Below are positions 1 to 64,000 of a stretch of 64,000 nt of DNA, piece by piece. The stretch lies in the NCBI GenBank assembly GCA_015063845.1, contig SVTJ01000010.1:9846-73845 (forward strand). The letters are read 5' to 3'. The notes below the pieces were generated by a model. That model had not been told where the DNA came from. It saw only the letters and a program-made list of their open reading frames with translations, and did no database searches. A program made the translations under genes and the position numbers. How positions within the stretch are numbered: position 1 is the first letter of the stretch; every line of letters starts with the position of its first letter. Source of the stretch: Oscillospiraceae bacterium (GTDB taxonomy: Bacteria; Bacillota; Clostridia; Oscillospirales; CAG-272).

Positions 1-282
1 GTTCTCCTGCAAGAACTGAGAATAGGTGGTCTGGAAGTAATATTTCATCATATTTCCGTTTACGCGGAAGTTTTCCGACTTAGCGGCGGTCTGCCAACGC
101 GAGAATACGCCGTTTGCGGACATAAGGCTGAGTGCAACAGCCGCGAGAATAACGACCGCGACCGTGATAGTGATAAGGTTAACCGCCCAGTTAGGCATTC
201 CCTTCTTCTTTTTAGCGGGCTTTATTCCGAAAGCTACGGCATCGCTCGCCTTTTTTGTTTTGATTCTGTTAGACTTTCCCAT
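1..282 (-). CDS. Partial membrane-anchored protein running off the window edge; possibly PrsA/SurA-like foldase N-terminus
   Basis: Manual translation MGKSNRIKTKK...NLITITVAVVILAAVALSLMS...MMKYYFQTTYSQFLQEN; GAGG SD upstream; basic N-terminus plus one TM helix. Not in the ORF track. Confidence 0.6.
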   Translation of the reverse strand, partial: MGKSNRIKTKKASDAVAFGIKPAKKKKGMPNWAVNLITITVAVVILAAVALSLMSANGVFSRWQTAAKSENFRVNGNMMKYYFQTTYSQFLQEN

Positions 283-453
283 TTTGGGTTACCTCTTTTC
301 TGACTTTATATGTTTTATGATAGCAGTCACTTCAATTATTATACAATCATAGAGTGATAAAACATTGAATTTAATTTAAACAATCTATGAATTCGCCAAA
401 AAAGCTTATTTTTTGGCGAAAAAACCGAAAAATTCTCCGTGTATTTATTGATA

Positions 454-2130
454 TTAAACATCAACAATGACGGGTAATACCATCGGTTTGCGCTTGGTCT
501 TAGAGTAGAGGAAGCGAGAAAGGTCGTCCTTGACGCTGTTTTTGAGGTGCATTCTGTCAACGACGTCGCCCGCGTCTATACATCTGTTGATGGCGATAGC
601 GGCAATGTTTCTTACCTCGTCCATAAGCTCCTCAGACTCGCGCACATAAACGAATCCTCTCGATACTATATCGGGCCCCGACACGAGCAAGCCCTCGTCG
701 GCATCTATCGCCGCAACGACTATTATAATACCGTCCTGCGCGAGATGGCGGCGGTCGCGAAGCACGATGTTTCCAACGTCTCCTACGCCATATCCGTCAA
801 CAAGTATCTTTCCCGCAGGAACAGTGCCCGAAAATCTTGCGCCCTTGCTGTCTATCTCAAGCACCTTTCCTATATCGGAAATGAAGATGTTGCCGTCCTC
901 TACGCCCATATCAAGAGCAAGCTCTCTGTTTGCCGCAAGATGGCGGTATTCACCGTGTATGGGCATAAAATATTTAGGTCTGGTAAGAGCCTGCATGAGC
1001 TTGAGCTCCTCTTGGCAGGCGTGACCCGAAACGTGGACCTCTACCACAGCATCGTGAAGCACGCTCACTCCGTTCTTGGATAGCTCGTTTATGATTCGTC
1101 CAACAAGCTTTTCGTTACCCGGTATCGCGCTCGAGGACAAAACGACAAGATCGTTTCTGCCAAGCGTTACCTGAGAGTGGTCTCCAAACGCCATTCTGTA
1201 AAGAGCGGACATAGGCTCGCCCTGGCTTCCCGTGGTCACGAGCGTCAGCTCCTCGGGCTTGTAGCGTCTTATCTCGTTTATGTCAACGAGCACTCCCTCG
1301 GGCACGTTCATATATCCGAGCTCCACAGCCGCTCCGACTATGTTGAGCATACTGCGTCCCGTGATAGCCACCTTTCTGCCGTGGGCGGCGCTTACGTTGA
1401 TTATCTGCTGTACGCGATGCACGTTCGAGGAAAAGGTAGCTATTACTATCCTCTTGTCCTTGTTCGAAGTGAAAATATACTCAAGCGACTTTCCGACCTT
1501 GCGCTCAGAGGGGGTAAAGCCCGCTCTTTCCGCGTTGGTCGACTCGCACATAAGCAAAAGAACTCCCTTTCTGCCTATCTCGCCAAGACGGGTAATGTTC
1601 ATCATATCTCCGTCGATAGGGGTAACGTCCAGCTTGAAGTCACCCGTGTGAACTATAACGCCGAGAGGCGTTGTTATCGCGAGACAGCAGGCGTCCGCGA
1701 TAGAATGGTTTGTGTGGATGAACTCAACGGCAAATGAGCCAAGTCTCACCGTTTGTCCCGCCTTGACACAGTTGAGCTGAGGCTCAAAGGGCAAAACGTG
1801 CTCCGCGAGCTTGTTCTTTATGATGCCGAGAGTAAGGTTGGTACCGTATATCGGCACGTTCATCGCACGCAAAAAGTAGGGGATCGCGCCGATATGGTCC
1901 TCGTGTCCGTGAGTGAGCACCATACCTCTTATCTTGTCGCAGTTTTCCTCAAGATAGGTAAAATCGGGTATGACTATATCGATACCCGGCATATCTTCGT
2001 CAGGAAAGCCAAGACCGCAATCCACGATAATGATATCGTCCGCATATTCAAGCACGGTAAGGTTCTTACCTATTTCGTTAAGACCGCCGAGCGCGATTAT
2101 GCGAAGCTTGCCTTTTTCTTTCTTTGGCAT
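454..2130 (-). CDS. rnj: Ribonuclease J
   Basis: GGLNEIGKN start, THGHEDHIG MBL motif, TGSQGEP, HVSGH, PIHGEYRH. Confidence 0.97.
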   Translation of the reverse strand: MPKKEKGKLRIIALGGLNEIGKNLTVLEYADDIIIVDCGLGFPDEDMPGIDIVIPDFTYLEENCDKIRGMVLTHGHEDHIGAIPYFLRAMNVPIYGTNLTLGIIKNKLAEHVLPFEPQLNCVKAGQTVRLGSFAVEFIHTNHSIADACCLAITTPLGVIVHTGDFKLDVTPIDGDMMNITRLGEIGRKGVLLLMCESTNAERAGFTPSERKVGKSLEYIFTSNKDKRIVIATFSSNVHRVQQIINVSAAHGRKVAITGRSMLNIVGAAVELGYMNVPEGVLVDINEIRRYKPEELTLVTTGSQGEPMSALYRMAFGDHSQVTLGRNDLVVLSSSAIPGNEKLVGRIINELSKNGVSVLHDAVVEVHVSGHACQEELKLMQALTRPKYFMPIHGEYRHLAANRELALDMGVEDGNIFISDIGKVLEIDSKGARFSGTVPAGKILVDGYGVGDVGNIVLRDRRHLAQDGIIIVVAAIDADEGLLVSGPDIVSRGFVYVRESEELMDEVRNIAAIAINRCIDAGDVVDRMHLKNSVKDDLSRFLYSKTKRKPMVLPVIVDV

Positions 2131-2324
2131 AATTTCTCCTATTCTGTTTTATTTATTTGGTTTATGAATATCGGGCGCGCGCCAACGTCCCCGCGCGACC
2201 GTGACATACTGATTTGATAATGCTTTTTATAAAATGAGCATAAGGATACGACCTCTTTCAAGACGCACAGCACCGCTCCCTATGCGCTCAAAGAGGTGAG
2301 AATATCAAATTTTGACCCAGAAGT

Positions 2325-2353
2325 ATTATACCACACTTCCCTCTTCTTGTCAA
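2325..2353 (-). promoter_or_regulatory. Sigma-A promoter for rnj
   Basis: TTGACA-17 bp-TATAAT on the minus strand. Confidence 0.75.
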
Positions 2354-2386
2354 CACGTTTTTGTCGTCGCGCACCGACAGCGAGCG

Positions 2387-2647
2387 TCATAAAAACGCCA
2401 AAAGACACACCAAAAGCGACAGTACCGCGCCAAGTATCGCCGAGCACGCGACAAGCAGAGCCGTGCGAAGCCCTCGCCGCACATATCTCTTGTGCGCGCC
2501 GCTGTCATTGATTATTTTGTTTGCCTCTTTCACGACGTCCGCTCGCTCAGATGCCCCACCCTTTCTCAACACAAAATACACCGCCTCGAATTTGCTGTTC
2601 GGCTCGGTCCTGACAACTATTACGTTTCTGTTTATTCCCTTTAACAT
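2387..2647 (-). CDS. Small hypothetical protein with C-terminal TM helix
   Basis: 86-aa ORF; hydrophobic C-terminus; GGCGGTG SD-like sequence. Confidence 0.65.
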   Translation of the reverse strand: MLKGINRNVIVVRTEPNSKFEAVYFVLRKGGASERADVVKEANKIINDSGAHKRYVRRGLRTALLVACSAILGAVLSLLVCLLAFL

Positions 2648-2711
2648 TTACACACCGCCCAAATACTCTCTTTCTTTGCTTAGTATTGCCAAATATCACT
2701 AAAATAAACAC

Positions 2712-2741
2712 AAAAAGGAGCAGCCGAAGTTCGGCTGCTCC
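2712..2741 (-). terminator. Intrinsic terminator
   Basis: GGAGCAGCCGAA/TTCGGCTGCTCC inverted repeat with minus-strand U tract, after the lipoprotein gene. Confidence 0.75.
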
Positions 2742-2758
2742 CCATCTATTGCTTTGAT

Positions 2759-4210
2759 TTAGTTGAACTGAACGTCCATTGTCTGAACAAGCTTCAGCTT
2801 GTATCCGCTGTCGGTGTAATTGAGAGTTACGGTATAAACGTAGCTCTTGATGCTGTCTCCGTTCATTGTAACGGTAAGAACTGCGGACGTGGACGTCACC
2901 TTTGCTCCCGTTTCGGTTATAGCCTCTTTGAGCTCGTCTGCCGCGGACGGGAAGAAAGTAAACTCATAAACGCCGTCGCTCTTCTGCGCGATGCTCTGTA
3001 TCTTGCCCGATGAGAAATCCGGGTAGTTTACAAAGTCGGACATAAAGGCCTTTGCCTCAAGGTCGGTGCAGATAGTCGCAGTGCCCACGGTACTGCCCTC
3101 CTGCATCACACTCTGTTTTCCGTTGGAATACGAGTATACGGTTATATCTTTCGTAGAAGGATTGCTGACATCTCCGTTTTGCATCTTTACGTTGTATTTG
3201 AACTTATTACCCTCATAATACGCGGAGCCTGTGTATTTATAGGAAGCGCGGCTGTAGCTTGTGCCGTTGTCAGCGTCGGATACACGGGTCAAAAGGCCCG
3301 CTGTGAAATTAACGCGCTCGTTATACTCCTCGCGTGCTTCAAAAGCATCGGCTACCTTGTCGATAACAGTAAGATCCTTTGTCTCGGTATAGCTGCCAAG
3401 GTCGGGCTCATCCACCTCAGTCTCACCGTAATCGTCGTATTCTATCTCTATACAAAGAGTAGGAACAGAGCTTGCCGTCTTTCCGCTTATAACAGCGAAA
3501 ATATAGTTAGCTTCTATGTACTGAGGATAATACTTCTTGTCGTACTCTATGGTGACCTCGACGTCCTTGAGATAAAAGGTCGACTCGAATATATCCGCAA
3601 CACCGCCAACCATCTTTTTCATATTCTTAAGGCCTTCTTCGCTCGCGCCCGACATAGTGGTGGTCCAAGAGCCGTCGTCCTCATCGCGCTCCGCTTCCTT
3701 GTTGGAGAAGTACTCAACCTTGAAATCCGTATTGTCATCTTCTTTGCTCTCAAGGTATTCTCTGTATTGGTCCGCGCTTGAGGGAGCCCAAAGCTTCTGG
3801 TCTACCTTATTATCCTTATACGATATATACATCTTGCCGTCGTAATAACCGTTTACCGTGGTGGCGATGTTTGTCTCCTCAATTCCCTCTCCGCTCACCT
3901 TGGCATTTGTATACGTGGTCTCATAATACGCCATATCCTCACCGTGGATGTCATAAAACTTTATCTCACCGTTTCCGCTTGCGGAAACAGACATACCGTC
4001 AACGTTACCGGATACCTTCATAGTCATCTCAGCAGTATAAGAATCGACCTCGCCAATAACCTCGTCCGCAAGCTCATAAAGCTTTTCCGCGCGCTCGTCC
4101 TCGTCCATCTCAAGGAGCTCCTTTATCTGTCTGCGTCCGCAGGAAGCAAGACACGCAGTCAGCATAACAAGTGCCAGAACAAGGCTCAAAACTCTAAAAT
4201 ACTTTTTCAT
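2759..4210 (-). CDS. Acidic lipoprotein of unknown function
   Basis: Signal peptide with lipobox (LAS-C); beta-rich mature part. Confidence 0.85.
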   Translation of the reverse strand: MKKYFRVLSLVLALVMLTACLASCGRRQIKELLEMDEDERAEKLYELADEVIGEVDSYTAEMTMKVSGNVDGMSVSASGNGEIKFYDIHGEDMAYYETTYTNAKVSGEGIEETNIATTVNGYYDGKMYISYKDNKVDQKLWAPSSADQYREYLESKEDDNTDFKVEYFSNKEAERDEDDGSWTTTMSGASEEGLKNMKKMVGGVADIFESTFYLKDVEVTIEYDKKYYPQYIEANYIFAVISGKTASSVPTLCIEIEYDDYGETEVDEPDLGSYTETKDLTVIDKVADAFEAREEYNERVNFTAGLLTRVSDADNGTSYSRASYKYTGSAYYEGNKFKYNVKMQNGDVSNPSTKDITVYSYSNGKQSVMQEGSTVGTATICTDLEAKAFMSDFVNYPDFSSGKIQSIAQKSDGVYEFTFFPSAADELKEAITETGAKVTSTSAVLTVTMNGDSIKSYVYTVTLNYTDSGYKLKLVQTMDVQFN

Positions 4211-4337
4211 AACAGTTCTCCTTTCGGTCGTGCTTGTAAAATCGCTATAAATATTATATCATATTCAGCGCGCTTTGTCAATAAACCGACGGATGTGCTG
4301 TTGCACAAAAATATTGAATGTTTTTTAAAAAAAGTGC

Positions 4338-4366
4338 TTGACAAAGCGAAACGTTTGTGATATAAT
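4338..4366 (+). promoter_or_regulatory. Sigma-A promoter of tRNA gene
   Basis: TTGACA-17 bp-TATAAT. Confidence 0.85.
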
Positions 4367-4382
4367 ACGCTTTGTCAGTCAA

Positions 4383-4458
4383 TGGGGCATCGCCAAGCGG
4401 TAAGGCAACGGACTCTGACTCCGTCATTACCTAGGTTCGAATCCTAGTGCCCCAGCCA
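4383..4458 (+). tRNA. tRNA-Gln (anticodon CTG)
   Basis: TGGGGCA...TGCCCCA acceptor stem, D loop AAGCGGTAA, anticodon arm ACGGA-CTCTGAC-TCCGT, GGTTCGAATCC, encoded CCA. Confidence 0.97.
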
Positions 4459-4495
4459 AAAAGAAACACCACCCTGTTGGGTGGTGTTTCTTTTT
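4459..4495 (+). terminator. Intrinsic terminator after tRNA
   Basis: AAAGAAACACCACCC/GGGTGGTGTTTCTTT hairpin plus T tract. Confidence 0.8.
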
Positions 4496-4651
4496 GGCTG
4501 CGACGCTATCGCGTCGAATCGAGCCCCGTAACGCTTGCGTTACGGGATTAGGTTCGCATTTTGCGAGCAAGGCGATGGGAGCTCGCTCACAAGAGCCGCG
4601 AGCAAAAATCTTCATATTTGCGGAGCAAATGTGAATACCCTAGTGCCAAAC

Positions 4652-4681
4652 GAACGGGGCGTCGGGGACGTCGCCCCCTAC
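4652..4681 (-). repeat. GTAG-type REP-like palindrome
   Basis: Minus strand reads GTAG-GGGGCG-ACGTCCCCGA-CGCCCC. Confidence 0.55.
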
Positions 4682-4748
4682 AAGTTTTTCTTTACATTCC
4701 CGCAAAGATATGCTATAATAAACGCAGAAAAACTTACGGGGGGAAGTT

Positions 4749-5504
4749 ATGATACATTCTGTTTTAATTATCGGACAATCGAATATGGCGGGTAGAGGAT
4801 TTGCTTCCGAAGTAGAGCCAATTCAAAACAAGGACGTCGTTATCGCGAGAAACGGAAGATGGCGACCTATGTACGTACCCGTCAACCCCGACAGAGCGAC
4901 CTCGGGTGTCAGTCTTGCGGAGAGCTTTGCGGACATCTACTCCAAAGAAAAGGGTGTGAGGGTCGGTATAATTCCCTGTGCTGACGGCGGCACTTCTCTT
5001 GACCAATGGGCAGTTGGCGGTCTTCTTTTTGACCACGCGTGTTATATGGCAAAATTGGCACAGCGCACTTCTACTATCGCGGCGGTGCTCTGGCATCAGG
5101 GAGAATCCGACTGCAACGATGATCGCTATCCATTTTACGAAGAAAAGCTTCTTAGAATAATAGACGGCTTCAGAGAAAGACTTGATCTTTATGACGTTCC
5201 GTTTCTTGTCGGCGGCCTTGGAGATTTTTTGAAGGACTGCAAGCATTCAAGTGCAATTCCCGCAAATTTTGCTCACATCAATGCTGCATTGCAAAGAATT
5301 CCCGAAAGGAGAGAACGTGTTGGCTTTGTGTCGGCAGAAGGTCTTGGCGCAAATCCCGACAATCTTCATTTCTCCGCGACGGCGCTGAGAGAGTTTGGCG
5401 CGCGTTATTACACCGAATTCTTAAAGCACGAGGACAAAAACAAGGTATTTGAGGAAAAGCCAAGCGCAGATCTCGCTATCGTCAACAACATTGAGCTGCT
5501 TTGA
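4749..5504 (+). CDS. SASA/CE6-type acetylesterase (SGNH superfamily)
   Basis: GQSNM, WHQGESD and DNLH motifs. Confidence 0.9.
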   Translation: MIHSVLIIGQSNMAGRGFASEVEPIQNKDVVIARNGRWRPMYVPVNPDRATSGVSLAESFADIYSKEKGVRVGIIPCADGGTSLDQWAVGGLLFDHACYMAKLAQRTSTIAAVLWHQGESDCNDDRYPFYEEKLLRIIDGFRERLDLYDVPFLVGGLGDFLKDCKHSSAIPANFAHINAALQRIPERRERVGFVSAEGLGANPDNLHFSATALREFGARYYTEFLKHEDKNKVFEEKPSADLAIVNNIELL

Positions 5505-5585
5505 CCTACCGCTCATGCGTTAAATGAGAGTGCCCACCTACCAAGAATAACAAAAGACCTTTGTGTATTCTTTACACAAAGGTCT

Positions 5586-5786
5586 TTATTTATCTTCTGT
5601 TCTTCCGAGCAAATAATCAAGGGATACATCAAAATAGTCCGCAAATTTTATGAGCACATCATAATCTGCTTGACGCTCCATGTTTTCGTATCGGGATATC
5701 GTGTTTTGATTCATATTCAAGTCAAGCGCAAGCTTTAATTGAGATATATTTCTTTCTTTTCGCAATTTTTTGAGCCTAAATTCCAT
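5586..5786 (-). CDS. XRE-family HTH regulator
   Basis: RLKKLRKERNISQ...TISRYE...ADYFDVSLDYLLGR. Confidence 0.93.
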   Translation of the reverse strand: MEFRLKKLRKERNISQLKLALDLNMNQNTISRYENMERQADYDVLIKFADYFDVSLDYLLGRTEDK

Positions 5787-5813
5787 ATTTTTCTCCTTTT
5801 TTCAACAAAGCTC

Positions 5814-5867
5814 TTGACTTTATTATACCAATTTGGTATAATAATTATATCCCGTTTCGGGATATAA
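5814..5867. promoter_or_regulatory. Divergent promoter with two palindromic operator candidates
   Basis: TTGACT-17-TATAAT; palindromes at 5821-5843 and 5845-5867. Confidence 0.6.
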
Positions 5868-5887
5868 CAACAATAAGGAGATTTACT

Positions 5888-6175
5888 ATGGGATTGAATC
5901 GTAAGTGCCCCAAATGTGGCAGCGAAAAAGTACAGTTATCAGATACCACCAAAAAACACGGTTGTTTGTGGTTTATTTTGCTGGGATGGATCTATATCCT
6001 TTGGATGTTCTTCAAATGGATGATCGGCTTTATGGTCTTGATTTGCCTTGATTGGTGGATGGCAATTATAAAAAAATCGCAGAACAAGGGATATGTATGG
6101 AAATCCAAGAGATGGTTTTCAGGAAAGACCCAATACTACTATTGCCATGATTGCGGACACAATTTCAAGGCATAA
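5888..6175 (+). CDS. Small membrane protein with split zinc ribbon
   Basis: CPKC at the N-terminus, CHDC at the C-terminus, Trp-rich hydrophobic core; AAGGAG SD. Confidence 0.8.
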   Translation: MGLNRKCPKCGSEKVQLSDTTKKHGCLWFILLGWIYILWMFFKWMIGFMVLICLDWWMAIIKKSQNKGYVWKSKRWFSGKTQYYYCHDCGHNFKA

Positions 6176-6387
6176 ATTTGGATACACCGCAAAGGACACC
6201 TTCGGGTGTCCTTTTTGCTTTGTTTTCACCGCGTTGTATTCGCTAAAGGAGCGTAACATTTACGTCTCCAACAAAGATTCGACAAAAAATCGACACAAAA
6301 ACTTGACACATTTGCCGTTTGGTGATAAAATTAATCAAGGAAAGGCGAACGTCTTTACATATTGCTTTTGAAAGAAAGGACAAGATC

Positions 6388-7062
6388 ATGAGCAAAAATT
6401 TATCCAACATTTTAACTGTGTTCAAGGTGGTAAAGGTCCTTGCGCAGGTAGTTTTCGTTTTCAGTATAATCGGCTGTGCGGGCTGCGTGCTCGGACTTAT
6501 GACGCTTCCTATGGCAGGCGCTATGATACCTACGGGACTGCTTTCCGAGGTGGGACTTGACCTGCTGTCCGCTTATCAAGCTTGCATCGTAGGCGCAATA
6601 GTCTGCGTGGGCGAGCTCATTTTCGCGATATTCGCAAAGCGTTATTTCAAGAACGTTCTGGATGCGGGAACGCCCTTTACGTTTGACGGAGCAAAGGAAA
6701 GCTTCAGACTTGGAATCGCTTCTATCATAATCTCGGCAGCAACCTCGGTGATAGCGGGAATAGTTTCTCTCGGATTTCTTGCGTTCTCGTCTCCCCTCTC
6801 CACTGAATCCGATGCGAGTGTGACCTTCTCGCTCACGACAGGACTTATCTTTTTGTTCCTGTCCATGGTATTCAAGCACGGAGCGGAGCTGAGAGAAGCA
6901 AACGCACAGCAAGCAGCTCAAATGGTGGCTCAGCAGCAAGCATTCGCAGAGCAAGAAGCAGCACGAGCTAAGGCAGAGCAAGAAGCGGCACGCGCTCAGA
7001 CGGAGCAGTCCGAAGAGCAGCCCGAGACCGACGCGCAGAGCGCGGATAGCGAAGCGGAATAA
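6388..7062 (+). CDS. Four-TM membrane protein (DUF2975-like) with Ala/Gln/Glu tail
   Basis: Four hydrophobic segments; GTPFT and VFKHGAEL motifs; start moved to the ATG after AAGGA. Confidence 0.7.
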   Translation: MSKNLSNILTVFKVVKVLAQVVFVFSIIGCAGCVLGLMTLPMAGAMIPTGLLSEVGLDLLSAYQACIVGAIVCVGELIFAIFAKRYFKNVLDAGTPFTFDGAKESFRLGIASIIISAATSVIAGIVSLGFLAFSSPLSTESDASVTFSLTTGLIFLFLSMVFKHGAELREANAQQAAQMVAQQQAFAEQEAARAKAEQEAARAQTEQSEEQPETDAQSADSEAE

Positions 7063-7122
7063 TTTGTTTTTACGTTTATAAGAAAAAGCAGAGTAGCAAT
7101 GCTACTCTGCTTTTGTTCTTTC

Positions 7123-8148
7123 TTATTCGAAGCTGACAACGTACTTTCCGAGTGCTCTCTGCTTTTTGTCTGCGAGAACTGCGGGGAGCTCTTCAACGGG
7201 TATCTTTTTATAAACCATCGAGGAGACGTCTATCTTGCCGCTGTCGATAAGGTCAAGCGCTCTTCTCTGCGTGTAAGGATTGATAAACGACGCCTTGAGA
7301 ACTATCTCCTTTTTGAAAAGCTCGAAGGGCTTTATCTCTATCTCGTCGTCGGGCTTGGAAAGTCCGAACAGCATTACTGTGGACTTCTTTCCCGCGATAG
7401 CGATAGCCTGCTTCATTGTAGCGGTCTTTCCGACGCACTCAATGACAGTACTAACTCTGGTTATGCCGTTCTCACGGAGCTTGTCGAATACGTTCTCGGT
7501 CAAGGGATCTATTGTGATATCCGCGCCGAGCTTCTCTGCGATCCTTCTCTTTTCCTCGATAGGCTCGATAAGTATAAGCTTTGCAGCGCCGCTAAGCTTT
7601 GCAAGCTGGAGCATAAGCAGACCTATCATTCCGCCGCCTATGACCGCAACGGTGTCGCCTGCCTTGACGTCGCTCATATCTATTCCGTGCAAGCAGCAAG
7701 CAACGGGCTCTGTCATTGCCGCCTCGGCATATGAGAGCTTATCGCTGAAGCGATACACCTGGCTCTCGGGAACAACGCAATACTCGGCAAATCCGCCGTG
7801 CATAGTCGTTCCTATTCCCTTCATGCTCTCGCAGAAGTGTCCTATTCCGCCTCTGCAATAATCGCAGGTGTTGCACAGCCAGTTGGGGTCAACGCAAACT
7901 CTGTCTCCCACCTTAACGCTCTTGACTGCCGCGCCGACCTCTATGACCTCACCCGCAAACTCGTGTCCGAGTACTGTTCCCGCAGGTGTTGCCGCCGCGC
8001 CCTCGTCACCGTCGAAAATATGCATATCCGTTCCGCATATTCCACACGCCTTGACCTTGAGGACTACGTCGTCCTTGCCAACAACACGAGGCGTTTCGAT
8101 CTCCTCAACTCTCAAATCGTACTTTCCGTAAAATACCGCCGCTTTCAT
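7123..8148 (-). CDS. Zinc-dependent (sugar) alcohol dehydrogenase, MDR family
   Basis: CGICGTD, GHE, structural-Zn Cys cluster, GGGMIG. Confidence 0.93.
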   Translation of the reverse strand: MKAAVFYGKYDLRVEEIETPRVVGKDDVVLKVKACGICGTDMHIFDGDEGAAATPAGTVLGHEFAGEVIEVGAAVKSVKVGDRVCVDPNWLCNTCDYCRGGIGHFCESMKGIGTTMHGGFAEYCVVPESQVYRFSDKLSYAEAAMTEPVACCLHGIDMSDVKAGDTVAVIGGGMIGLLMLQLAKLSGAAKLILIEPIEEKRRIAEKLGADITIDPLTENVFDKLRENGITRVSTVIECVGKTATMKQAIAIAGKKSTVMLFGLSKPDDEIEIKPFELFKKEIVLKASFINPYTQRRALDLIDSGKIDVSSMVYKKIPVEELPAVLADKKQRALGKYVVSFE

Positions 8149-8171
8149 AAAAATCCCCTTTCATTTGCTTT

Positions 8172-9875
8172 TTATATTTTATATGAATTTGCAATTCTAT
8201 TTTTATAATAATAGCACTTTTCAAAGCCGCATCTCTTAAGGACTTCTATCGCCTTATCAAAGTTTTTGCCAACATTTTGCGATACGTGCGCATCCGAGCC
8301 GAGGGTGACAAGCTCACCGCCAAGCTCTTTATATCTCTTTATTATCCATTCCTCAGGCATAAGAAAATCGTCACAAGAAGTGTTCACCTCAAGCGCGAGC
8401 GACTTTTCAACGATAAGCCTTAGCACCCTTTCTATCTTGCTCTCAAATCGGGTAACGTCAACGCCTCTGCCGAATTTGGAGTTTATGTATCTGAGCGGAC
8501 ACGTCAGATGCGACACTACGTCGCACGGCACGCTCTCTATCATTTCAACGACCTCGTCAAAATATTTATCGAGATATTCGTATATCACGTCTATGCTCAA
8601 CTTGCCGAAATCTATCTTTGAATACGGCATGCTCAGCTCCTTATATCTCACGGCGTGGACCGAGCCGAGAACAACGTCGAAGCTGTGCTTGCTCATAACA
8701 GCGCTCACGCTCTCGCCGTGCCAGATGCCCTCTCCTATCTCTATTCCGCGAAGCGCGTCTACTCGTCCCTCATACTCACTTGCCACAGTCTCGCAATCGC
8801 GCACCGAGCCGTCGACAACGCCCATTATGTCGAGTGTGTCGTGATACTGAACGTCAAAATGGTCGGTAACGGCAAAACCAGATATACCCTTTTCCGCGCA
8901 AGCCTCTGCGCTATCTCCGACGGGCGTTGTGCTGTCGTGAGAGTTCGATGAATGAACGTGCATATCGTAAAGCACCGCAGGCACGACGTTTCCGTTCTCC
9001 ACGGTATAATCGGGTATAGCTCCCGTTCTGGACACCACAAATCCGCTAAGGCAAGAGCCGAGCTTCACGGCGTCTTCGACCGACCTTCCCGAAAGATAAG
9101 ACGCTACGAACGCCGCAAAAAAGCTGTCGCCCGCACCAACCGTAGACGCCACCTTGACCTTTTGAGCGTCCTGATAAAAATGCTCTCCCGTCTTTGCCGA
9201 ATAAACGAAGCAGCCCTTTTCTCCGCAAGTGAGCAAGATATGCTTTATCTGCGGATATTTCTCACAAATAGCCTTAGTAATTGCCAAATGAGAATATTGC
9301 TCGCAGGCGAATACTCCCATCTCCCTGAGGGTAGGCTCTTCTTCGTCGCTGACCTTAAGGACTGTTGCCTTGGAGAGACAGAACTCAACGGAGTCTCTGT
9401 CATAGCAGTTGTTTCTGAGGTTGACGTCGCAGACTATCTCCTCAAAAGCGCACCTCTCGCAAAGCTTTCTAAGTGTGGCGCGAGACACAGCGTTTCTTTG
9501 TATGAGCGTGCCGAAATACAGCGCGTCGGGCGCAAGGGCGCAAATCGCCTCAACGTCCTCGTCGGTTATCGTTATGTTGTCATACGCAACGTCATCAAGA
9601 ACTCGGTAATTCGGTACACCGCGCGTGTCCAAAGTGACAAGGCATTTTCCCGTTTGCTTATCCGTCCTTTGAATAAGGTCCGTGCTTACGCCAAAGCCCT
9701 GTGCAAGCTCTACCGCCCTCTCGCCGAGCTCATCGTTTCCTACCGCCGAAAGCAGAAAGCTGTCAAGCCCGCACTTTGAAGCGTGTGCCGCAAAATTGAG
9801 CGCCGCGCCGCCTATGACCGCCTTTTGGTCATAAACGTCCCATATGACCTCTCCAAATGAAAGTATTTTTTTCAT
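8172..9875 (-). CDS. Fusion of PfkB (fructokinase-like) sugar kinase and PHP-family (HisK/HisJ-type) phosphatase
   Basis: N-terminal FGEVIWD, GGAALN, TVGAGDSF; C-terminal DMHVHS, TDH, GSVH, EVNT, GSDAH. Confidence 0.88.
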   Translation of the reverse strand: MKKILSFGEVIWDVYDQKAVIGGAALNFAAHASKCGLDSFLLSAVGNDELGERAVELAQGFGVSTDLIQRTDKQTGKCLVTLDTRGVPNYRVLDDVAYDNITITDEDVEAICALAPDALYFGTLIQRNAVSRATLRKLCERCAFEEIVCDVNLRNNCYDRDSVEFCLSKATVLKVSDEEEPTLREMGVFACEQYSHLAITKAICEKYPQIKHILLTCGEKGCFVYSAKTGEHFYQDAQKVKVASTVGAGDSFFAAFVASYLSGRSVEDAVKLGSCLSGFVVSRTGAIPDYTVENGNVVPAVLYDMHVHSSNSHDSTTPVGDSAEACAEKGISGFAVTDHFDVQYHDTLDIMGVVDGSVRDCETVASEYEGRVDALRGIEIGEGIWHGESVSAVMSKHSFDVVLGSVHAVRYKELSMPYSKIDFGKLSIDVIYEYLDKYFDEVVEMIESVPCDVVSHLTCPLRYINSKFGRGVDVTRFESKIERVLRLIVEKSLALEVNTSCDDFLMPEEWIIKRYKELGGELVTLGSDAHVSQNVGKNFDKAIEVLKRCGFEKCYYYKNRIANSYKI

Positions 9876-10015
9876 TTTTCTCTCCGATCAATAAAAATTG
9901 TGTTGTTTTTCTTTCATCTATATGTTATAATAAAATCAACAAAAAATCAATACAAGACGCAAAAAATGATAAAATGAGCATAAAATTGAGCGTTTTGCGG
10001 CAAAAGGGTGAGCAA

Positions 10016-10753
10016 ATGAACAAAGAAAGAGAAAAATTAATACTGCAAAAGCTATTAAAGACGAAAAGCGTGACGGTAAAGGAGCTTGCGCGTGAGCTTT
10101 ACGCGAGCGAGCCGTCGATAAGGCGTGACCTTAAGGGGCTTGAAGAGCAAGGTCTTGTCCGTCGCGTCCACGGCGGCGCTGTGCTTGAGGAGCGAAGCGA
10201 CTCGCTCATGAAAATACCGTTTGCGATGCGCGAGCTTGAGAACTACGACGCAAAGCTCATCATGGCAAAAAAAGCGGCGGAGCTGGTGCGTGACGGAGAT
10301 ACCGTTATGCTGGACGCCTCGTCAAGCGCCTATGCCCTCATACCCTTCCTTGCAAAAAAGTCGGGCATAACCGTCATAACCAGCGGTGTTAAGGCACTTA
10401 TGCTGCTGACCGAATACGGCATCAACACCTATTCGACGGGCGGTCACGTGATAGGGTCGTGTCTGTCGCTCGTTGAGAGCGACGCTTATAATATGCTGCT
10501 TTCCTACAACGCAGACATAGCCTTCTTTTCGTGCAGAGGCCTTTCGTCCGACGGAATGCTGACCGACTTTTCTATCGAGGAAAACATCGTGCGGCAGGCG
10601 ATGATCAAGCGTTCAAAAAAGGCGTATCTGCTTTGCGCGAGCGACAAGCTCGGTAAAGCTTATATGCATAATCTGTGTCACTTAGACAGCATTGACGGTG
10701 TGATATCCGAGGTCGATTTTCAAAAAGACCTGCTTTCGAACAAAAACACGTAA
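10016..10753 (+). CDS. DeoR/GlpR-family regulator
   Basis: SEPSIRRDL...RRVHGGA HTH plus sugar-binding domain; divergent from the kinase/ADH pair. Confidence 0.93.
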   Translation: MNKEREKLILQKLLKTKSVTVKELARELYASEPSIRRDLKGLEEQGLVRRVHGGAVLEERSDSLMKIPFAMRELENYDAKLIMAKKAAELVRDGDTVMLDASSSAYALIPFLAKKSGITVITSGVKALMLLTEYGINTYSTGGHVIGSCLSLVESDAYNMLLSYNADIAFFSCRGLSSDGMLTDFSIEENIVRQAMIKRSKKAYLLCASDKLGKAYMHNLCHLDSIDGVISEVDFQKDLLSNKNT

Positions 10754-10845
10754 GTCGGATATTTACATCAAAAGCAATTTATGGTATATCAAAGCAAAAA
10801 AAGACCGGCTCGATCGAGTCGGTCTTTTCTGTTTTAAAAATTGCC

Positions 10846-11931
10846 TCACAAGCTCTTTTCAATTATATGGCGGATCACAGTACCTATGCCGTCTGCCATT
10901 TTTACAAATCCCACATCGCCGGGGTGGAGCTGGTCAGACATAGTATCATACTGATGAGGAGCGGTCATAAAGCTCATTCCGTCTATAAAATACACGTTTC
11001 TGTCACCCTTTTCGCGTGCTTTAAGATACGATCTCATTATTACGTCGCGCCTTCTCAAAACCTCATCATAAAGCCTCAGGGCTGAATAGTAGTTGGGACG
11101 CGTTACCATTATATACGGCACGTCGGGATTCTTTTCCCTTATTATCTCGTAAAACCTATGATGTGTCTGCTCAAGATGCTCAAGCGTCGGAGCGTTATGG
11201 TCGTAGTCAAACACGAAAACGCTCATAGGAAGCTCGGATAAATATTCTGCCAAGGCGGGCTCGCCCTTGGCGTTGCCTGAAAAGCCTGCGTTCAGAAAAT
11301 CTATATTAAGATCTCGTGACATTATAGCGGGGTAAGTAAGCCCGGGGCGTGATGCCGCTGTACCGTGAACTATCGACGAGCCGTAGATAACCACGGGCTT
11401 GATGTCTCTATACGGCGCAGCCTCTTTTACGGTCGCGCTCGGAGCAAGTCCTATCTCAAGGCTTTCAACCACCGAATGCACGGGGAAATTTATAGTAAAG
11501 GAACGCATTTTCCCGCGGTCAAGATGAATTATCTGCTCATAGGATTTATCCATAGTATTCGGCATTCTGAATTCACGAACGTAGCGACCGCCAAACTCAC
11601 TGTCTATATACAAGTCAAAGCCCGCCGTAGAAACGAGCGTCAAATGAGACGCGCGACTGACGACAAGATATTTTGCGCGTATGGCAATATACGGAGAGTC
11701 AGTCGAAAAACGGACTCTTCCGCCCGTCGATTCACGGCTGAGCCTATCAACCGCTTCGCTTGTATTCTTTGCAACATCGGCAGGCAGACGGCGGAAAAAC
11801 GGCTCGTTTTCGGGATTGAAAAATCCGTGCAATGAAAACGGAGCGCGTCTTACGTCGTGCCACTCTACCTCGTATTCATCTATCGTTGTGTTCACAAGAT
11901 TGTTCTTGTCAAGAGCAATATAAGAATCCAT
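10846..11931 (-). CDS. SGNH/GDSL hydrolase with N-terminal accessory domain
   Basis: YGSSI, GFSG, YDHN and DQLHP blocks; start after AAGGAG. Confidence 0.88.
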   Translation of the reverse strand: MDSYIALDKNNLVNTTIDEYEVEWHDVRRAPFSLHGFFNPENEPFFRRLPADVAKNTSEAVDRLSRESTGGRVRFSTDSPYIAIRAKYLVVSRASHLTLVSTAGFDLYIDSEFGGRYVREFRMPNTMDKSYEQIIHLDRGKMRSFTINFPVHSVVESLEIGLAPSATVKEAAPYRDIKPVVIYGSSIVHGTAASRPGLTYPAIMSRDLNIDFLNAGFSGNAKGEPALAEYLSELPMSVFVFDYDHNAPTLEHLEQTHHRFYEIIREKNPDVPYIMVTRPNYYSALRLYDEVLRRRDVIMRSYLKAREKGDRNVYFIDGMSFMTAPHQYDTMSDQLHPGDVGFVKMADGIGTVIRHIIEKSL

Positions 11932-12113
11932 ATTTTTCTCCTTTTTGTCACCAAGTTTCATTATTAACATAGTATCACAGGATGCCTTGTTTGTCAAGTG
12001 TATGAGGTTATTTTTGAGAGAGCTATGACGAAATCTGCTGCCTAGTTTTTTTCTCTTTACAAATCTTCCAAAATATAGTATAATAATTTCAATATGTATT
12101 TATAGGAGATTTT

Positions 12114-13514
12114 ATGTTTGGACAAATAATAAGTGGAATAAGCACGGCGATGTATAGCTACGTGCTTATAATAATTCTCGTTTTCGGCGGACTTTACTTT
12201 ACATTCCGAACAAAATTCGCACAAATATCAATGCTCGGAGAGCAAGTGCGAGTAGTGGGTGAAAAGCCCGTGGGTGGCAAAGGCACATCCTCTTTTGGTG
12301 CGCTTATGGTGTCCACCGCCTCGCGCGTTGGCACGGGAAACATAATCGGCGTCTCAACTGCGATCTGTCTTGGCGGCTTTGGCTCGGTATTCTGGATGTG
12401 GGTCATCGCTCTTATCGGCGGAGCATCGGCATTCGTTGAGAGCACACTCGCTCAAATATACAAGAAAAAAGGAAAAGACGGCTGCTATGGCGGACCTGCC
12501 TACTACATAGAGACTGCTCTCAAATGTCGCCCATTGGCAATAGTATTTTCCGTTCTTTTGATACTTACCTACGGTATAGGCTTCAATATGCTGGCGTCGT
12601 ATAATCTGCAGTCCACCTTCTCTGCGTATAGCTTTTATAATCCTACGTGGACACCGTGGATAATAGGACTTATACTCGCTGTGCTCGTTGGCTACTGTCT
12701 CTTTGGCGGCGGCTCACGTGTTGTCAAGATAACCAGCTTTCTCGTACCCATAATGGGTGTTGCTTATATTCTCGTTGCGTTTATTATAATTGCGCTCAAC
12801 ATAACCGCTCTTCCCTCTGTTTTTGCCCGTATATTTACAGAAGCCTTTGACCTGCAAGCTATATTTGGCGGATTTAGCGGCTCATGCGTTATGTACGGCA
12901 TAAAGAGAGGACTTTTCAGCAACGAAGCGGGTGTCGGCTCAGCCCCCAACGCTTCAGCATCCGCTGAGGTAAGCCACCCTGTAAAGCAGGGGCTTGTTCA
13001 GGTGCTCTCGGTATTTATCGACACAATGCTCGTCTGCTCCGCAACCGCGTTTATGTGCATGTGCTCGGGCGTTGAGCCCACCGCCGCTATCTCGGGCGCG
13101 CCTTATGTTCAGGCGTCTCTTCGCGCAACACTCGGCGGATTCGGCCCGATATTCATAACCGTAGCTATGATACTCTTTGCGTTTACCACTCTGCTCGGTA
13201 ATCTTTACTATGTAAATCAAGCGTTCTCTCATATTCTCGGTCACGTTCCCGGCAAAAAATTCAACTACGTTTATTACGTTCTCGCATCCGCCGTTATTTT
13301 TGTGGGCGCAGGACTGAGCGCAGGACTTCTTTGGGATATAGCAGACCTTACGATGGGACTTATGGCACTTATCAATATGCCCGTTATAGTCTTCCTTGGA
13401 AGATACGCTTTCCGCGCTCTTAAGGACTACCGCAAGCAAAAAAAGGCAGGACTTACACCTACCTTCCACGCGAAAGATATCGGCATTACGCACGAGCTCG
13501 ATTATTGGAACTAA
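12114..13514 (+). CDS. Alanine/glycine:cation symporter (AGCS family)
   Basis: RVGTGNI, FWMW, GGPAYY, KRGLFSNEAG. Confidence 0.95.
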   Translation: MFGQIISGISTAMYSYVLIIILVFGGLYFTFRTKFAQISMLGEQVRVVGEKPVGGKGTSSFGALMVSTASRVGTGNIIGVSTAICLGGFGSVFWMWVIALIGGASAFVESTLAQIYKKKGKDGCYGGPAYYIETALKCRPLAIVFSVLLILTYGIGFNMLASYNLQSTFSAYSFYNPTWTPWIIGLILAVLVGYCLFGGGSRVVKITSFLVPIMGVAYILVAFIIIALNITALPSVFARIFTEAFDLQAIFGGFSGSCVMYGIKRGLFSNEAGVGSAPNASASAEVSHPVKQGLVQVLSVFIDTMLVCSATAFMCMCSGVEPTAAISGAPYVQASLRATLGGFGPIFITVAMILFAFTTLLGNLYYVNQAFSHILGHVPGKKFNYVYYVLASAVIFVGAGLSAGLLWDIADLTMGLMALINMPVIVFLGRYAFRALKDYRKQKKAGLTPTFHAKDIGITHELDYWN

Positions 13515-13665
13515 ATTAAAGAGACCGCATATGCGGTCTCTTTTTTATACCAAATTTTTAATAAAAAACAAATTTTTTAGCCACACTTGAAAATCTCTAC
13601 GTTTTTATGTTATAATTATACTATATTAAACTTTTAATAAAGAAACATATATAAGGAGACAAAAT

Positions 13666-15456
13666 ATGAACGTAACAAATGACATTAAGTACATTGGCGT
13701 TAACGACCACAAGGTCGACCTTTTCGAGGGACAGTATATAGTTCCCAACGGAATGTCTTACAATTCATACGCTATCATTGACGAGAAGATAGCTATTATG
13801 GACACTGTCGACGCAAACTTCACGCACGAGTGGCTCGACAATCTTCAGAACGCTCTCGGCACAAGAAAGCCCGACTATCTCATAGTCCAGCACATGGAGC
13901 CCGACCATTCCGCAAACGTCGCAAACTTTGTAAAGAACTACCCCGAGGCAAAGATAGTTGCCTCTGCTAAAGCGTTCGCTATGATGAAGAACTTCTTCGG
14001 CACTGACTACGCGGACAACAGAATAGTTGTCGGCGAGGGAGACACGCTCTCGCTCGGCGAGCATACGCTCACATTCGTTACCGCTCCTATGGTGCACTGG
14101 CCTGAGGTAATAGTCACATACGACTCAAAGGACAAGGTGCTGTTCTCCGCTGACGGCTTTGGAAAGTTCGGCGCGCTTGACGTTGAGGAAGACTGGGCTT
14201 GCGAGGCAAGACGCTACTACATCGGCATCGTTGGAAAGTACGGCGCTCAGGTCCAGGCGCTTCTTAAGAAGGCGGCAACTCTTGACATCGAGAAGATCTG
14301 CCCGCTTCACGGTCCTGTTCTCACCGAAAACCTCGGCTACTACATTGGTCTTTACAACACTTGGTCGAGCTACCAACCCGAGGAAGAGGGCATCGTTATA
14401 GCCTACACCTCTGTTTACGGCAACACAAAGAAGGCTGTGCTTCAGCTTGCTGAAAAACTCAAAGCAAACGGTGCGCCCAAGGTAGTTATCAACGACCTTG
14501 CGAGATGCGATATGGCTGAGGCTGTTGAGGACGCGTTCCGTTACAGCAAGCTCGTGCTCGCAACCACCACCTATAATGCAGATATATTCCCCTTTATGCG
14601 CACCTTTATCGACCACCTCACGGAGCGCAATTTCAGCAACCGCACGGTAGCATTTATCGAGAACGGAAGCTGGGCGCCTCTTGCGGCAAAGGTTATGAAA
14701 GAAATGCTTGAGAACTCCAAAAACCTCACGTATACCGACACCACGGTGAGAATTTTGTCCGCTCTTAACGAGGACAGCACAGCTCAGATAAACACTCTCG
14801 CAGAGGAGCTCTGCCGCGACTATCTCGCTCAGCACGACGAGACCGCAAACAAGAACGACCTCACAGCGCTCTTTAATATCGGATACGGTCTGTACGTCGT
14901 TACGTCCAACGACGGCAAAAAGGACAACGGACTTATCGTCAACACCGTAACTCAGGTGACTAACACTCCTAACCGTATCGCCGTTACCATAAACAAAGAA
15001 AACTACTCTCACCACATCATAAAGCAGACAGGCAAGATGAACATCAACTGCCTGACCATTGACGCTCCCTTCAAGGTATTTGAAGCGTTCGGATTTGTCA
15101 GCGGAAGAAACGTTGATAAGTTCAAGGATTGCGAGCCGCTGCGCTCTGACAACGGTCTTGTGTTCCTGCCAAGATACATCAACTCCTTTATGTCGCTTAA
15201 GGTCGAGCAGTATATAGACCTCGATACGCACGGAATGTTTATCTGCTCCGTTACCGAGGCAAGAGTGCTCTCGGATAGAGAGACGATGACCTACGCTTAC
15301 TATCACGCAAACGTTAAGCCCAAGCCCCAGACCGAGGGTAAGAAGGGCTACGTCTGCCAGATATGCGGCTGGGTATACGAGGGGGAAGAGCTTCCCGAGG
15401 ATATCGTTTGCCCCCTCTGCAAGCACGGAGCGGCAGACTTTGAGCCGATAAAGTAA
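13666..15456 (+). CDS. fprA: Flavodiiron protein fused to flavin reductase and rubredoxin domains
   Basis: HMEPDH, HWPE, SADGFG, PLHG; flavodoxin YTSVYGNT; GYGLYVV flavin reductase; C-terminal CQICG...CPLC. Confidence 0.92.
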   Translation: MNVTNDIKYIGVNDHKVDLFEGQYIVPNGMSYNSYAIIDEKIAIMDTVDANFTHEWLDNLQNALGTRKPDYLIVQHMEPDHSANVANFVKNYPEAKIVASAKAFAMMKNFFGTDYADNRIVVGEGDTLSLGEHTLTFVTAPMVHWPEVIVTYDSKDKVLFSADGFGKFGALDVEEDWACEARRYYIGIVGKYGAQVQALLKKAATLDIEKICPLHGPVLTENLGYYIGLYNTWSSYQPEEEGIVIAYTSVYGNTKKAVLQLAEKLKANGAPKVVINDLARCDMAEAVEDAFRYSKLVLATTTYNADIFPFMRTFIDHLTERNFSNRTVAFIENGSWAPLAAKVMKEMLENSKNLTYTDTTVRILSALNEDSTAQINTLAEELCRDYLAQHDETANKNDLTALFNIGYGLYVVTSNDGKKDNGLIVNTVTQVTNTPNRIAVTINKENYSHHIIKQTGKMNINCLTIDAPFKVFEAFGFVSGRNVDKFKDCEPLRSDNGLVFLPRYINSFMSLKVEQYIDLDTHGMFICSVTEARVLSDRETMTYAYYHANVKPKPQTEGKKGYVCQICGWVYEGEELPEDIVCPLCKHGAADFEPIK

Positions 15457-15464
15457 TTAACGCG

Positions 15465-15519
15465 CTTAGGGGTACTTTTCTTGAAAGAAAAGTACCCCTA
15501 AGAACCCCAAAAAGAACTT
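15465..15519. repeat. Intergenic palindromic repeat, copy 1
   Basis: AGGGGTACTTTTC-TTGAAA-GAAAAGTACCCCT plus CCCCAAAAAGAACTT tail; similar to 25224 and 62843. Confidence 0.65.
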
Positions 15520-15633
15520 CCCCAAAAAGAAAGCGATCAGCGGATCTCATTGCCGCTGACTTTTTTCTTTTTTATTGAAAAATTGATCATGGTGTGATAT
15601 AATAGTATCATTAAAACACTTAAGAGGTACATT

Positions 15634-17070
15634 ATGAAAAGAGCAAGCGGTGTGCTGATGCACGTTTCCTCTCTTTGGGGAGAATATTCGATAGGTTCGT
15701 TTGGCGACGAGGCAAAAAAATTCGTTGATTTTCTCGCCGACGGTGGCTTTACCTATTGGCAGGTGCTTCCCTTTTGTATGGCGGACGACCGCAATTCCCC
15801 TTATAAATCTTATGCCGCATTCAGCGGAAATCCATTTTTTATCGACTTACCCACACTACATAATAAAGGCTTGTTAACTAAGACCGAGCTTGAAAATGCA
15901 AAGCAAGCGTCGCCTTATCTTTGCGAGTTTCAAAGACTTGCCGACGAGAGACTGCCTCTTCTGCGCATCGCCGCGAGCCGTGTGGATACAGACACGCTAA
16001 AAGCTGTCAACTCCTTTATGAAAAAGCACCCCGAGCTTGAAAATGCCGCACGCTTTCTATCTCTTAAGACCGCAAACAACGATGCTCCCTGGTGGGAATG
16101 GGCAACGCATACGCCCGACAGCGACGAGCTGTTTTTCTGGCAGTTCCTGCAATACGAGTTCTTCACCGAATGGGCAGAGCTCAAGGAATACGCCAACAAA
16201 AAGGGCATAAAGATAATCGGAGATATCCCGATATATGTCGCTCACGACAGCGCGGACGTATGGGCGAACAGAGAGCAATTTCTCCTTAACGAGGACGGTC
16301 ACCCAACCTGTGTTGCCGGCGTTCCGCCCGACTATTTCGCAAAGGACGGTCAGCTTTGGGGCAATCCCCTTTACAATTGGAAACAAATGAAGTCCGACGG
16401 CTACGCTTGGTGGTGTCGCCGTATTGAATATATGCTCACGCTTTTTGACGGTGTTCGCATCGACCACTTCCGCGGACTTGCGTCCTTCTGGAGCGTCCCA
16501 GCAAGCGCGAAGACCGCAAAGGAAGGAAAATGGGTCAAGGGACCTGGCAGAGCGTTTATCGACAAGATACGTTCTGTTGCGGGCGACAAGCTGATAATTG
16601 CCGAGGATCTCGGAGACATAACGCCCGACGTCATTAGCCTGCTCAAATACAGTAAATTCCCAGGAATGAGAGTTTTTCAGTTTGCATTCCTCGGTGACAG
16701 ACAATCACCTCATCTTCCGCACAATTATCCGAAGAACTGCATAGCCTACACGGGCACGCACGACAACAACACGCTTCTCGGCCACGTATGGGAAGTGACA
16801 CCCGACAACCGCAAGGAAATGTTCGAATACTGCAACTGCGATCACGACGACTGGAGCCGAAGCTGTGAGATGATAATAAAGACCATGCTCGCGAGCCACG
16901 CAGATACGGTCATATTCCCCATTCAGGATATTCTCGTCTTTGGCGCGGACACAAGAATGAACACCCCCGGCACATCCGAGAAAAACTGGGCATACCGCAT
17001 AACCGAGGAACAGCTTAATTCCATTGATAAGCAAAAATACAGCTATCTTAATATGCTTTACGGCAGATAA
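15634..17070 (+). CDS. malQ: 4-alpha-glucanotransferase (GH77)
   Basis: WQVLP, SPY, GVPPDYF, RIDHFRG, AEDLG, YTGTHDN. Confidence 0.96.
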   Translation: MKRASGVLMHVSSLWGEYSIGSFGDEAKKFVDFLADGGFTYWQVLPFCMADDRNSPYKSYAAFSGNPFFIDLPTLHNKGLLTKTELENAKQASPYLCEFQRLADERLPLLRIAASRVDTDTLKAVNSFMKKHPELENAARFLSLKTANNDAPWWEWATHTPDSDELFFWQFLQYEFFTEWAELKEYANKKGIKIIGDIPIYVAHDSADVWANREQFLLNEDGHPTCVAGVPPDYFAKDGQLWGNPLYNWKQMKSDGYAWWCRRIEYMLTLFDGVRIDHFRGLASFWSVPASAKTAKEGKWVKGPGRAFIDKIRSVAGDKLIIAEDLGDITPDVISLLKYSKFPGMRVFQFAFLGDRQSPHLPHNYPKNCIAYTGTHDNNTLLGHVWEVTPDNRKEMFEYCNCDHDDWSRSCEMIIKTMLASHADTVIFPIQDILVFGADTRMNTPGTSEKNWAYRITEEQLNSIDKQKYSYLNMLYGR

Positions 17071-17108
17071 AAAGCAAAGCGTATCTCAAAAGAGATACGC
17101 TTTGCTTT
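17071..17108. terminator. Bidirectional terminator
   Basis: AAAGCAAAGCGTATCTC/GAGATACGCTTTGCTTT between convergent genes. Confidence 0.85.
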
Positions 17109-17840
17109 TTATTGCTTTTTGATCTGGCGCAGAAACAGCAGCACAGCCGCGACAAGTATTACTACTGCATAGCCGAGCACCCAGCAAAGGTGCGGCAAAG
17201 CGGCAGATACGTCTCCCGCCATCACAGCTCTTTGCATATCGACCGCGTGAACGAAAGGCAGCATATATGCGATCTTTTTGAAAGCGCCACCCACAAGGTC
17301 AAGGTCAAACCAAATGCCCGACAGCCACGCCGAGAGATTTGTCAGAAGCGCGCCGCATATTCCACCGACCTGCTTATCGTTGAAGACACTTCCGCACAGC
17401 AGTCCGAGCCCGATGTACAAAAGCGCGATAGGCACGATAAACACAAGCGAGAGAAGTATATTTACGCTTATCTTGAGCCCTAATATCATCGCCACTATAT
17501 AGCACACAACACCCTCTGCTATTGCTATCGGTATCAAGGGAAGCGCATAGCCGAGTATAAAATCAGCAGATGTCATCGGCGTGGTATAAAGGCGATGTAT
17601 AAAGCTGCTTTTTCTGTCCTTTGCTATGATAGTCGCTGAAAACAAGGTCATAAAGGCAAGTCCAAACACCGCGATGCCGGGGGATAGGTGCTGTATTTCA
17701 AACATACTTACAGGAATATTCGCCTGAATTGCGCTGAGCAGCAGTAAAAGCACGACGGGAAATCCAAAAAGGAAGCAAAGATTTAACGGATCGCGCATGA
17801 TCTCCTTAAAATTTCGTTTTGCAAAGGTGAGCATTCTCAT
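17109..17840 (-). CDS. ABC-2 exporter permease
   Basis: Six TM segments, LPFVHAVD motif, follows the ATPase gene. Confidence 0.9.
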   Translation of the reverse strand: MRMLTFAKRNFKEIMRDPLNLCFLFGFPVVLLLLLSAIQANIPVSMFEIQHLSPGIAVFGLAFMTLFSATIIAKDRKSSFIHRLYTTPMTSADFILGYALPLIPIAIAEGVVCYIVAMILGLKISVNILLSLVFIVPIALLYIGLGLLCGSVFNDKQVGGICGALLTNLSAWLSGIWFDLDLVGGAFKKIAYMLPFVHAVDMQRAVMAGDVSAALPHLCWVLGYAVVILVAAVLLFLRQIKKQ

Positions 17841-18565
17841 TCTTGTGTCCCCCTTACAACTTTAATAAACGCCTTTTCTATGCTGTCCTCTCCCGTCTGC
17901 TCTTTTATGCCGCTTGGAGTGTCGCACATAAGAAGCTTTCCGTCCTTCATTATTGCCAAGCGGTCGGAAAGCGCCTCCGCCTCCTCCATATAATGAGTGG
18001 TCAGTATGATAGTCACCTTTCCCTTCAAGGCGCGTATCATATCCCATAGCTCGCTCCTCGCGATAACGTCAAGTCCGAGTGTCGGCTCATCAAGAAAAAG
18101 TATTTTCGGCTCGCTTATAAGTGCCATAGCGATACTAAGTCTTCTCTGCCAGCCACCCGACAGCTTGCCCGCTTTTCTCTTTATAACGCTGTCAAGACCG
18201 AGAAGAGAGGTAAGCTCGTCTATCTTTTTCTCTCGCTCCTTCTTGTCAAAGCCGTGAATACCGCAGATAAGCTCAAGATTTTCCTTGACCGAAAGTCCTG
18301 CCGCTATGGCGGTCTCCTGCGGGGACACGGCTATGAGCGATTTGACATCGGGAATGTCCGTTAGTATGCTTTTTCCAAGCAGATAAGCGTCTCCTTGTGT
18401 TGGCGCTGTTAGGCAGGAAAGCATTTTTATAGTCGTTGTCTTGCCCGCTCCGTTCACTCCGAGCAGCGAAAACAGCTCGCCTTCATCTATGCTGAGAGAC
18501 AGCTTGTCGACTGCGACAACGTCTTTATATTTTTTTGTCAGCTCTTTTATTATAATTGCGCTCAT
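17837..18565 (-). CDS. ABC exporter ATP-binding protein
   Basis: GVNGAGKTT, LSGG, LDEPT, TTH. Confidence 0.95.
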   Translation of the reverse strand: MSAIIIKELTKKYKDVVAVDKLSLSIDEGELFSLLGVNGAGKTTTIKMLSCLTAPTQGDAYLLGKSILTDIPDVKSLIAVSPQETAIAAGLSVKENLELICGIHGFDKKEREKKIDELTSLLGLDSVIKRKAGKLSGGWQRRLSIAMALISEPKILFLDEPTLGLDVIARSELWDMIRALKGKVTIILTTHYMEEAEALSDRLAIMKDGKLLMCDTPSGIKEQTGEDSIEKAFIKVVRGTQE

Positions 18566-18566
18566 T

Positions 18567-19130
18567 TTAATTCTCTCCCGACAAGTGTCTTGTACGTACA
18601 CCCTGGTATACGTCTGTAAGCATATCGCTGATAAGCTCCCATTCGAGCGGCAAAAACGAGGTAGCGAGCATCGTTCCTATTCCGTGAACGCACGTCCACA
18701 TTTCAAGATGCATAAGCCTCGCCTTTTCCCACCCGATGCCGTTAGCCTTCATTATCATTTCGACGGAAGCGTCAAAATCGGGGCCGTGCGTCAGCTCCTT
18801 ACCCTCTCTGTCACACATAAACAGCATCTTAAAAAGGTGCTTTTCCTCGCTGGCAAAGCGGATATACGCCATTCCAAACGACTTATATTGCGGATATTTA
18901 CCGCTCTCTGTCTCGCGCTTCAAAAAACCGAGATACTCCTCGTAAGCGGCGGCATTCACTGCGTCTTGCAGCTCATCCATCGTAGCAAAATTTGAGAACA
19001 CTGGCTGTGTGGAGCAACCGAGCGCCTTTGCTATGCTTCTTGCGTTCAGCGCATCCGCTCCGCTCTCTCTGACTATCTCAAGCGCTGTATTTATTATGTC
19101 CTCTTTACTTATCCTCACTTTAGGCGGCAT
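18567..19130 (-). CDS. TetR-family regulator (WHG-type)
   Basis: N-terminal HTH ARSIAKALGCSTQPVF; WTCVHG. Confidence 0.9.
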   Translation of the reverse strand: MPPKVRISKEDIINTALEIVRESGADALNARSIAKALGCSTQPVFSNFATMDELQDAVNAAAYEEYLGFLKRETESGKYPQYKSFGMAYIRFASEEKHLFKMLFMCDREGKELTHGPDFDASVEMIMKANGIGWEKARLMHLEMWTCVHGIGTMLATSFLPLEWELISDMLTDVYQGVRTRHLSGEN

Positions 19131-19234
19131 ATTTTCTCCTTTATATATCATATGTTATATATCGAATGTTATTTTATCATAAGCAGCTCGACTTGTCAAT
19201 AGCAAAACAAAAAATGGAGAAAAATTTCTCCATT

Positions 19235-19777
19235 TTATGCTTTCATATATTCCTCACCGTTGTCAAGGCGACGGAAGGAAAACTCTCCGTTTTCATACAG
19301 TATAAATCCCTTAGGGGTATTCTCTTTCGGTATAGCCACCGAGCCCGGGTTTATATAGAGATTGTTGTTGCCAAACGGCTTCGCCGCACTTACGTGCGTG
19401 TGTCCGCAGACCAGCACGTCCCCCGCACGCAGAGGTGGCGGATTATCAAAGCCGTTTTTGTGACCGTGTGTCAAAAACAGTCTTTTGCTGTCTGCCTCAA
19501 TAAATGCATACTCCGCGAGCACGGGAAAAGCCAGCACCATCTGGTCGACCTCAGCTTCGCAGTTGCCTCTCACGCACAAAATGTCGTCCTTTAGTGAGTT
19601 GAGAAGCTCTATCACCTTTTTGGGCGCATAGCCTGCGGGCAGGTCGTTTCTCGGACCGTGATACAGCAGGTCGCCGAGAAGCACCAAGCGGTCGGCTCTC
19701 GCCCATTTGTAATGCTCAACAAGAGATTTTGCCGCGTCAAAATCACCGTGTATGTCTGATGCTATTATAAGTCTCAT
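19235..19777 (-). CDS. yfcE: YfcE-type metallophosphodiesterase
   Basis: SDIHG, LGDLLYHGPRN, RGNCE, HGH, GHTH, NPGS. Confidence 0.9.
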   Translation of the reverse strand: MRLIIASDIHGDFDAAKSLVEHYKWARADRLVLLGDLLYHGPRNDLPAGYAPKKVIELLNSLKDDILCVRGNCEAEVDQMVLAFPVLAEYAFIEADSKRLFLTHGHKNGFDNPPPLRAGDVLVCGHTHVSAAKPFGNNNLYINPGSVAIPKENTPKGFILYENGEFSFRRLDNGEEYMKA

Positions 19778-21027
19778 TATCTTACACTTCCGTTTCCGTT
19801 TATCAAATACTTTTCCGTGGTAAGCGCGCTAAGTCCCATCGGGCCTCTGACGTGCAGCTTTTGTGTGGAAATACCTATCTCCGCGCCAAAGCCGAACTCA
19901 CCGCCGTCGGTAAATCTCGTGGATGCGTTGACGTATACCGCCGCAGAGTTTACCTCTTTCTGAAATCTTTCAGCGTTTTCTCCGTTCGAGGTAACTATCG
20001 CTTCGCTGTGCGCCGTGCTGTGCTTATTTATATGAACTATGGCATCGCTGATGGTATCGACCACGCGCACCGCAACGATAAAATCATTATATTCCGTATA
20101 ATAATCCTCGTCAGTTGCCTCTTTTGCCTCGGGAAGCAAAACACACGTCTTGGCGCAACCACGTATCTCGACGCTATACTCACTCATAGCCTTCGCGAAG
20201 GCAGGCAAAAACTTTGCCGCAACGCTTGCGTGAACGAGCACTGTTTCGATAGCGTTGCACACCGACGGGCGAGAGCACTTCGCGTTGACAGCTATTTTGA
20301 CCGCCATATCTATATCCGCGCTGTCGTCAATGTAAAGGTGGCAATTTCCCGCGCCTGTTTCTATGACGGGAACGGTAGCGTTCTCGGTAACGCTTTTGAT
20401 AAGTCCCTTACCGCCACGGGGAATAAGCACGTCTATGCTTCCTCTCATGGTCATGAGCACATTCGCGCTCTCACGCTCGGTATTGGTGATAAGCTCCACG
20501 CAATGAGGATCTAAGCCGCAATCGTCCAAAGCGGACTTTATGGTGTCGACCACCGCCATATTGGTATTTATCGCCTCTTTACCGCCGCGCAGCACCACCG
20601 CGTTGCCCGTCTTAAGGCACAGCACCGCCGAATCCACAGTAACGTTTGGGCGAGCCTCGTAAATAATGCCCACGACACCGAGCGGCACTCTCACTCTTCG
20701 TATGGTAAGTCCCGAAGGACGCGTCCACTCCTCGCCCTTACCTATAGGATCGTCAAGCGCAGCTATATCGCGGATAGAGGCGCATATGGCATCTATTCTC
20801 GCCTCGGTCAGTTTAAGTCTGTCGAGCATAGTTGCGGGAACTCCGTTTTTATCCGCATTTTCAAGGTCAGCCGCATTCGCCGCCATTATCTTATCGGCAT
20901 CGTTCTTTATCGCATCCGCAATTTTGAGCAGCGCCTCGTTTTTGTTTTCCGTGCTTGCGAGCGCAAGTGACGTTGCCGCCGCTGCCGCGTTATCGCAGAG
21001 CATTTTTACCTCTTCGTATAAAGTCAT
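19777..21027 (-). CDS. proA: Gamma-glutamyl phosphate reductase
   Basis: VPLGVVGIIYEARPNVT, SVCNA, NASTRFTDG, GISTQKLH. Confidence 0.97.
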   Translation of the reverse strand: MTLYEEVKMLCDNAAAAATSLALASTENKNEALLKIADAIKNDADKIMAANAADLENADKNGVPATMLDRLKLTEARIDAICASIRDIAALDDPIGKGEEWTRPSGLTIRRVRVPLGVVGIIYEARPNVTVDSAVLCLKTGNAVVLRGGKEAINTNMAVVDTIKSALDDCGLDPHCVELITNTERESANVLMTMRGSIDVLIPRGGKGLIKSVTENATVPVIETGAGNCHLYIDDSADIDMAVKIAVNAKCSRPSVCNAIETVLVHASVAAKFLPAFAKAMSEYSVEIRGCAKTCVLLPEAKEATDEDYYTEYNDFIVAVRVVDTISDAIVHINKHSTAHSEAIVTSNGENAERFQKEVNSAAVYVNASTRFTDGGEFGFGAEIGISTQKLHVRGPMGLSALTTEKYLINGNGSVR

Positions 21028-21029
21028 TT

Positions 21030-21539
21030 TTATTCTCCGTCGTTTTTTGTGTATGCGCGCTCTATCTCCCAGACGTACATTCTGTGATAGTCGCCGTTTT
21101 TATAATTTGAAAGCAAACTCTTGTCAATAAATCCGCTCTCGCAGAGGTCGCCAACGTAAAGCTTTTTGCAGATAAGAACAAGTCTTGCCTCGCTTATCAC
21201 GGGCACGCCGTCCATCTCTTTTGCGCAAAGCCCCGCAAGCATGAGCTTGTCGCAATCGCGTCCGCTTTTTGTTCCGCAAATATTCAAAGCTCCTCTATAC
21301 TGCTCGTCGAGAAAGGCAAGTGACACTCTGTCCTCTGTCTCGGCAAGACCGAACGTATATCTTTGCGGGCGTATAAATCCAACTGCCACGGGTCTGTTCC
21401 AAAGCACGCCCATACAGCCCCAGCTTGCTGTCATTGCATTTGTACGCTCACCGTCTCTCGCGGTTATGAGCATCCAATCCTTGCCTATAAGCTTGAGCGC
21501 ATTTTCAAGCTCATACGGCGATACTTCTTTAAAACTCAT
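21030..21539 (-). CDS. Flavin reductase-like protein
   Basis: WMLITA, NAMTASWG, RPQRYT, GTKSGRD. Confidence 0.88.
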   Translation of the reverse strand: MSFKEVSPYELENALKLIGKDWMLITARDGERTNAMTASWGCMGVLWNRPVAVGFIRPQRYTFGLAETEDRVSLAFLDEQYRGALNICGTKSGRDCDKLMLAGLCAKEMDGVPVISEARLVLICKKLYVGDLCESGFIDKSLLSNYKNGDYHRMYVWEIERAYTKNDGE

Positions 21540-21746
21540 ATATTCTCCCTCCGAAATAAAGGTTATATCTACATAAAATTATATATATATGATAACAAAA
21601 AAATGCCTTTCCGTCAAGTTTTTGCTCACAAGTTATCAAAATGTTACAAGATATATAATAAATATTTAGAGAAAATCAAAAAAATCAATTCAATGCGGTG
21701 ATATAATTTATTTATTCCCAAAACACCAAACGCGAAAGGCATTACT

Positions 21747-22781
21747 ATGGAAAAGAATATCAAATTTATAAGAAAGCTCCCCATTCCTATGGACCTTAAG
21801 GAGCAGTTCCCTCTCAAGGCTGAATATGCCGCAAAAAAGGTCGAGCGTGACGCTGAGATAGAAGACATTTTCACGGGCAAGTCGAACAAGCTCGTGCTTG
21901 TTATCGGTCCTTGCTCCGCAGATAGAGAGGATGCTGTTCTTGATTATATCAACCGTCTTGCCTCTGTCCAGGAAAAGGTAAGCGACAAGATACTTATAAT
22001 ACCGAGAATATATACGAACAAGCCCCGTACAACGGGCGACGGCTATAAGGGAATGCTCCACCAGCCAAACCCCAATGCAGTGGAAGATATGCTTGAGGGC
22101 ATAATCGCTATCCGCCGTCTTCACACAAAGGCAATCGAGGAAACAGGCTTTTTCTGTGCCGATGAGATGCTCTATCCCGAAAATTACAGATATCTCTCCG
22201 ACCTGCTCGCGTACGTTGCTGTCGGAGCTCGCTCCACAGAAAACCAGCAGCACCGCCTCGTTGCGAGCGGTATAGATATTCCCGTCGGTATGAAAAACCC
22301 CACGTGCGGAGACATATCCGTTATGCTAAACTCCATAACCGCAGGTCAGCACCCCCACACCTTCCTTTACCGTGGCTGGGAATGCGTTTCCTCGGGAAAT
22401 CCGCTCACTCACGCGATACTCCGCGGATACGTAAACAAGCACGGCGAATCTCTCCCCAACTACCATTACGAGGATCTTATACATCTCTATGATGAATACC
22501 AAAAGAGAAATCTTCAGAATATGGCGGTCATCGTTGACGCAAACCACGCGAACTCGGGCAAGAAGTACGCAGAGCAAGGCAGAATATGCAAAGAGGTACT
22601 TCATGCGTGCCGCCATTCGAGCGAGGTAAAATCCATCGTCAAGGGCTTTATGATAGAGAGCTATATTGAGGACGGAGCACAGAAGATAGGCGAGGGAGTT
22701 TACGGCAAGTCGATAACCGACCCCTGCCTTGGCTGGGCAAAGACCGAACGCCTTATCTACGATCTGGCTGAGCTTGTGTAA
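21747..22781 (+). CDS. DAHP synthase (type I-alpha, AroF/G/H-like)
   Basis: IGPCS, KPRT, VGARS, GMKN, DANHANS, SITDPC. Confidence 0.95.
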   Translation: MEKNIKFIRKLPIPMDLKEQFPLKAEYAAKKVERDAEIEDIFTGKSNKLVLVIGPCSADREDAVLDYINRLASVQEKVSDKILIIPRIYTNKPRTTGDGYKGMLHQPNPNAVEDMLEGIIAIRRLHTKAIEETGFFCADEMLYPENYRYLSDLLAYVAVGARSTENQQHRLVASGIDIPVGMKNPTCGDISVMLNSITAGQHPHTFLYRGWECVSSGNPLTHAILRGYVNKHGESLPNYHYEDLIHLYDEYQKRNLQNMAVIVDANHANSGKKYAEQGRICKEVLHACRHSSEVKSIVKGFMIESYIEDGAQKIGEGVYGKSITDPCLGWAKTERLIYDLAELV

Positions 22782-22828
22782 AACGATAGGGAAAACTTCT
22801 TTTTACTTGGAAGTTTTCCTTTTTTACA

Positions 22829-22857
22829 TTGACAAATCTACCTATTTGGGGTATAAT
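22829..22857 (+). promoter_or_regulatory. Sigma-A promoter of GH2 gene
   Basis: TTGACA-17-TATAAT. Confidence 0.75.
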
Positions 22858-22893
22858 CAAATCAATGAATGACACTAAAAGGAGACGTAAGAA

Positions 22894-25212
22894 ATGAGCG
22901 AAAAGATCTTCGCCTTGCCAAAAGCTTGGCGGCTTTATATGGCGCCCAACAAAGAGGTGGTAAACTCAAGCATCGCCCCCACCACCGCAAAGGAGCTTGA
23001 GGGCATTGGATACCCCGCTATCCCCGCGACCGTACCGGGTTGCTTCGAGCTCGACCTTATTGCGGCAGGCCTTGCGCCCGACCCCTATTATTCTCAGAAT
23101 TGTTGGGAATTTCAAAAATATGAAAACAGACATCTGTGGTATACCACCAAGTTTTCATATGACGCAAAAGTAACTAAGGATACCTTTATCCGCTTTGAAG
23201 GCATAGATACTATCGCCGATGTCTATATAAACGGCAAGCTTCTCGGAAGAGTGAAGAATATGCTCATCTCTCACGAGTTTTGCGCCGACGGATTTTTAAA
23301 CAAGGGCGAGAACGAGATAGTAGTCCACATAATTCCCGTGACTATTTACGCAAGACGCTTCCCTCTCACGGGTAACACCATAGCGCAGAAATACAACGCT
23401 TCCGCTCTCCATATCCGCAAGGCGGCGTATATGTACGGCTGGGATATCATGCCTCGCTTTGTGTCTGGCGGCATTTGGAAGCCTGTCAGCATAGTTCAAA
23501 AGCCCGCCGAAAGACTTGACGAGGTATATCTTTACACTCAGGCGCTTTCAAGCAGCACCCCCGATGCTTACACTCGCGTTTTTTTCTCCTTTAACACCGA
23601 CGAGGACGACCTTTCCCAGTTCACCGTCGACGTAAGCGGAAAATGCGGAGATTCCGAATTCAAAAAGAGCTACACGCCTTGGCATACCTATGAGTCACAC
23701 AGAATAAGAGTTGTGAACGCAAAGCTCTGGTATCCGAGAAATGCAGGTGAGCAGAATCTTTATGACGTCACCGTGCGTCTTTTGAAAAACGGAGAGCTGT
23801 GCGACGAGAGAACGCTTAAGTTCGGTATAAGGACCGCTGAGCTTATCAGAACGTCCACCACCGACGAGAACGGCAACGGAGAATTTGTTTTTAAGATAAA
23901 CGGCAAAAAGATATTCTGTATGGGCACAAACTGGGTACCGCTCGATGCGTTCCCCTGCCGTCATAAGGACTATCTTGACCGCGGTCTTGAAATGCTCGAT
24001 GACCTCGGCTGCAATATGGTGCGCTGCTGGGGCGGAAACATCTACGAAGCGGACGAATTCTACGACTTCTGCGATGAGCACGGTATTCTTGTATGGCAGG
24101 ACTTCGGCATGGGCTGCGCCGTATATCCGCAGAGCGATGAGTTTGCCGCAAAGATCCGTGACGAGGCGATTTGCGTAGTAAAGAGACTTCGCAATCGCGC
24201 GTCTATCGTACTTTGGGCAGGCGACAACGAAAATGACCTTTTCGGTGGCAAGCTGATAGACCCCAACCAAAACAGACTTACTCGCGAGATACTGCCAAGA
24301 GTAATATACGAGCACGACCCCATAAGACCTTACATCCCCTCGTCTCCGTACGTTGACGAGGAGGCGTTTGCCACCAAGAAAAAGACCACCGAGGAGCATC
24401 TCTGGGGTCCTCGCGACTACTTCAAGGGCAATTTCTACAAAAACAGCGTTTGCCATTTCGCTTCGGAAACGGGATACCACGGCTGCCCCTCTCCCTCGTC
24501 GGTCAAGAGCTTTATCGCGCCCGACAAGGTTTGGCCGTTTACAGATGAGAGCGGCATTCCGAATGACGATTGGATATGTCACGCGGCAGAGATGCAAAAA
24601 GGCACTGACGGTCCTTACGCATACCGCATAAATCTTATGGCAAGTCAGGTAAAGACGCTCTTTGGGTCAATGCCCGACAGCTTCGACGACTTTGCAAAGC
24701 AGAGCCAGATATCTCAGGCAGAGGCAAAGAAGTATTTTATAGAGCGTTTCAGACTTTCCAAGTGGAGAAGAACTGGTATTCTTTGGTGGAACCTTATAGA
24801 CGGTTGGCCTCAGTTCTCCGATGCTATCGTTGACTGGTACGGCACAAAGAAGCTTGCATACCACTATATCAAGCGTTCGCAAGCACCCGTTTGCCTTATG
24901 TTTGACGAGCCGCACGACGGCGTTCTCGACCTCTATGCAGTGAACGACACCGCAAGCGACGCCCATCTGCGCTTCAAGGTAACAAATCTTTCCACGGGTG
25001 AGCAAATAGCCGCAGGAGAAGTAGATGCGCTTGCTGACAGCTCACTTATCGCTACGACTGTTACCACGCCCGAGAGCGGTATGCTCTATATTGAGTGGGA
25101 AGGAGACAAGAGCGGCCGCAACCACTACTCAACGCAAACGCTCGATATCTCCTACGAGCAGTATATCAAGGACATCACCGCAGTAGGCTTTGACGAGTTT
25201 GAAGGATTTTAA
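22894..25212 (+). CDS. GH2 beta-mannosidase-like glycosidase (no signal peptide)
   Basis: FEGIDT, RKAAYMYGWD, GTNWVP, RCWGG, WQDF, WAGDNEN, ASETG. Confidence 0.9.
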   Translation: MSEKIFALPKAWRLYMAPNKEVVNSSIAPTTAKELEGIGYPAIPATVPGCFELDLIAAGLAPDPYYSQNCWEFQKYENRHLWYTTKFSYDAKVTKDTFIRFEGIDTIADVYINGKLLGRVKNMLISHEFCADGFLNKGENEIVVHIIPVTIYARRFPLTGNTIAQKYNASALHIRKAAYMYGWDIMPRFVSGGIWKPVSIVQKPAERLDEVYLYTQALSSSTPDAYTRVFFSFNTDEDDLSQFTVDVSGKCGDSEFKKSYTPWHTYESHRIRVVNAKLWYPRNAGEQNLYDVTVRLLKNGELCDERTLKFGIRTAELIRTSTTDENGNGEFVFKINGKKIFCMGTNWVPLDAFPCRHKDYLDRGLEMLDDLGCNMVRCWGGNIYEADEFYDFCDEHGILVWQDFGMGCAVYPQSDEFAAKIRDEAICVVKRLRNRASIVLWAGDNENDLFGGKLIDPNQNRLTREILPRVIYEHDPIRPYIPSSPYVDEEAFATKKKTTEEHLWGPRDYFKGNFYKNSVCHFASETGYHGCPSPSSVKSFIAPDKVWPFTDESGIPNDDWICHAAEMQKGTDGPYAYRINLMASQVKTLFGSMPDSFDDFAKQSQISQAEAKKYFIERFRLSKWRRTGILWWNLIDGWPQFSDAIVDWYGTKKLAYHYIKRSQAPVCLMFDEPHDGVLDLYAVNDTASDAHLRFKVTNLSTGEQIAAGEVDALADSSLIATTVTTPESGMLYIEWEGDKSGRNHYSTQTLDISYEQYIKDITAVGFDEFEGF

Positions 25213-25223
25213 ATAACAAAAAA

Positions 25224-25253
25224 GAGGGGACTTTCTTAAAAGAAAGTCCCCTC
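25224..25253. repeat. Intergenic palindromic repeat copy 2 / bidirectional terminator
   Basis: GAGGGGACTTTCTT-AA-AAGAAAGTCCCCTC between convergent genes. Confidence 0.7.
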
Positions 25254-25262
25254 AAATTGTTT

Positions 25263-26429
25263 TTATACTTCACCAAACGCCTTGAGCGCTTCGTATGCGG
25301 TAAGAGCCATTGCCTTAGAGCCGTTATAGCTCGGGTGCAGATGGTCTCCGCTATCGAAATCAAGCGTCATATGGCGAGGCATATTGGGATCCTCTACCGA
25401 CTTTTCAAAATCGACGTATCCATCAGCCTCTGTATTTGTTCTTATCCACTCGTTAAGAGCGTCGAATCTCTCTATCTTGCCCTCGTACTGAGTCTCGAGC
25501 GGATAGCAAGGAAGAAGTGTCGCAAAGTATATCTTTATTCCGTACTCGTGCGCCTTTTTTACATAGTATCTATATCCCTCGATGACCTCCTCTGCGGTGG
25601 GCAGTTCATCAACACCGCTGAAGGGATTGTTGGGACGCGGATGCCACAGGTCGTTGATACCCTCAAGCACAACTACCGCGCTGACGCCCGCCGTCTTACA
25701 AACGTCCTGCTCAAATCTCTTTATACCCGCAGGACCGTACGTACGTTTCATAATGCAAGAATACTCTCGGAGCACTCTGTTTCCGCCGATGGCTCTGCGA
25801 ATGACCGCATGCTTGCCGTTTGCGTCTGTGTTGAGATGGCGGTTGACCATATCGGGCCAAGGACGAGCCGTTATAGAGTCGCCGAAGGCAACTATCGCGC
25901 TGTGGTCCTCGTCACAAAGAAAATCTATGGTGTTAAGGAAGAAGTAAGCACAGCCGTCCGCATACTTCTCAAGCGGTATCGACGCCGTATCCGTGTAATT
26001 TCCTCTTACATATATCTTCTGGATAAAGTTTCCACCGTTGGAGTGTCCCGTAGTTCTGTCGGTAGGCTTATCAAAATATATGCTGACGCATATTTTTTTG
26101 TCTGCCGTGACCTCAAAATCTATCTCATCACTTACCGCATCGACCTGATGCGCGCTCATAACGAGACGTCTGCCGCCTCCAAACGTAACGGGTGTTATGG
26201 TATTCGCCTCAACGTTGACCGCATCTATGTTCTGAGCAACAGATACTGCCGCTATCTCGACTGCCTCATTTCCCAAAAGATTGGAGAAGTGCAGTCTTAT
26301 TTTTTTTGTGTTCATCGTGGGAATAATGACGTAACGGCAGGTCGTGTTCTCTATCTTATCGGAAAGTCCGTAAGAGGTGTAAGACGTTGCCGCTCCCCAG
26401 CCTGCTACCCATTTTTTGTTTGCTTCCAT
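25263..26429 (-). CDS. SGNH/GDSL esterase (no signal peptide)
   Basis: FGDSIT, IGGN, LEGIND, DHLHP. Confidence 0.9.
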   Translation of the reverse strand: MEANKKWVAGWGAATSYTSYGLSDKIENTTCRYVIIPTMNTKKIRLHFSNLLGNEAVEIAAVSVAQNIDAVNVEANTITPVTFGGGRRLVMSAHQVDAVSDEIDFEVTADKKICVSIYFDKPTDRTTGHSNGGNFIQKIYVRGNYTDTASIPLEKYADGCAYFFLNTIDFLCDEDHSAIVAFGDSITARPWPDMVNRHLNTDANGKHAVIRRAIGGNRVLREYSCIMKRTYGPAGIKRFEQDVCKTAGVSAVVVLEGINDLWHPRPNNPFSGVDELPTAEEVIEGYRYYVKKAHEYGIKIYFATLLPCYPLETQYEGKIERFDALNEWIRTNTEADGYVDFEKSVEDPNMPRHMTLDFDSGDHLHPSYNGSKAMALTAYEALKAFGEV

Positions 26430-26443
26430 GTTTTGTTCCTCTT

Positions 26444-27742
26444 TTATTTTCCGAGCATTTCCTTAACGATAGGATCTATCAAGCCATTAATGATCTGCGC
26501 GTATCTGGTATATCCTTGATCGTCGGGGTGTAGGCCGTCGGGGTACACAATATCAAAGCTCTTTTGTGTTTCCTTAAACATATTGAGGTGATCAAGTCCA
26601 AGCTTTGTAGCAGCAGCCTTTTGATATCCGCGAATATACGTTGACATTGCGTCTTCAAAAGAATTATACGCTATAGGGCAGTTGAGAAGCGCAATTCTCA
26701 TATTGCCGTTCTTAGCCCTAAGATCGTTTACTATTTCTTCGCAGCTATCTATAAAGGTTTTCTTGTAAGAAGCCGTACCAAAATCATGGCCCGCCTTAGT
26801 TGCTCGTGCTTCATTCGAATCGTTAGTTCCAAGCATTATAAGCGCAAGGTCTATGTTAGGAGCATTGTTCATACAAGGCTGATAGTAATTGCATGCTGTC
26901 CATGCGTGGTTGGTTTCAGGTACACCGTCATTGTTTTCGTCCCATTTAAAATCAGTTATCATCGTTCTTCCGCCAAGACCGTAATTGTAAACGACCATAT
27001 CCTTCCAAGCAATTCTCTGAAGAACTGCGGGATAAGCGACGATATCACGACGAATGCTGTCGGAAACGGAAGACGTATAACCCGAAGGCTTGCTTCCGTT
27101 CGTAAGGCTATCGCCGATACAACCTACAACAAGCATATTGGCCTTTGCTCTTACGAGATATCCGGAGTTCACGTTCGCCTGCTCGGCGTTTTGCGCGAGA
27201 ACGTTGGCAATGAAGTCCTCTGCCGCGTGCCACGTAGCTCCGTAGCTGTTACCGCAAATGACTATCTTTCCGTTGTTTTCTCTGAAAACGTAGTCCTTGA
27301 CCGAGCTGAATGAGCTCAGCAATGTGTCAACAAGACCTCTGTTGGTAGAGCCGATAATTATCTCCTTATTGCCCTTCGGCTGCTCTTCGTCTCTTACCAC
27401 CTTGACGGTAGCGCCGAAGTGTGTCTTTATAAGCGCGGCGAGATTTTCAGCCGTCTGCTTATCATACTCGGTGTCCTGAGTTACAAGAGAAGGGTACTGC
27501 GCATAAACCGCTCTGTCGGGATTATACGCATAAACTATGGTGTACTCCGAAATATCAGTTCCTTTGATCTTAAGCGACGTAGGAATGATAGGGGGAGCTT
27601 CCTCCTCGGAAGGAGGAGTGGTATTATTATCCGTATTGCCGTCCGCAGGAGCATCGGTGACGGGTGCTTCCGTTTTATCGCAAGCAACCGCCATCGACAT
27701 TGCCATAACAAGGACAAGCATAAGTGCTATAAGCCTTTTCAT
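26444..27742 (-). CDS. SGNH esterase lipoprotein, paralog 3
   Basis: Lipobox AVA-C; shared N-terminal module; GDSLT, GLGG, MLGTND, DGLHP. Confidence 0.88.
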   Translation of the reverse strand: MKRLIALMLVLVMAMSMAVACDKTEAPVTDAPADGNTDNNTTPPSEEEAPPIIPTSLKIKGTDISEYTIVYAYNPDRAVYAQYPSLVTQDTEYDKQTAENLAALIKTHFGATVKVVRDEEQPKGNKEIIIGSTNRGLVDTLLSSFSSVKDYVFRENNGKIVICGNSYGATWHAAEDFIANVLAQNAEQANVNSGYLVRAKANMLVVGCIGDSLTNGSKPSGYTSSVSDSIRRDIVAYPAVLQRIAWKDMVVYNYGLGGRTMITDFKWDENNDGVPETNHAWTACNYYQPCMNNAPNIDLALIMLGTNDSNEARATKAGHDFGTASYKKTFIDSCEEIVNDLRAKNGNMRIALLNCPIAYNSFEDAMSTYIRGYQKAAATKLGLDHLNMFKETQKSFDIVYPDGLHPDDQGYTRYAQIINGLIDPIVKEMLGK

Positions 27743-27756
27743 AATCACTGCCTCTT

Positions 27757-29004
27757 TTATTTAGCGAGTATATCTTTTACTATGGGGGCGATCAGACCGT
27801 CAACGATCTGTGCGTACTTTGTATATCCCGTATCCGAGGGATGAAGTCCGTCGGGATAATCTGTACTCGTTGTCTTGTTCATCGTTTCCTTATACATATC
27901 AAGGTGGTGAAGTCCGAGCTTCTGAGCCGCTGCCTTCTGATAAGGACGGATATAAAGCATCATATCCGCCTCAAAAGAATGATAGGATACGGGACAGTTG
28001 AGCAACGCGATCTCCATATTAGAATTCTTTGCCTTGAGCTCGTTTACTATCTTTTCGCAGCTATTAATAAACGTATTCTTATAAGCTGTCGTTCCAAAAT
28101 TGTAGCCTGCATCCTTTGCGCGGCTAGAATTGGAGTCGTTTGTTCCAAGCATTATAAGCGCAAGGTCTATATTAGCCGCGTTATCCATACAAGGCTGATA
28201 GTATGTAGAAGAGGTCCAGCCGTGGTTACCCGAACCGTCGGTCCAAACGAAATTCTCTATCATAGTTCTTCCGCCCTGACCGTAGTTGTATACGACCATA
28301 TCCTTCCACTCGATACGCTGAAGCACTGCGGGATACGAAACTATCGCTCTGCGTGTGCTGTTGTCGGTTATGGTAGTACCCTTCGAGCCGCTTCCGTTTG
28401 TAATGCTATCGCCGATGCAACCGACAACTACCATTTTTGCCTTTGCTGACAAAGAATAGCCTGCTTTTACCTCAGCGACTGCCGCGTTCTGCGTGAGAAG
28501 ATCCGCTATAAAATCCTCTGCCGCGTGCCAAGTAGCTCCGTAGCTCTTTCCGCAAATTACTATTTTTCCACCGTTTTCCTTAACAGCGTAGTCCTTGACC
28601 GATGTAAACGAGCCAAGCGTTACGTCAACAAGACCTCTGTTGGTCATGCCGATAATTATCTCCTTATCGCCCTTTGCCTGCTCCTCGTCTCTTGCCACCT
28701 TAACGGTAGCGCCGAAATTAGTCTTTATGAGAGCGGCAAGGTTTTCAGCAGTCTGCTTATCGTACTCGGTATCCTGAGTTACAAGCTCGGGATACTGCGC
28801 ATAAAACGCTCTGTCGGGATTATACGCATAAACTATTGTATATTCGGAAATATCCACGCCGTTTATCTTAGCCGCGGTGGGGGTTATTGGGGCTTGCTCT
28901 TCCTCTGCCGCAGGAGCATCAGGCTGCGGAGCTTCGCTATCCGCGCATGCTACCAAAGCAAACGAGAGAATAAGCGCGAGCAATATAGAAACAATTTTTT
29001 TCAT
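27757..29004 (-). CDS. SGNH esterase lipoprotein, paralog 2
   Basis: Lipobox LVA-C; GDSIT, GQGG, MLGTND, DGLHP. Confidence 0.88.
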   Translation of the reverse strand: MKKIVSILLALILSFALVACADSEAPQPDAPAAEEEQAPITPTAAKINGVDISEYTIVYAYNPDRAFYAQYPELVTQDTEYDKQTAENLAALIKTNFGATVKVARDEEQAKGDKEIIIGMTNRGLVDVTLGSFTSVKDYAVKENGGKIVICGKSYGATWHAAEDFIADLLTQNAAVAEVKAGYSLSAKAKMVVVGCIGDSITNGSGSKGTTITDNSTRRAIVSYPAVLQRIEWKDMVVYNYGQGGRTMIENFVWTDGSGNHGWTSSTYYQPCMDNAANIDLALIMLGTNDSNSSRAKDAGYNFGTTAYKNTFINSCEKIVNELKAKNSNMEIALLNCPVSYHSFEADMMLYIRPYQKAAAQKLGLHHLDMYKETMNKTTSTDYPDGLHPSDTGYTKYAQIVDGLIAPIVKDILAK

Positions 29005-29020
29005 TGTGTTCTATCTCCTT

Positions 29021-30325
29021 TTATTGTTTGCCAAGCATTTGGTTCACGATAGGAGTTATCATGGAATAAACTCCCTCTGCGTACTTTGCATATCCCTCGT
29101 CCGTAGGATGAAGGTCGTCGGGATAATCTGACTTCTGTGTATTATTCTTTGTATATGTATACATATCAAGAAGGTCAAGACCCAACTGCTGAGCTGCCTT
29201 TGCCTGATACTTACGAATGTATCCTTCTGCGGTAGGCTCAATATTCGAGCTGAATGCTATCGGGCAATTGAGAAGAGCTACGCGAACGTTAGCATTCTTT
29301 GCCTTAAGCTCGTTAACGATGTTTTTACAGCTGTTTATAAATGCCTGCTCATAAGCTCCGCCGAGCTCAAACGTGTATCCTGCCGCGGTACTTCTGGTCT
29401 TACTCGAGTCGTTTGTTCCAAGCATTATAAGAACAAGGTCGAGATTCTTTGCATTTGCCATGCACTTATCGTGCTCTTCGGTCTTTATCCAAGCGCGGTC
29501 ACCATCGAGCTTGCCGTCGCTATTATCGTCCCAGCAGTGGTTCTCGGTCATAGTTCTTCCGCCCTTACCGTAGTTGTAAACGACCATATCCTTCCAAGCC
29601 ATTCTCTGGAGAACTGCGGGATAAGGAACGATATCCGATCTCATACCGCTGTCAACCTTAGATTCATAGTTCTTTGTGGATTTTGTTCCGAACGTAAGGC
29701 TATCGCCTATACAGCCAACAACGATAATATTTGCCTTTGCCTTAAAGGAATATCCGCTCTCTATGTTTACGTCGTTGCTCGACATACCCATACAAAGCTC
29801 AACAAACTTCTCGGCAGCCTGCCATGTAGCGCCGTAAGAAGCGCCTACAATAATGAGCTTGCCGTTCTTCTCCTGAATGCACATATCCTTATCGTTTGCC
29901 GCATTGTAAGCAGCAAGCGCCTGACCCTCAAGGCCTCTGGCTGTATTTCCTATAATTATTTCCTTGTCAGTTGCCGCCTTACCGTCGGTAACGATGCTGA
30001 GCTTTGCGCCGAAATTCTTCTCTATAAGCGCAGCGAGATTTTGTGCTGTCTGCTTATCGTATTCGGTATCCTGCTTTACAAGTCCCTTTGCACTGCTGTT
30101 AACAATGCTATACTTGTATGCATCTGGGTTCTTTGCGTACACGATCTTATATTCGGAAATGTCAACACCGTTGATCTTCAGCGTCTTCTGCTGTACGGGG
30201 GTCTCCTCATTGGTCGTGTCTCCGTTAGCCGCGGGGGCTTCGGGAGCGGGCGTCTCTGTGTTGTTACAAGCAACAAGAGAGAGCATGAATATAAGTGCGA
30301 GTATAAGCGCAATTATTTTTTTCAT
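29021..30325 (-). CDS. SGNH esterase lipoprotein, paralog 1
   Basis: Lipobox LVA-C; GDSLT, GKGG, MLGTND, DDLHP. Confidence 0.88.
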   Translation of the reverse strand: MKKIIALILALIFMLSLVACNNTETPAPEAPAANGDTTNEETPVQQKTLKINGVDISEYKIVYAKNPDAYKYSIVNSSAKGLVKQDTEYDKQTAQNLAALIEKNFGAKLSIVTDGKAATDKEIIIGNTARGLEGQALAAYNAANDKDMCIQEKNGKLIIVGASYGATWQAAEKFVELCMGMSSNDVNIESGYSFKAKANIIVVGCIGDSLTFGTKSTKNYESKVDSGMRSDIVPYPAVLQRMAWKDMVVYNYGKGGRTMTENHCWDDNSDGKLDGDRAWIKTEEHDKCMANAKNLDLVLIMLGTNDSSKTRSTAAGYTFELGGAYEQAFINSCKNIVNELKAKNANVRVALLNCPIAFSSNIEPTAEGYIRKYQAKAAQQLGLDLLDMYTYTKNNTQKSDYPDDLHPTDEGYAKYAEGVYSMITPIVNQMLGKQ

Positions 30326-30345
30326 TTGTTTTGCTTCTCCTAACA

Positions 30346-31683
30346 TTAAATATTAAAATTCAGGTCGAGCCTGTATACTCTTCTTGGATTTGTTTTGCCA
30401 CTGCAATTAAAGCCTGCATAAAAAGCTCCGTCGTACCAAAACACGTTTTCTATCTCGTACGTAAGTGCTATTGTAAACTGCTTTACAAGCGTTCCCGTGG
30501 TCTTATCGTAAACTCGGATCACGTTGTTTTTCAACGACCCCGCGGGAGACTGGGAATAGTAGATGTAAACGTCATCACAGTCAACTCCCTGCGCCGTATG
30601 GCCAACTCCGCCACCGTCAAGGCGCTTTATAAGTCTGAGATTTTCATCAAGTATCAAAAGACCGTATCCGTTGACCTTATAGTTGCTCTCCGCGCAAGAA
30701 TAAGTATTGGATATCGGATCATACGCGATACCGAAGCAACCGATAGTGTGATTCGTAATGGTTCCCGTTCCTGTAACGGCAAGCGACTTAGGGCTGACAA
30801 ACGACACGTTGAAGGTGTTTATCGAGCACCACGCCACCACAAAGCGGTCATGCTTTGAGTCATACGTCATATCATTCGCGTGAGCTACGCTGATTATCGG
30901 GCCTGTCTTTACGACCTCATTGGTCTTGGGATCCACCTTGACCACACGTGTCTGGTCATTCGCATTATCAGTTCCGTCTGTTATAAGAAAATAGAAATAT
31001 TCTCCATCGGTGCAGCCGCCCTGTATAAGTGTAAGCGTTTTTTGTGAGTCTCCGTCACGCTGAGCCTCTAACTCCTGTACCAATGTGGGAGTAAGCACAT
31101 CGGATACTACGTTCTCTCCGAGTGAAAGATAAAGAGCCGCAGAGGGCGTTCCCTTTTGCGAATAACTAAAGTTCTTATCAAGCGTGAACAGCTTTCCCGA
31201 GTCCTTGGCTCCTATACAGTTATCAATAAAATACAGTATACCCTCAAATACGTAGTCGTCGTTGTATCCCTTGATAACTATCTTAGTTCCCTTGGTGCTG
31301 ATTATGAATGATGTCTTGGGGCAGCTGATCTCGGCGGTTTCCGCTCTGTTGGTCTCTCCGAGCAATATCTCATAGTCCTCGTTTGTTGCCGCCGTGCCGT
31401 CATTTATCACACCGACCGTACAGCCCGTTTTTTCAGAAATAGCATTCTTTAGCTTTTCAGCAAACACACCGTACATTGCCTTTGCGTCCTTGGGATAGAC
31501 AATGGTGAACTGCGTAGTAAGAAGCTCAAAAGGATTTACCTGAGGTACATCTGCGCTCTCTTCTTGCTTGGGAGCGTCGCCCGTCGGCTCTGTTCCGTCT
31601 GCTTGTATCGTATCGTCCTTATCGCATGCCGCAAACGAAAGAAGCATCAACAATGCCAATATTAACGACAAAACTTTCTTCAT
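30346..31683 (-). CDS. Lipoprotein: shared N-terminal module plus putative beta-propeller domain
   Basis: Lipobox FAA-C; QGGCTDG, HANDMTYD, QGVDCD, EIEN. Confidence 0.8.
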   Translation of the reverse strand: MKKVLSLILALLMLLSFAACDKDDTIQADGTEPTGDAPKQEESADVPQVNPFELLTTQFTIVYPKDAKAMYGVFAEKLKNAISEKTGCTVGVINDGTAATNEDYEILLGETNRAETAEISCPKTSFIISTKGTKIVIKGYNDDYVFEGILYFIDNCIGAKDSGKLFTLDKNFSYSQKGTPSAALYLSLGENVVSDVLTPTLVQELEAQRDGDSQKTLTLIQGGCTDGEYFYFLITDGTDNANDQTRVVKVDPKTNEVVKTGPIISVAHANDMTYDSKHDRFVVAWCSINTFNVSFVSPKSLAVTGTGTITNHTIGCFGIAYDPISNTYSCAESNYKVNGYGLLILDENLRLIKRLDGGGVGHTAQGVDCDDVYIYYSQSPAGSLKNNVIRVYDKTTGTLVKQFTIALTYEIENVFWYDGAFYAGFNCSGKTNPRRVYRLDLNFNI

Positions 31684-31708
31684 ACGCAGTCCTCCTTATA
31701 AATCAATC

Positions 31709-33199
31709 TCAGTTTTTCTCTACCAGCGTCATCTCATATACGTCGCCCGTTTTTTCGCGACTGTTATCGAAGGTTATAATAAACTTATCGTCCTTTATAA
31801 ACAGATTTGCGCCGGAAGCGACCTTGGGTATCGCGATCTTCTTGACAAAATCGCCGTCCCAATCGTACACCCAAAGCCAATTATGTCTTGTATTGGATTG
31901 CAGGAAATAGATATACTTGTTGTCGCACTCCATTCCGTGTCTTACGTATCCGTCAAGACCGCGAAGTCTCTTTACGTATCCCCAGTCCTTATCGAACACG
32001 TCAGAGTCGTATCCGCTGTTTCCAACGATAAATCTCTCGTTCTTCTTGTCGTAGGCAATACCGTACTGAATCACGCGTATTTCAAGCTCTCTTGTCTCCA
32101 CGACCTCAAGGGTGTCCGCATTTACAAACGATGCGTTCTTATCGCCGTGCGTTACAACAAGCAGATTTTTGTTGGGGTCATACGCGATGTCCGTTGCTTT
32201 TCCTAAGCTGAGCGCCTCGGACTTAGCGACCACCGTCCAGCTCTGCGTATCGACCTTTACAAGCTTTGTTCTCGACTTATCCGCATCGACTCTTTCTGCT
32301 ATCGAGTAGTAAGCGTACGTTCCGTCGCTTGCTCCTCCGCGGATAGCGCAAGTCTCAAAACCCTCAATTGCCGTGGGCAAAACCAGCTTTTTCTCAAGTA
32401 TAGCCTCAAGCTCACGGGATCCTGCGTCTCTGATGATCTCGGGAATAGTTTTGCTCTTCTTGGGTTTTCTCGTAAGCGTCATCTCATAGATGTCGCCCGT
32501 CTGATCTTTGAAATTATTGAATGCCGCGATAAACTTATCACCTCTTATAAAGAGGTTCTCGCTCTCGCCTACCATAGGCACGGTGAACTTCTTAAGATAA
32601 TTACCGTCCCAATCGTATACCCATATCCAATTGTTGCGCTTGCCCGTATGGAAGAAGTAAATAAACTCGTCGTCACACTCCATTCCCTGCTTGGTATATC
32701 CGTCCTGACCTTCATAGGTCTTGATAAGCTCAAAATCGGAATTTGTTATACCGATATCGTAGCAAAGGCTCTTTCCAATGGCGTACTGATCTCTTTTTGC
32801 GTTGTATGCCATACTGTACTGTCCGCCCGTGGTAAGCTCACGTACCTCGAGCTCCTCAAGAGTGTCAGGATCAACGAAGGAAATTCTCTTGTTGCAGTGA
32901 CAAACCACCACAACTCCTCTCTTAGAATCGTAGGTCACGTCATTTGCGTGCGCCCACTTAAAGCCCTGTCTTTGCGCGACTATTTCCCAGGTTTCGAGGT
33001 CTATCTTGTACATTCTGCTAAGCTCCTCGCCTGTGTTGCCGCCCTCGTTGATTATATAGTAGGCGTACTTTCCGTTAGTTCCGCCGCCCTGCATATAGCA
33101 CTTTTTGTAGCCCTCAACGAACGTGGGAATGCTGAGTTTCTTTTCGATAGTCACCTCTATCTCATCGCCGTCAAGCTCTCTTATGATGTCACTTATCAT
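31709..33199 (-). CDS. Protein with two tandem putative beta-propeller domains (no signal peptide)
   Basis: Internal duplication; first copy has intact QG/HAND/QG/ESE motifs, second is degenerate. Confidence 0.8.
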   Translation of the reverse strand: MISDIIRELDGDEIEVTIEKKLSIPTFVEGYKKCYMQGGGTNGKYAYYIINEGGNTGEELSRMYKIDLETWEIVAQRQGFKWAHANDVTYDSKRGVVVVCHCNKRISFVDPDTLEELEVRELTTGGQYSMAYNAKRDQYAIGKSLCYDIGITNSDFELIKTYEGQDGYTKQGMECDDEFIYFFHTGKRNNWIWVYDWDGNYLKKFTVPMVGESENLFIRGDKFIAAFNNFKDQTGDIYEMTLTRKPKKSKTIPEIIRDAGSRELEAILEKKLVLPTAIEGFETCAIRGGASDGTYAYYSIAERVDADKSRTKLVKVDTQSWTVVAKSEALSLGKATDIAYDPNKNLLVVTHGDKNASFVNADTLEVVETRELEIRVIQYGIAYDKKNERFIVGNSGYDSDVFDKDWGYVKRLRGLDGYVRHGMECDNKYIYFLQSNTRHNWLWVYDWDGDFVKKIAIPKVASGANLFIKDDKFIITFDNSREKTGDVYEMTLVEKN

Positions 33200-33212
33200 T
33201 TTTGTTCCTCTT

Positions 33213-33968
33213 TTATTTCTTAGGTGTAACCTTCATTACGTAGATATGTGCCGTTCTATCCTTATGCACGTTGAATGAGCCTATAAGCTCGTCTCCTCTA
33301 AAGAACAGGTGCTCGCTCTCGCCTACCATCGGCACTTTTATCTTACCGTAATACTTGCCGTCCCAATCGTAGACAAATATCCAGTTATAGCGACAGCCTG
33401 TCTGGAAGAAGTAGATAAAATCGTCGTCACATTCAATGCCCTGCTTTACGTGACCGTCCTCACCCTCAATGTCGTAAAGAGGATTGAAATCCTCGTCAAG
33501 AACTGCAAGGTCGTACGTTGCGGTCTTACCAACGACATACTGATTTCTCTTTGCGTTATACGCCATTGCAAAATGTCTTGTGGAGATACTCTTTACCTCG
33601 ATAAGCTTAAGAGTATCGGGATCTATAATGGACATGTCGTGTGCGTCCACGTTACAATGAGAAACGAGCAATCTATGATGCTTTGCGTCATAAGCTACGT
33701 CGTTTGCGTGGCACATATAAAAATCATGCGCCTCTTCAACTATTTCCCACTTATCAAGATCTACTTTTATTATTTTGCTTCTGACTTCCGCGGTAGAGCC
33801 GTGCTCGTTCATTACGAAATAGCCGTACTTTCCGTCTGTTACGCCGCCCTGCAAGCCCATGGTTTTGTAGTGTTCGTCCACGCTGTTAAGTGTCAGCTTA
33901 GGCTCAAGAGTGACCTCAAGTCCGTCACAACCGTATCTCTTAATAAGTTCACTAACTGCTGTACTCAT
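33213..33968 (-). CDS. Single putative beta-propeller protein (no signal peptide)
   Basis: QGGVTDG, HANDVAYD, QGIECD, ESEH; start after GAGG. Confidence 0.8.
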   Translation of the reverse strand: MSTAVSELIKRYGCDGLEVTLEPKLTLNSVDEHYKTMGLQGGVTDGKYGYFVMNEHGSTAEVRSKIIKVDLDKWEIVEEAHDFYMCHANDVAYDAKHHRLLVSHCNVDAHDMSIIDPDTLKLIEVKSISTRHFAMAYNAKRNQYVVGKTATYDLAVLDEDFNPLYDIEGEDGHVKQGIECDDDFIYFFQTGCRYNWIFVYDWDGKYYGKIKVPMVGESEHLFFRGDELIGSFNVHKDRTAHIYVMKVTPKK

Positions 33969-34070
33969 AATATTTTCCTCGTTAAAATTTTTGCTTTCTT
34001 TGTACAAAAGGGCAGCAAAAAACCGTTTCAGTTTTCTGCCGCCCTCCATTCTTTTTATATAAGAATTAAA

Positions 34071-35540
34071 TCAGAATGACAACTGATAAAGAAGTCTCTC
34101 TCCGTTGGAGCAGTTAAATCCTGCCCAGAAGCTGTTGTCATACCAGAATATGTGCTCGATCTCATCAGGAAGATCGATAGTAAGTGTGCAAATGTAATTG
34201 CCGTCATAGTCATACACGTTGACTATATTCATCACGTCTATAACACCGTATGTTTCAGACGTCTTAGCGTTGTTCGGCGATGCGGTATAATAGATGTACT
34301 TGGAATCACAGTGAATACCCTGAGATACGTATCCCATGCTTATTCCCTTGAATTCCTTTACCTTTTGATACGCAGTCGCTGTTTTAGCGTTCTTTGCAAT
34401 GATTATAGGATAACCGTTTATTGCATATTTGCTGCCCGAGAATACCATGCGGTTTCCAACCTCATCATAGTCTATCGCGAAGAATGCCTGCGAGAAAGAG
34501 GGAGAGGATGTAACCTTAAGAGTATTCATATCAATGTACGATACTGTTGTAGCGTCAACCGAGCACCAAGCAACAACGAGTCTGTTGTACTTGGAATCAT
34601 ACGTAAGGTCATTGGAGTGAGCAACGCTTATGATCGGACCTATCTGAACTATTTCCATAGTTTTGGGATCCATCTTTATAACGCGGGTCTCATCTGCCAC
34701 TCCGTATGCCGCATCAGCCGCTCCGTCTTTGGGGTTGGTAAGAAGGAAGTAGAAATACTTTCCGTCGGTACAACCGCCCTGAATATTGGCAATGGTTCTC
34801 GCGTCTTTGCTATCAAAATACTGACCGAACTTATATACCTGCTTAGTGGTGAGAGCTATTGTCTTACCTGCAAAGGTCTTACCTGTGGCTTTAAAAGCAT
34901 CTGCATCACTGGAAGAAGAAAACAGCTGGAACGTCTTATTCTTCTTCTCAAGTCTGTCGATATATGCGAATGCCGCATTCTCGGGAGACTCGGTATAAGA
35001 GTAGTCTGTGTTGATATTGAGAAGAGTTCCCGCGGAAGAACTACCGATGCAATTATCTATGAAATAGAACAATCCCATCGTTGTGTAGTACTGGCTCGAG
35101 CCCTTGATGACGACCTTTTTACCTACTACCTTGATAACAAAGCTATTTTCAGGGCACTCAGTAAGTGCGGTCTCAAGACGGTTGGTGCCACCAAGGAGTA
35201 TCTCATAATTGTCGTTTTTGATCTCAGTAGAGGTGTTACCCTTCTCGAAATCGGTTGCGGCGGAAAGAGTTACTCCCGTCTTGTTGGCGATAGTCTTGAT
35301 AAGAGAAGGAATGTGTTTGTTATAATACGCTTCTTCCGCATCAGGACAAATGATCTTTATCGCCGTGTTATTTATGTCGGCATACAACCCCGGGGGGAGC
35401 TGCTCGACAGTTCTGTCCGTATCGGTCGTTCCGTCTGCCGCAGGTGCATCGGGGGTGATGGTATCCTGAGTACAGGATACCATCATAACAAGCACCAGAA
35501 TAAGGCAAACGATCGCCGAAAATAGTTTCTTGTTTTTCAT
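34071..35540 (-). CDS. Lipoprotein: shared N-terminal module plus putative beta-propeller domain
   Basis: Lipobox MVS-C; QGGCTDG, HSNDLTYD, QGIHCD, EIEH. Confidence 0.8.
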   Translation of the reverse strand: MKNKKLFSAIVCLILVLVMMVSCTQDTITPDAPAADGTTDTDRTVEQLPPGLYADINNTAIKIICPDAEEAYYNKHIPSLIKTIANKTGVTLSAATDFEKGNTSTEIKNDNYEILLGGTNRLETALTECPENSFVIKVVGKKVVIKGSSQYYTTMGLFYFIDNCIGSSSAGTLLNINTDYSYTESPENAAFAYIDRLEKKNKTFQLFSSSSDADAFKATGKTFAGKTIALTTKQVYKFGQYFDSKDARTIANIQGGCTDGKYFYFLLTNPKDGAADAAYGVADETRVIKMDPKTMEIVQIGPIISVAHSNDLTYDSKYNRLVVAWCSVDATTVSYIDMNTLKVTSSPSFSQAFFAIDYDEVGNRMVFSGSKYAINGYPIIIAKNAKTATAYQKVKEFKGISMGYVSQGIHCDSKYIYYTASPNNAKTSETYGVIDVMNIVNVYDYDGNYICTLTIDLPDEIEHIFWYDNSFWAGFNCSNGERLLYQLSF

Positions 35541-35557
35541 ATTTTCCTCAAACCAAG

Positions 35558-37099
35558 TTAAGCAGCCTTCTTAGCCTCAAGTCCCTCGAATGCTGTGTTC
35601 AAGTTACCAACGTTCTTCTTGAGTGCGGTGTTAACAGATGTGATAGCGGTAGAAGCGGGGTTCTGTCCACCTGCGCTCTTACCGTCGATAACGATATTTC
35701 TCAAGAATGTTGTAACACCGCTTCCTATACCCTCGTTAAGAACGCCTGTGTAGATAGCTGTAAGAGGCATGCAAGATCCCTCATAGATGATGTCGAGCAT
35801 TTCCTGAGTATCAACGTCCTGAGCGAAACGGTACTGCATGATGTTGTTGTAGTACTCGTCAACTACGATCTTGTAGGACTCGGAAGCGAGGCACTCGAGA
35901 ACTGCGCCAACCATCTGGATACGATCGTCGGATACAGGCTGGAGAATACCAAGTGCGGATACCTGGTCCTGAACGCCCGTGTAGTAAGCGCCCTGGTCCT
36001 TATTGAGCATAGGCATAGGAACTATACCGTACTCAATATCACCGAGCTGCTGAGTTGTTCTCTCGATGTTGTAGATAACTGTGTTGGACATCGCTGCTCT
36101 CTTGTTGTAGAAGGTCTCGTGAGCAGTAGAGATGTTCGTAAAGCTATCATCATCATATGTTGCTACGAAGCAAGAAGCGTCTGAGTAGAGATCGATTATA
36201 GCCTGAGAAGCAGATACGACCTTACTCTTTGCAGTCTTGTTGTTTCCAACGTACTGGAATGCGTTGTTAGCATCCTTAGCAACGAGAGGCGCGTTAAGGC
36301 TTACCCAATAGGGGTCGATACTTACCTTAAGACCGCCAGCCATACCGTAAATAGCGGTATCGGGGTTAGCAGTACCTGTTGCAAGTCTTCTGGACATGTT
36401 GAGCTGGTACTCCATTGTCCATTCCTTATTTCTGACTACGTCGTAAAGATTAGCCTCCTGCTTATTGTTAAGCATGGTCTTGTTGAATATAGTACAGTTA
36501 AGGCAACGGTAGATAGAAAGAACTATAGAACCGTTAGCGATGTACTGACGGTCAGCGCCGTAGGACAGAGCGGAGTTAAAGCCCTGAGACCAGTACAGCT
36601 TGTTGAGATTAAGGTATGTGCAGTTATGGAGGTTACGGAAGTAACCGTTGTTAACGGAAGCAGTGGTAAGGTATGTAGCTCCAACTGCAACGTCATAAGT
36701 AGCGTCGCCAGCCTCTGCAGCCGTACGGATCATTGTGTTGATCTTGGAAATATCGGACGCAGACTCCTGGTTAAGGATTATGTTGAGGTTAACGCCAAGT
36801 CTGGACTTAACGGTCTCATTTCTCTTGAAAACTGCGCTCTCGATAGCGTTTGCGGAAGCACCCTCTGCGTAGAACTCAGCCTTAACGGTGTCCTTTGCGG
36901 AGCAAAGAATGGTTACCGTCTGACCGCCGTAGTTAAGCTCAGCGGGAAGCTCGTCTCCGTAAGGATCGTTGTTAACAACGGGAGGGGGAGCGTCAGTCGT
37001 TCCGTCATCGTCCTTCTTTTTGCCCTTACATGCAACGAGCATAGCTCCGAGCATGATAATAGCAAGAAGGAGAGACAAAATTCTAAGTGTGTTTTTCAT
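35558..37099 (-). CDS. Extracellular solute-binding lipoprotein (sugar SBP-like)
   Basis: Lipobox LVA-C; AVFKRN...LGVNL, FNK, WT, YGIVPMP and GAVLE segments typical of clostridial family-1 SBPs. Confidence 0.8.
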   Translation of the reverse strand: MKNTLRILSLLLAIIMLGAMLVACKGKKKDDDGTTDAPPPVVNNDPYGDELPAELNYGGQTVTILCSAKDTVKAEFYAEGASANAIESAVFKRNETVKSRLGVNLNIILNQESASDISKINTMIRTAAEAGDATYDVAVGATYLTTASVNNGYFRNLHNCTYLNLNKLYWSQGFNSALSYGADRQYIANGSIVLSIYRCLNCTIFNKTMLNNKQEANLYDVVRNKEWTMEYQLNMSRRLATGTANPDTAIYGMAGGLKVSIDPYWVSLNAPLVAKDANNAFQYVGNNKTAKSKVVSASQAIIDLYSDASCFVATYDDDSFTNISTAHETFYNKRAAMSNTVIYNIERTTQQLGDIEYGIVPMPMLNKDQGAYYTGVQDQVSALGILQPVSDDRIQMVGAVLECLASESYKIVVDEYYNNIMQYRFAQDVDTQEMLDIIYEGSCMPLTAIYTGVLNEGIGSGVTTFLRNIVIDGKSAGGQNPASTAITSVNTALKKNVGNLNTAFEGLEAKKAA

Positions 37100-37225
37100 T
37101 GTTTTTCCTCTCAAATAAATTTGAAATTCGGCATTTATGCCCCGCTTGAATATTCAGCCATGTAGCGAGCACCCAAAGCGGGGCAAAAACGTCAATTATT
37201 TGTTGAGCCTAATTAAAATTGTAAA

Positions 37226-39370
37226 TTAGTCCTCGCGCTTCTTTGCGACAAATCCGCAAGCTGCGCCTGCAACAGCGATGATAGCTACTGCGCCAACACC
37301 GATAGAGTTCTTACAACCCTTCTTCTCAGTGGTTGCATTGTCTGCGGGTGCGTCGTTTGTAGCTGCGTTGTTGTCGGTGGTGGTGTTGTCGGTTGCACCT
37401 GTATCTGTGCTTCCGTCGCCCTCGCCGCCTTCGCCTTCGCCTTCGCCTTCGTCACCGGAGTCGATAACGGGAGCCTGAGGCTCGGGAGCGGTGTAGGTGT
37501 GCGCGATGTTAAGAGCGTTGCCGTTAGCGAGACATCCTGTTGTTGCTACGCTTCCCTCAAGGAAAGGATTGTCAATAACAGGAATAGCTCCTGTAAATGC
37601 GCAGTTCTCGAGCTTGAGAACGAGCTTGTAGGAGTCAACTGTTGCGTTGTAATCCTCGTGATCGGGAGCTACCGATGTGTTGACAGCGGTCTTAGCGATC
37701 TTGAATGCATAGTTGCCCTCAGCAGTACCTGCTACGAGAGTGAGGTTCTTTACTGTGATCTCACCGGAAGAAACGGTAAGTCCGTTTGTTGCGGATGTGA
37801 TTGTCTTGTTGTTACCATCAATAGTCATCTTCTGACCTCTGTTGAGGATCTCGGTGGGAGTGATGGTTATATCCTTAAGAAGTGTTACTGTAGAATCTTT
37901 ATCAGCAACACCGTTGATTGCCTGTGCGAATGCGGGAACAGTAGCTGTTCCGTAAGAACCTGTGCTGGAGTGTGTGTAATCCTGGATGTAGTAGTTCTTG
38001 CCGTTGGAGTTAGTAACCTTAACTGTTGCCTTTGCGGGAGCAGTTGAGGGTTCCTCGTACTCAACAGTCCACTTTGTTACGTTCGTGAAGCTCTTGCCGT
38101 AAAGATCAACATTGGAAACTGTGCTTTCGGTTGTCTTGTACTGGTCAGCGGGAACGTGCTGGATAGAGGTTGTAGACTCGGAAGCAATTGCCGTTATGTT
38201 ATACTCACGGCTGGAATTTGTCGAATAGAAGTTACCGCCGTAGATAGCTGTGTTTACCTTAGAAACGTCAGCGTCGTTTACAGGGTTACCGCTGCTGTAG
38301 TTACCGATAAGCTGAGACTTGTTAGCGTTAACGTCAGCTGTCATGAAGGAGTAGAAGTCTCCGCCAAAGATATTGATAAATCCGTAGTCATTACCCGAGG
38401 AGATACCGCCGAGGAGAACGAAGTCTCTCTGAGTACCGAAAGCAGTACCGTCAGCGAGCTTTGCCTTACCCGAGAAGCAAGCAAACGTACCGCCGTGAAT
38501 GTTAACAAGTCCGCCTGCGTCGCCACGGATAACACAACCGTCGGTGTTAGTGTTTGCCTTCTTGGTTGTATCATCATCATTGTACTGACCTGCTGTCTTG
38601 TTTATGATGGGCTTGATGAACAAACCGCCATAAACGGTAAGAGAAGCGGTTACGTTAGAAAGGTTTGTCTGCTTGGTTTCGTTCTTAACACGTGCAACGA
38701 ACGAGCAGTCCTCACCTACGAAGTTACCGTCATAAACTACCATGTTACCTCTGTCAACTGCGAGAACCTGACCGGAAACGCCGTATGCCTTGTATGTACC
38801 GCCGTTGATGTAAACAGTGGAACGAGTTGTTGCGCTGAGCTGAACTGCAATGGAGTTGAGCTCTGCGGAAGACTTAGCTCTTGCGTAAGGTGCTCTGCCC
38901 TCTGTTGTCTGACCTGCTGCAGTACCGCCGGTGTATACGTTTACGTTGTTAAGGTAAACCTGAGAACCCGACTTTACGCTGATACCGCTACCCATAGTAA
39001 TGAGGGTAAGGTCGTTGATCTCGAGATAGTTGGAAGTTGTTGTCAAAAGATAGTTCTTATTTGCGAGTGATGTAATAGGGGAAGAAATGGTGTGGTTGTT
39101 ACCGTTAATTACCCACTTAGATGTTATGCCTGTTTCTTCACTGTTCTGGAAGATAAGGGCAAAGGTTGAGAAATCCTTAATGACGTTTACTGTACCGCCT
39201 GTAGGGCAAGCAAGAATAACGTCGAGGATGTTTTCTTCAGTTACCTCTACGCCGTTAACTGTTGCAACGGTGTCAGCTGCGTATTCAGCAGCGGAAGCGG
39301 GAACTGAGAAGAGTCCTACGAGTGCTGTAAGAACGAGCACGAGGGACATTACGAATGATAATTTTTTCAT
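37226..39370 (-). CDS. Cell-surface protein, beta-helix-like, with acidic linker and C-terminal membrane anchor
   Basis: Sec signal (ASA-A), repeated I(Y/N/H)GG(T/N/D)F units, GEGEG linker, KKGC-hydrophobic-KKRED tail. Confidence 0.8.
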   Translation of the reverse strand: MKKLSFVMSLVLVLTALVGLFSVPASAAEYAADTVATVNGVEVTEENILDVILACPTGGTVNVIKDFSTFALIFQNSEETGITSKWVINGNNHTISSPITSLANKNYLLTTTSNYLEINDLTLITMGSGISVKSGSQVYLNNVNVYTGGTAAGQTTEGRAPYARAKSSAELNSIAVQLSATTRSTVYINGGTYKAYGVSGQVLAVDRGNMVVYDGNFVGEDCSFVARVKNETKQTNLSNVTASLTVYGGLFIKPIINKTAGQYNDDDTTKKANTNTDGCVIRGDAGGLVNIHGGTFACFSGKAKLADGTAFGTQRDFVLLGGISSGNDYGFINIFGGDFYSFMTADVNANKSQLIGNYSSGNPVNDADVSKVNTAIYGGNFYSTNSSREYNITAIASESTTSIQHVPADQYKTTESTVSNVDLYGKSFTNVTKWTVEYEEPSTAPAKATVKVTNSNGKNYYIQDYTHSSTGSYGTATVPAFAQAINGVADKDSTVTLLKDITITPTEILNRGQKMTIDGNNKTITSATNGLTVSSGEITVKNLTLVAGTAEGNYAFKIAKTAVNTSVAPDHEDYNATVDSYKLVLKLENCAFTGAIPVIDNPFLEGSVATTGCLANGNALNIAHTYTAPEPQAPVIDSGDEGEGEGEGGEGDGSTDTGATDNTTTDNNAATNDAPADNATTEKKGCKNSIGVGAVAIIAVAGAACGFVAKKRED

Positions 39371-39484
39371 TTTGGTGTTCTCCTTTTTTGTTGATTTATA
39401 TTCAAACTCCACGGCAATTCCGACCTTGCCGCAGAACCTAAATCAAGTTTTGGAAAGTGCGCCGTATCGGCGCGGTGGATATCC

Positions 39485-39513
39485 TCCCGCGCCTCGAAAG
39501 CGAGGCGCGGGAG
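39485..39513. terminator. Strong GC hairpin (terminator or mRNA stabiliser)
   Basis: CTCCCGCGCCTCG-AAAG-CGAGGCGCGGGAG; no clear minus-strand U tract. Confidence 0.45.
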
Positions 39514-39526
39514 TTGATTTTAGAAA

Positions 39527-40369
39527 TTACTTGACAATGAGCTGAGCGATGTAGTCAGTGCCTGCATCCCCATTGAATGCCGCGTAGAACGCGCCATCGT
39601 ACCAGAAAATACTTTCTATTTCGTCAACATTGTCAACGTAAAGCAGGCAAACTCGTTCACCACCCCAGGTATAGACCGTGATGATGTTCTTTGCCGCATT
39701 TGTTATTCCCGACTGGGAGTAATAGATATAGTGCGAGTCACAGAATATACCTTGCGCGGTATATCCAAGCCTTACGGTTTCAAACTCACTTGTGCAGGTC
39801 TTAAGCTCTCCGTCGTAGACCATCAGCGCAAAGTTATACTTTGACTGACCTGTCTTAGTAACGACGTATCTGTCTCCGATCTCGCTATAAGCCATACTGA
39901 AAAACGACTTGCTGAGAGTCTTCTGGGACACCGCGTTGAGCGTAGACGGATCTATGAGCGTATACGTAGTACCCATATGAATAGCGTAGAGATAGCCCGT
40001 GTTGGGGTTGTAGGTCAGATCGTTAGCGTGTCCCACGTTAACTATCGGGCCTATCATATCAACCGTCCATGTTTTGGGGTCTATTCTCACAACGCGTGTT
40101 TCATCGTCGTTTCCGTCGGTTTTGAGTGCGTAAACGTAGGTTCCGTCAGTGCAAGAGCCCTGAAGAGACTTCATTGCGCTTCCATCCGCCTGCGTATACT
40201 CACTGTCGACAAACGAGAACTTCGTATCGGTCGTCATATTGACTACCTTGAAGCTTGTCGTCTCGCCCGTTTCGCTGGGCTTCTGCGTGGTATTATCCCC
40301 CGTAGAATCCCAGTCGTAAACGGTAAATGTTTGTTCCTGCGTAGTTTGAGCTTGTGCTAATTCAGACAG
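39527..40369 (-). CDS. Putative beta-propeller domain; frame open up to the TGA of the upstream gene (first ATG at 40237)
   Basis: QGSCTDG, GHANDLTYN, QGIFCD, EIES; 44 sense codons lie between the TGA at 40370-40372 and the ATG. Confidence 0.7.
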   Translation of the reverse strand: MSELAQAQTTQEQTFTVYDWDSTGDNTTQKPSETGETTSFKVVNMTTDTKFSFVDSEYTQADGSAMKSLQGSCTDGTYVYALKTDGNDDETRVVRIDPKTWTVDMIGPIVNVGHANDLTYNPNTGYLYAIHMGTTYTLIDPSTLNAVSQKTLSKSFFSMAYSEIGDRYVVTKTGQSKYNFALMVYDGELKTCTSEFETVRLGYTAQGIFCDSHYIYYSQSGITNAAKNIITVYTWGGERVCLLYVDNVDEIESIFWYDGAFYAAFNGDAGTDYIAQLIVK

Positions 40370-43300
40370 TCATTGAGCAGAGGAGGTTACGATATCCTGT
40401 GCGCATGCTGCCGTTGCATCTATTGTGTAAACGTCAGTGTACTGAATGTGGCCACTGGTCGTCTTTACGTATGCAACTACGTAGAAGTCAACGTCGTTAA
40501 GGTAGTAGTCAGCCTTAAGGTTTGTCAGGTCAAGAACTGCAACAAGCTTGCCGTCCTCGGGAGACCAAGTTGTCTGGTCAGCCTGTCTAACCTTTGTGTA
40601 AAGCTTGTCGGTCGTGCTGGAGGGCGCGCCGTTCTCAACGATGTTCGCAGCAGTGTCAAGATCCTTTGCTATATAGAAGCCAACCTCTGCAAACTCGTCG
40701 TTACCTGCAACTGCCTCGTCAACTACGAAGAGAAGTCTGAGGTCTGTGGAGGTAGAATCGTCAGTTGTACCTGCCTTGATCTGGAAATACTTATCTGTAC
40801 CGAAGTGCTTATCGCCTACGAATACTGTCTGCTCGAAGCCTTCATTTGCAACTATGACCTCTGCCGTATAGTTCTTAACAACAGCCCAAACTGCCTCGGA
40901 AATGCCAAGCTTTGCGTAAGAATCGCTTACGTCGGTCGTGGGAGTCGTAATATTATCAGCGTTCTTGTTGAAGGTACCTCTCTGATATGAGAAAGAGGTA
41001 TCGGTTGAATCAAGGAAGTCATACTTATATGCTCTGATGTCGGTATCGGGAGCTATCCAAATACCGCCGAGTATATTATAGCTATTATTGGAGAATCTGC
41101 TGCTTGTGCTAACTGTAGGAGTTGTCTGAGAGTTCTTGTGTCCTACAATACCGTATCCGCTGGTTGTTTGTTCCGTAGTCTTAACGAATACACCGCCATA
41201 CACTTCCACGTTACCAAGATAACCGTTAGTATTAGAGGTACCTGCCGAGATAGCAGCTCCTGCACCAACTACGAACGTACCGCCGTAGATCTTGAGCGCT
41301 GTGCCATCCTGACCCGCATATGTAGCGGAAACTACAAACGTCTCAGCTGCGATGGTCGTTGCATATCCGTGTCTGATCATCTGAGCATTCTGGTGGGCGC
41401 TATCCATCGTGAATGTACCGCCGTAGATATTAACGTCACATCCGCGAGCCTCAAGAAGTATTTGCTCGCCGGAGTTCTTACGCATGAAGTCACCGCCGTA
41501 AATATTAACGTCAACCTCAAGTCCACGAAGAGTGATCAGCGTATCAGAAGATGTAGTGGTAAGGTTTCCGAACTTACCGCCATAAATGTTTATGTCGGTA
41601 TCGATCGTGTTGTTAGCCTCGGTATTGATATATATGGGTTTATTAGAGCCGGAGAAATCAGCGTCGTAAATATTGATATCAAACGTTCCGCCTGTAATAC
41701 CGGCTGTTGTGTTGAAGCCTGTTGTCGTCTTGAAAGTACCGCCATATACATTTGCGTTCACGGTTCCGCCCGTTATAGTCTTCATGAAATCGAATGCAGT
41801 CGTTCCATTGAACGTTCCGCCGTAGATGTTAGCCGTTGTCGTTCCCGCGGTCGTCGCATCGACAATGAGAAGACTCTTTGTTAAGTTAAACGTACCGTCA
41901 GATATGTCAGCCTTTACCGTTCCTCCGGTGCTTGCATTTACATAGATAAGGCTCTCGGTCAAGTTAAACGTACCGTTCTTTATGGTGATCTCTGTGCTAT
42001 CGCTGTTATCCTGCGCCTTAATATACGCAAACGTGGTAGCGTTAACCTCTCCGCCGTTGAACGTGAACTTTACGGGAGTGCTGTATGTATCTGCACCGTT
42101 GGTGTTGTACATAATGTACGTAGCCCTGAGAACAGAAGTACCGCTTACAGTAATGTTAGCAGCCTTTACAGGATAGTTACCGTTATCGATGTTATACATA
42201 AACATCTTAGAAGTGCCACCACTAAGCTCAACTGTACTGTTGTCTATCTTTATGTTTACTGTACGGGTGTTTTTAGACTGTCTGTTCGCAAACAGGACAC
42301 TCTCAGTAGTTATAACACTACTTCCGTTGAGAATGTTTATGTTATACGTAGACATGCTTCCAAAACTAGCTCCCTTCGTTCCCGAAGGTGCAAACATACC
42401 TCTGGTGTTCAAAGGAGAAGTATCTGTGGAAACATCCGTAGATGCGGTATTGGATACCGACATATAAGTGTTGTCAAGTGTTACCGTATAAGTTGCGGGG
42501 GGAGTAGCTCCCAGACCGATAAGGTTGTTGAAGAAGTCGTTTCTGACTGCTACGCTAGAGCTGTTAACGCCTACGGTCTGACCGAGGTTCATAACGTTCC
42601 TCGTGCCGTTAGCATCGGTAGTCTCGCAATCCTTAAGGTATACGTGCAAGCTCTTAGCCGTGTAGTAAAGCTTGGTACTGAAGAGCTTCGCAAGATCCTG
42701 ATACGTGTTGTCCGTTGTAGAGGTTGCGTGCAATCTCCAACCGTCAAGAGTAAGCTTGACGTCGGTCGTATTCTTGCTTGCATACACGAGGTAGTCAGGC
42801 TTGTTTGCCGTAAAGGTGTTGTTAGGCTTCATGGTAACGTCCAAAGAGGAGTTTGCTCCGGACGAATGAACAAGTCTCGCGGTTGTCTTTGAGCCTTCGT
42901 TTATAATAGTACAACCGTCGAAGGAAAGCTTAATGTTGTCATATTCACATCCAAAAGCCATAATATGCGACGCTGAACCGTGCTTTATAGTTGTGCCAAC
43001 AAAGCTAAGATCCATATGAGCATAGGTAGTTGTGGTCGAATCGGTTGAAGTTCCCCAAGTTCTTACAAGATACTGACCGGAAGCAGTTGCATCCATTTCT
43101 GAATTAGTTACTGTTCCCTTAAGTGTTGCATATATGCTCGAGCTTGAGAAGCCTTGTATATGGAACATCTGTGCGCCTGTGCTCTTGATATATACGTTGT
43201 CGAGATTAACCTCAACAGTTCCTGCTTTAGAAACTACGCCCTCAGAACTAGCTTGCGTAGTACTGTAGAACAGCTTTCCTGAGCCGGTCGACGTAAAGGA

Positions 43301-44209
43301 TGTTCTCTCGTCACCCGTTGCACCTACAGGGCTGGTCGCATTAACAACTACCTTACCGTTACCGCTGTTAAGGAACATAGCACCGTTGCCAACTGTAAGC
43401 TTAGAGCCGTTCGTTACGTTTACGTTAATAACAGTCGTAGCATTATTATTTATCAAGTTAGCAGCTCCGGTATTGATCGTAGCACCGTCAAAGTTTATGG
43501 TGTACTCTTTTCCCTTATAAGTAGCGTTAGGGGCAGCCCAACCCAAGATCCAGGACTTATCATCTTCCGTTCCTCTCTTGAAGCTACACTCACCCTTAAG
43601 GGTTACAGCTCTCGCTATTTCGCTTCTCATTGCGATCGCTGCTGCCGTGTATTTCGTTTCGCTTCCGTTCACATACTCAGGCATCGTTACATTCACGCCA
43701 TCAAGAGTAAGTGCACAGGCTCCACCCATACCGAACAGGGCATTGTTAGCGCCATGGGTATCAGCTACAACAAAATCTACGTTTTCGATCGTGAGATCGT
43801 CACCACCGCCTATCAAACACCAAGCACTCTTAAGAGTTCCTCCGGAAACGTTGATAGTAATTGTGGGATTTCCACTGGTAGCATCGTATGCCTTTATCGT
43901 GGCATTTGCTCTCCAGTTATCGGGAAGAGTTGCTGTCTCCACGATATCATTCAAAATGTAGATCGTGTAATAATCGTCATCATTATCCGTTCCCATTTTG
44001 TATTCGTTAAAAGCTGCCAAAAGCGTGGGGAAAAGCTTTCCGTCTGCTTCTGTGACACCGTCGGGGTATGCACTACCAATGTAAACAGCTATCTGATTGT
44101 CATCTTCAAAAGATGCAGCCGTAGCAGAGAATACACCCGTAGGGATCATGAGTGCGAGCATAACAAACGCAAGTGCAATGCTCAGTACTCTCTTAAATGA
44201 CTTTTTCAT
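40370..44209 (-). CDS. Large secreted Thr/Asn/Gly-rich beta-helix-like surface protein (1279 aa)
   Basis: GGAGG SD, Sec signal MKKSFKRVLSIALAFVMLALMIP...ATA-A, many (V/I)NIYGG(T/D/K)F repeats. Confidence 0.85.
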   Translation of the reverse strand: MKKSFKRVLSIALAFVMLALMIPTGVFSATAASFEDDNQIAVYIGSAYPDGVTEADGKLFPTLLAAFNEYKMGTDNDDDYYTIYILNDIVETATLPDNWRANATIKAYDATSGNPTITINVSGGTLKSAWCLIGGGDDLTIENVDFVVADTHGANNALFGMGGACALTLDGVNVTMPEYVNGSETKYTAAAIAMRSEIARAVTLKGECSFKRGTEDDKSWILGWAAPNATYKGKEYTINFDGATINTGAANLINNNATTVINVNVTNGSKLTVGNGAMFLNSGNGKVVVNATSPVGATGDERTSFTSTGSGKLFYSTTQASSEGVVSKAGTVEVNLDNVYIKSTGAQMFHIQGFSSSSIYATLKGTVTNSEMDATASGQYLVRTWGTSTDSTTTTYAHMDLSFVGTTIKHGSASHIMAFGCEYDNIKLSFDGCTIINEGSKTTARLVHSSGANSSLDVTMKPNNTFTANKPDYLVYASKNTTDVKLTLDGWRLHATSTTDNTYQDLAKLFSTKLYYTAKSLHVYLKDCETTDANGTRNVMNLGQTVGVNSSSVAVRNDFFNNLIGLGATPPATYTVTLDNTYMSVSNTASTDVSTDTSPLNTRGMFAPSGTKGASFGSMSTYNINILNGSSVITTESVLFANRQSKNTRTVNIKIDNSTVELSGGTSKMFMYNIDNGNYPVKAANITVSGTSVLRATYIMYNTNGADTYSTPVKFTFNGGEVNATTFAYIKAQDNSDSTEITIKNGTFNLTESLIYVNASTGGTVKADISDGTFNLTKSLLIVDATTAGTTTANIYGGTFNGTTAFDFMKTITGGTVNANVYGGTFKTTTGFNTTAGITGGTFDINIYDADFSGSNKPIYINTEANNTIDTDINIYGGKFGNLTTTSSDTLITLRGLEVDVNIYGGDFMRKNSGEQILLEARGCDVNIYGGTFTMDSAHQNAQMIRHGYATTIAAETFVVSATYAGQDGTALKIYGGTFVVGAGAAISAGTSNTNGYLGNVEVYGGVFVKTTEQTTSGYGIVGHKNSQTTPTVSTSSRFSNNSYNILGGIWIAPDTDIRAYKYDFLDSTDTSFSYQRGTFNKNADNITTPTTDVSDSYAKLGISEAVWAVVKNYTAEVIVANEGFEQTVFVGDKHFGTDKYFQIKAGTTDDSTSTDLRLLFVVDEAVAGNDEFAEVGFYIAKDLDTAANIVENGAPSSTTDKLYTKVRQADQTTWSPEDGKLVAVLDLTNLKADYYLNDVDFYVVAYVKTTSGHIQYTDVYTIDATAACAQDIVTSSAQ

Positions 44210-44223
44210 TTTTAAAGTCCTCC

Positions 44224-44722
44224 AAATTGTTTTTTTATTAGGAGTCACGTCTCGTTCCCCCCGCGAAACGCCGCCCGCTCCTCGGGCGTTAGCTTTTTCC
44301 GTCTCCAACCGCTATATATAATTATGTAGCGTTCAGACGGACGGGGACTCACGTCTTGTTCACGTGTTAAGGTTTGGATGGGAGAAGCACGTCCTTCCCC
44401 GACAGCGAAATATTATCTTTCGCTGTTCTTCCCTCTTTCAATCACTCGCAGCCGCTTAGTAAAAACACATTTCTACGCCGCCAAGCTCAACACAGGCTCT
44501 ACGCTCAGCCCGCTCTCGCTTATTTGCCGCTCCGTTATTTACTTTTAGGGATCTTTTGCGAAGGATGCTTCATCTTTGTTTAATATGACTCTTTTTCATC
44601 CTTGCCTTTGAGCTTCCATTAAACCTTCTGTAGAAGAAGGACGTACCTCTTCTATCTTCTGCCTTCTCGCCTCTTAAAACACTTGCGCGCTCCAAAAGGT
44701 AAGGTTTAACACGTTAACCTTG
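44224..44722 (-). ncRNA. Candidate large structured RNA / leader (about 500 nt)
   Basis: Nested long-range helices, including an 18-bp helix (44633-44650 with 44383-44400) whose four non-Watson-Crick positions are all G.U on the minus strand. Confidence 0.6.
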
Positions 44723-44726
44723 AAAT

Positions 44727-44873
44727 TTAGAGAATGTCAGATACGTCTAATTTTGCTCCTATCTCGTCCTGACCGATATTACCAGTCTCAAGACTGCTGT
44801 CAATAAGGGAAATCGCTATTTCTTCCGTGGTAAACTTGTCGAAGATTACCTCGGGAGTGCTGTATTCTTTCAT
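44727..44873 (-). CDS. Unannotated 48-aa acidic peptide with N-terminal YxxP motif
   Basis: AAGGAGG 7 nt before ATG; MKEYSTPEVIFDKFTTEEIAISLIDSSLETGNIGQDEIGAKLDVSDIL*. Confidence 0.75.
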   Translation of the reverse strand: MKEYSTPEVIFDKFTTEEIAISLIDSSLETGNIGQDEIGAKLDVSDIL

Positions 44874-45072
44874 TTCAGCGCCTCCTTAAGTTTTTTTATT
44901 AGCCTTACGCTCGGTGCGTATTCCGACCGCTTGACCTATATCTGTTCGCTCGCTCGCGCTTCGCGCTATACGTGCCGCTGGGTTAGGACGGCTCACGGGA
45001 GCATACATGCCCGCTTTCGTTTAGCTCTCTGCACTCACTTGCGTGAACATTCATTCTTTTGTAAAATAACTA

Positions 45073-45101
45073 TTGACATTTGCCTGCCGCTGTGTTATAA
45101 T
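45073..45101 (+). promoter_or_regulatory. Sigma-A promoter of AraC gene, overlapped by a CTGTGTT direct repeat
   Basis: TTGACA-17-TATAAT; CTGTGTT at 45090 and 45104. Confidence 0.75.
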
Positions 45102-45184
45102 AACTGTGTTTTCAAATACGTTTTGCTTGATTTTCGCACCTTTCACGGCGGAAATCTTATAATTTCCAATCATCGGAGGTTTTT

Positions 45185-46027
45185 ATGCACTTTCAATTCA
45201 GAAGCTTTCTCCCCGAGAACACCAACTTCCGCGCTATGCACAAAACCCAGATAAGCGCCGCGTCGCCCGACCACCACGACTATCATCCTCACTACGAGCT
45301 CTATTATTTCGATAAGTTCATAAAGCAGGATGTCGTTATAAACGGCCAACTTATTTGCGTGGACAAGCCTTGCGTTATCATAAGCGCGCCCTTCTCGATC
45401 CACGGAATGTCTCTCACGGATGCCACGACCACCGACTTCGAGCGTTACGTTCTCTACTTCGACGACCGCTTTCTCGCTTCTTTCAGCGACACTTTGCTGC
45501 CACTCAGCGTTTTTCATAAGTCGAGCAACTGCATATACCCGCTCACAAGGGAGCAAAATGAGACAGTCAAGCTCTTGTTCGAGCTGCTTCTCAGTGCCTC
45601 GGAGCACTACCCCGAATGTTGCGCTTATTTCGCCGCAATAGTAAACTCCGTCGTCCGTTTTGTGCCGCCCGAAAAGCGTATCACAAAGGGCTCTGCGAGC
45701 CATTACATAGTCGACGTGCTTAAATACATATATGAAAACAAAAACACGTCGGTCAACGCGGATACCATTTCAGAACAGTTCCACGTCAGCCGTGCAAAGC
45801 TCGACCGAGATTTCCGCAAATTCGTTGGACAATCAATACACAAAACGGTCATTGACTGCCGCCTCAACTACGCATCCGAGCTGCTTATCAGCACGGATAT
45901 GCAGATCCGAGAGATCGCTTCGATCTGCGGCTTTGAAAGCGAATACTATTTCTACGCATTTTTTAAAAGGAACACGGGAAAAACCCCATCAGCGGTCAGA
46001 AAGACCAAGACTTTTGGGCAAATGTAA
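45185..46027 (+). CDS. AraC-family regulator
   Basis: HYELYY cupin sensor; CGFESEYYFYAFFKRNTGKTPS HTH. Confidence 0.93.
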   Translation: MHFQFRSFLPENTNFRAMHKTQISAASPDHHDYHPHYELYYFDKFIKQDVVINGQLICVDKPCVIISAPFSIHGMSLTDATTTDFERYVLYFDDRFLASFSDTLLPLSVFHKSSNCIYPLTREQNETVKLLFELLLSASEHYPECCAYFAAIVNSVVRFVPPEKRITKGSASHYIVDVLKYIYENKNTSVNADTISEQFHVSRAKLDRDFRKFVGQSIHKTVIDCRLNYASELLISTDMQIREIASICGFESEYYFYAFFKRNTGKTPSAVRKTKTFGQM

Positions 46028-46441
46028 CAAATATTACGTAAATACCTTGTCTTTTAGTGACAAAAACCCAGTATTTGAGGATATTTACGATTCTATTATA
46101 ACACAACTCCCTATATATCACAATACGATTTTCACGCATTTTACCTCTCAAAAACTAACATTTTCAATCTATTTTTCAAAAAAACGTCCTTTTTGAAAGC
46201 CTTTTTGCTCAAAATAACATCAACTTTTCAAAAATTGCCATTTTTCATTTAATTTCGCGTTTTTTGATGCGTTTTTGCCCTGATTTTGAGCAACAATTAT
46301 ACAAAATCCAAAGCAGATGTTTCACCGAGCGCGCAAAGCTTTTTGCCTATCCCTTCCCCTGCTTTTGCCCGCACTTGACACTCGGACGATTTTTTGATAC
46401 AATATTTTTCGTTGAATAACCCAACAAAAGGAATACATAAA

Positions 46442-48304
46442 ATGTCAGAAATTACAAAAATTGCCATTATAGGCGCAGGACACGCAGGCATCGAAGCGGC
46501 TCTCGCTTCGGCAAGAACGGGCATAGATACCGTTCTCTTCACCATGTCCCTCGAATCGATAGCCAATATGCCCTGCAACCCCTCAATAGGCGGTACGGGC
46601 AAAGGACATCTCGTCTACGAGATCGACGCGCTCGGCGGAGAGATGGGCAAGGCCGCTGATAAGGTCACCCTGCAATCACGCACGCTGAACCTCGGAAAAG
46701 GCGCTGCCGTTCACTCAAAGCGCGTACAAGCCGACCGCAAGCGCTATCATATAATAATGAAAGAAACCCTCGAATCGACGCCAAATCTGCGACTTGTGCA
46801 GGCAGAGATCGTCGATATAGGTGTAAAAGACGGCCATGTGTGCTCCGTAACCACAAAGCTTGGCGAGGTCTGGGAGTGCGAAGCGGCTATTATTTGCTCG
46901 GGAACCTATCTCGAGAGCCGAATTTTCGTAGGCGACGTCAATTACGAGAGCGGCCCCGACGGATTTCTTGCTTCCAAGGGCCTTTCCGCCTGCCTTGAGA
47001 ATCTTGGCATTAAGCTACTTAGATTCAAAACAGGCACGCCGTCTCGAGTTAAGAGAAGCACCATTGATTTTTCCGAGCTTGAAGTGCAGAACGGTGAGGA
47101 AAGCATCACGCCTTATTCCTCGCAGACCCCCGACGATTATTTTGACACCCTTCAGCAGCTTCCTTGCCACGTAGTATACACCAACGCCCAGACCCACCGC
47201 ATCATTAGAGACAACATCACGCGTTCGGCGATGTATTCGGGCCAAATACACGGCACGGGACCACGCTATTGCCCATCTATCGAGGACAAATTGACACGTT
47301 TTGCAGACAAAGAACGTCATCAGCTGTTTGTCGAGCCCGTCGGAGCAGACACCGAGGAGATGTACATCCAAGGTTTTTCAACATCTCTCCCCGTAGACGT
47401 CCAGCACGAGATGCTCGCATCTCTCACGGGCTTCAAAAACGCACAGATAATGCGATATGCCTACGCTATAGAGTACGATTGTATTGACCCCACTCAACTC
47501 CTTGCAACCCTTGAATTCAAAGCCATCAACGGACTTTACGGCGCAGGACAGTTCAACGGCACATCAGGCTACGAGGAAGCGGCAGCGCAAGGCCTTATAG
47601 CAGGTCTTAACGCCTCTTTAAAGATCAGAAATATGTCCCCTTTGATACTCACAAGAGCCGAAAGCTACATAGGAACTCTCATTGATGACCTCGTGACAAA
47701 GGGCACAAACGAGCCATACCGCATGATGACGTCACGTTCGGAATACAGACTGCTGCTCAGACAAGACAACGCCGACAGACGACTCACGCAAAAAGGATAT
47801 GACGCAGGGCTCGTTACAAAATCGCAATACGATGCATATCTCAAAAAGCAGGAACTCATAGACAAAGAGATCGAGCGTCTAAATACGACCTATATTTCGC
47901 CAAAGGTCGCAAACAAGCTTTTGAATAGACTCGAATTGACACCAATATCCACGGGCTTTTCCTTATCAGAGTTGCTCAAACGCCCACAGCTCACCTACGA
48001 ACAGCTCGCAGAAATCGATGCAAAACGACCCAAGCTGCCAAAAAGAGTTGTGACAACGGTCGAAGTTACGGTAAAATACGAAGGTTACATCAAGAGGCAG
48101 ATCAACGAAGTTGAACGTCAAGAAAAGCTTGAGACAAAGCGCCTGCCCGAAAGCCTCGACTATTCAGCGATCAAAGGTCTGAGAATTGAAGCGGCGCAAA
48201 AGCTTAACTCGATAAAGCCGCTGACGATCGGTCAAGCAACGCGAATCAGCGGAGTTAACCCCGCAGACATATCAGTTTTGCTTATTTATTTAGGAATGAA
48301 ATAA
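46442..48304 (+). CDS. mnmG: tRNA uridine-34 carboxymethylaminomethyl modification enzyme
   Basis: GAGHAG, MPCNPSIGG, GPRYCPSIEDK, AGQFNGTSGYEEAAAQG. Confidence 0.98.
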   Translation: MSEITKIAIIGAGHAGIEAALASARTGIDTVLFTMSLESIANMPCNPSIGGTGKGHLVYEIDALGGEMGKAADKVTLQSRTLNLGKGAAVHSKRVQADRKRYHIIMKETLESTPNLRLVQAEIVDIGVKDGHVCSVTTKLGEVWECEAAIICSGTYLESRIFVGDVNYESGPDGFLASKGLSACLENLGIKLLRFKTGTPSRVKRSTIDFSELEVQNGEESITPYSSQTPDDYFDTLQQLPCHVVYTNAQTHRIIRDNITRSAMYSGQIHGTGPRYCPSIEDKLTRFADKERHQLFVEPVGADTEEMYIQGFSTSLPVDVQHEMLASLTGFKNAQIMRYAYAIEYDCIDPTQLLATLEFKAINGLYGAGQFNGTSGYEEAAAQGLIAGLNASLKIRNMSPLILTRAESYIGTLIDDLVTKGTNEPYRMMTSRSEYRLLLRQDNADRRLTQKGYDAGLVTKSQYDAYLKKQELIDKEIERLNTTYISPKVANKLLNRLELTPISTGFSLSELLKRPQLTYEQLAEIDAKRPKLPKRVVTTVEVTVKYEGYIKRQINEVERQEKLETKRLPESLDYSAIKGLRIEAAQKLNSIKPLTIGQATRISGVNPADISVLLIYLGMK

Positions 48305-48320
48305 AGTTTCACGTGAAACA
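48305..48320. other. parS site 1
   Basis: AGTTTCACGTGAAACA versus consensus TGTTTCACGTGAAACA. Confidence 0.9.
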
Positions 48321-48332
48321 TACGGAGATACT

Positions 48333-49067
48333 ATGGAATTTAATGAATTTTACGAATATTGCCGTGCTGTATTCGAGGCAAACAAGAATTTACCCGCAGT
48401 CGACAAAGAAAAAGCAGACAAGCTATATGTCCTCACCAACAGAATGTTGGAAGTAAACGCACATATGAATTTAACAGCAATAAAGGAAGAAAAAGCAATA
48501 ATTTTGCGCCATTACGCCGATAGCTTGGCGATAAGCGAGCACATCGCTCCCAATGCAAAAGTAATAGACGTCGGCTGCGGCGCAGGCTTTCCGACACTCC
48601 CTTTGGCGATATTCAGACCCGACGTTGACATAACCGCCCTCGACAGCACCGCAAAAAGAATCAATTACGTAGCCGATACAGCGAAACTTTTGGAGCTGAG
48701 CAACGTAACCGCAATAGCAGAAAGAGCCGAAGTTTTGGCAAACAACATCGAATATCGCGAGAAATTCGACTACGCAACCGCAAGAGCAGTCGCAGCGCTC
48801 CCAATTTTGACCGAGCTTTGCATGCCGTTTGTAAAGATCGGCGGAAAATTCGTAGCAATGAAGGCGCAAAAAGCAGACAGCGAGATAAGCCTTTCTATGA
48901 CAGCAATAACAAAATGCGGCGGCAAATTGCAAGAGCGCATCGTATCTCCGCTATACAATCCCAACGGCGAAAGCGAAGAAAGAATGATAATTATATGTTC
49001 GAAAGTGGGCGCCACCCCAAAGGAACTTCCGCGACACTACTCAAAAATCAGCAAAAAACCGCTGTGA
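48333..49067 (+). CDS. rsmG: 16S rRNA m7G527 methyltransferase
   Basis: MNLTAI, HYADSL, DVGCGAGFP, ARAVA; follows mnmG. Confidence 0.96.
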   Translation: MEFNEFYEYCRAVFEANKNLPAVDKEKADKLYVLTNRMLEVNAHMNLTAIKEEKAIILRHYADSLAISEHIAPNAKVIDVGCGAGFPTLPLAIFRPDVDITALDSTAKRINYVADTAKLLELSNVTAIAERAEVLANNIEYREKFDYATARAVAALPILTELCMPFVKIGGKFVAMKAQKADSEISLSMTAITKCGGKLQERIVSPLYNPNGESEERMIIICSKVGATPKELPRHYSKISKKPL

Positions 49068-49083
49068 CACAGATCAACACCAA

Positions 49084-49168
49084 GGTTTCACGTGAAACCT
49101 TGGTGTTTTTTCTTTACATTGTTCCACGTGAAACGTTTGTATCCGTTTTCGACGTTCCACGTGAAACA
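49084..49168. other. Cluster of three parS sites (49084-49099, 49120-49135, 49153-49168)
   Basis: GGTTTCACGTGAAACC, TGTTCCACGTGAAACG, CGTTCCACGTGAAACA; the first is the centre of a terminator-like palindrome (49076-49107). Confidence 0.92.
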
Positions 49169-49193
49169 TTTTCTTAAAATAATCAAAAACATC

Positions 49194-49222
49194 TTGCAAA
49201 AGCAAACTTATTGTGGTATAAT
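49194..49222 (+). promoter_or_regulatory. Sigma-A promoter of par operon
   Basis: TTGCAA-17-TATAAT with extended TG. Confidence 0.7.
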
Positions 49223-49266
49223 TATTGCGTATATTTAGATAATAAAATTAATGAAAGGAAAAATCG

Positions 49267-50028
49267 ATGGCAAAGATCATTTCACTCGCCAACCAAAAGG
49301 GCGGAGTCGGCAAAACCACTTCCTGTGTCAATATCGCCGCTTCTCTCGGTTTACTTGGCAATAGAGTTTTAATAATCGACCTTGACCCCCAGGGTAATAC
49401 CACAAGCGGTGTTGGCATTACAAAGCGCGGCTTGTCGGGCTCTACCAAAGAGCTCCTCAACGGAGAAATGGGAGTAAAAGATATAATACGAGAGACGCCC
49501 TACGAGAATTTGTGGGCTATTCCCGCAAACACAACACTCACAAGTGCAGAATTCGAGCTTTTTGACTTTGATGACAGCGAATATCGCATGAAAAAGGCTC
49601 TTGAGCCTATTATGGATGATTTCGATTACGTTCTTATCGACTGTCCTCCCTCCCTTGGCAGACTGACAGTAAACGCGCTCACGGCAAGCGATGCCGTTAT
49701 AGTTCCAATGCAGTGCGAATTTTACGCTCTTGAAGGACTTTCGCAGTTGATGATAACCGTAAAGCTTATCCAGAAGCACTACAACCCCTCGCTCACGGTA
49801 AGCGGAATACTCGTAACTATGTATAACGGCAGACTTCTGCTCTCTATGCAGGTAATCAACGAGCTCAAGAAGCATTACCAGGACAAGCTCTTTGAAACTA
49901 AGATCTCAAGAAACGTTAAGCTTTCAGAAGCTCCCAGCTTCGGAAAACCCGTTTACTATCACGACAGAAACTCAAAGGGCGCTAAGGAATATCTCGAAGT
50001 TGCAAAAGAAATAATTGCACGCATATAA
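49267..50028 (+). CDS. parA: Chromosome partition ATPase Soj/ParA
   Basis: NQKGGVGKTT, DLDPQGN, DCPPSLG, EAPSFG. Confidence 0.97.
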   Translation: MAKIISLANQKGGVGKTTSCVNIAASLGLLGNRVLIIDLDPQGNTTSGVGITKRGLSGSTKELLNGEMGVKDIIRETPYENLWAIPANTTLTSAEFELFDFDDSEYRMKKALEPIMDDFDYVLIDCPPSLGRLTVNALTASDAVIVPMQCEFYALEGLSQLMITVKLIQKHYNPSLTVSGILVTMYNGRLLLSMQVINELKKHYQDKLFETKISRNVKLSEAPSFGKPVYYHDRNSKGAKEYLEVAKEIIARI

Positions 50029-50037
50029 GGAGGTATT

Positions 50038-50262
50038 ATGGCAAACAAAAACTCAGGACTTGGAAGAGGCCTCGACGATCTGCTGGACGATAACCTTCCC
50101 ACAAAAAGAGTAGGAAAGCCCCTGGTCATTCCAAAAGGCGAGGTATCTCAAGGCACAACCACCGTAAAGCCCGTAAATACGACTATTTACGACACAAAAA
50201 CCAAGCCTCTCTACGAAACCAAGCCACGCACACGCAGCGTAAAATCAAATTTTAAAAAATAA
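50038..50262 (+). CDS. 74-aa basic protein carrying a ParB-type N-terminal motif only
   Basis: AAGGAGGT SD; MANKNSGLGRGLDDLLDDN followed by a Lys/Thr/Pro-rich tail. Confidence 0.8.
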   Translation: MANKNSGLGRGLDDLLDDNLPTKRVGKPLVIPKGEVSQGTTTVKPVNTTIYDTKTKPLYETKPRTRSVKSNFKK

Positions 50263-50274
50263 AGGCGGTATACT

Positions 50275-51165
50275 ATGGCAAAGAAAGCAGCGGGTCTCGG
50301 AAGAGACTTTTACTCGATATTCGACGATAATATACTCGAAGCAAAGAAAGGCGCGGCTGAAAACATTAGAATTTCAGACATAGAGCCAAGACACGATCAG
50401 CCCAGAAAGACATTTGACAAAGAGCCCCTTGAAGCGCTCGCAGATTCAATCGCAACGTATGGAGTTCTTCAGCCGATAATCGTGCGCGAAAGCACGCTTG
50501 TTGAGGGCACGTATGAGATAATCGCAGGTGAGCGCCGTTGGAGAGCATCAAAAATGGCAGGTCTTACAGAAATTCCCGCGGTTATATTTGATGGCGACGA
50601 TCTCAAGGCAGCACAAGTTGCTCTTATTGAAAACATCCAGCGCGAAGACCTCAATGCAGTTGAGGAAGCGGAAGGATACGGTGCGCTTATAGACCGTTTC
50701 GGTCTTACCCAGGATCAGGTAGCAAAGCAGGTCGGAAAAGACCGTTCTACCATCACTAACGCGCTCCGTTTGTTAAAGCTTCCCGAGGAAGTTCGCGAAA
50801 TGCTCAAGGACGGAGATATCTCCGCAGGTCACGCAAGAGCCTTGCTCGCGCTTGACAGTGAGGAGCTCATGATAGAATGCGCACACAAGATAGTTGAGCG
50901 TTCCATGTCGGTCCGCGAGGTCGAAGCTATGGTGCAGCGCATAAAGAACCGCAGAGAAACGATAGTAGAGGATGCAGTACACCCTCAGATCAAGGCACAT
51001 ATGAAGGAGCTCGAGCATAGGGCAATGTCCGCTCTCGGCAGAAAGGTCCGCATCTCCCGTTCCTCTCACAAGAAGGTTCTTGAGCTTACATATTCCGACG
51101 ACGAAGATCTCGAAGCTCTGCTCAAATCCTTGTGCGGAGACGATATATTCGCAGAAAACAATTAA
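50275..51165 (+). CDS. parB: Chromosome partition protein Spo0J/ParB
   Basis: QPRKTF, GVLQP, AGERRWRA, ENIQREDL, HTH RSTITNALRLL, GHARALL. Confidence 0.97.
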   Translation: MAKKAAGLGRDFYSIFDDNILEAKKGAAENIRISDIEPRHDQPRKTFDKEPLEALADSIATYGVLQPIIVRESTLVEGTYEIIAGERRWRASKMAGLTEIPAVIFDGDDLKAAQVALIENIQREDLNAVEEAEGYGALIDRFGLTQDQVAKQVGKDRSTITNALRLLKLPEEVREMLKDGDISAGHARALLALDSEELMIECAHKIVERSMSVREVEAMVQRIKNRRETIVEDAVHPQIKAHMKELEHRAMSALGRKVRISRSSHKKVLELTYSDDEDLEALLKSLCGDDIFAENN

Positions 51166-51207
51166 TTTCCATATTTTTCCATTTTCATAAAGAAAGGTAC
51201 ACACAAA

Positions 51208-52488
51208 ATGTTAGACATCAGATATATTAAGGAAAATCCCGATGAGGTAATAGCAAGACTTGCAAAGAAGGGTAAGGACGCAAAGATAGAGATCGAGCAG
51301 ATACTCGCACTTGACGCCGAAAGAAGAGCTCTTATCGCCGAGACCGAGGCTATAAAGGCAGAGCAGAATAAGATGAACAAGCTCATTCCCCAGTACAAGA
51401 AAGAGGGAAAGGACGTTTCCGCTATCTTTGTACAGATGAAGGAAATGGGCGCTAAGACAAAGGCTATCGACGAAAAGCTTAAGGAAGTTGAGACACAGTT
51501 TACTTCCGTAATGCTTGGACTTCCCAATCTTCCCGATGAGGATCTTCTCGCAGGCGGTAAGGAAAACAACGAGCCCCTGCGTTACTTCGGCGAACCCAAG
51601 CAGTTTGACTTTGAGCCTAAGAACCATGTTGACCTTTGCACCGATCTCGGTCTTATAGACTACAAGAGAGGCGCAAAGCTTTCGGGCGCGGGCTTCTGGA
51701 TCTATCGCGGAATGGGCGCAAGACTTGAGTGGGCGCTCCTTAACTACTTTATCGATACACACCTCGGCAACGGCTATGAGCTCATGCTCGTTCCTCATAT
51801 GCTCGGATACGAGTGCGGACTTACGGCAGGACAGTTCCCGAAGTTTGCAGAGGACGTTTACTGGCTGGAGACGGCAGAGGACGAGAGACACCGCTTTATG
51901 CTTCCCACAGCTGAAACAGCGCTTGTTTCTCTCCACAGAGACGAGATACTCACAGAGGCAGATCTTCCTCGCAAGTATATAAGCTACACACCTTGCTTCC
52001 GTCGCGAGGCAGGAAGCTACCGCGCAGACGAGAGAGGTATGGTAAGAGGACACCAGTTCAACAAGGTCGAGATGGTACAGTACACTCTCCCCGAGAAGAG
52101 CGACGAAGCATTTGAGGAGCTGGTTACAAACGCAGAGAACCTTGTCAAGGGTCTCGGCTTCCACTTCAGAACAGTCAAGCTCGCGGCAGAGGACTGCTCC
52201 GCATCTATGGCGAGAACCTATGATATCGAGATCAATATCCCCTCTATGGACGGCTACAAGGAGGTTTCCTCCGTATCCAACGCGCGTGACTATCAGGCTC
52301 GCAGAGGTATGATGAGAGTAAGACGCGAGAACGGAAAGACCGAATTCGTGCACACCCTCAACGGGTCTGGTCTTGCGACCAGCCGTGTTCTCCCCGCTCT
52401 CGTTGAGCAGAACCAGCTTGCAGACGGATCCGTTGTAGTTCCCGAGGTCCTTCGCAAGTATATCGGCGTAGATATAATCAAAAAGTAA
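51208..52488 (+). CDS. serS: Seryl-tRNA synthetase
   Basis: N-terminal coiled coil, PTAE, FRREAG, HQFNKVE, HTLNGSGLA. Confidence 0.98.
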   Translation: MLDIRYIKENPDEVIARLAKKGKDAKIEIEQILALDAERRALIAETEAIKAEQNKMNKLIPQYKKEGKDVSAIFVQMKEMGAKTKAIDEKLKEVETQFTSVMLGLPNLPDEDLLAGGKENNEPLRYFGEPKQFDFEPKNHVDLCTDLGLIDYKRGAKLSGAGFWIYRGMGARLEWALLNYFIDTHLGNGYELMLVPHMLGYECGLTAGQFPKFAEDVYWLETAEDERHRFMLPTAETALVSLHRDEILTEADLPRKYISYTPCFRREAGSYRADERGMVRGHQFNKVEMVQYTLPEKSDEAFEELVTNAENLVKGLGFHFRTVKLAAEDCSASMARTYDIEINIPSMDGYKEVSSVSNARDYQARRGMMRVRRENGKTEFVHTLNGSGLATSRVLPALVEQNQLADGSVVVPEVLRKYIGVDIIKK

Positions 52489-52551
52489 AAATGCCGATGG
52501 GGCTTTCCTCGGAAAGCCCCATCGCGTCCCACATGAATATAAGGAGTATTT

Positions 52552-53214
52552 ATGGAATACATAGCACTTGACGTCAGCCAACAGGAAATGCCTCTGGCAA
52601 ACGAGCTGTGGCTGTACTTTATGGACAAATATTTCGATGACTCCAAGTTTTATCCCAACTTAAACATCGACGGAGATGACACCTCTTTTATAAGGCTTGT
52701 TATAATAGGTCTGTTCATAGGCCTTTCGATAGCGGGCTTTGCCGCGGTATTCAACAAGCGAGTACTTGGAAACTTTGTGAGAAAGCTCATATCCGAAGAA
52801 GCGCTTTCTCCCGAAAGCGCAAAAACGCTTGAAGAACTTGGATTTGCGGGCAAGGTGACTATTTACAACGCAGTAAGAAAAAGCACAACACTGCGCCGCG
52901 TGGTAAAATGTCGCGAGGAGCAGGAATACGAAGCCGCGCTGAAAGAAAAGCAGGCGGAGTATGAGAACGCCCGTCAAACAGACAAAAAGCTTCCGAAATT
53001 CAAAGAGACAGAGTATAAGGTAGACCCCACAAGGGATAGGTTTTATATTCCCGAGGATATGAAATATATGGCAGACGTAAAATTCGACGCAAAGGGCAAC
53101 ACCTGGGCAAGCGCGATCTTCTGCTGCATATTTATGCTCGTACTTATGGTAGTCGCTATAATCCTGCTCCCGAGTATTCTTGAATTTCTTAACAATCTCG
53201 CAGCTCCAAAATAA
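52552..53214 (+). CDS. Hypothetical two-TM membrane protein
   Basis: AAGGAG SD; two hydrophobic segments; operon position. Confidence 0.75.
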   Translation: MEYIALDVSQQEMPLANELWLYFMDKYFDDSKFYPNLNIDGDDTSFIRLVIIGLFIGLSIAGFAAVFNKRVLGNFVRKLISEEALSPESAKTLEELGFAGKVTIYNAVRKSTTLRRVVKCREEQEYEAALKEKQAEYENARQTDKKLPKFKETEYKVDPTRDRFYIPEDMKYMADVKFDAKGNTWASAIFCCIFMLVLMVVAIILLPSILEFLNNLAAPK

Positions 53215-53250
53215 AGCACGTAAAAATCTTGCGGAAAGGAGAAGACGCAA

Positions 53251-54465
53251 ATGGACAGTACAAGAACAGCCGAGGCGATACGCCCCAAGAGCTTTGACGA
53301 AATAGTAGGTCAGAAGCATCTTTTCGGCGAAAACGGCGTTATAAGAAAAATGCTTGCCGCAGGCCGTATCACCAATATGATATTCTACGGCCCTCCCGGG
53401 ACGGGAAAGACCACTGCCGCCGAGATAATAGCAAAAGAGAGCAATATGGTCTTTCATAGACTGAACGCCACGACCGCGTCGCTCTCCGACGTCAAAAATA
53501 TACTTTCAAGCACTAACACTTTGTTCGCCACAGGTGGAATACTTCTGTATATCGACGAGATACAGTATTTCAACAAAAAGCAGCAGCAGGCGTTGCTTGA
53601 ATACATAGAGGACGGGCGCGTGACGCTCATCACCTCTACCACAGAAAATCCTCATTTTTATATTTACAACGCAATAATCTCCCGCTCCTCGCTTTTTGAA
53701 TTCAAGCCCGTGGCAGCCGAGGACTGCGCAGTTGCCGTAAAGAGGGCGATAAGCTATCTCAATGCGCAAACCGGCCTTGAAAAAACTGTCGATGAACAGA
53801 CAGTGCTTTATATAGCAAAAAGCACGTCGGGCGACGTAAGGCACGCAATAGTTCTCGCGGAGAACGCATATTTTGCCGCAGATACGGTGATAGATAGAGA
53901 GACCGTTGACGGGTTTAACGTGAGAGTAGGCAATTTCGACGACGATACGCACTACGATCTTTTGTCTTGTCTGCAAAAGTCGATAAGAGGCTCAGACCCC
54001 GATGCCGCGGTGTTCTATCTTGCAAAGCTGCTGTCTCTCGGCGAACTGATATCCGTATGCCGCAGACTTCAGGTCATAGCCAGCGAGGACATAGGTCTTG
54101 CATATCCCTTGGCGGCTACTGTGACACGCTCTTGCTGCGAATCGGCAAAGGAGCTTGGAATGCCCGAGGCGGCTATTCCGCTTGCAAACGCCACGGTGCT
54201 TTTAGCTACCGCGCCTAAGTCAAACTCCGCGCACGACGCGGTATTTGCCGCAATGGCGGATGTGGAGCAGGGAATGGGAAGAGAGATACCCACACATCTG
54301 AAAAGCCCCCTCTTCAAAGGATACAAGTATCCGCACGTATATCCAAATCATTATGTCAAGCAGCAGTATCTGCCCGACGACGTAAAGGACAAGCAGTATT
54401 ATCACTACGGAAATAACAAGCAAGAGGACGCCGCAAGGCAATATGCCGAGAAAATAAAGAAATGA
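53251..54465 (+). CDS. rarA: Replication-associated recombination protein A (MgsA)
   Basis: GPPGTGKTT, TTENP, KSIRGSDPDAA, ASEDIGLA, YKYPH. Confidence 0.95.
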   Translation: MDSTRTAEAIRPKSFDEIVGQKHLFGENGVIRKMLAAGRITNMIFYGPPGTGKTTAAEIIAKESNMVFHRLNATTASLSDVKNILSSTNTLFATGGILLYIDEIQYFNKKQQQALLEYIEDGRVTLITSTTENPHFYIYNAIISRSSLFEFKPVAAEDCAVAVKRAISYLNAQTGLEKTVDEQTVLYIAKSTSGDVRHAIVLAENAYFAADTVIDRETVDGFNVRVGNFDDDTHYDLLSCLQKSIRGSDPDAAVFYLAKLLSLGELISVCRRLQVIASEDIGLAYPLAATVTRSCCESAKELGMPEAAIPLANATVLLATAPKSNSAHDAVFAAMADVEQGMGREIPTHLKSPLFKGYKYPHVYPNHYVKQQYLPDDVKDKQYYHYGNNKQEDAARQYAEKIKK

Positions 54466-54472
54466 GGTAAGC

Positions 54473-54991
54473 ATGACTAAGCTCAAAGAACTTTATCAAA
54501 AGCATAAAGAAATATTGCTGTACTTAGTGTTCGGAGTTATCACCACGATAATATCCCTCGCGGTGTGCTTTGTAACTCTTAAGATAGGCGTTATCTTTTT
54601 ACACGACAGCAACGGCGAGCCGACCGAGCTTCTTGATATAATAGGAAGCACGACGCAGTGGATATCGGGAGTAACGGTCGCGTTTATTACAAATAAGATA
54701 TGGGTATTTACCGAAGCCGAAAAAGGCGCGGGCGCTACCGCAAAGCAGTTTTTGGTGTTCTCGGGCTCACGTGTGATAACGTACTTCCTCGAGGTAGCCA
54801 TTAATCTTCTTTCAATAGCAATATTCGAGTGGCTCGGATACTCTCCGTTCGCTATTATCGGAATAGAGATCACCGCTCGCGTATGGGCAAAGGTATTCTC
54901 CTCGATATTCGTAACGGTATCCAACTATTTTATAAGTAAGCTTTTCGTTTTTAAAAAGAGTAAAGATAAAAAAAATAACGCAGACCTTTAA
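54473..54991 (+). CDS. GtrA-family membrane protein
   Basis: YLVFGVITT, AFITNKIWVF, NYFISKLFVF. Confidence 0.88.
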   Translation: MTKLKELYQKHKEILLYLVFGVITTIISLAVCFVTLKIGVIFLHDSNGEPTELLDIIGSTTQWISGVTVAFITNKIWVFTEAEKGAGATAKQFLVFSGSRVITYFLEVAINLLSIAIFEWLGYSPFAIIGIEITARVWAKVFSSIFVTVSNYFISKLFVFKKSKDKKNNADL

Positions 54992-55007
54992 GGTCTGCGT
55001 TATTTTT
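54970..55007. terminator. Bidirectional terminator
   Basis: AAAATAACGCAGACCT/AGGTCTGCGTTATTTT between convergent genes. Confidence 0.8.
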
Positions 55008-55997
55008 TTATGCGATCATTTGCGTAAGACCGACTATTATCGGCATGGTTATCATTGACAGTATCGTCGATAGCGCCACAAGGCGGACCGACAACTCGGT
55101 ATCACGGTTGAACTTTGCCGAGAAAATGGTCGTAGTCGCACCTACGGGCGCGCTCGCACCGATAACAAGCACGGTAAGCACGTTTCCGCGAACGCCGCAC
55201 ACATAAAGCACAGCGAGTGTTATAAGCGGAAATACTATAAGCCGGAGCGCCATACAAAAATATGACCAGCCGTCCTTGAATGCCGCCATTATATCAGCCT
55301 TTCCGAGGTAGTAACCTACCATAAGCATAGGAAGCGGAAGATTGAGGGCAGAGAGTGCGCCGAGAGCATCCATAACAAGGCTCGGAAGCTTTATACCCGC
55401 CGTTTCTCCGATAGTGATATAGAGAGGCGAGGTGAATATGAAAAGTCCTATAACGACGCCGATAATACCTGGGTTAAAGACTATCTTCTTCCAGTTCATC
55501 GCCTTTTTCTCGCCGCTCATATCTACAAGACCCCAAGTCCAAAGCGCGATGTTGAACACGGCAAGGAATACCGCCGCATACAGAGCGCCCTCGTGAGAGG
55601 TGGGGGTATCGATAAGGGCCTGAGCCAAGGGGAGAGCGATAAAGCCTGCGTTGGAGAATACCGCCGCAAAGCGCATAACTCTTCTCCTGTCCTCCGCCTT
55701 AAATCTGAACAGAAAATACACCGCGAGTATCATCACCACGTGCAACAGCACGGAAGCAAGCGCGACGATACCGATATTCTTAAGTATTCCGAGAAGCTCC
55801 GCCTTTGTGTACATAGTCGCGCTAAAGGCGTTGATAATAACACAAGGGGTCACGAAATACATGACGATATCCGCCATACACTTGTTCGCCTCCTCGGTGA
55901 GCAGGCGTATCTTCTGACAGATAAAACCAAGCGCGATTATAATAAACAGTAGTCCTACCTTTTGAGCGACCGCCAAAAAGCTATCTAAAAAACTCAA
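55008..55997 (-). CDS. AEC (auxin efflux carrier) family transporter
   Basis: FSNAGFIALP, about 10 TM segments, STILSMITMP; TTG start after GGAGG. Confidence 0.88.
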   Translation of the reverse strand: MSFLDSFLAVAQKVGLLFIIIALGFICQKIRLLTEEANKCMADIVMYFVTPCVIINAFSATMYTKAELLGILKNIGIVALASVLLHVVMILAVYFLFRFKAEDRRRVMRFAAVFSNAGFIALPLAQALIDTPTSHEGALYAAVFLAVFNIALWTWGLVDMSGEKKAMNWKKIVFNPGIIGVVIGLFIFTSPLYITIGETAGIKLPSLVMDALGALSALNLPLPMLMVGYYLGKADIMAAFKDGWSYFCMALRLIVFPLITLAVLYVCGVRGNVLTVLVIGASAPVGATTTIFSAKFNRDTELSVRLVALSTILSMITMPIIVGLTQMIA

Positions 55998-56009
55998 AAC
56001 GACGCCTCC

Positions 56010-56945
56010 TTACAGCGTGATGCCAAACTCCTTCTCAAGGAGCGCAAGTATCTCGTGACGGTAGGGCATAGAGGGTGACGAGCCAAGACGTGTAACGGAT
56101 ATAGCCGACGTACACGTAGCAAACTTGAGCGCTACGTCCATAGAAAGTCCCTCTGCGATAGCAGTTGAAAGACCGCCGTTGAACGCGTCACCCGCGCCTG
56201 TGGTCTCAACAGCCTTTACCTTGATAGAGGGAACCATTATCTCGGTCTTGCCGTCGGTGTAGTAAGCACCTCTTACGCCAAGCGTAATAATAACGTTCTT
56301 AACACCCATATCAAAGAACTTCTGAGCGGCTGCTCTGCAGTCCTCAACAGTATTTACCGCAATACCCGTAAACTGCTCTGCCTCGGTCTCGTTGGGAGTG
56401 ACATAGTCAACTCCGTCAAAGATCTCAGCGGGTACGTTTATATACGGAGCGGGATTAAGGATAAAGGGCTTGCCATACTTCTTAGCGAGCTCCTTTGTCG
56501 CCACAACCGCCTCTATCGTAGTCTCAAACTGTGTGAGTACGGCATCACAATCCGCAAATTCCTTTTCAGCGGCATAAACGTTTTCCTTTGTTACCTGCTC
56601 GTTAGCGGCAAGTATAACTATAATACGGTTCTGAGCGTTGCTTTCATCTATCTCGATAAGAGCGCTACCTGTCTCTCCCTCGGGATCGACCACTATATAT
56701 TCCTCGCTCATTCCCTCAGTGTCGTAATGCTTCTTCATTATCTGACCGAGAACGTCGTCGCCTCTGCGGCTGATTATCTTGACCTCAGAGCCTGCGCGGT
56801 GAGCGGCGGTGAGCTGATTGCTTCCCTTACCGCCGGGGCCGAAGCGAAGAGTTGTACCCTTTGTTGTTTCTCCTGCAACAGGAAGATGGGGAGCAAATCC
56901 CGTAACGTCAACTACGAGAGAACCGGGACCTATAACCTTTGCCAT
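56010..56945 (-). CDS. Ribokinase-family kinase, probably deoxyribokinase-like
   Basis: GGKGSNQ, NPAP, PNETEA, TTGAGDAFNG; adjacent to deoC. Confidence 0.88.
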   Translation of the reverse strand: MAKVIGPGSLVVDVTGFAPHLPVAGETTKGTTLRFGPGGKGSNQLTAAHRAGSEVKIISRRGDDVLGQIMKKHYDTEGMSEEYIVVDPEGETGSALIEIDESNAQNRIIVILAANEQVTKENVYAAEKEFADCDAVLTQFETTIEAVVATKELAKKYGKPFILNPAPYINVPAEIFDGVDYVTPNETEAEQFTGIAVNTVEDCRAAAQKFFDMGVKNVIITLGVRGAYYTDGKTEIMVPSIKVKAVETTGAGDAFNGGLSTAIAEGLSMDVALKFATCTSAISVTRLGSSPSMPYRHEILALLEKEFGITL

Positions 56946-56964
56946 GATATCTCTCCTTTCGTTA

Positions 56965-57621
56965 TCAGTTCTTGGGAGCGCCGTTGATTATCGCGATACC
57001 TGCGGATGTGCCGAGACGCTCAGCGCCTGCATCAATAAGAGCCTTAGCGTCCTCATATGTTCTGATACCCGAGGAAGCCTTGAGCTTAACGTCTCCGCTG
57101 AGGTTTGCCTTCATGAGCTTGATATCCTCAACCGTTGCAACGCCTGCGGATACACCTGTGCAGGTCTTAACGAAGTGTGCGCCTGCCTCACAAGAGAGAC
57201 GGGTTGCGAGAGCCTTCTCCTCGTCTGTGAGAAGTCCTGTCTCGATAATTACCTTAACGGTCTTACCCTTAGCTGCCTTAACGATAGCGGCGATCTCGTC
57301 GCGTACGTAGTCAACGCAGCCGTCCTTGAGCTTTCCGACGTTGATAACCATATCGAACTCGTCACAACCGAGTGCGTATGCTGCCTCTGTCTCCGCAACC
57401 TTGATCTCGGTAGTATTTCTTCCAAGAGGGAAGCCGATAACAGTGCAGGTCATAACGTCGCTACCTGCGAGAAGGGACTTTGCGAGCGCGATATCGCAGG
57501 GGTTAACGCAAACGGATGCGAAATCCCACTCACGAGCGTCAGCGCAGAGCTTTTCGATGTCTGCCTTTGTAGCAAAGGGCTTAAGATTTGTGTGGTCGAT
57601 GTACTTATTGAGCTTATTCAT
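56965..57621 (-). CDS. deoC: Deoxyribose-phosphate aldolase
   Basis: IDHTNL, VIGFPLG, DMVIN, KVIIETG, FVKTCTG, RLGTS. Confidence 0.93.
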   Translation of the reverse strand: MNKLNKYIDHTNLKPFATKADIEKLCADAREWDFASVCVNPCDIALAKSLLAGSDVMTCTVIGFPLGRNTTEIKVAETEAAYALGCDEFDMVINVGKLKDGCVDYVRDEIAAIVKAAKGKTVKVIIETGLLTDEEKALATRLSCEAGAHFVKTCTGVSAGVATVEDIKLMKANLSGDVKLKASSGIRTYEDAKALIDAGAERLGTSAGIAIINGAPKN

Positions 57622-57674
57622 GATAAAAATTCCTTTCGTTATGTATATAAAATTAATATATTAAGTTTTAACTA

Positions 57675-58100
57675 TCAGTCCTCGTCAACGGTCTTGAAGG
57701 ATTTACCCCAGAGCTTTACACGAGTTTCGTATGCATCGTTAAATCTGTAATCTCTCCAGAAGGTGAGAATGCACATATCCTCGTCGGACATGCTGTTATC
57801 AAGCGCGTGGAAGCAGCCCGCGGGGATAAAAATGACCTGTCCGCCCTCGATATCAACTATCTCGTCGTCGAGCTTGAGCTTGCCCTTACCCGAGAGAATA
57901 TAGTATATCTCATCTTCCTCGTGAGCAGCGCCGCCGAGAGCATAGCCTGCCTTGACAGTTCCGTGGTTTATCTGGATAACGTCGTCTCTACCCGTGATAA
58001 CGTGGTCGAGTATCATCCTGGACTCGTACTCCTCGCCGAATATGAGGGGCTTTACGTTCTTAACGTCCACCTGAAGAGGGGGTAATTTTTTCTTTTCCAT
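57675..58100 (-). CDS. Cupin-domain protein
   Basis: HEEDEIYYILSGKG and IFIPAGCFH cupin motifs. Confidence 0.88.
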   Translation of the reverse strand: MEKKKLPPLQVDVKNVKPLIFGEEYESRMILDHVITGRDDVIQINHGTVKAGYALGGAAHEEDEIYYILSGKGKLKLDDEIVDIEGGQVIFIPAGCFHALDNSMSDEDMCILTFWRDYRFNDAYETRVKLWGKSFKTVDED

Positions 58101-58115
58101 TTTTAATCTCCTTTC

Positions 58116-59177
58116 TCAGTCAAAAGCGATCATCGCTTTGATCTTTGCGCCGTGATATTTTTCCTCGTTCTCAAATATATCGAGCGTATCCTCGAAGGGA
58201 ACGTGGTGTGTGAAAACAGGGGTAAGCTTTATGGGGTTCTTGCTCATTATCTCGCATACCTCGGGGGCGTTGCCGTAGCGGCCTGCCGCGCCAACCATTG
58301 ATATACATCCGAGAACGAGAGGATCTATGGGAAGATCGTCAACGTTTTTCTCATAGAAGCTTACGACCGATATACGTCCGTATCTTGCAGTGCAGCTTAT
58401 GCTGTCGCGAAGAGCGGACTGCGCGCCCGACGTCTCAACCACGAGGTCTGCGCCCTTACCGCTGATAGAAAGCTCCTTGATCCTTGCGATAGCATCTTCT
58501 TTTCTGCCGTTTATTACGTGGTCAGCACCTATCTGAAGACCGATAGCGAGCTTATCGTCGCTTCTTCCGACGAGTATTACCTCGCCCGCTCCATAATACT
58601 TAGCGAGCCATACAGCGACCATACCGATAGCACCCGTTCCGTAAACGACAGCCGTGCTGTTCTTGTCGAGCGTAACTCCTCTGAATGCGTCGTACGCGAT
58701 ACTTGCAGGCTCGATAAGCGCACCCTCGTCCATAGAGAGGTTATCGGGAAGACGGAAAACGTGTCTTTCGGGCATCTGCATATACTCTGCATAGCAGCCA
58801 TCCCAGCAATTTACAGTACCGAGAGACCAGATAGAAGGACAGCTCATATAGTCGCCTCTCTTGCAGGCATCGCACTTTCCACAGGTAACGAAGTTGTCAC
58901 TGTAAATGCGGTCTCCGGGCTTGATATCCTTCACCTCAGGACCGACCGACTCAACGATTCCCGCCCATTCGTGACCGAAGCGAACAGGGTACTTTATCTC
59001 ACCCGAGCGGATAAAGCTGCTGTCACCCGTATAGATGGACTGGTCGGTAGCGCACACACCCGTGCGGCAAACCTTTGCGACCACCATATCGCCCGTTGCC
59101 TCGGGCTTCGGAACTATCTCCATACGAGCATCACGAGGACCGTATACGGTTATCGCCTTCATAGTTTCTTTACTCAT
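58116..59177 (-). CDS. Zinc-dependent dehydrogenase, MDR family
   Basis: GVCATD, GHE, Cys cluster, GTGAIG. Confidence 0.92.
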   Translation of the reverse strand: MSKETMKAITVYGPRDARMEIVPKPEATGDMVVAKVCRTGVCATDQSIYTGDSSFIRSGEIKYPVRFGHEWAGIVESVGPEVKDIKPGDRIYSDNFVTCGKCDACKRGDYMSCPSIWSLGTVNCWDGCYAEYMQMPERHVFRLPDNLSMDEGALIEPASIAYDAFRGVTLDKNSTAVVYGTGAIGMVAVWLAKYYGAGEVILVGRSDDKLAIGLQIGADHVINGRKEDAIARIKELSISGKGADLVVETSGAQSALRDSISCTARYGRISVVSFYEKNVDDLPIDPLVLGCISMVGAAGRYGNAPEVCEIMSKNPIKLTPVFTHHVPFEDTLDIFENEEKYHGAKIKAMIAFD

Positions 59178-59229
59178 ATTTTTCTCCTTGTTTTATACAA
59201 ATTAAAATTACGCGAATATTGCTTTATGC

Positions 59230-59991
59230 TCAAAGCATCATGCCCTCTCCCTGGCGCATAAGCAAGTAGGGAATATCGGGGCAGTTACTTTCCATTTCGG
59301 TCATAAACTCGTAGGGGCTACCGTAATGCTGAGCGAAGTTCCAATAGTGGCAGGGAACAGCGAGCTTGGGAGCAAGTGCCTTTACGACCTTTGCCGCCTG
59401 TGCGGAATCAAGGTTGCCGAAGGCGCCGTTGATGGGAAGTATCAAAAGGTCAACGCCCTTGATAGCCTCGTCGTCGAGCCATTCGGGACGGTACGCCGTG
59501 TCACCCATCATATATATCTTCTTGCCCTCTATCTCAAATAGAAGTCCGAGAGCGTGAGGGGTGTCAGCTCCGTGATCACAGCGAACGGCGGTGAGCTTAG
59601 CTCCGCCCATATCCACCTTGTCGCCAACAGCGATAAACGTGAGGTTATCCTTTATGCCAAGTCTCTCGCATTCCGCTGCGGTGTCCTTTGCTCCGACAAA
59701 CTTTGTCTTGCCGTTTCCGAGAAGCGTGGGAACACTGTCGGGATCAAAATGGTCAAAGTGCGCGTGAGAAGCAACGAGATAGTCAAATATCACCTCGTCA
59801 GCTCCGAGTATGTGCGGCATAAGTCTCTTAAATCCAAAATATCTTTCGCAGCAATCGGAAAGATAAGGGTCGACCGCGATCATCTCTCCCGTCGGTGTCT
59901 TGAGAACAAATCCCGCCTGACCGAGGAAGAACACGCCGACCTCACCAGCCTTTACGGGTGTTGCCATAAGCTTAAGTGCAAAATTTTCCAT
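59230..59991 (-). CDS. MBL-fold hydrolase (UlaG-like lactonase)
   Basis: LGQAGF, DPYLS, SHAHFDH, GDT, LPING, PCHYW. Confidence 0.85.
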   Translation of the reverse strand: MENFALKLMATPVKAGEVGVFFLGQAGFVLKTPTGEMIAVDPYLSDCCERYFGFKRLMPHILGADEVIFDYLVASHAHFDHFDPDSVPTLLGNGKTKFVGAKDTAAECERLGIKDNLTFIAVGDKVDMGGAKLTAVRCDHGADTPHALGLLFEIEGKKIYMMGDTAYRPEWLDDEAIKGVDLLILPINGAFGNLDSAQAAKVVKALAPKLAVPCHYWNFAQHYGSPYEFMTEMESNCPDIPYLLMRQGEGMML

Positions 59992-60002
59992 ATTCAGACC
60001 TC

Positions 60003-60776
60003 TCAGAAGTTTCTTGCGAATCCACCGCAGGTCCAACCGCCGTCAACGGGAATAACCGCACCCGTTATGTAGGAAGCCGCATCGGAAGCTACAAATGCCG
60101 TGGCATTTGCTATCTCGTCGGGCACGCCCTGACGTCCCATAGGAATATGGGAGAGAAGCCCTGCCATTGCGCTGTTTTCCGACCAAAGTTTATTTGTAAC
60201 GGCAATACCTATCGTACCGGGGCAGATAACGTTTGCGCGAATGCCCTTGGGAGCAAGCTCCATAGCGATGGCCTTTGTAAAGTTTATAACAGCCGCCTTA
60301 GCCGCCGTGAAAGCACACTGATTGCGAAGCGGTATCATTCCAACGATAGAGCTGATATTAACTATGCTTGCGCCCTCGCTCATATAGGGAATAGCGAGCT
60401 TTGTGCAGTTATACGTACCGTCAAGATCTACCTTGAGTATAGCATCCCACCACTTGTCGCTGAACTCATCAACGTGCTTTCTCTCGTCGGGTCCTACGTT
60501 GATACCCGCGTTGTTTACGAGCACGTTTATTCCGCCAAGCTCCTCAGCTATCTTCGCCATAGCGACCTTTACAGCCTCTCTATCGGTGATGTCGAAGTCG
60601 TAGCCCTTTGCCACGTATCCGTCCGCTACGATAGCGTCGGCAACTGTCTGTGTTCCTCTGAGATCGCAAACAGCGACCTTTGCTCCGTCCTCAGCGAAGC
60701 GATGAGCCATAGCCGAGCCGATTCCGCCCGCAGCTCCCGTGATAACAACGACCTTGTTCTTAAAATCGATTACCAT
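60003..60776 (-). CDS. Short-chain dehydrogenase/reductase
   Basis: TGAAGGIG, NNAG, NISS; the YxxxK motif appears as FTAAK. Confidence 0.9.
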   Translation of the reverse strand: MVIDFKNKVVVITGAAGGIGSAMAHRFAEDGAKVAVCDLRGTQTVADAIVADGYVAKGYDFDITDREAVKVAMAKIAEELGGINVLVNNAGINVGPDERKHVDEFSDKWWDAILKVDLDGTYNCTKLAIPYMSEGASIVNISSIVGMIPLRNQCAFTAAKAAVINFTKAIAMELAPKGIRANVICPGTIGIAVTNKLWSENSAMAGLLSHIPMGRQGVPDEIANATAFVASDAASYITGAVIPVDGGWTCGGFARNF

Positions 60777-60815
60777 TGTTTTGATCTCCTTTTATTTTTC
60801 AAATAAAATTCTTAG

Positions 60816-61847
60816 TTATATCTCAAGCAAAAGCTTCATTGCTTTGCCCGACTCAAGGTCGGCGAACGCCTGCTCCCATTCGGTAAGAGGTCTTGTGCCT
60901 ATCATAGGAGCGACCTTGAGCTTGCCGCTCGCCATAAGCGAAAGGGCGATGTTCCAGCCGTTGTAGCTTGAGCTCATATTGAATTGAACGTCTATGACCT
61001 TCATCATAGCCTCATTCCACGGCACCTCAACCATAGGCGCGCCCGTCATACCGATAGCGCAGAAGCGTCCCCACTTACGAAGCACCTTTATGCCTGTGCG
61101 TATCGCGCTGCCTGCGCCCGATGCTTCGACCACAAGGTCCGCGCCGATACCCGTCTCTTTCATAATAATATCAACGGCATTCTCTTTGATAACGTCAATA
61201 AACAGATCGTAGCAATCGAGCTCGTCCGCTATTTTCAGGCGGTAATCAACGTCCGCAGTAGTACCGCAAAGAATTATCTTGCCCGCTCCCGCTATGCGCG
61301 CCATCTGAGCGGCAAGAAGAGCGATAGGGCCAACGCCCATAATTACTACGTTGTCACCGGGTGTCACGTGCGCTCTCTCAAGAAGCTGATGAGCCACGAT
61401 AGCTGAGGGCTCTGCCATAGCCGCTTCCTTAAGCGTAAGACCATCGGGGATCTTGTGAAGCAGCTTCTCGGGCATTACAACGTAGGTCGTAAAACAGCCA
61501 TCGATACCCCAACCGATGGATCTCTTGTCCATACAGTTCTGAATATGACCGTTTCTGCAAAGATAGCACTTGCCGCAAGCCTTGTTGTGGGGCTCGCCGA
61601 CAACCGCGTCTCCCTTCTTATAAAGGGTTACCTTACTGCCTACTTCTTCAACCACTCCCGAAAACTCGTGGCCTACGATAACGGGGGGATAATAGGTGAA
61701 CTGATCGTGGAGAATGTGAATGTCTGTTCCGCATATACCGCCATAGACGACACGGACGAGCACCTCGTCATCTCCGTACGTGGGAACGGGGCGGTCCTCA
61801 AGCGAGAAAAAGCCCTCTCCCTTTTGTGTTTTAACCAAAGCTAACAT
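60816..61847 (-). CDS. Zinc-dependent dehydrogenase, MDR family
   Basis: GICGTD, GHEF, Cys cluster, GVGPIA. Confidence 0.92.
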   Translation of the reverse strand: MLALVKTQKGEGFFSLEDRPVPTYGDDEVLVRVVYGGICGTDIHILHDQFTYYPPVIVGHEFSGVVEEVGSKVTLYKKGDAVVGEPHNKACGKCYLCRNGHIQNCMDKRSIGWGIDGCFTTYVVMPEKLLHKIPDGLTLKEAAMAEPSAIVAHQLLERAHVTPGDNVVIMGVGPIALLAAQMARIAGAGKIILCGTTADVDYRLKIADELDCYDLFIDVIKENAVDIIMKETGIGADLVVEASGAGSAIRTGIKVLRKWGRFCAIGMTGAPMVEVPWNEAMMKVIDVQFNMSSSYNGWNIALSLMASGKLKVAPMIGTRPLTEWEQAFADLESGKAMKLLLEI

Positions 61848-62003
61848 AACGCTTCGCCTCCAATATTTTTTGAATTGCCGTATTTACATTTCATTAATTA
61901 TATGCTATAATAGTTACCATAGTAATTATAGCACGACAAAAACAATAATAATATAAATATATTGTCAATAAATATAACTTTCGTGTCACTTACGGAGGAT
62001 AAA

Positions 62004-62834
62004 ATGATATACATACCAACTCTCAAGCCTTTGCTTGAAAATAACGGCAATATTTACACCGAGATCAACTACGACAAACGCTTCACAAGAGTAGACGATA
62101 TAACGCGTGACGAGGAGCATATCCACGACTTTTACGAGATATACATAAACCTCAGCGGCGACGTTTCTTTTCTTGTCGAGGATAATCTTTATTCCATAAG
62201 CAGGGGAGATATCATAGTCACAGCTCCCAACGAAATTCATAGATGTATCTACCACAGCAACTGTATGCACGAGCATTTTTGCATATGGATACGCGAGCTT
62301 CCGTTTGCCACGGACAAGCTAAGAGCGGAATTTGGCAAAAACAAGCTTTTGGTGCTTCCCGACGATGACAAGGACAAGGTCATACGCGCTTGCTTTGATT
62401 TTCACAAAGCGCGCTCTGCCACAGAGCCTCTCTCCTTCGGCGCGATAAAGAGCTTTTTTGAGATACTCGACATAATATGCGCAAAAAGAGAGGATATGAC
62501 CGAGGCTCAGAGCCTGCCGTCAAGCTTTTCGGATATAGTTGAGTATATATCCGCGCACTACACCGAGCCTTCTTGCACGGTGACGCTGATATGCGACAAT
62601 TTCTACATATCAAAGAGCACGCTCTGCCGTCGCTTCCGCCGCTATTTCCAGACAACTCCGTCGGACTATATAGAAGCAAAGCGTTTTTCGGAGGCAAAGA
62701 AGCTGCTCTCTGCGGGGCAGTCGGTGCAAAACGCCTGCCTTAACAGCGGCTTTTCGGATTGCTCGTATTTTATAATGCGCTTCCGCAAAAAATTCGGAGT
62801 AACACCGTATAAGTACCAAAAAGAATTTATGTGA
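62004..62834 (+). CDS. AraC-family regulator
   Basis: HIHDFYEIY cupin; SGFSDCSYFIMRFRKKFGVTP; start after GGAGG. Confidence 0.93.
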   Translation: MIYIPTLKPLLENNGNIYTEINYDKRFTRVDDITRDEEHIHDFYEIYINLSGDVSFLVEDNLYSISRGDIIVTAPNEIHRCIYHSNCMHEHFCIWIRELPFATDKLRAEFGKNKLLVLPDDDKDKVIRACFDFHKARSATEPLSFGAIKSFFEILDIICAKREDMTEAQSLPSSFSDIVEYISAHYTEPSCTVTLICDNFYISKSTLCRRFRRYFQTTPSDYIEAKRFSEAKKLLSAGQSVQNACLNSGFSDCSYFIMRFRKKFGVTPYKYQKEFM

Positions 62835-62842
62835 GATAATTT

Positions 62843-62892
62843 TTGAGGGGTCTTTATTAAAAGAAAGACCCCTCAAGCGCCCCAAAGAGCTT
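62843..62892. repeat. Intergenic palindromic repeat, copy 3
   Basis: TTGAGGGGTCTTT-ATTAAAAG-AAAGACCCCTCAA plus CCCCAAAGAGCTT tail. Confidence 0.65.
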
Positions 62893-62986
62893 AACAAATG
62901 AACAAATGTTTCTGTATTTACATTTTATACATATTTATGTGGTAAAATGTTGAAAACAGAAACTAAAAAACAAAAGGAGAACAAAA

Positions 62987-63727
62987 ATGACCTTTTTTGT
63001 AAATCATCCCATTCTGTTCGTAATCGTGGGACTGATAATCGCGCTTGTGCTCGGTCAGTCGGTCTTCTTCCTCGTTAAGGCGTGGAAGCAGGGCGTACGC
63101 ATCGGAATGGACAAGAAAAAGCTCAAAAAGATAGCGATCAGCGCGGCTATCTTTACTATCGCCCCCGCCGTGGCAATAGTCGTCAGCGTGATCACTCTTG
63201 CTAAGGACCTTGGCATAGCCCTTCCTTGGCTGAGGCTAAGCGTCGTCGGCTCGCTGTCTTATGAAACGATTGCCGCAGCTAACGCGGAAAGAGCTATGGG
63301 ACTGACCTTCGGTCAGACGGCAGGACTTACCGCGCAGCAGTACGTAACCATTGCACTCGTTATGACGATAAGCATTATGGTCGGAATATGGCTCGTACCC
63401 TTAGTTTGCAAAAAGCTTCAGAACGGCATGATATCGCTTGAAAAGCGCGACAAGAAATGGTCGGATATCTTTTCCGCATCAATGTTTATCGGTATGATAT
63501 CGGCATTCGTCGGATTTGTATTCTGCGACGTATCCACCGTTTTTAAGGGAGACCTTTCGGGTCTTATCCCCGTTTGCGTAATGGCAGTATCGGCAGTTCT
63601 TATGCTTGTGTCAGGCCTGCTTGTCAAAATATTCAAGAGAGCAAAATGGATATCCGATTATGCTCTCCCCGTCAGTCTAATAGGCGGTATGGCAAGTGCT
63701 ATACCGATAACGGCTTGGCTGTCGTAA
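62987..63727 (+). CDS. DUF5058-like membrane protein
   Basis: PWLRLSVVGSLSYE motif; multiple TM segments. Confidence 0.75.
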   Translation: MTFFVNHPILFVIVGLIIALVLGQSVFFLVKAWKQGVRIGMDKKKLKKIAISAAIFTIAPAVAIVVSVITLAKDLGIALPWLRLSVVGSLSYETIAAANAERAMGLTFGQTAGLTAQQYVTIALVMTISIMVGIWLVPLVCKKLQNGMISLEKRDKKWSDIFSASMFIGMISAFVGFVFCDVSTVFKGDLSGLIPVCVMAVSAVLMLVSGLLVKIFKRAKWISDYALPVSLIGGMASAIPITAWLS

Positions 63728-63740
63728 GGAGGTGCGCAAA

Positions 63741-64000
63741 ATGAAAAAGAAAACAGATCTTACATATATGGACAGTGTCTATTCTTGGGGCACAAAATGG
63801 AATATCCTCGTTATGATAGTTCTTCTTGCTTTCCCGATAGTGCTTTGTGTCCTCTTTGGCGTTCTGCCCGATTGGAAAGGACTTCTCGGCGGACTTATCG
63901 CGACAGCTCCTATGTATTGGGCGGTCGGTGTCGTTGAGGTGTTCACCTATATTCCCATGCTCGGCGCGGGCGGCTCTTATCTGTCGTTCGTAACGGGCAA
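63741..64000 (+). CDS. Partial membrane protein (truncated by window end)
   Basis: AAGGAGG SD; MKKKTDLTYMD...VEVFTYIPMLGAGGSYLSFVTG, open to the edge. Confidence 0.8.
   Translation, partial: MKKKTDLTYMDSVYSWGTKWNILVMIVLLAFPIVLCVLFGVLPDWKGLLGGLIATAPMYWAVGVVEVFTYIPMLGAGGSYLSFVTG

Follow-up and report, generated by a model that had tools for sequence, protein, structure and literature searches.

The 64,000-nucleotide stretch of DNA analysed here (the window), from a gut Clostridia bacterium of the Oscillospiraceae, carries a run of 13 co-oriented genes that encode six copies of a five-bladed beta-propeller, domain X, whose sequence homologs occupy the position of the receptor-binding protein in the tail modules of siphophages; this link to phages is new. 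Beta-helix proteins, tethered acetyl-esterases and six phage-type copies of X are encoded together, and the presumed operon therefore probably serves to hold a sugar polymer of surface type and remove its acetyl groups. The fullest account we can offer, which we put forward tentatively, is that of an AraC-controlled operon for a surface apparatus that would recognize and de-O-acylate a glycopolymer, with a cytoplasmic enzyme set for the imported fragments.

Layout and control of the gene cluster

The run occupies 19.6 kb of the minus strand (25263-44873), flanked by a divergent AraC gene on one side and a convergent GH2 gene on the other. It begins with a 48-aa ORF and a 517-nt spacer, followed by a 1279-aa signal-bearing protein, X236, a 714/728-aa anchored protein, a 518-aa lipoprotein, X-domain proteins of 489, 278, 496 and 445 aa and, finally, SGNH proteins of 441, 415, 434 and 388 aa. 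The features are:

22894..25212, plus strand: GH2 glycosidase, 772 aa, no signal peptide (Pfam Glyco_hydro_2_N2, E 1.3e-36)
25224..25253, no strand: palindromic, bidirectional 13-bp hairpin with T-runs on each strand (terminator scan, both strands)
25263..26429, minus strand: cytoplasmic two-domain esterase, 388 aa, CBM-like N-domain and SGNH domain (Lipase_GDSL_2, 63.9 bits; cut-off 32.9)
26444..30346, minus strand: three paralogous lipoproteins, 434, 415 and 441 aa, each with lipobox, N-domain of ~130 aa and SGNH esterase
30346..31683, minus strand: lipoprotein, 445 aa, N-domain and one X propeller with its six-residue site intact
31709..33199, minus strand: signal-less protein, 496 aa, two X propellers, the second degenerate
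33213..34049, minus strand: signal-less protein, 278 aa as listed, one X propeller (ORF list, X alignment)
34071..35540, minus strand: lipoprotein, 489 aa, N-domain and one X propeller (ORF list, X alignment)
35558..37114, minus strand: solute-binding-protein-like lipoprotein, 518 aa (Atlas language-model features), with no permease genes nearby
37226..39412, minus strand: anchored surface protein, 714/728 aa, signal peptide and C-terminal membrane anchor, likely start ATG 39370
39484..39513, minus strand: GC-rich 13-bp hairpin 3' of X236 that lacks a U-tract on the operon strand
39527..40369, minus strand: X236, a single propeller, ATG at 40237
40370..44209, minus strand: giant secreted protein, 1279 aa, signal-bearing, GGxF-type repeats, ending in TGA
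44210..44726, minus strand: leader of 517 nt from the peptide gene to the giant gene, strong predicted structure
44727..44873, minus strand: gene for an acidic, conserved 48-aa peptide, AAGGAGG ribosome site
45185..46027, plus strand: divergent AraC-family regulator (HTH_18, E 7.7e-20; HTH_AraC)

The ORFs, strands and order given in the original prediction, including the divergent AraC and convergent GH2 genes, are borne out by the ORF list. From the solute-binding-like gene through the last esterase the intergenic gaps are only 1-25 nt. The hairpin at 25224-25253 is a predicted terminator common to GH2 and the operon, closing the run, while the GC-rich hairpin after X236 may give rise to two transcripts.

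The export signals that can be read from the translations comprise six lipoboxes and two signal peptides, and both the esterase and the propeller families have lipoprotein and signal-less versions, as had been proposed; the picture of a Gram-positive surface locus with an outside set (lipoprotein, secreted) and an inside, signal-less set is supported. Carbohydrate-type esterases are present, and the broader proposal of glycan processing is upheld in outline, but the suggested utilization would be one without a transporter, since no permease or ATPase genes lie in the locus or adjacent to it. Among the locus genes there is also no recognizable endo-glycanase.

The AraC gene has a consensus promoter at 45073-45101 (12/12 match, extended TG). 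The spacer had been taken for a structured RNA, and it does fold strongly (MFE -176 kcal/mol, z -6.5 relative to 100 shuffled sequences); no Rfam family matches it, and it is single-copy in the genome and has short repeats in common with the region upstream of the peptide. The peptide itself belongs to a conserved family, a side finding: 17 proteins were recovered at E <= 0.01, counting the window peptide and two other query peptides, with the first 23 residues nearly invariant and the C-terminus variable. One paralog in the same genome and one in another (G016) each lie directly 3' of a large secreted-protein gene.

The propeller domain and its phage relatives

The original prediction placed an unassigned domain at the center of the locus, and X is real: six copies in five proteins, 26-50% identical to each other, for which neither Pfam nor NCBIfam has a model. 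Its profile recovers 3,629 representatives at 50% identity. The predicted propeller fold stands as well, with a model pLDDT of 94.9 and fold searches in agreement. Of the 66 domains in the alignment, 63 retain six polar residues (Q26, H70, N72, Q162, E206 and E208), which lie on the first strand of each of blades 1, 2, 4 and 5. Five of the six window copies have the site intact; in the second copy of the 496-aa protein all six residues are replaced together. Translation of the 278-aa protein may truly begin at residue 28, an internal Met. In 60 scanned X homologs the accompanying domains are surface modules (SLH, Flg_new, Big_2, LRR_5, fn3, cohesin/dockerin), and at other places in the genome the N-domain of the lipoproteins is joined to known hydrolases (metallo-beta-lactamase fold, alkaline phosphatase, EEP).

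The best structural matches of X overall are the propellers of phage tail spikes (TM 0.75, rmsd 2.4-2.9 A, E ~3e-11). Sequence homologs are encoded by 11 IMG/VR loci, and in five of the six phage loci scanned with PHROGs the homolog adjoins the tape measure, Dit, minor tail or tail fiber and/or precedes the holin/endolysin. When three of the window copies are compared with six phage proteins, none of the six site residues varies. X does not have a novel fold, and its homologs stand at the receptor-binding position of siphophage tails.

One of the closest known counterparts is the platform propeller in the receptor-binding protein of Staphylococcus phage phi11 (Gp45; Pfam Phage_RBD_prop, PF21311). 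It and X are both compact propellers of five blades, which superpose over 225 residues with Z 18.9 and rmsd 3.5 A, and X homologs are found at the receptor-binding position in siphophage tails; the published account (PMC4901313) proposes that the GlcNAc of wall teichoic acid sits in a polar central cavity of the phi11 propeller. However, the window copies fall under the Phage_RBD_prop cut-off (best 17.7 bits vs. 23.7), identity to 5efv is 13%, and X is monomer-sized, without stem or tower, and is either attached to a lipoprotein N-domain or found by itself in the cytoplasm. Among solved structures the top match is the glutaminyl cyclase of Xanthomonas (3mbr; Z 20.4, rmsd 2.8 A, 205 aligned), followed by the five-bladed propellers 3nok (Z 19.5, 2.9 A, 203 aligned) and 3qqz (Z 19.4, 2.7 A, 206 aligned). 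X differs from bacterial and plant-type glutaminyl cyclases and from the YjiK C-terminal domain, with only 7-10% identity, another set of conserved residues, and surface and phage-tail contexts; no glutaminyl-cyclase family appears among its Pfam matches listed at E <= 10.

These relatives bear directly on an alternative that we consider somewhat unlikely, namely that the locus edits or maintains the cell's own envelope or mediates adhesion, rather than being catabolic. X and the SGNH enzymes would then act on the cell's own wall glycopolymer (teichoic-acid-like, wall polysaccharide or O-acetylated peptidoglycan), with the beta-helix proteins as adhesins. Siphophage homologs with the same site at the receptor-binding position make contact with Gram-positive surface polymers the known job of the family, and the teichoic acid proposed for phi11 and the lack of a transporter in the locus fit this. 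On the other hand, export signals are absent from one of the esterases and from four X domains out of six.

Surface proteins, esterases and the GH2 enzyme

Two large proteins had been described as beta-helix-like or surface-anchored. For the anchored protein, the AF2 model (pLDDT 70.7, pTM 0.75) indicates a right-handed beta-helix (approximately residues 30-440), after which come another beta domain, an acidic linker and the membrane anchor. Residues 30-440 match autotransporter passengers, phage tailspikes and pectate/alginate lyases at Z 16-25 (the VIA search gave Z 24.9 for the Vag8 passenger, 22.2 for alginate lyase and 16-22 for tailspikes and pectate lyases), and the structure search also found an SRRP adhesin. 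Unlike those proteins, it has no Pfam Beta_helix match or identifiable catalytic motif, and its C-terminus is a membrane anchor rather than a beta-barrel or phage head-binding domain. For the giant protein the beta-helix claim is weaker: its repeats are slightly similar to the helix of the anchored protein (E 0.026) and to P0034, a natural repeat-plus-X fusion (E 2e-6), it has no family or PDB match, and it recovered only itself among 8000 scored candidates. We presume from its repeats that it too is a beta-helix. A single in-frame TGA separates its gene from X236, upstream of whose ATG lie 44 in-frame sense codons reaching back to that TGA, for a stop-to-stop frame of 280 codons. The 518-aa lipoprotein, also called a solute-binding protein in the original prediction, is linked by Atlas features (0.99) to clusters partly carrying SBP_bac_1/8, but has no Pfam, NCBIfam or PDB sequence match; a 22%-identical paralog lies in the C8 locus of the same genome.

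All four proteins predicted to be SGNH enzymes score above the Pfam cut-off and keep all four catalytic blocks. The three lipoproteins (Lipase_GDSL_2 at 60-72 bits) are 51-67% identical to each other, with LVAC/AVAC lipoboxes and GDSL/GxND/DGLHP blocks; they have a sub-threshold match to the AxeA1 C-terminus (E 2e-17), and their SGNH domain matches phrog_5240, a "tail fiber protein" (E 1e-12). The signal-less esterase is of another SGNH subfamily, with no tblastn match to these three at E <= 1e-3. It aligns over residues 3-376 with PDB 9kr0, 7toj and 7tog (E 7e-41 to 7e-33), carries GDSI, IGGN, GIND and DHLHP motifs, and is apparently of the FjoAcXE-like acetyl-xylan esterase type. As in that group (7tog, 7toj; PMC9105624), the alignment spans the CBM-like and SGNH domains (E 1e-41 to 1e-33), and the Ser/Gly/Asn/His blocks and DxLHP are retained; however, its serine motif is GDSI where the family signature given there is GNSI, and FjoAcXE is reported there to be secreted, while the window protein lacks a signal peptide.

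The GH2 enzyme appears beta-mannosidase-like. It is similar over its full length (residues 35-769, E 2.9e-151) to CapGH2b (PDB 9nfe), described in part of PMC12770490 as a redox-switched beta-mannosidase of GH2_13, and it matches BtMan2A-type beta-mannosidases at E ~1e-80. CapGH2b comes from another phylum, its locus being described there as a Bacteroidales PUL with GH173 and GH5_57, whereas the window gene is convergent with the operon; since it is on the opposite strand, it may be unrelated to the run.

An FjoAcXE-like esterase with a beta-mannosidase-like GH2 is typical of oligosaccharide catabolism and argues against the envelope role, which in turn gains from the match of the lipoprotein SGNH domain to phage tail-fiber esterase families and from the closeness of the anchored beta-helix to an autotransporter passenger and the SRRP adhesin. 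The phage-tail counterparts of both X and this SGNH domain, together with a beta-helix fold that is also that of tailspikes, raise the further idea that cell-borne propellers and tail-fiber-type esterases might cover the receptor polymer of the cell itself or strip it of acetyl groups, blocking adsorption of phages that share these modules. The distribution, which is patchy and strain-level like that of defense islands, suits this idea, but it leaves the AraC regulator, the cytoplasmic copies and GH2 without explanation, and we think it very unlikely.

Conservation and the likely function

The locus is not kept as a unit, even within the genus, contrary to the expected co-conservation. X occurs in 35 of 201 genomes of the bacterial family and, as a weak match, in one of three sampled same-genus genomes; the anchored protein has five paralogs within its own genome and none in 200 other genomes of the family. 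In 11 relatives' loci a single X-lipoprotein gene has housekeeping genes around it, pyruvate kinase and dnaE for example (in one genus it lies between pyk and dnaE), with an SBP-like neighbor in only one and a GHL10 neighbor in only one. The housekeeping setting would again suit a role in the cell's own envelope, and so would the expansion and species-specificity of the anchored protein family, traits that are frequent in surface antigens, but presence in only 35 of 201 genomes speaks against a core envelope function. The paralogous C8 locus has an AraC gene (44% identical), secreted proteins, an SBP-like lipoprotein and an anchored beta-helix, then GH31 and GH2 at its end; AraC control and this glycosidase pair point to sugar use.

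It is also conceivable, though distinctly improbable, that the genes share no pathway and are fast-evolving, duplicated surface or accessory genes on one strand through tandem duplication. Local paralogs are numerous (the three esterases are 51-67% identical and the six X copies 26-50%), which agrees with this, as do the orphan giant and anchored proteins and the lack of conservation of the locus in same-genus genomes, and the degenerate X repeat and the in-frame stop between two genes suggest ongoing decay. Against it stand the tight spacing with a single strong terminator, the recurrence of the architecture at a second locus with different enzyme heads, the intact catalytic motifs of all four esterases and the intact site in five of six X copies. 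The same sequence, moreover, recurs without change in contigs from a different study's run (X6), and a near-identical strain is present in runs of a third.

The closest known type of locus is the Gram-positive polysaccharide utilization locus, e.g. the beta-mannan locus of Roseburia. That type has in common with the window locus a sugar-type regulator, a solute-binding-like lipoprotein, an intracellular SGNH acetyl-esterase, a beta-mannosidase-type enzyme and the outside/inside split of products. The window locus differs in having no permeases, ATPase or recognizable endo-glycanase, in carrying a domain without a family model in half of its genes, and in its two large beta-helix-type surface proteins and lack of conservation across relatives.

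In the apparatus we favor, the secreted giant repeat protein and the tail-anchored beta-helix protein would form a long-reach binding or cutting surface. Six lipoproteins would be tethered to the membrane beside them: one solute-binding-like, three N-domain-SGNH esterases and two N-domain-X propellers. The six polar residues of X, a propeller of the type phages use at the receptor-binding position, would line a single central pocket, in which a sugar or a sugar-phosphate unit would be bound and possibly also cut. That three of the X proteins carry no export signal does not suit a role confined to surface recognition. Import would be coupled to a transporter encoded elsewhere, and inside the cell the signal-less X proteins, the FjoAcXE-like esterase and the beta-mannosidase-like GH2 would finish the imported oligosaccharides. 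The substrate, presumably O-acylated, may be a polymer of bacterial-surface type or a beta-mannoside-containing dietary or host glycan. X may be a recognition module and is equally likely to be an enzyme; given its homologs at the receptor-binding position of siphophages, the data favor recognition of a bacterial-surface-type glycan at least as much as a new depolymerase.

Layout of the locus and its predicted enzymes

The gene order and strands of the original prediction, a minus-strand run between a divergent AraC gene and a convergent GH2 gene, were reproduced by ORF listing together with Pfam and NCBIfam scans. The features follow, in the direction of the run; X stands for a propeller domain that has no family model, and X236 for the protein that consists of a single such propeller.

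Features of the locus
45185-46027, plus strand: AraC-family gene (HTH_18, E 7.7e-20), diverging from a 13-gene minus-strand run
45073-45101, plus strand: AraC promoter, 12/12 consensus match, upstream of the AraC gene
44727-44873, minus strand: ORF of the 48-aa peptide, with an AAGGAGG ribosome site
between the peptide ORF and the giant gene, minus strand: leader, 517 nt
40370-44209, minus strand: giant secreted protein, 1279 aa
after the giant gene, minus strand: X236, 236 aa
37226-39412 (probable start 39370), minus strand: anchored surface protein
after the anchored protein, minus strand: 518-aa lipoprotein
after the 518-aa lipoprotein, minus strand: X-domain proteins of 489, 278, 496 and 445 aa, in that order, with the domain common to X236
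after the X-domain proteins, minus strand: three paralogous lipoprotein SGNH esterases of 441, 415 and 434 aa, in that order
last gene of the run, minus strand: 388-aa esterase without a signal peptide
25224-25253: 13-bp palindromic hairpin with T-runs on both strands, ending both the run and the convergent GH2 gene
22894-25212: GH2 gene, convergent on the run

The intergenic gaps are 1-25 nt from the 518-aa gene to the end of the run, and a GC-rich hairpin lying directly after X236 (39484-39513) lacks a U-tract, so that one or two transcripts are possible. The flanking genes are of housekeeping type: DAHP synthase at one end, and mnmG, rsmG, parA and parB at the other. Export signals read from the sequence comprise six lipoboxes and two signal peptides in the locus, with neither in X236, the 278-aa and 496-aa proteins, the 388-aa esterase or GH2. 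The best supported reading is of an AraC-controlled surface system that would recognise and de-O-acylate a glycopolymer, with predicted cytoplasmic finishing enzymes.

All four esterases belong to Lipase_GDSL_2/SGNH (PF13472; 60.2-72.3 bits, cut-off 32.9) and contain blocks I, II, III and V with their Ser, Gly, Asn and Asp-x-x-His, reading GDSL/GDSI, GGRTM, GTNDS and DGLHP/DDLHP in the lipoproteins and GDSI, IGGN, GIND and DHLHP in the 388-aa protein. The latter matches the FjoAcXE-like structures 9kr0, 7toj and 7tog (E 7e-41 to 7e-33) over residues 3-376 of its 388, against chains of 386-403 aa. In enzymes of this type, according to an excerpt of PMC9105624, the N-domain is CBM-like and packs against the SGNH domain, the serine motif reads GNSI, and DxLHP is a further motif. 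With domain limits taken from the same excerpt, the 388-aa esterase has this two-domain build and its DHLHP fits DxLHP, but it carries GDSI in place of the GNSI signature; it is predicted to be a relative of the FjoAcXE-like acetyl-xylan esterases. The three lipoprotein esterases form a separate SGNH subfamily with no match to the 388-aa protein; their best named matches are the C-terminus of AxeA1, far under the cut-off, and PHROG tail fibre proteins (E 1e-12), and a sequence search of the PDB gave nothing useful for the one that was used as query. Further carbohydrate-type esterase genes lie in the window outside the locus, one of the SASA sialate-acetylesterase type (4749-5504, plus strand) and one of the GxDLY/Lipase_GDSL_3 type (10846-11997, minus strand).

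GH2 matches PDB 9nfe at E 2.9e-151 and the beta-mannosidases 5n6u and 2je8 at E 6e-94 to 5e-80. The first of these is CapGH2b, according to an excerpt of PMC12770490 a GH2_13 beta-mannosidase encoded in a mannan locus, and the window GH2 is similar in sequence to such characterised enzymes over its full length. The relatives of the esterases and of GH2 point to hemicellulose or mannoside-type sugars as the substrate.

The propeller domain X and its phage homologs

The six copies of X, carried by five proteins, are 26-39% identical to X236 and share 21 invariant columns, and within the 1.88-Mb genome all six are confined to this locus. Pfam gives only sub-threshold propeller matches for the domain. 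A word-indexed homolog search with X236 returned five proteins, X236 among them, and a profile of X run against 1.84 billion representatives returned 3,629 at E <= 1e-3 (clusters at 50% identity), 1,433 at E <= 1e-10 and 413 at E <= 1e-30. The domain occurs in 35 of 201 sampled genomes of the bacterial family, the genome of the window being counted (34 of the 200 others), and in 22 of 97 genera; one of three other genomes of the same genus has it, with a weak match, and it is absent from 400 sampled genomes of other families of the phylum at E <= 1e-5. Pfam scanning of 60 of 150 listed family members, mostly longer than 400 aa, gave as partner domains Flg_new (7), Big_2 (4), LRR_5 (3), fn3 (3), SLH (1), cohesin plus dockerin (1) and GH20b (1), which are surface modules.

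An AlphaFold2 model of X, built from a 66-sequence alignment, has a pLDDT of 94.9 and a pTM of 0.92. Foldseek against the PDB gave papaya glutaminyl cyclase and the receptor-binding protein of phage phi11 (5efv), each at TM 0.68, and VIA-align placed first the glutaminyl cyclases 3mbr (Z 20.4, rmsd 2.8 A, 205 aligned) and 3nok (Z 19.5, 2.9 A, 203 aligned), followed by the C-domain of YjiK (Z 19.4, 2.7 A, 206 aligned) and phi11 Gp45, 5efv (Z 18.9, 3.5 A, 225 aligned), with GH130 and GH43 the next matches at about Z 14-17; all of these are five-bladed propellers. X is like the bacterial/plant-type glutaminyl cyclases in fold, but does not belong to their sequence family: that family is missing from the Pfam matches at E <= 10 for ten X domains, the A3 profile run against the PDB found no glutaminyl cyclase and only blade-level NHL and YncE matches, and a search of the PDB with the X236 sequence gave no useful match.

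Judged by the secondary structure of the model, six near-invariant polar residues, Q26, H70, N72, Q162, E206 and E208, belong to the first strand of blades 1, 2, 4 and 5 or immediately precede it. All six are kept in 63 of the 66 aligned domains, five in two and none in one. The domain lacking all of them, the second repeat of the 496-aa protein (31712-32455, minus strand), retains its structural glycines and tyrosines and carries the substitutions Q>R, H>K, N>T, Q>H, E>S and E>A, so that this second propeller looks like a natural dead copy. That the residues are kept or lost all-or-none argues that they form one putative functional site.

The X model matches predicted viral structures better than any solved structure, with the tail-spike protein of a gut phage and an uncharacterised protein of a myophage at TM 0.75 (rmsd 2.4-2.9 A, E about 3e-11) and the GA-1 neck appendage protein at TM 0.73. 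When IMG/VR was scanned with degenerate patterns from the family alignment, 11 viral loci proved to encode homologs, 25-44% identical; ORFs were called in eight of these, and 37 proteins from six loci were scanned against PHROGs. Tail and/or lysis genes neighbour the X homolog in five of the six scanned loci: it follows tape-measure, Dit, minor-tail or tail-fibre genes in L060, L063, L064 and L065 and precedes holin or endolysin genes in L062, L063 and L064, while in L059 its sole annotated neighbour is of an unknown-function family. In siphophages of Gram-positive hosts the receptor-binding-protein genes typically lie at such a position. The viral homologs are mostly stand-alone proteins of 263-284 aa, with one of 633 aa, and three window copies of X and six phage proteins agree at every one of the six site positions.

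The propeller also superposes on the phi11 platform, whose nearest relative is, according to an excerpt of PMC4901313, glutaminyl cyclase, and which the same excerpt describes as having a GlcNAc-sized polar cavity where the cyclase has its active site, a GlcNAc soak having failed. X shares with Phage_RBD_prop (PF21311) its occurrence in phage tails, by way of its homologs, but the window copies reach at most 17.7 bits against a cut-off of 23.7; three of the 60 scanned family members pass it (33.4, 31.2 and 24.1 bits), each over about one blade. X236 had no tblastn match in 50,697 deposited phage records, and none of X, the giant, the anchored protein, the 518-aa lipoprotein and the peptide falls into a PHROGs family, so that the phage link rests on uncultivated viral contigs and on structure. 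An unlikely rival to the glycopolymer-processing reading, which these same phage homologs bring to mind, is that the locus would serve to mask phage receptors.

X is best described as a putative recognition module, or possibly a catalytic one. A hint of the second comes from the N-domain, the N-terminal domain of about 130 aa found on X and SGNH lipoproteins, at these sites:

Sites of the N-domain
window, 27-31.7 kb
window, 34.9-35.5 kb
loci elsewhere in the same genome: L035, L039, L040, L041

Within the genome it is fused to SGNH (3), X (2), MBL-fold (2), alkaline phosphatase and EEP domains. Elsewhere, then, it joins ester hydrolases, and X fills a slot otherwise held by these, which is a hint of catalysis. 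The N-domain itself has sub-threshold matches to NAGLU_N (E 0.009) and GH20b (E 0.15), the GH20b cut-off being reached by one homolog, and has no fold assigned.

Large surface proteins, the in-frame stop and the conserved peptide

The anchored protein, modelled with four paralogs from the genome (pLDDT 70.7, pTM 0.75), has a right-handed parallel beta-helix in its predicted structure: for residues 30-440 the best 50 chains are all right-handed beta-helices at Z 16-24.9, led by the Vag8 passenger (Z 24.9, rmsd 3.1 A, 277 aligned), with an alginate lyase (Z 22.2, 3.0 A, 268 aligned) and, further down to Z 16 at rank 50, tailspikes, pectate lyases and an SRRP adhesin; Foldseek alone gave E >= 0.01. 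The genome has five copies of this family (contigs 1, 8, 16 and 20 plus the window; tblastn identity 28-65%), including one with a fusion to BspA-type LRRs, whereas a search of 200 other genomes of the bacterial family turned up no member at E <= 1e-5. A second rival is that the locus would edit the cell's own envelope or serve in adhesion.

The giant was the only protein returned by its own word-indexed homolog search, and its sequence gave no useful match in the PDB. Its repeats, of GGxF type, have weak similarity both to the helix region of the anchored protein (E 0.026) and to P0034, an X homolog of 956 aa that carries X at its C-terminus (E 2e-6), and from this repeat similarity the giant is presumed to be a beta-helix.

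The giant ends at a TGA (40372-40370, next base C) that is in frame with X236, and 44 sense codons (40238-40372, minus strand) separate it from the X236 ATG. The stop-to-stop frame of X236 is 280 codons, the same size as two X236 homologs, and by eye the 44-codon linker resembles the N-terminal extensions of the homologs P0004 and P0005; it looks to be coding. Homology of the linker to phage N-termini was considered, and BLASTP gives it no support. TGA is an ordinary stop in this genome, ending 13 of 45 inspected genes, and the giant TGA is unchanged in contigs of three sequencing runs, one of them from a different study and with other differences nearby, so that an assembly error is unlikely. 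No tRNA-Sec or suppressor tRNA is among the 40 tRNAs of the incomplete genome, and no obvious hairpin follows the TGA. Three readings are possible: two separate genes, with the first start codon of X236 gone; read-through at a low level, which would yield a beta-helix and propeller fusion like that of P0034; or early decay. A 1221-bp contig of a near-identical strain (run X7, record 20) matches 40304-40856 and loses the match below 40304, within the linker, which suggests a strain-level rearrangement or divergence.

A profile of three peptide sequences matched 17 of 21 candidate proteins at E <= 0.01, the three query peptides being counted. They are acidic, of 44-66 aa and without a family model, with the first 23 residues nearly invariant and the last 20 or so variable, and on sequence grounds the 48-aa peptide is a real gene family. 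Examples are as follows.

Peptide genes
window, 44727-44873, minus strand: 48-aa peptide
contig 14 of the same genome, G000:C14:40710-40844: 44-aa paralog
L043, a locus from the relative G016, 1420-1617, minus strand: 66-aa homolog

The 44-aa paralog and the 66-aa homolog each start 10-12 nt after a large secreted-protein gene. Three other genomes of a 400-genome sample of the bacterial family have peptide matches, and a scan of metagenome contigs with the profile confirmed nothing. Two peptide homologs and two X236 homologs agree in the length of their longest contig (42,198 bp for one pair, 11,816 bp for the other), which suggests a possible linkage of the peptide to the propeller in two further organisms. 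The conserved N-terminus bears a loose resemblance to double-glycine leaders, and no processing transporter gene lies near the peptide gene.

The 517-nt leader between the peptide and the giant is unique in the genome and folds far above shuffles (z -6.5); Rfam has no family for it at the gathering score, with only chance-level snoRNA and sRNA rows at E <= 10. It has three short repeats in common with the region upstream of the peptide gene. Direct repeats lie at 44229-44241 / 44890-44902 and at 44508-44537 / 44948-44985 / 45009-45023 / 45085-45097, and an identical 13-mer stands immediately upstream of the ribosome sites of both the peptide and the giant genes.

Recurrence of the plan and what the system may do

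The locus as a whole unit was not found elsewhere. X-type genes were seen by tblastn in 16 loci taken from relatives, and in the 10 Pfam-scanned of 11 prepared loci the neighbours are mostly housekeeping (pyruvate kinase, X, dnaE in one genus). Among the loci from relatives, an SBP-like neighbour occurs at one and a GHL10 neighbour at one. A scan of genome contigs with X236 found one locus, L034, 37% identical, and a scan of metagenome contigs confirmed nothing; near-identical DNA is present in animal faecal and gut metagenome runs from several studies. The third rival is that this would be a pathway-less cluster of duplicated surface genes. The same genome has a paralogous locus:

The paralogous locus
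contig 8, 10.5-29 kb (L035), first part: N-domain-MBL lipoprotein; divergent AraC (44% identical); two secreted proteins, one with an MBL domain
middle: SBP-like lipoprotein (22% identical), then an anchored beta-helix paralog (28%, tblastn)
end: FAD oxidoreductase, GH31 and a beta-mannosidase-type GH2 (31% identical), the GH2 being co-oriented here

That the regulator, the SBP-like protein, the anchored helix and a GH2 form one set is best argued from this second occurrence of the plan.

A Gram-positive PUL is defined by a regulator, a transporter and a glycan-degrading enzyme. The locus agrees with this in its AraC-family regulator and in its carbohydrate-active enzymes (four SGNH esterases and GH2), but has only an SBP-like lipoprotein in place of a complete transporter, and there are no ABC permease or ATPase genes in 22-46 kb of the window. 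That lipoprotein, of 518 aa, has no Pfam or NCBIfam match at E <= 0.01 and no PDB match with a single sequence or a 3-sequence profile; its language-model features lie at 0.99 to clusters in which just 10-32% of the members have SBP_bac_1/SBP_bac_8, so that a solute-binding role is a lead, not an assignment. Contig 14 (25-37.5 kb, L058) holds a 763-aa unassigned protein, a Yip1/NHL/TPR protein and a DUF5696 protein, together with two pairs of BPD_transp_1 permease genes, four in all; the peptide paralog lies some 3 kb away. No binding protein adjoins the second pair, which is a possible partner for orphan SBP-like lipoproteins.

As to what an AraC-controlled glycopolymer system would act on, X, the lipoprotein SGNH domain and the beta-helix all have counterparts in phages, and these suggest polymers of the bacterial surface. 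It is possible, if rather unlikely, that X is a new catalytic family and the locus an outside/inside depolymerisation system for an O-acetylated glycopolymer of bacterial-surface type. X would then act, with the help of a metal, as a hydrolase, lyase or phosphodiesterase, its scaffold a five-bladed propeller and its centre Q-H-N-Q-E-E. It would be common to one family of gut Clostridia and to the receptor-binding proteins of their siphophages, and the locus would consist of cell-borne versions of three phage-tail modules, the beta-helix, the propeller and the SGNH esterase.

The kind of system, a Gram-positive glycan locus with a surface-protein operon, is already known, and the esterases, GH2 and regulator are ordinary members of their families. 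What is new is the propeller family, large, without a name and narrow in its taxonomic range, with a defined six-residue site, with homologs at the receptor-binding position of phages and with six copies here, which may already have been described in print; its combination with beta-helix proteins and tail-fibre-type esterases; and the conserved peptide. Should the reading fail, the locus would be one more lineage-specific cluster of surface proteins and esterases. If it is true, a large unnamed family would gain a fold, a candidate binding or active site and a link to phage receptor recognition, and would supply candidates for a new carbohydrate-binding or carbohydrate-active family. There would then be a handle both on which surface polymers the phages of uncultured gut Clostridia bind and on the enzymes or lectins that these bacteria themselves use on such polymers.

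Follow-up and report, generated by a model that had tools for sequence, protein, structure and literature searches.

Among characterised proteins, the nearest relatives of the domains described here are the receptor-binding protein (RBP) platforms of staphylococcal phages, which belong to the Pfam family PF21311 (Phage_RBD_prop) together with further propeller proteins; its members are phi11 Gp45, 80alpha RBP, P68 Gp17, NF5 RBP, Bacillus subtilis TagC and Streptomyces factor C. The phage RBPs are trimers consisting of a stem, a platform and two towers. According to a passage of PMC4901313, the platform propeller is regarded as binding the GlcNAc of wall teichoic acid at a site known from modelling only, and Q165, T211 and Q330 of phi11 line the modelled GlcNAc cavity. 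The InterPro name of the domain, 'P68 RBP/TagC-like beta-propeller', is quoted in an excerpt of PMC12502532, in which TagC is said to have an unclear role in making teichoic acid, and factor C is named solely as a secreted inducer of sporulation. The open literature searched (Gp45/GlcNAc work from 2019 on) held no structure of the phage platform with a bound ligand, and searches for TagC, factor C and DUF6923/PF21959/PF21311 in the open literature returned no description of the bacterial family reported below.

Six paralogous domains of about 240 residues were identified in five minus-strand ORFs (30346-35540 and 39527-40237) of the window, that is, the whole stretch of 64,000 nucleotides analysed. 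The domains could be aligned over their full length with pairwise identities of 26-51%. When the 1.88-Mb genome was searched with a six-domain profile, matches were obtained at exactly these six places with E values of 1e-98 to 3e-108, which excludes chance. The ORFs, the alignment and the genome-wide search bear out the six domains in five ORFs reported in the first-pass annotation, whose span (30346-40369) also takes in two unrelated genes, coding for a 518-aa lipoprotein and a 728-aa surface protein. The window propeller proteins (236-496 aa) contain a propeller alone, tandem propellers, or a lipobox followed by a GH-type N-domain and a propeller (Table 1). The true start of C278 is perhaps the internal Met 27. 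By expansion of the family in this genome, a single array now holds six domains, in two exported lipoproteins with the N-domain and three signal-less proteins, with SGNH esterases adjoining.

Table 1. Features of the propeller array and its neighbours (positions in the window).
Feature	Position	Strand	Description and basis
Three paralogous SGNH/GDSL lipoproteins, 434, 415 and 441 aa	26444..30346	-	Pfam Lipase_GDSL_2, E 5e-16 to 9e-20
A445, 445-aa lipoprotein	30346..31683	-	lipobox signal, then GH-type N-domain, then canonical propeller; ORF and domain alignment
A445 canonical propeller	~30346-31113	-	domain alignment
A445 N-domain	~31132-31503	-	structure model and fold search
496-aa signal-less protein, two propellers	31709-33199	-	ORF
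B496_c, C-terminal propeller of 496-aa protein	31709..32455	-	fold residues kept, every pocket residue replaced
B496_n, N-terminal propeller of 496-aa protein	32456..33199	-	canonical Q-H-N-D-Q-E-E
C278, 278-aa signal-less single canonical propeller	33213..34049	-	ORF and alignment
D489, 489-aa lipoprotein	34071..35540	-	N-domain as in A445 and canonical propeller
D489 canonical propeller	~34071-34865	-	domain alignment
D489 N-domain	~34902-35360	-	N-domain alignment
518-aa lipoprotein, no known family	35558..37114	-	17 nt upstream of D489
728-aa surface protein	37226-39412		within the span of the first-pass annotation
E236, 236-aa signal-less single canonical propeller	39527..40237	-	ORF and alignment; protein used for structure model

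The AlphaFold2 model of E236 showed a five-bladed beta-propeller (pLDDT 86.2, pTM 0.88) with its ring closed by the N-terminal strand, as in PF21311 members. In agreement with the propeller fold proposed from the sequence earlier, the model and the fold search indicate that the domains are almost certainly five-bladed propellers. PDB searches with two family profiles gave generic blade likeness only (NHL 'Thin', E 2.5e-5; YncE, about 1e-3; NF5 Gp17, 0.2-0.5). The structural neighbours were mostly enzymes, namely glutaminyl cyclases, GH43, GH130 and an endo-arabinanase. No sequence likeness was seen between the five-bladed GH43, GH130 and endo-arabinanase EndoMA1 (8hhv) proteins and the window domains, which are 60-250 residues smaller. 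The best overall matches in Foldseek (TM 0.65-0.69) were glutaminyl cyclases of the plant/bacterial type (3mbr, 3nok, 3nol, 2iwa), compact five-bladed propellers similar in size to the window domain, as would be expected if the domains were non-glycan enzymes of the glutaminyl-cyclase or YjiK kind, acting for instance in N-terminal Gln cyclisation on exported proteins or in other small-molecule turnover. We consider this very improbable, since identity in the structural alignments is only 8-12% with no sequence-family match, and signal-less copies would lack exported substrates. Glu_cyclase_2, which we take to be the Pfam name of the glutaminyl-cyclase family, was absent from the matches listed for the five proteins (E up to 1) and from the 14 families listed for 61 members. 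On the YjiK side, a match to SdiA-regulated (PF06977) was seen in one of the 61 members, at E 0.0094, which does not place the family there. More generally, the first-pass annotation had regarded a match to a characterised enzyme family as decisive against a new family, and Pfam scans of the five window proteins and 61 members returned no confident one.

The motifs QG(G/S)xTDG, H(A/S)NDxxY, QGxxCD and ExE are common to five of the six window domains in the alignment, and the conserved positions in these canonical domains are Q26-G, H70-x-N-D, Q162-G and E206-x-E208. Both the sharing of these Q/H/Q/E motifs by five domains and their repeat-like spacing had been noticed before; the E236 model places them at or just before the innermost (first) strands of blades 1, 2, 4 and 5 (residues 24-30, 71-77, 158-166 and 206-213). 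The sixth domain, B496_c, has diverged to R, K-A-T-D, H-G and S-G-A at the motif places, and is the sole domain among 170 examined in which Q26, H70, Q162, E206 and E208 are all replaced. The set Q-H-Q-E-E is intact in 156 of 170 family domains (from representatives clustered at 50% identity), an apparent conservation that is inflated because these domains are the best matches to a profile for which motif-bearing sequences had been used. Within the same 170, an aromatic residue occupies position 113 in 127 domains and Pro position 207 in 46, 'EPE' being the commonest form.

From the strand positions in the model and the alignment, we infer that these residues converge in each canonical domain to form a single polar pocket where the central channel opens, which would be built by the innermost blade strands and comprise Q26 (blade 1), H70/N72/D73 (blade 2), the aromatic residue 113 (blade 3), Q162 (blade 4) and E206/E208 (blade 5). 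The pocket is rather probably a sugar-gripping site, and the glycan of which it would hold one unit, a sugar or sugar-phosphate, would be of wall type or from the diet. If the domains are catalytic, the chemistry would fall to His/Glu/Glu and the binding to Gln/Asn/Asp/Gln, domains without His/Glu/Glu being perhaps binding-only or structural partners.

Such domains were found in the tandem proteins, 17 of 19 of which pair one canonical domain with one lacking His/Glu/Glu. The variant partner domains retain the fold residues Y76, Y117 and D167, and in seven of them Q26, N72, D73 and Q162 are retained and E208 is changed to Gln. Loss of His/Glu/Glu with Q26, N72, D73 and Q162 kept would be typical of enzyme domains that have lost their activity naturally. 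The same partners bear on another explanation, according to which His/Glu/Glu/Asp/Asn bind a structural metal ion within the channel, as other propellers do with Ca/Zn, and the domain is a protein-contact scaffold. A purely structural site should survive wherever the fold residues do, yet it is lost in these 17 proteins, and B496_c, in which all these residues are gone, nevertheless matches the family profile with 334 bits; a metal site is very improbable.

With regard to the phage proteins, the motif order Q..H..QG..EPE, which the first-pass annotation had named, is present in five aligned phage RBP platforms as a consensus Q165 and invariant GGHGT (H209), Q330-G and E385-P-E387. Phage RBPs and window domains appear to have in common the order Q / H / Q-G / E-x-E on inner strands, and an in-register hhalign profile alignment of 209 columns (P 5.5e-4, probability only 30%) equates Q26, H70, N72, Q162, E206 and E208 with Q165, H209, T211, Q330, E385 and E387 of phi11. 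Since the top-scoring alignment was shifted by three blades (E 8e-6; blades 1 and 2 of the window domains fall on blades 4 and 5 of the phages) and the probability in register is low, the signal is in part generic blade likeness; the family profile against the single phi11 sequence was not significant (E 0.3). The motif at the His is H-A-N-D in the window domains versus G-G-H-G-T in the phages, and the window domain is about 60 residues shorter than the PF21311 phage propeller. Unlike the phage RBPs, the window proteins have no coiled-coil stem, tower domains or phage context, and the bacterial family comprises lipoproteins as well as secreted and cytoplasmic proteins, with tandem forms among them.

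Against PF21311 itself, A445 and E236 scored 15.6 and 13.6 bits, both below the gathering cut-off of 23.7 bits, the other three proteins gave no match, and a scan of the whole genome returned none at E up to 0.1. The cut-off was passed by three of 68 relatives (P0018, 33.4; P0057, 31.2; P0008, 24.1 bits), each over a single blade, and two of 61 members matched at E 0.01 or better. No match to E236 was found by tblastn in 50,697 phage records, and PHROGs gave none with an E value of 0.001 or less; the top match (E 0.0021) covered the signal-peptide region of A445. The parallel to the TagC and phage RBP propellers drawn in the first-pass annotation is supported in part, by the fold, the phage motif order and the in-register match, but the P68 and NF5 papers place the likeness to TagC in the tower subdomains, not in the propeller. 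The family is likely to be a remote member of the superfamily with the phage RBP platform, TagC (likened by description, not by sequence) and factor C, and a teichoic-acid connection of the window domains would be by analogy only.

The family comprises at least 2,428 sequence clusters at 50% identity; it is a large bacterial propeller family without a profile of its own, and no Pfam model captures it. DUF6923 (PF21959) was matched by E236 with 15.5 bits, below the 27-bit cut-off, and by two of 61 members at E 0.01 or better, and the close relative P0003 has a precomputed PF21959 match. A word-index homologue search gave five near-length proteins and four longer ones, too few for fusion statistics.

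The exported members A445 and D489 share their GH-type N-domain with the three adjoining SGNH esterases (N-domain alignment), the genes of which lie directly downstream of A445 with gaps of at most 16 nt. By model and fold search the N-domain resembles the N-terminal accessory domain of GH115, GH67, GH20, GH84 and GH138 enzymes, with the difference that it precedes a propeller or SGNH domain here and a TIM barrel there. In Pfam it is faint (NAGLU_N, E 0.12 in D489; Glyco_hydro_20b, 1.2e-5 in the relative P0111). The 518-aa lipoprotein had no match in Pfam, NCBIfam or PDB, and its homologues lie near a propeller gene in three of eight relatives' loci. Across these eight loci no conserved gene context was found, SGNH neighbours occurring in none. 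As for single neighbours in relatives, one locus (L011) has a GHL10 gene, and in another (L020) the propeller gene is overlapped by a gene for a NAGPA phosphodiester glycosidase. A promoter/terminator scan was not above shuffled sequence (34 versus 28.5±6.8; 19 versus 17.3±3.9). The five short contigs in one metatranscriptome library all fell on the genes of the 518-aa and 728-aa proteins and left the propeller genes uncovered, which is uninformative for the propellers.

Two readings of the pocket have to be weighed. It is quite possible that the domains are non-catalytic lectins or adhesins, with a pocket that only binds a sugar unit, in the way suggested for the phage platform, and that they tether the lipoproteins to the cell's own wall polymer or capture glycans of the host or the diet, which the adjoining esterases and 518-aa lipoprotein would then use. 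In line with this, receptor-binding platforms are the nearest relatives that have been characterised, the parent proteins of 141 of 170 domains bear a lipobox or signal peptide (crude rule), the fold search found the N-domain fold in wall-anchoring domains as well, and relatives are fused to surface-anchor or adhesin repeats (among 68 scanned, SLH in 1, Flg_new in 8, LRR_5 in 3 and Big_2 in 5; a CBM in none). Lectin sites are, however, usually ligand-variable, whereas His/Glu/Glu/Gln/Gln is constant in the 156 domains mentioned above and across Staphylococcus and Lactobacillus phages; moreover, the full pocket set is retained in three separate signal-less clades (supports 0.958, 1.0 and 0.979), and the tandem partners drop precisely the ionisable residues and retain the amides. 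Because the signal-less clades keep the set, the tandem partners lose His/Glu/Glu and the structural neighbours are mostly enzymes, putative catalysis by the canonical domains is tentatively and slightly favoured over pure binding.

On the boldest reading, the canonical domains would be enzymes of a new class that cleave glycans or phosphoglycans (a CAZy-type family), with a His/Glu/Glu centre shared with TagC, factor C and the phage platforms; this is possible but on balance doubtful. Against the favoured explanation of a catalytic sugar pocket, the phage platforms, the nearest characterised relatives, are known as binders, gene context varies and the fusions are adhesin-type repeats without a CBM, and the window proteins stay below the PF21311 cut-off with an empty whole-genome scan.

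New here are the N-domain common to the exported members and the SGNH esterases, the signal-less clades with the pocket, and the pairing of canonical and variant domains in tandem. The phage platform probably has a bacterial sister family with the same putative pocket, in which soluble members with a single domain (236 aa), partner domains that are 'mutants' by nature, and cytoplasmic forms make the question of lectin or enzyme, and of the ligand, directly testable. If the domains only bind, they would be a new, compact and widespread lectin module. If they are catalytic, they would represent a new glycan-active enzyme family from gut Bacillota and change the reading of phage adsorption to teichoic acids; should they cleave glycans, the phage 'binding platforms' and the long-unexplained TagC would be enzymes too, and the tandem partner domains naturally inactivated, lectin-like derivatives.

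Six domains of about 240 aligned residues share 26–51% identity: two (B496_n and B496_c) make up B496, A445 and D489 each carry one as the C-terminal half, and C278 and E236 are single propellers. A six-domain profile run against the organism's own genome (1.88 Mb, 96.7% complete) returned exactly these six places (E 1e-98 to 3e-108). Common to five domains, in E236 numbering, are Q26-G, H70-x-N72-D73-x-x-Y76, Q162-G-x-x-C-D167 and E206-x-E208; the sixth, B496_c, reads R, K/T, H and S/A at the motif sites and keeps the fold-marking glycines, tyrosines and aspartates. The first-pass annotation, which had described six domains in five ORFs with Q/H/Q/E motifs conserved in five, was thus borne out by alignment and profile search; its span, 30346..40369, holds the domain array but also encloses two unrelated genes.

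The genes belong to a minus-strand run whose coordinates are collected in the table. Intergenic gaps of at most 25 nt from the 518-aa gene through the last SGNH gene suggest a single transcription unit. A GC-rich perfect hairpin of 13 bp between the E236 and 728-aa genes may be a bidirectional terminator dividing two transcription units; a promoter and terminator scan of the window performed no better than on shuffled sequence. The array is flanked by genes for a GH2-family glycosidase and an AraC-type regulator, gidA, gidB, parA and parB are close to the window, and two long ORFs overlap on opposite strands, neither with a family match. The 728-aa and 1312-aa surface proteins carry signal peptides and long Thr/Gly/Asn-rich repeats of the "(I/V)YGG.F" type, with no Pfam or NCBIfam match; at the end of the former are a GEGEGEG stretch and a membrane helix, and RNA-library contigs map on its gene. 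The 518-aa lipoprotein had no match in Pfam, NCBIfam or PDB, and its reading by eye as a solute-binding protein was supported by no tool. An N-domain of GH115/GH67/GH20 type is common to the three SGNH/GDSL lipoproteins and the exported propellers.

Genes and features of the propeller array and of two relatives' loci (window coordinates unless a locus is named)
Feature	Position	Strand	Basis
Minus-strand gene run	26444-44308	-	ORFs
Three paralogous SGNH/GDSL lipoproteins	26444-30346	-	Pfam Lipase_GDSL_2, E 5e-16 to 9e-20
A445, 445-aa lipoprotein	30346-31683	-	
B496, 496-aa protein without signal peptide	31709-33199	-	
C278, 278-aa protein without signal	33213-34049	-	
D489, 489-aa lipoprotein	34071-35540	-	
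518-aa lipoprotein	35558-37114	-	no family match
728-aa surface protein	37226-39412	-	
Hairpin	39484-39513		
E236, 236-aa protein without signal	39527-40237	-	
1312-aa surface protein	40370-44308	-	
GH2-family glycosidase	22894-25212	+	
Overlapping ORF, 420 aa	25257-26519	+	
Overlapping ORF, 388 aa	25263-26429	-	
AraC-type regulator	45185-46027	+	
Site with a NAGPA phosphodiester glycosidase gene abutting a propeller lipoprotein gene	L020:7218-8357	-	
Site with a GHL10 glycosyl-hydrolase-like gene abutting a propeller lipoprotein gene	L011:7658-9052	+	

The AlphaFold2 model of E236 (six-row alignment input; pLDDT 86.2, pTM 0.88) arranges its 20 strands in five blades of four, with the N-terminal strand closing the propeller; the same closure is described for the phi11 Gp45 propeller in the excerpted text of PMC4901313. 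The proposed propeller fold was therefore recovered, as a five-bladed one with propeller neighbours in both structural searches. The conserved motifs lie on the first, innermost strand of the blades: Q26 on strand 24–30 of blade 1, H70, N72 and D73 at strand 71–77 of blade 2, the aromatic residue 113 (Tyr or Phe in 127 of 170 domains) on inner strand 112–118 of blade 3, Q162 on strand 158–166 of blade 4, and E206 and E208 on strand 206–213 of blade 5. From these positions the residues are predicted to converge in one pocket. In an exhaustive structural comparison (figures as tabulated, columns unlabelled) the neighbours were the glutaminyl cyclases of Xanthomonas (3mbr; 21.7, 2.6, 204) and Myxococcus (3nok; 20.2), E. 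coli YjiK (3qqz; 19.6), the phi11 receptor-binding protein (RBP; 5efv; 18.0, 3.6, 223), an endo-arabinanase (8hhv; 18.0), GH130 and GH43 enzymes (15–17.5) and the NF5 RBP (9m7x; 14.5). Foldseek also returned propellers, with glutaminyl cyclases at TM 0.65–0.69. A glutaminyl-cyclase-like role for the pocket is considered highly improbable, and its use as a metal scaffold very unlikely.

PF21311 (Phage_RBD_prop), the propeller platform of phage RBPs, scored 15.6 bits on A445 and 13.6 bits on E236, both below the cut-off of 23.7 bits; it exceeded the cut-off in three of 68 relatives scanned, in one blade each, and reached E 0.01 or better in two of 61 family members. Alignment of five phage platforms (phi11 Gp45, SAP11, CSA13, P68 and Lactobacillus phage SA-C12) gave Q165 as consensus and G-G-H209-G-T211, Q330-G and E385-P-E387 as invariant, so that the motif order Q..H..QG..EPE, named in the first-pass annotation, is real. 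When the 61-member family alignment was compared with these platforms, the best profile-profile alignment (probability 78–84%, E 8e-6 to 2e-5) was shifted by three blades, family blades 1–2 falling on phage blades 4–5. A second, in register over 209 columns (P 5.5e-4, probability only 30%), paired Q26/Q165, H70/H209, N72/T211, Q162/Q330, E206/E385 and E208/E387. According to the same phi11 excerpts, Gln165, Thr211, Gln330, Met164 and Met329 line a cavity able to take a modelled GlcNAc, and GlcNAc soaking was unsuccessful. The link to TagC comes solely from the InterPro name "P68 RBP/TagC-like beta-propeller", given with PF21311 in a 2025 paper (PMC12502532, excerpted text), where Streptomyces factor C is called a TagC homologue; PF21311 also matched in the B. 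subtilis control genome, but the portions consulted of the P68 and NF5 papers assign the TagC likeness to tower subdomains, and the evidence is mixed. The propeller family would work in a similar way to the PF21311 platform and is probably its distant homologue; lying under the PF21311 threshold and without that architecture, it is best filed within this superfamily as a family of its own that has no model. No Pfam model covered it in a scan of family members, and no description was found in the open literature searched.

Among 1.84 billion representatives, profile searching returned 2,428 proteins with E 0.001 or lower; at stricter limits the number fell to 1,223 (1e-10) and 354 (1e-30). With one genome sampled per species, matches occurred in 12 of 60 other genomes of the window's family (E 1e-5; two weak and partial), seven of 120 in its order and none of 300 in its phylum (both E 1e-10); the one further genome of its genus had none at E 1e-5. 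No other sampled genome holds more than two copies, so the six copies here are an expansion; the duplications are old, since each of the window's paralogues is more closely related to some protein from elsewhere (A445 to P0008, D489 to P0011 and E236 to P0002–P0005, for example). A near-identical copy of the stretch is present in six animal faecal metagenome runs, five of them possibly its source, and two gut runs from a different study contain fragments that match it at 95–99%.

Conservation was counted in 170 domains, from the 150 best representatives and the window; being top matches of a motif-bearing profile, they flatter the figures. Q26, H70, Q162, E206 and E208 are all present in 156, N72 in 166, D73 in 154 and Y117 in 162, and B496_c is the sole domain with all five replaced. 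A crude rule assigns 87 domains to lipoproteins, 54 to proteins bearing a signal peptide and the other 29 to neither class. The signal-less domains form three supported clades, all with the pocket residues kept: B496/C278 with P0014 and P0017 (support 0.958), E236 with P0002 to P0005 (1.0), and one without window members (0.979). Upstream stop codons and gaps of 13–21 nt leave no room for overlooked signal peptides in B496 and C278. More than one profile match was found in 21 of 157 proteins, the second being a fragment in two; of the 19 true tandems, 17 combine one canonical and one variant domain, and two are canonical in both. Seven variants read Q-[H/L/I/Q]-N-D-Q-[T/S/N]-Q, retaining the amides and Asp, with both Glu gone (E208 to Gln) and His often lost; in other variants nearly all is replaced, and Y76, Y117 and D167 are kept.

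Among the 68 relatives scanned, fusion partners serve as anchors or spacers (SLH, Flg_new, LRR_5, Big_2 and fn3), and the scan detected neither catalytic nor carbohydrate-binding modules apart from marginal accessory-domain matches (Glyco_hydro_20b in P0111, GH85_C in P0100). P0017, a signal-less 446-aa relative near C278 from the representative library, carries, C-terminal to its propeller, a Cys-rich domain of some 195 residues; this domain has no Pfam match and is unlike the propeller profile. Eight relatives' loci shared no conserved gene context and contained neither SGNH neighbours nor the N-domain plus SGNH architecture; in three of them, a homologue of the 518-aa lipoprotein (21–26% identity) is encoded no more than 8 kb from the propeller. 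In single cases, a propeller lipoprotein gene overlaps a NAGPA gene by 7 nt or abuts a GHL10 gene, neighbours that fit a wall-glycopolymer theme.

The conserved residues would form one pocket, the putative counterpart of the phage platform cavity, predicted to take one sugar or sugar-phosphate unit. That this pocket binds without catalysis is a real, if lesser, possibility: every characterised relative is a binder, the fold of the N-domain doubles as a wall anchor, and the fusions look adhesin-like. We nevertheless lean slightly, and tentatively, towards the canonical domains being catalytic, because cytoplasmic clades keep the pocket, what the tandem partners have lost is precisely the ionisable His/Glu/Glu set, with the amides retained, as in naturally inactivated enzyme domains, the propeller sits behind a GH-type N-domain in the slot of the neighbouring SGNH catalytic domains, and most fold neighbours are enzymes. 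The invariance of these residues across a wide family and in phages of different hosts suggests that the pocket may serve a common chemical moiety or chemical step and not act as a specificity site.

Follow-up and report, generated by a model that had tools for sequence, protein, structure and literature searches.

The locus lies on the minus strand of the window, by which we mean the whole stretch of 64,000 nucleotides that was analysed, and its features are listed in Table 1. The upstream gene encodes a giant protein with a signal-peptide-like N-terminus, many repeats of the type ..IYGGTF.. and a C-terminal domain that closes with an Ala/Ser-rich tail. The preliminary description had noted that a single in-frame TGA separates this gene from 280 further open codons and that readthrough would yield 1560 residues, and every part of this was confirmed on the sequence: past the TGA the same frame runs on to a TAA, the combined product amounts to 1279 + 1 + 280 = 1560 amino acids, and the first ATG, GTG or TTG is codon 45 (hereafter Met45). 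The propeller ORF that begins there has no signal peptide. A search for terminator-like sites gave none in the interval from the giant gene to the propeller, and a strong hairpin follows the propeller ORF, as would fit a single transcription unit; one promoter-like match (40320-40292) was found against 1.4 expected. Pfam searches with the giant ORF and the propeller ORF returned no family above threshold. The locus is chromosomal and adjoins mnmG and rsmG. The paralogous genes nearby encode two lipoproteins of 445 and 489 aa, with one C-terminal propeller copy each, and two proteins that lack a signal peptide, one of 496 aa (two copies) and one of 278 aa (one copy), the signal-less paralogs lying at 33213-34049 and 31709-33199.

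Table 1. Features of the locus, with positions in the window
Feature	Position	Strand	Basis or remark
Giant secreted repeat protein, 1279 aa	40373..44209	minus	ORF and translation; start ATG at 44209, GGAGG at 44223-44219
In-frame TGA stop, next base (40369) C	40370..40372	minus	sequence
First 16 post-stop codons (LSELAQAQTTQEQTFT), linker-like	40322..40369	minus	translation; AlphaFold
Codons 17-44 (VYDWD...KVVN)	40238..40321	minus	conserved as protein with ortholog P0174
ATG (Met45), sole canonical start past the TGA	40235..40237	minus	AGGT at 40248-40245, 7 nt upstream
Predicted five-bladed beta-propeller, 236 aa (public P0010), TAA at 39529-39527	39530..40237	minus	AlphaFold, Foldseek
Palindromic 13-bp stem, 11 G-C pairs	39484..39513		directly after the propeller ORF
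Four genes, five paralogous propeller copies	30346..35540	minus	neighbouring locus

The TGA was compared with other assemblies and with an ortholog of the giant protein; a recent nonsense mutation and an assembly error, which the preliminary description had kept as alternatives, were both contradicted. The contigs X1 (7842 nt) and X6 showed 0 differences and an intact TGA, both runs being possibly the source of the assembly itself, and the contig X7, from a run of another study, also carries the TGA unchanged, with no sense codon at this position in any of the three. A further contig, X8 (6/30 bins), covers 40170-40356 and ends short of the TGA. All 11 listed runs are registered as DNA, none as RNA. 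Seven full-length variants of the giant protein, all of 1279 aa, were found in several sources, and as they are only 1-2 residues apart, the stop that they share is hardly informative on selection. The ortholog P0172 (1366 aa, 36-42% identical) could be aligned to within 2 residues of both C-termini, and its stop falls one codon later than that of the window protein; P0172 and the propeller ortholog P0011 are each listed on an 11816-nt contig. Because independent assemblies carry the TGA and P0172 stops one codon away, the TGA can be taken as a genuine, old stop that evolution has kept; an error and a recent mutation are both excluded.

UGA is an ordinary stop in this genome, since release factor RF2 is present (486.8 bits, cut-off 370), 310 of the 1037 gene-like ORFs (30%) end in TGA and the machinery for selenocysteine was not found. 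ARAGORN listed 40 tRNAs in the genome, with neither a TCA anticodon nor a tRNA-Sec among them; selA was not found, and the selB match stayed below its cut-off. ORFs of 1300 codons are present under translation table 11. A code in which UGA is sense (tables 4 and 25) was rejected on account of RF2 and the frequency of TGA as an ORF end, and selenocysteine insertion was rejected for want of tRNA-Sec, SelA, an above-cut-off SelB and a significant hairpin after the UGA.

The openness of the frame behind the stop is in itself not rare, as open frames of at least 280 codons follow 60 of the 1055 open stretches of at least 300 codons in the genome. Raw open frames proved unsuitable for a hunt for other genes split by TGA, being swamped by shadow frames, and gene-like ORFs were used instead. 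At least 100 open codons follow 116 of the 1037 gene-like ORFs; in 9 of these 116 at least 24 codons are free of starts, and among the 9 only the extension of the giant gene reads as non-junk in the printed translations. A second credible case was absent from the gene-like ORFs of this genome. What is unusual here is the run of 44 start-free codons that reads as protein, rather than the openness.

We compared these codons with the propeller orthologs. Codons 17-44 aligned with P0174 at a local score of 69, whereas shuffled sequences reached a mean of 20.1 (sd 4.4) and none of 2000 shuffles attained 69; 15 of 29 columns were identical, about the level of the whole protein (56%). The comparison of the linker with P0011 alone was not significant (300 of 2000 shuffles reached its score). 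No ATG, GTG or TTG occurs between the TGA and codons 17-44. The spacer has a GC content of 48.5% versus 35.8% (sd 7.8) in 281 intergenic-like segments, 5.3% of which reach 48.5%, and the codon-usage score of the 44 codons was equivocal, in the 11th percentile of genes and in the top 11% of stop-free intergenic windows. One synonymous strain difference falls on V42. Over all 280 codons there are four strain differences, three of them within two synonymous codon changes and one Ser-to-Ala, which are few for a test of selection. In the AlphaFold model, residues 1-10 have a pLDDT of 54, a strand occupies residues 11-16, and another strand at residues 37-52 (pLDDT 85-95) spans Met45, with block pLDDT values of 83-95 over the two strands. 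Because of these two strands, the modelled propeller fold begins upstream of Met45.

The propeller itself was modelled with a pLDDT of 90.5 and a pTM of 0.90, and its strand list is that of a five-bladed propeller. Foldseek matched it to glutaminyl cyclase (3nol), to the receptor-binding proteins of phages phi11 and 80alpha, and to phage tail spike and neck appendage proteins. Ranked on coverage of the target, the plant/bacterial-type glutaminyl cyclases (3nol, 2iwa, 3mbr) came first, at a TM by target of 0.64-0.69; at 8-10% identity the resemblance is one of fold only. The phage proteins (5efv of the S. aureus phage phi11, the 80alpha baseplate 6v8i, the BFVD tail spike A0A8S5V1P7 and the GA-1 neck appendage protein Q9FZW3) share the fold at a TM by query of 0.62-0.67, and in the spikes, as in the window, a long repeat or spike part is followed by the propeller; tail spikes join a pectate-lyase-like part to such a propeller. 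They differ from the window in that identity is 11-18%, the parts lie in one ORF, and the window locus is chromosomal. The Pfam family Phage_RBD_prop (PF21311) scored 13.6 bits on the propeller, below its cut-off of 23.7. Judged from the model, the resemblance in fold to phage five-bladed propellers is real.

Four orthologs of the propeller were found, at 54-59% identity, the propeller of the window has kept all residues that are invariant in the family, and a search of the propeller family gave 786 representatives at E <= 0.001. Beyond the ortholog group, the closest homologs are C-terminal domains of lipoproteins. In one homolog, P0039 (a metagenome protein of 956 aa in a single ORF), one BLASTP alignment spans the repeat region to the propeller across the junction (E 2e-29; the query was the readthrough protein with X at the stop). 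P0039 is collinear with the readthrough product, from repeat region to last domain to propeller, although it is only 25% identical, has a linker about 44 residues shorter and has no stop at the junction. In P0039 and in P0162/L015, one ORF continues into a further C-terminal domain, and the giant homolog in G064 has 1536 open codons with a different, metallo-beta-lactamase-like C-terminal domain in frame.

Searches for closer relatives returned little. The 280-aa query found one locus in genome contigs, at 37% identity, and the junction protein found 0 relatives in metagenome contigs. Alignment A4 found 23 loci in metagenome contigs, the best at 37%, with patterns too narrow for P0173 or P0174, and alignment A5 found two weak loci in viral contigs. 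With P0011 as query, no ortholog appeared in 71 other genomes of the genus (best 45% identity) or in 400 genomes of the family; with P0175 as query, none appeared in 252 genomes of the family that were at least 95% complete or in 400 genomes of the order. A search among longer proteins gave 9 matches, of which the best had 33% identity, and a close fused ortholog was not among them.

The context of the stop would favour its being read as sense. In E. coli, UGA followed by C is a poor terminator. Of all TGA contexts in this genome TGA-C is the least frequent (48 of 310), and among the 48 ORFs that end in it, the giant gene has the longest open frame behind the stop. The only tRNA-Trp found in the genome has a CCA anticodon, a 4-bp anticodon stem with C27.U43 unpaired, a 7-nt loop and unchanged A9 and G24, all of which it shares with the tRNA of the paper on 4-bp-stem tRNA-Trp. 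Position 27:43 is unpaired in 23 of 23 loci, L051-L073, which comprise the genome itself (G000), 21 loci of the same genus and one from another family (G486), with C27.U43 in 22 and C27.A43 in L073; the Blastocrithidia-like combination of CCA anticodon, unpaired 27:43, 7-nt loop and neither A9C nor G24A likewise occurs in all 23. Loci from other families had a 5-bp anticodon stem in 7 of 7 cases. According to PMC13092985, a 4-bp-stem tRNA-Trp raises UGA readthrough about 2.5-fold in E. coli, and the functional significance of this capacity at native tRNA expression is still to be assessed; Trp is inserted at UGA in E. coli, according to PMC11126739. In the paper on this tRNA form, it is linked to UGA reassignment or lower UGA usage, whereas UGA is still a common stop (30%) in the window genome, and the paper reports no specific gene served by readthrough.

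These results suggest, as the leading though tentative reading with somewhat less than an even chance of being right, that leaky or programmed readthrough of the UGA makes a minor, tip-bearing isoform. Most ribosomes would end at the TGA and give the secreted repeat protein of 1279 aa, and a minority would decode UGA-C by way of the near-cognate tRNA-Trp(CCA) and insert Trp. The resulting minor isoform of 1560 aa would be exported by the signal peptide of the giant protein and would carry the propeller as its C-terminal tip, the 280 codons past the TGA supplying a linker and a five-bladed propeller of the type found at the tips of phage tail spikes. Because codons 17-44 have no initiation codon of their own, the complete propeller module could be made only if the UGA is read as sense. 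We infer a useful rate of readthrough and take the fusion to be the functional product. The proposal of two isoforms made in the preliminary description is thus viable, with the conserved start-less codons, the fused P0039, the UGA-C context and the form of the tRNA-Trp on its side; the hairpin and the ribosomal hopping that accompanied it did not stand. More specifically, the readthrough might be selected and conserved in a bacterial chromosomal gene, with a deliberately leaky UGA-C that adds to a small share of molecules, perhaps depending on conditions, a lectin-like tip exchangeable between strains or species, in what would be the cellular equivalent of Qbeta A1; this version we consider unlikely.

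RNA structure gives readthrough no help. The fold of 41 nt at the stop, where a hairpin had been suspected, has an energy of -2.5 kcal/mol (z +1.08), and the fold of 111 nt (z +1.36) is equalled or bettered by 190 of 200 shuffles. The hairpin is not real by these measures, and the lack of a stimulatory structure counts against readthrough.

The closest known parallel is the A1 protein of phage Qbeta, where tRNA-Trp decodes the UGA of the coat gene in a few percent of ribosomes, and a minor, C-terminally extended coat protein results. Under the readthrough reading, both systems would have a single leaky UGA at the end of an abundant structural protein, an in-frame extension that lacks its own start, Trp as the expected insert, and a major short and a minor long form as products. 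In contrast, Qbeta is an RNA phage, whereas the window holds a chromosomal gene of a gut bacterium, in which the extension is a complete propeller, readthrough is proposed from sequence, and an internal ATG offers an alternative. To our knowledge, functional bacterial stop-codon readthrough has been documented almost only for phages, and our literature search found no case in a bacterial chromosomal gene. If the reading is correct, one gene would supply a gut bacterium with two versions of a surface protein for display, and the 4-bp-stem tRNA-Trp would gain a cellular role. The locus is a concrete test case in that one genome combines a conserved stop, a conserved start-less coding extension and the 4-bp-stem tRNA-Trp. 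Should the propeller instead start at Met45 or be a remnant, the two genes form an ordinary pair in which a start codon has been lost, and the locus illustrates that in-frame neighbours can mimic recoding.

The strongest alternative, which we regard as somewhat unlikely, is that the two ORFs are ordinary cistrons in a coincidentally shared frame, the propeller being made from Met45 through the AGGT as a signal-less protein of 236 aa, with codons 17-44 left over from an ancestral N-terminus that was longer and whose start codon this lineage has lost. The preliminary description had named independent initiation at this ATG, with a non-conserved spacer, among the findings that would refute its own reading, and such initiation may well occur. 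Met45 is the sole canonical start and matches the public protein P0010, which is identical on 17 contigs. Met45 is also conserved in the orthologs and in the fused P0039, the K-V codons that hold the AGGT are conserved in P0174 and P0011, and P0173 is called from the equivalent of Met45. In the ESM Atlas the 236-aa form is predicted to fold alone (pTM 0.91). By a crude heuristic, a signal-peptide-like N-terminus is present in 38 of 47 homologs of stand-alone size and absent from 9, P0010 and P0011 among them. That P0010 lacks one speaks for readthrough, whereas the seven other signal-less homologs, which start 7-57 residues before the QG motif (25 in P0010), speak for a separate protein. Signal-less paralogs lie next door, and in-frame neighbours are as common as counted above.

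The N-terminal region also bears on an ancestral cistron. The called Met lies 3 residues (P0174) or 1 residue (P0011) before the conserved Tyr18, codon 15 (TTT) of the window aligns to the called Met of P0174, and an AGGA stands at the matching distance, 7 nt before codon 15 (40338-40335). These observations would fit a separate cistron in the ancestor, with a start that has since disappeared from this locus. Against two cistrons, such an arrangement would leave codons 17-44 untranslated, although they are stop-free and match P0174 as closely as the remainder of the protein does. The tree places the window's propeller with P0173 and P0175, for which the called ORFs start at or after Met45; P0011 and P0174, with ORFs that start near residue 18, split off earlier (support 92/91 and 96/94). 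Had the start been lost once, long ago, codons 17-44 would have been free to decay, and no decay is seen in the sequence; if the tree is right, the loss must be recent and independent of that in P0173/P0175. A start at Met45 would furthermore cut the modelled strand 37-52 in half, the AGGT is a weak Shine-Dalgarno sequence beside the giant gene's GGAGG, and the closest homologs outside the ortholog group are C-terminal domains in lipoproteins. The alternative also needs TGA-C, the shared frame and a stop-free spacer to coincide by chance (48/1037 x 1/3 x roughly 0.4, the last factor being a rough guess).

It is improbable, though less readily set aside than what follows, that the propeller ORF is the recent remnant of a separate ancestral gene, which lost its start in this species, no longer yields a useful amount of product and looks intact for want of time to decay. 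The conserved N-terminal part has no canonical start before it, and the many paralogs at the locus could make one copy redundant. In one assembly the giant gene is itself frameshifted near residue 520-540 and appears as P0168 and P0170. The contig X7 (99% identical) diverges 66 nt past the TGA, after the first 22 post-stop codons, and the letters that follow lead to an in-frame TGA two codons later; the 30 letters after the breakpoint have no match in the window's own genome. The extension thus seems to be dispensable or replaced in strain X7, which also speaks against readthrough; there, the contig covers only 14/30 bins and a propeller may lie outside it. Against a remnant stand the 280 codons, all open, the identity to the four orthologs with the family-invariant residues kept, and the identical 236-aa product on 17 contigs; the strain differences (n = 4, one Ser-to-Ala) are too few to decide by selection.

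Hopping on the model of phage T4 gene 60, from the CAA before the TGA to a CAA that lies 27 (or 18) nt further on, is scarcely credible. The GCT CAA noted earlier does recur in frame 27 nt downstream (GCTCAA at 40373-40378 and 40346-40351), and the stop directly follows the take-off codon, but the hexamer GCTCAA is frequent, with 71 occurrences in the window against 41.7 expected, and repeated CAA is trivial in an Ala/Gln-rich stretch. The fold at the stop, given above, supplies no stable take-off stem-loop of the kind seen in T4 gene 60-type bypassing, the skipped region lies outside all ortholog sequences (none covers codons 1-14), and a hop is unnecessary where the frame is unchanged. An assembly or sequencing error, selenocysteine or a code with TGA as sense has nothing in its favour beyond the in-frame TGA itself and is just as remote, given the intact TGA in X1, X6 and X7, the seven 1279-aa variants and the tRNA, RF2 and TGA-usage results above.

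As for what lies at the tip of the giant protein, the metallo-beta-lactamase-like domain in G064 and the different sequence in strain X7 would be in line with tips that can be exchanged.

The giant protein, which combines a signal-peptide-like N-terminus with many ..IYGGTF..-type repeats, runs from its last domain into an Ala/Ser-rich tail (...DIVTSSAQ) and is terminated by a TGA whose next base is C. The preliminary description reported a single in-frame TGA followed by 280 further open codons, and both were confirmed (see the table; codons and residues behind the stop are counted from the first codon after the TGA). The locus is chromosomal, with mnmG and rsmG nearby, in a 1.88-Mb genome that is 96.7% complete, and the sequencing runs containing its DNA come from metagenomes of animal faeces or gut.

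Features at and around the giant gene (window positions)
Feature	Position	Strand	Details
Giant gene	ATG 44209 to TGA 40372-40370	minus	1279 aa; GGAGG at 44223-44219 upstream
Post-stop open frame	TGA 40372-40370 to TAA 39529-39527	minus	280 codons, same frame
Palindromic stem	39484-39513		behind the propeller ORF and ahead of the next surface-protein gene, which starts near 39373; perfect 13 bp, 11 G-C pairs
Three paralogous lipoproteins	26444-30346	minus	shared N-terminal domain + GDSL/SGNH hydrolase domain

Contigs from two runs, X1 (7842 nt) and X6 (2430 nt), either of which could be the source, span the TGA with 0 differences, and a contig from run X7, of another study, covers positions 40304-40856 with 4 differences that leave the TGA unaffected. 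At 90%, the giant protein falls in a cluster of 10 members, 7 of them full-length at 1279 aa and none longer; because the full-length members vary by just 1-2 residues, they show that the TGA is real, not that it is under selection. UGA is a normal stop in this genome: 310 of 1037 gene-like ORFs end in TGA, the RF2 match exceeds its cut-off, neither a tRNA-Sec nor a TCA-anticodon tRNA was found, selA was not found and selB was matched only below its cut-off. The TGA at the end of the giant gene is neither an error nor a sign of another code. Given the independent contigs, RF2, the TGA usage and the lack of a tRNA-Sec, we rejected a sequencing or assembly error, the latter already considered in the preliminary description, as well as selenocysteine and a recoded UGA. 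The RF2 gene (contig C12:241822-242871) matches family positions 4-353 in a single 379-aa frame, and because this frame has no internal stop, the programmed +1 frameshift of many bacterial RF2 genes seems to be absent. In one public assembly, a frameshifted stretch breaks the giant protein into P0170 (539 aa) and P0168 (740 aa) on one contig, at about residues 519-540 (window ~42590-42650).

The stop is also old. P0172 (1366 aa), an ortholog of the giant protein found by sequence search, has the same kind of signal peptide and shows 36% identity to the window protein's C-terminal 250 residues. Since the alignment reaches residue 249 of 250 in the window protein and 1364 of 1366 in P0172, the ortholog ends one codon later. 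A contig of 11,816 nt is listed both for P0172 and for the propeller ortholog P0011 (52-57% identity); the two are very probably encoded side by side, with their ORFs arranged as in the window. The position of the P0172 stop and this probable arrangement therefore exclude a recent nonsense mutation, one of the explanations first proposed, and the TGA is a true, old stop. A sense codon here in reads or orthologs, named in the preliminary description as a refutation, was likewise not seen: the run contigs keep the TGA and P0172 terminates where it does.

At least 280 open codons follow 60 of 1055 open stretches of at least 300 codons in this genome. A frame shared between neighbouring genes is thus common, and the unusual feature is not the openness of the frame but its 44 start-free codons, the earliest ATG, GTG or TTG being ATG 40237 (codon 45). 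At least 100 open codons lie behind 116 of the 1037 gene-like ORFs, with at least 24 start-free codons in 9 of the 116; among these 9, only the spacer of the giant gene has a printed translation that does not read like junk. Its GC content is 48.5%, compared with 35.8% (sd 7.8) in 281 intergenic-like segments, and codon usage gives it an equivocal score, at the 11th percentile of genes and within the top 11% of the stop-free windows from intergenic DNA.

An AlphaFold model of the post-stop part, built with an alignment of 65 homologs, is a five-bladed beta-propeller (pLDDT 90.5, pTM 0.90). Among solved structures it matched best to glutaminyl cyclases of the plant/bacterial type and to the platform domain of two phage receptor-binding proteins, those of phi11 and 80alpha; the top viral matches were tail spikes, the neck appendage protein of GA-1 and a fragment of a pectate lyase, and ESM Atlas matches also included tail-spike clusters with a pectate-lyase-like part. 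No Pfam family exceeded its threshold for the propeller part. The propeller family has 786 representatives at E <= 0.001, and the module is functional in its family. When the window protein was read through the stop as X, the unnamed metagenome protein P0039 (956 aa, single ORF) gave a single alignment spanning the junction (residues 732 to 1550, E 2e-29). Only 1 of 71 other same-genus genomes holds another homolog of the C-terminal 400 residues of the giant protein; its 1536 open codons include, in one ORF, a C-terminal domain of another kind that contains an HGHDDH motif. Members of the giant-protein family thus commonly carry a tip domain.

The model places strands at post-stop residues 11-16 and 37-52 (block pLDDT 83, 85 and 95), with Met45 mid-way in the latter. 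Four propeller orthologs (54-59% identity) were found, with called N-termini 3 residues (P0174) or 1 residue (P0011) ahead of the conserved Tyr18, at the Met45 position (P0173) or ~20 residues past it (P0175). Codons 17-44 aligned to the P0174 N-terminus with a score of 69, reached by 0 of 2000 shuffles (mean 20.1, sd 4.4), and by our own count 15 of 29 columns are identical, about the whole-protein identity. The same codons gave no significant match to P0011 in the shuffle test (300/2000 reach the score) and a weak one to the lipoprotein homolog P0013 (71/2000). The conservation with P0174 suggests that codons 17-44 are translated in the window lineage or were until very recently. No canonical start lies ahead of them, and the conserved beginning of the propeller would be translatable in this genome only through the TGA. 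A tree rooted on lipoprotein homologs joins the window with P0173 and P0175 (support 92/91) and has P0174 and P0011 as earlier branches (96/94). If a start near residue 18 had been lost once and long ago, the window codons 17-44 would be expected to decay, and no decay is seen; the alternative is independent, recent losses.

We accordingly rank UGA readthrough first, as a tentative choice. UGA followed by C is the rarest TGA context in this genome (48/310; T is the commonest following base, 131/310), and in E. coli UGA-C is a poor terminator, used at the prfB frameshift site. The sole tRNA-Trp(CCA) found (contig C12, 204948-205023, outside the window) has C27 and U43 unpaired, leaving a 4-bp anticodon stem, with A9 and G24 unchanged. 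Among the comparison loci (L051-L080), this top pair is unpaired in 23/23 loci, made up of the locus of this genome, 21 same-genus loci and a single locus of another family; a 5-bp stem is seen in 7/7 loci that represent other families in the order. Next in-frame stops are closer behind TGA-ending than TAA-ending gene-like ORFs (median 7 vs 12 codons; within 5 codons in 41.6% vs 31.6%), which fits some UGA leakiness but could be compositional. The stop had been placed in a weak hairpin; we found no RNA structure there supporting recoding. According to PMC13092985, tRNAs with 4-bp stems make up ~2% of bacterial tRNA-Trp genes, and over-expression of a C27A variant in E. coli increased readthrough of UGA about 2.5-fold. 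PMC11126739 gives TGA as the leakiest stop in E. coli, mostly decoded as Trp. As a separate observation, some genomes of the genus, namely G020, G024 and G010, carry copies of the 3' 45 nt of tRNA-Trp (positions 32-76) on many contigs, with 98-100% identity (for G020, nine listed contigs, eight of them at 100% and one at 98%), as expected of putative integrative-element attachment sites; one copy shares a contig with a propeller homolog (G020:C81).

Ranked second, and somewhat unlikely, is an ordinary separate gene initiating independently at Met45. AGGT lies 7 nt upstream of ATG 40237, and the Lys-Val codons holding it are kept in P0174 and P0011. The publicly annotated product is the 236-aa form, which is predicted to fold. 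Codon 15, the position aligned with the P0174 Met, is preceded at 7 nt by an AGGA that looks like a ribosome-binding-site relic. Neighbouring genes encode signal-less propeller proteins. Furthermore, the X7 sequence departs from the window 66 nt after the TGA, and the letters that follow place another in-frame TGA two codons later. This 1221-nt contig is 99% identical over 40304-40856, followed by 668 nt unlike the window; the continuation beyond 40304 is absent from the window's genome, and the contig is either an assembly chimera or a strain-level structural variant whose breakpoint falls within the linker behind the stop. That the propeller ORF is a young, start-less remnant ranks third and is doubtful. 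Readthrough was one half of the original proposal; its other half, hopping, is highly improbable, as are an error, selenocysteine and a recoded UGA.

Five paralogous propeller copies lie just downstream within the window, two as lipoprotein C-terminal domains and three in proteins without a signal peptide. They belong to a modular minus-strand gene run (26444-35540) in which the three lipoproteins are followed by four genes with the five copies; two of these genes reuse the same kind of lipoprotein N-terminal domain. After the palindromic stem behind the propeller ORF comes another short G+C stem; the palindromic stem has no U-run on the minus strand. A shorter syntenic version of the gene run occurs in another genome of the genus (G064, contig C18, L024).
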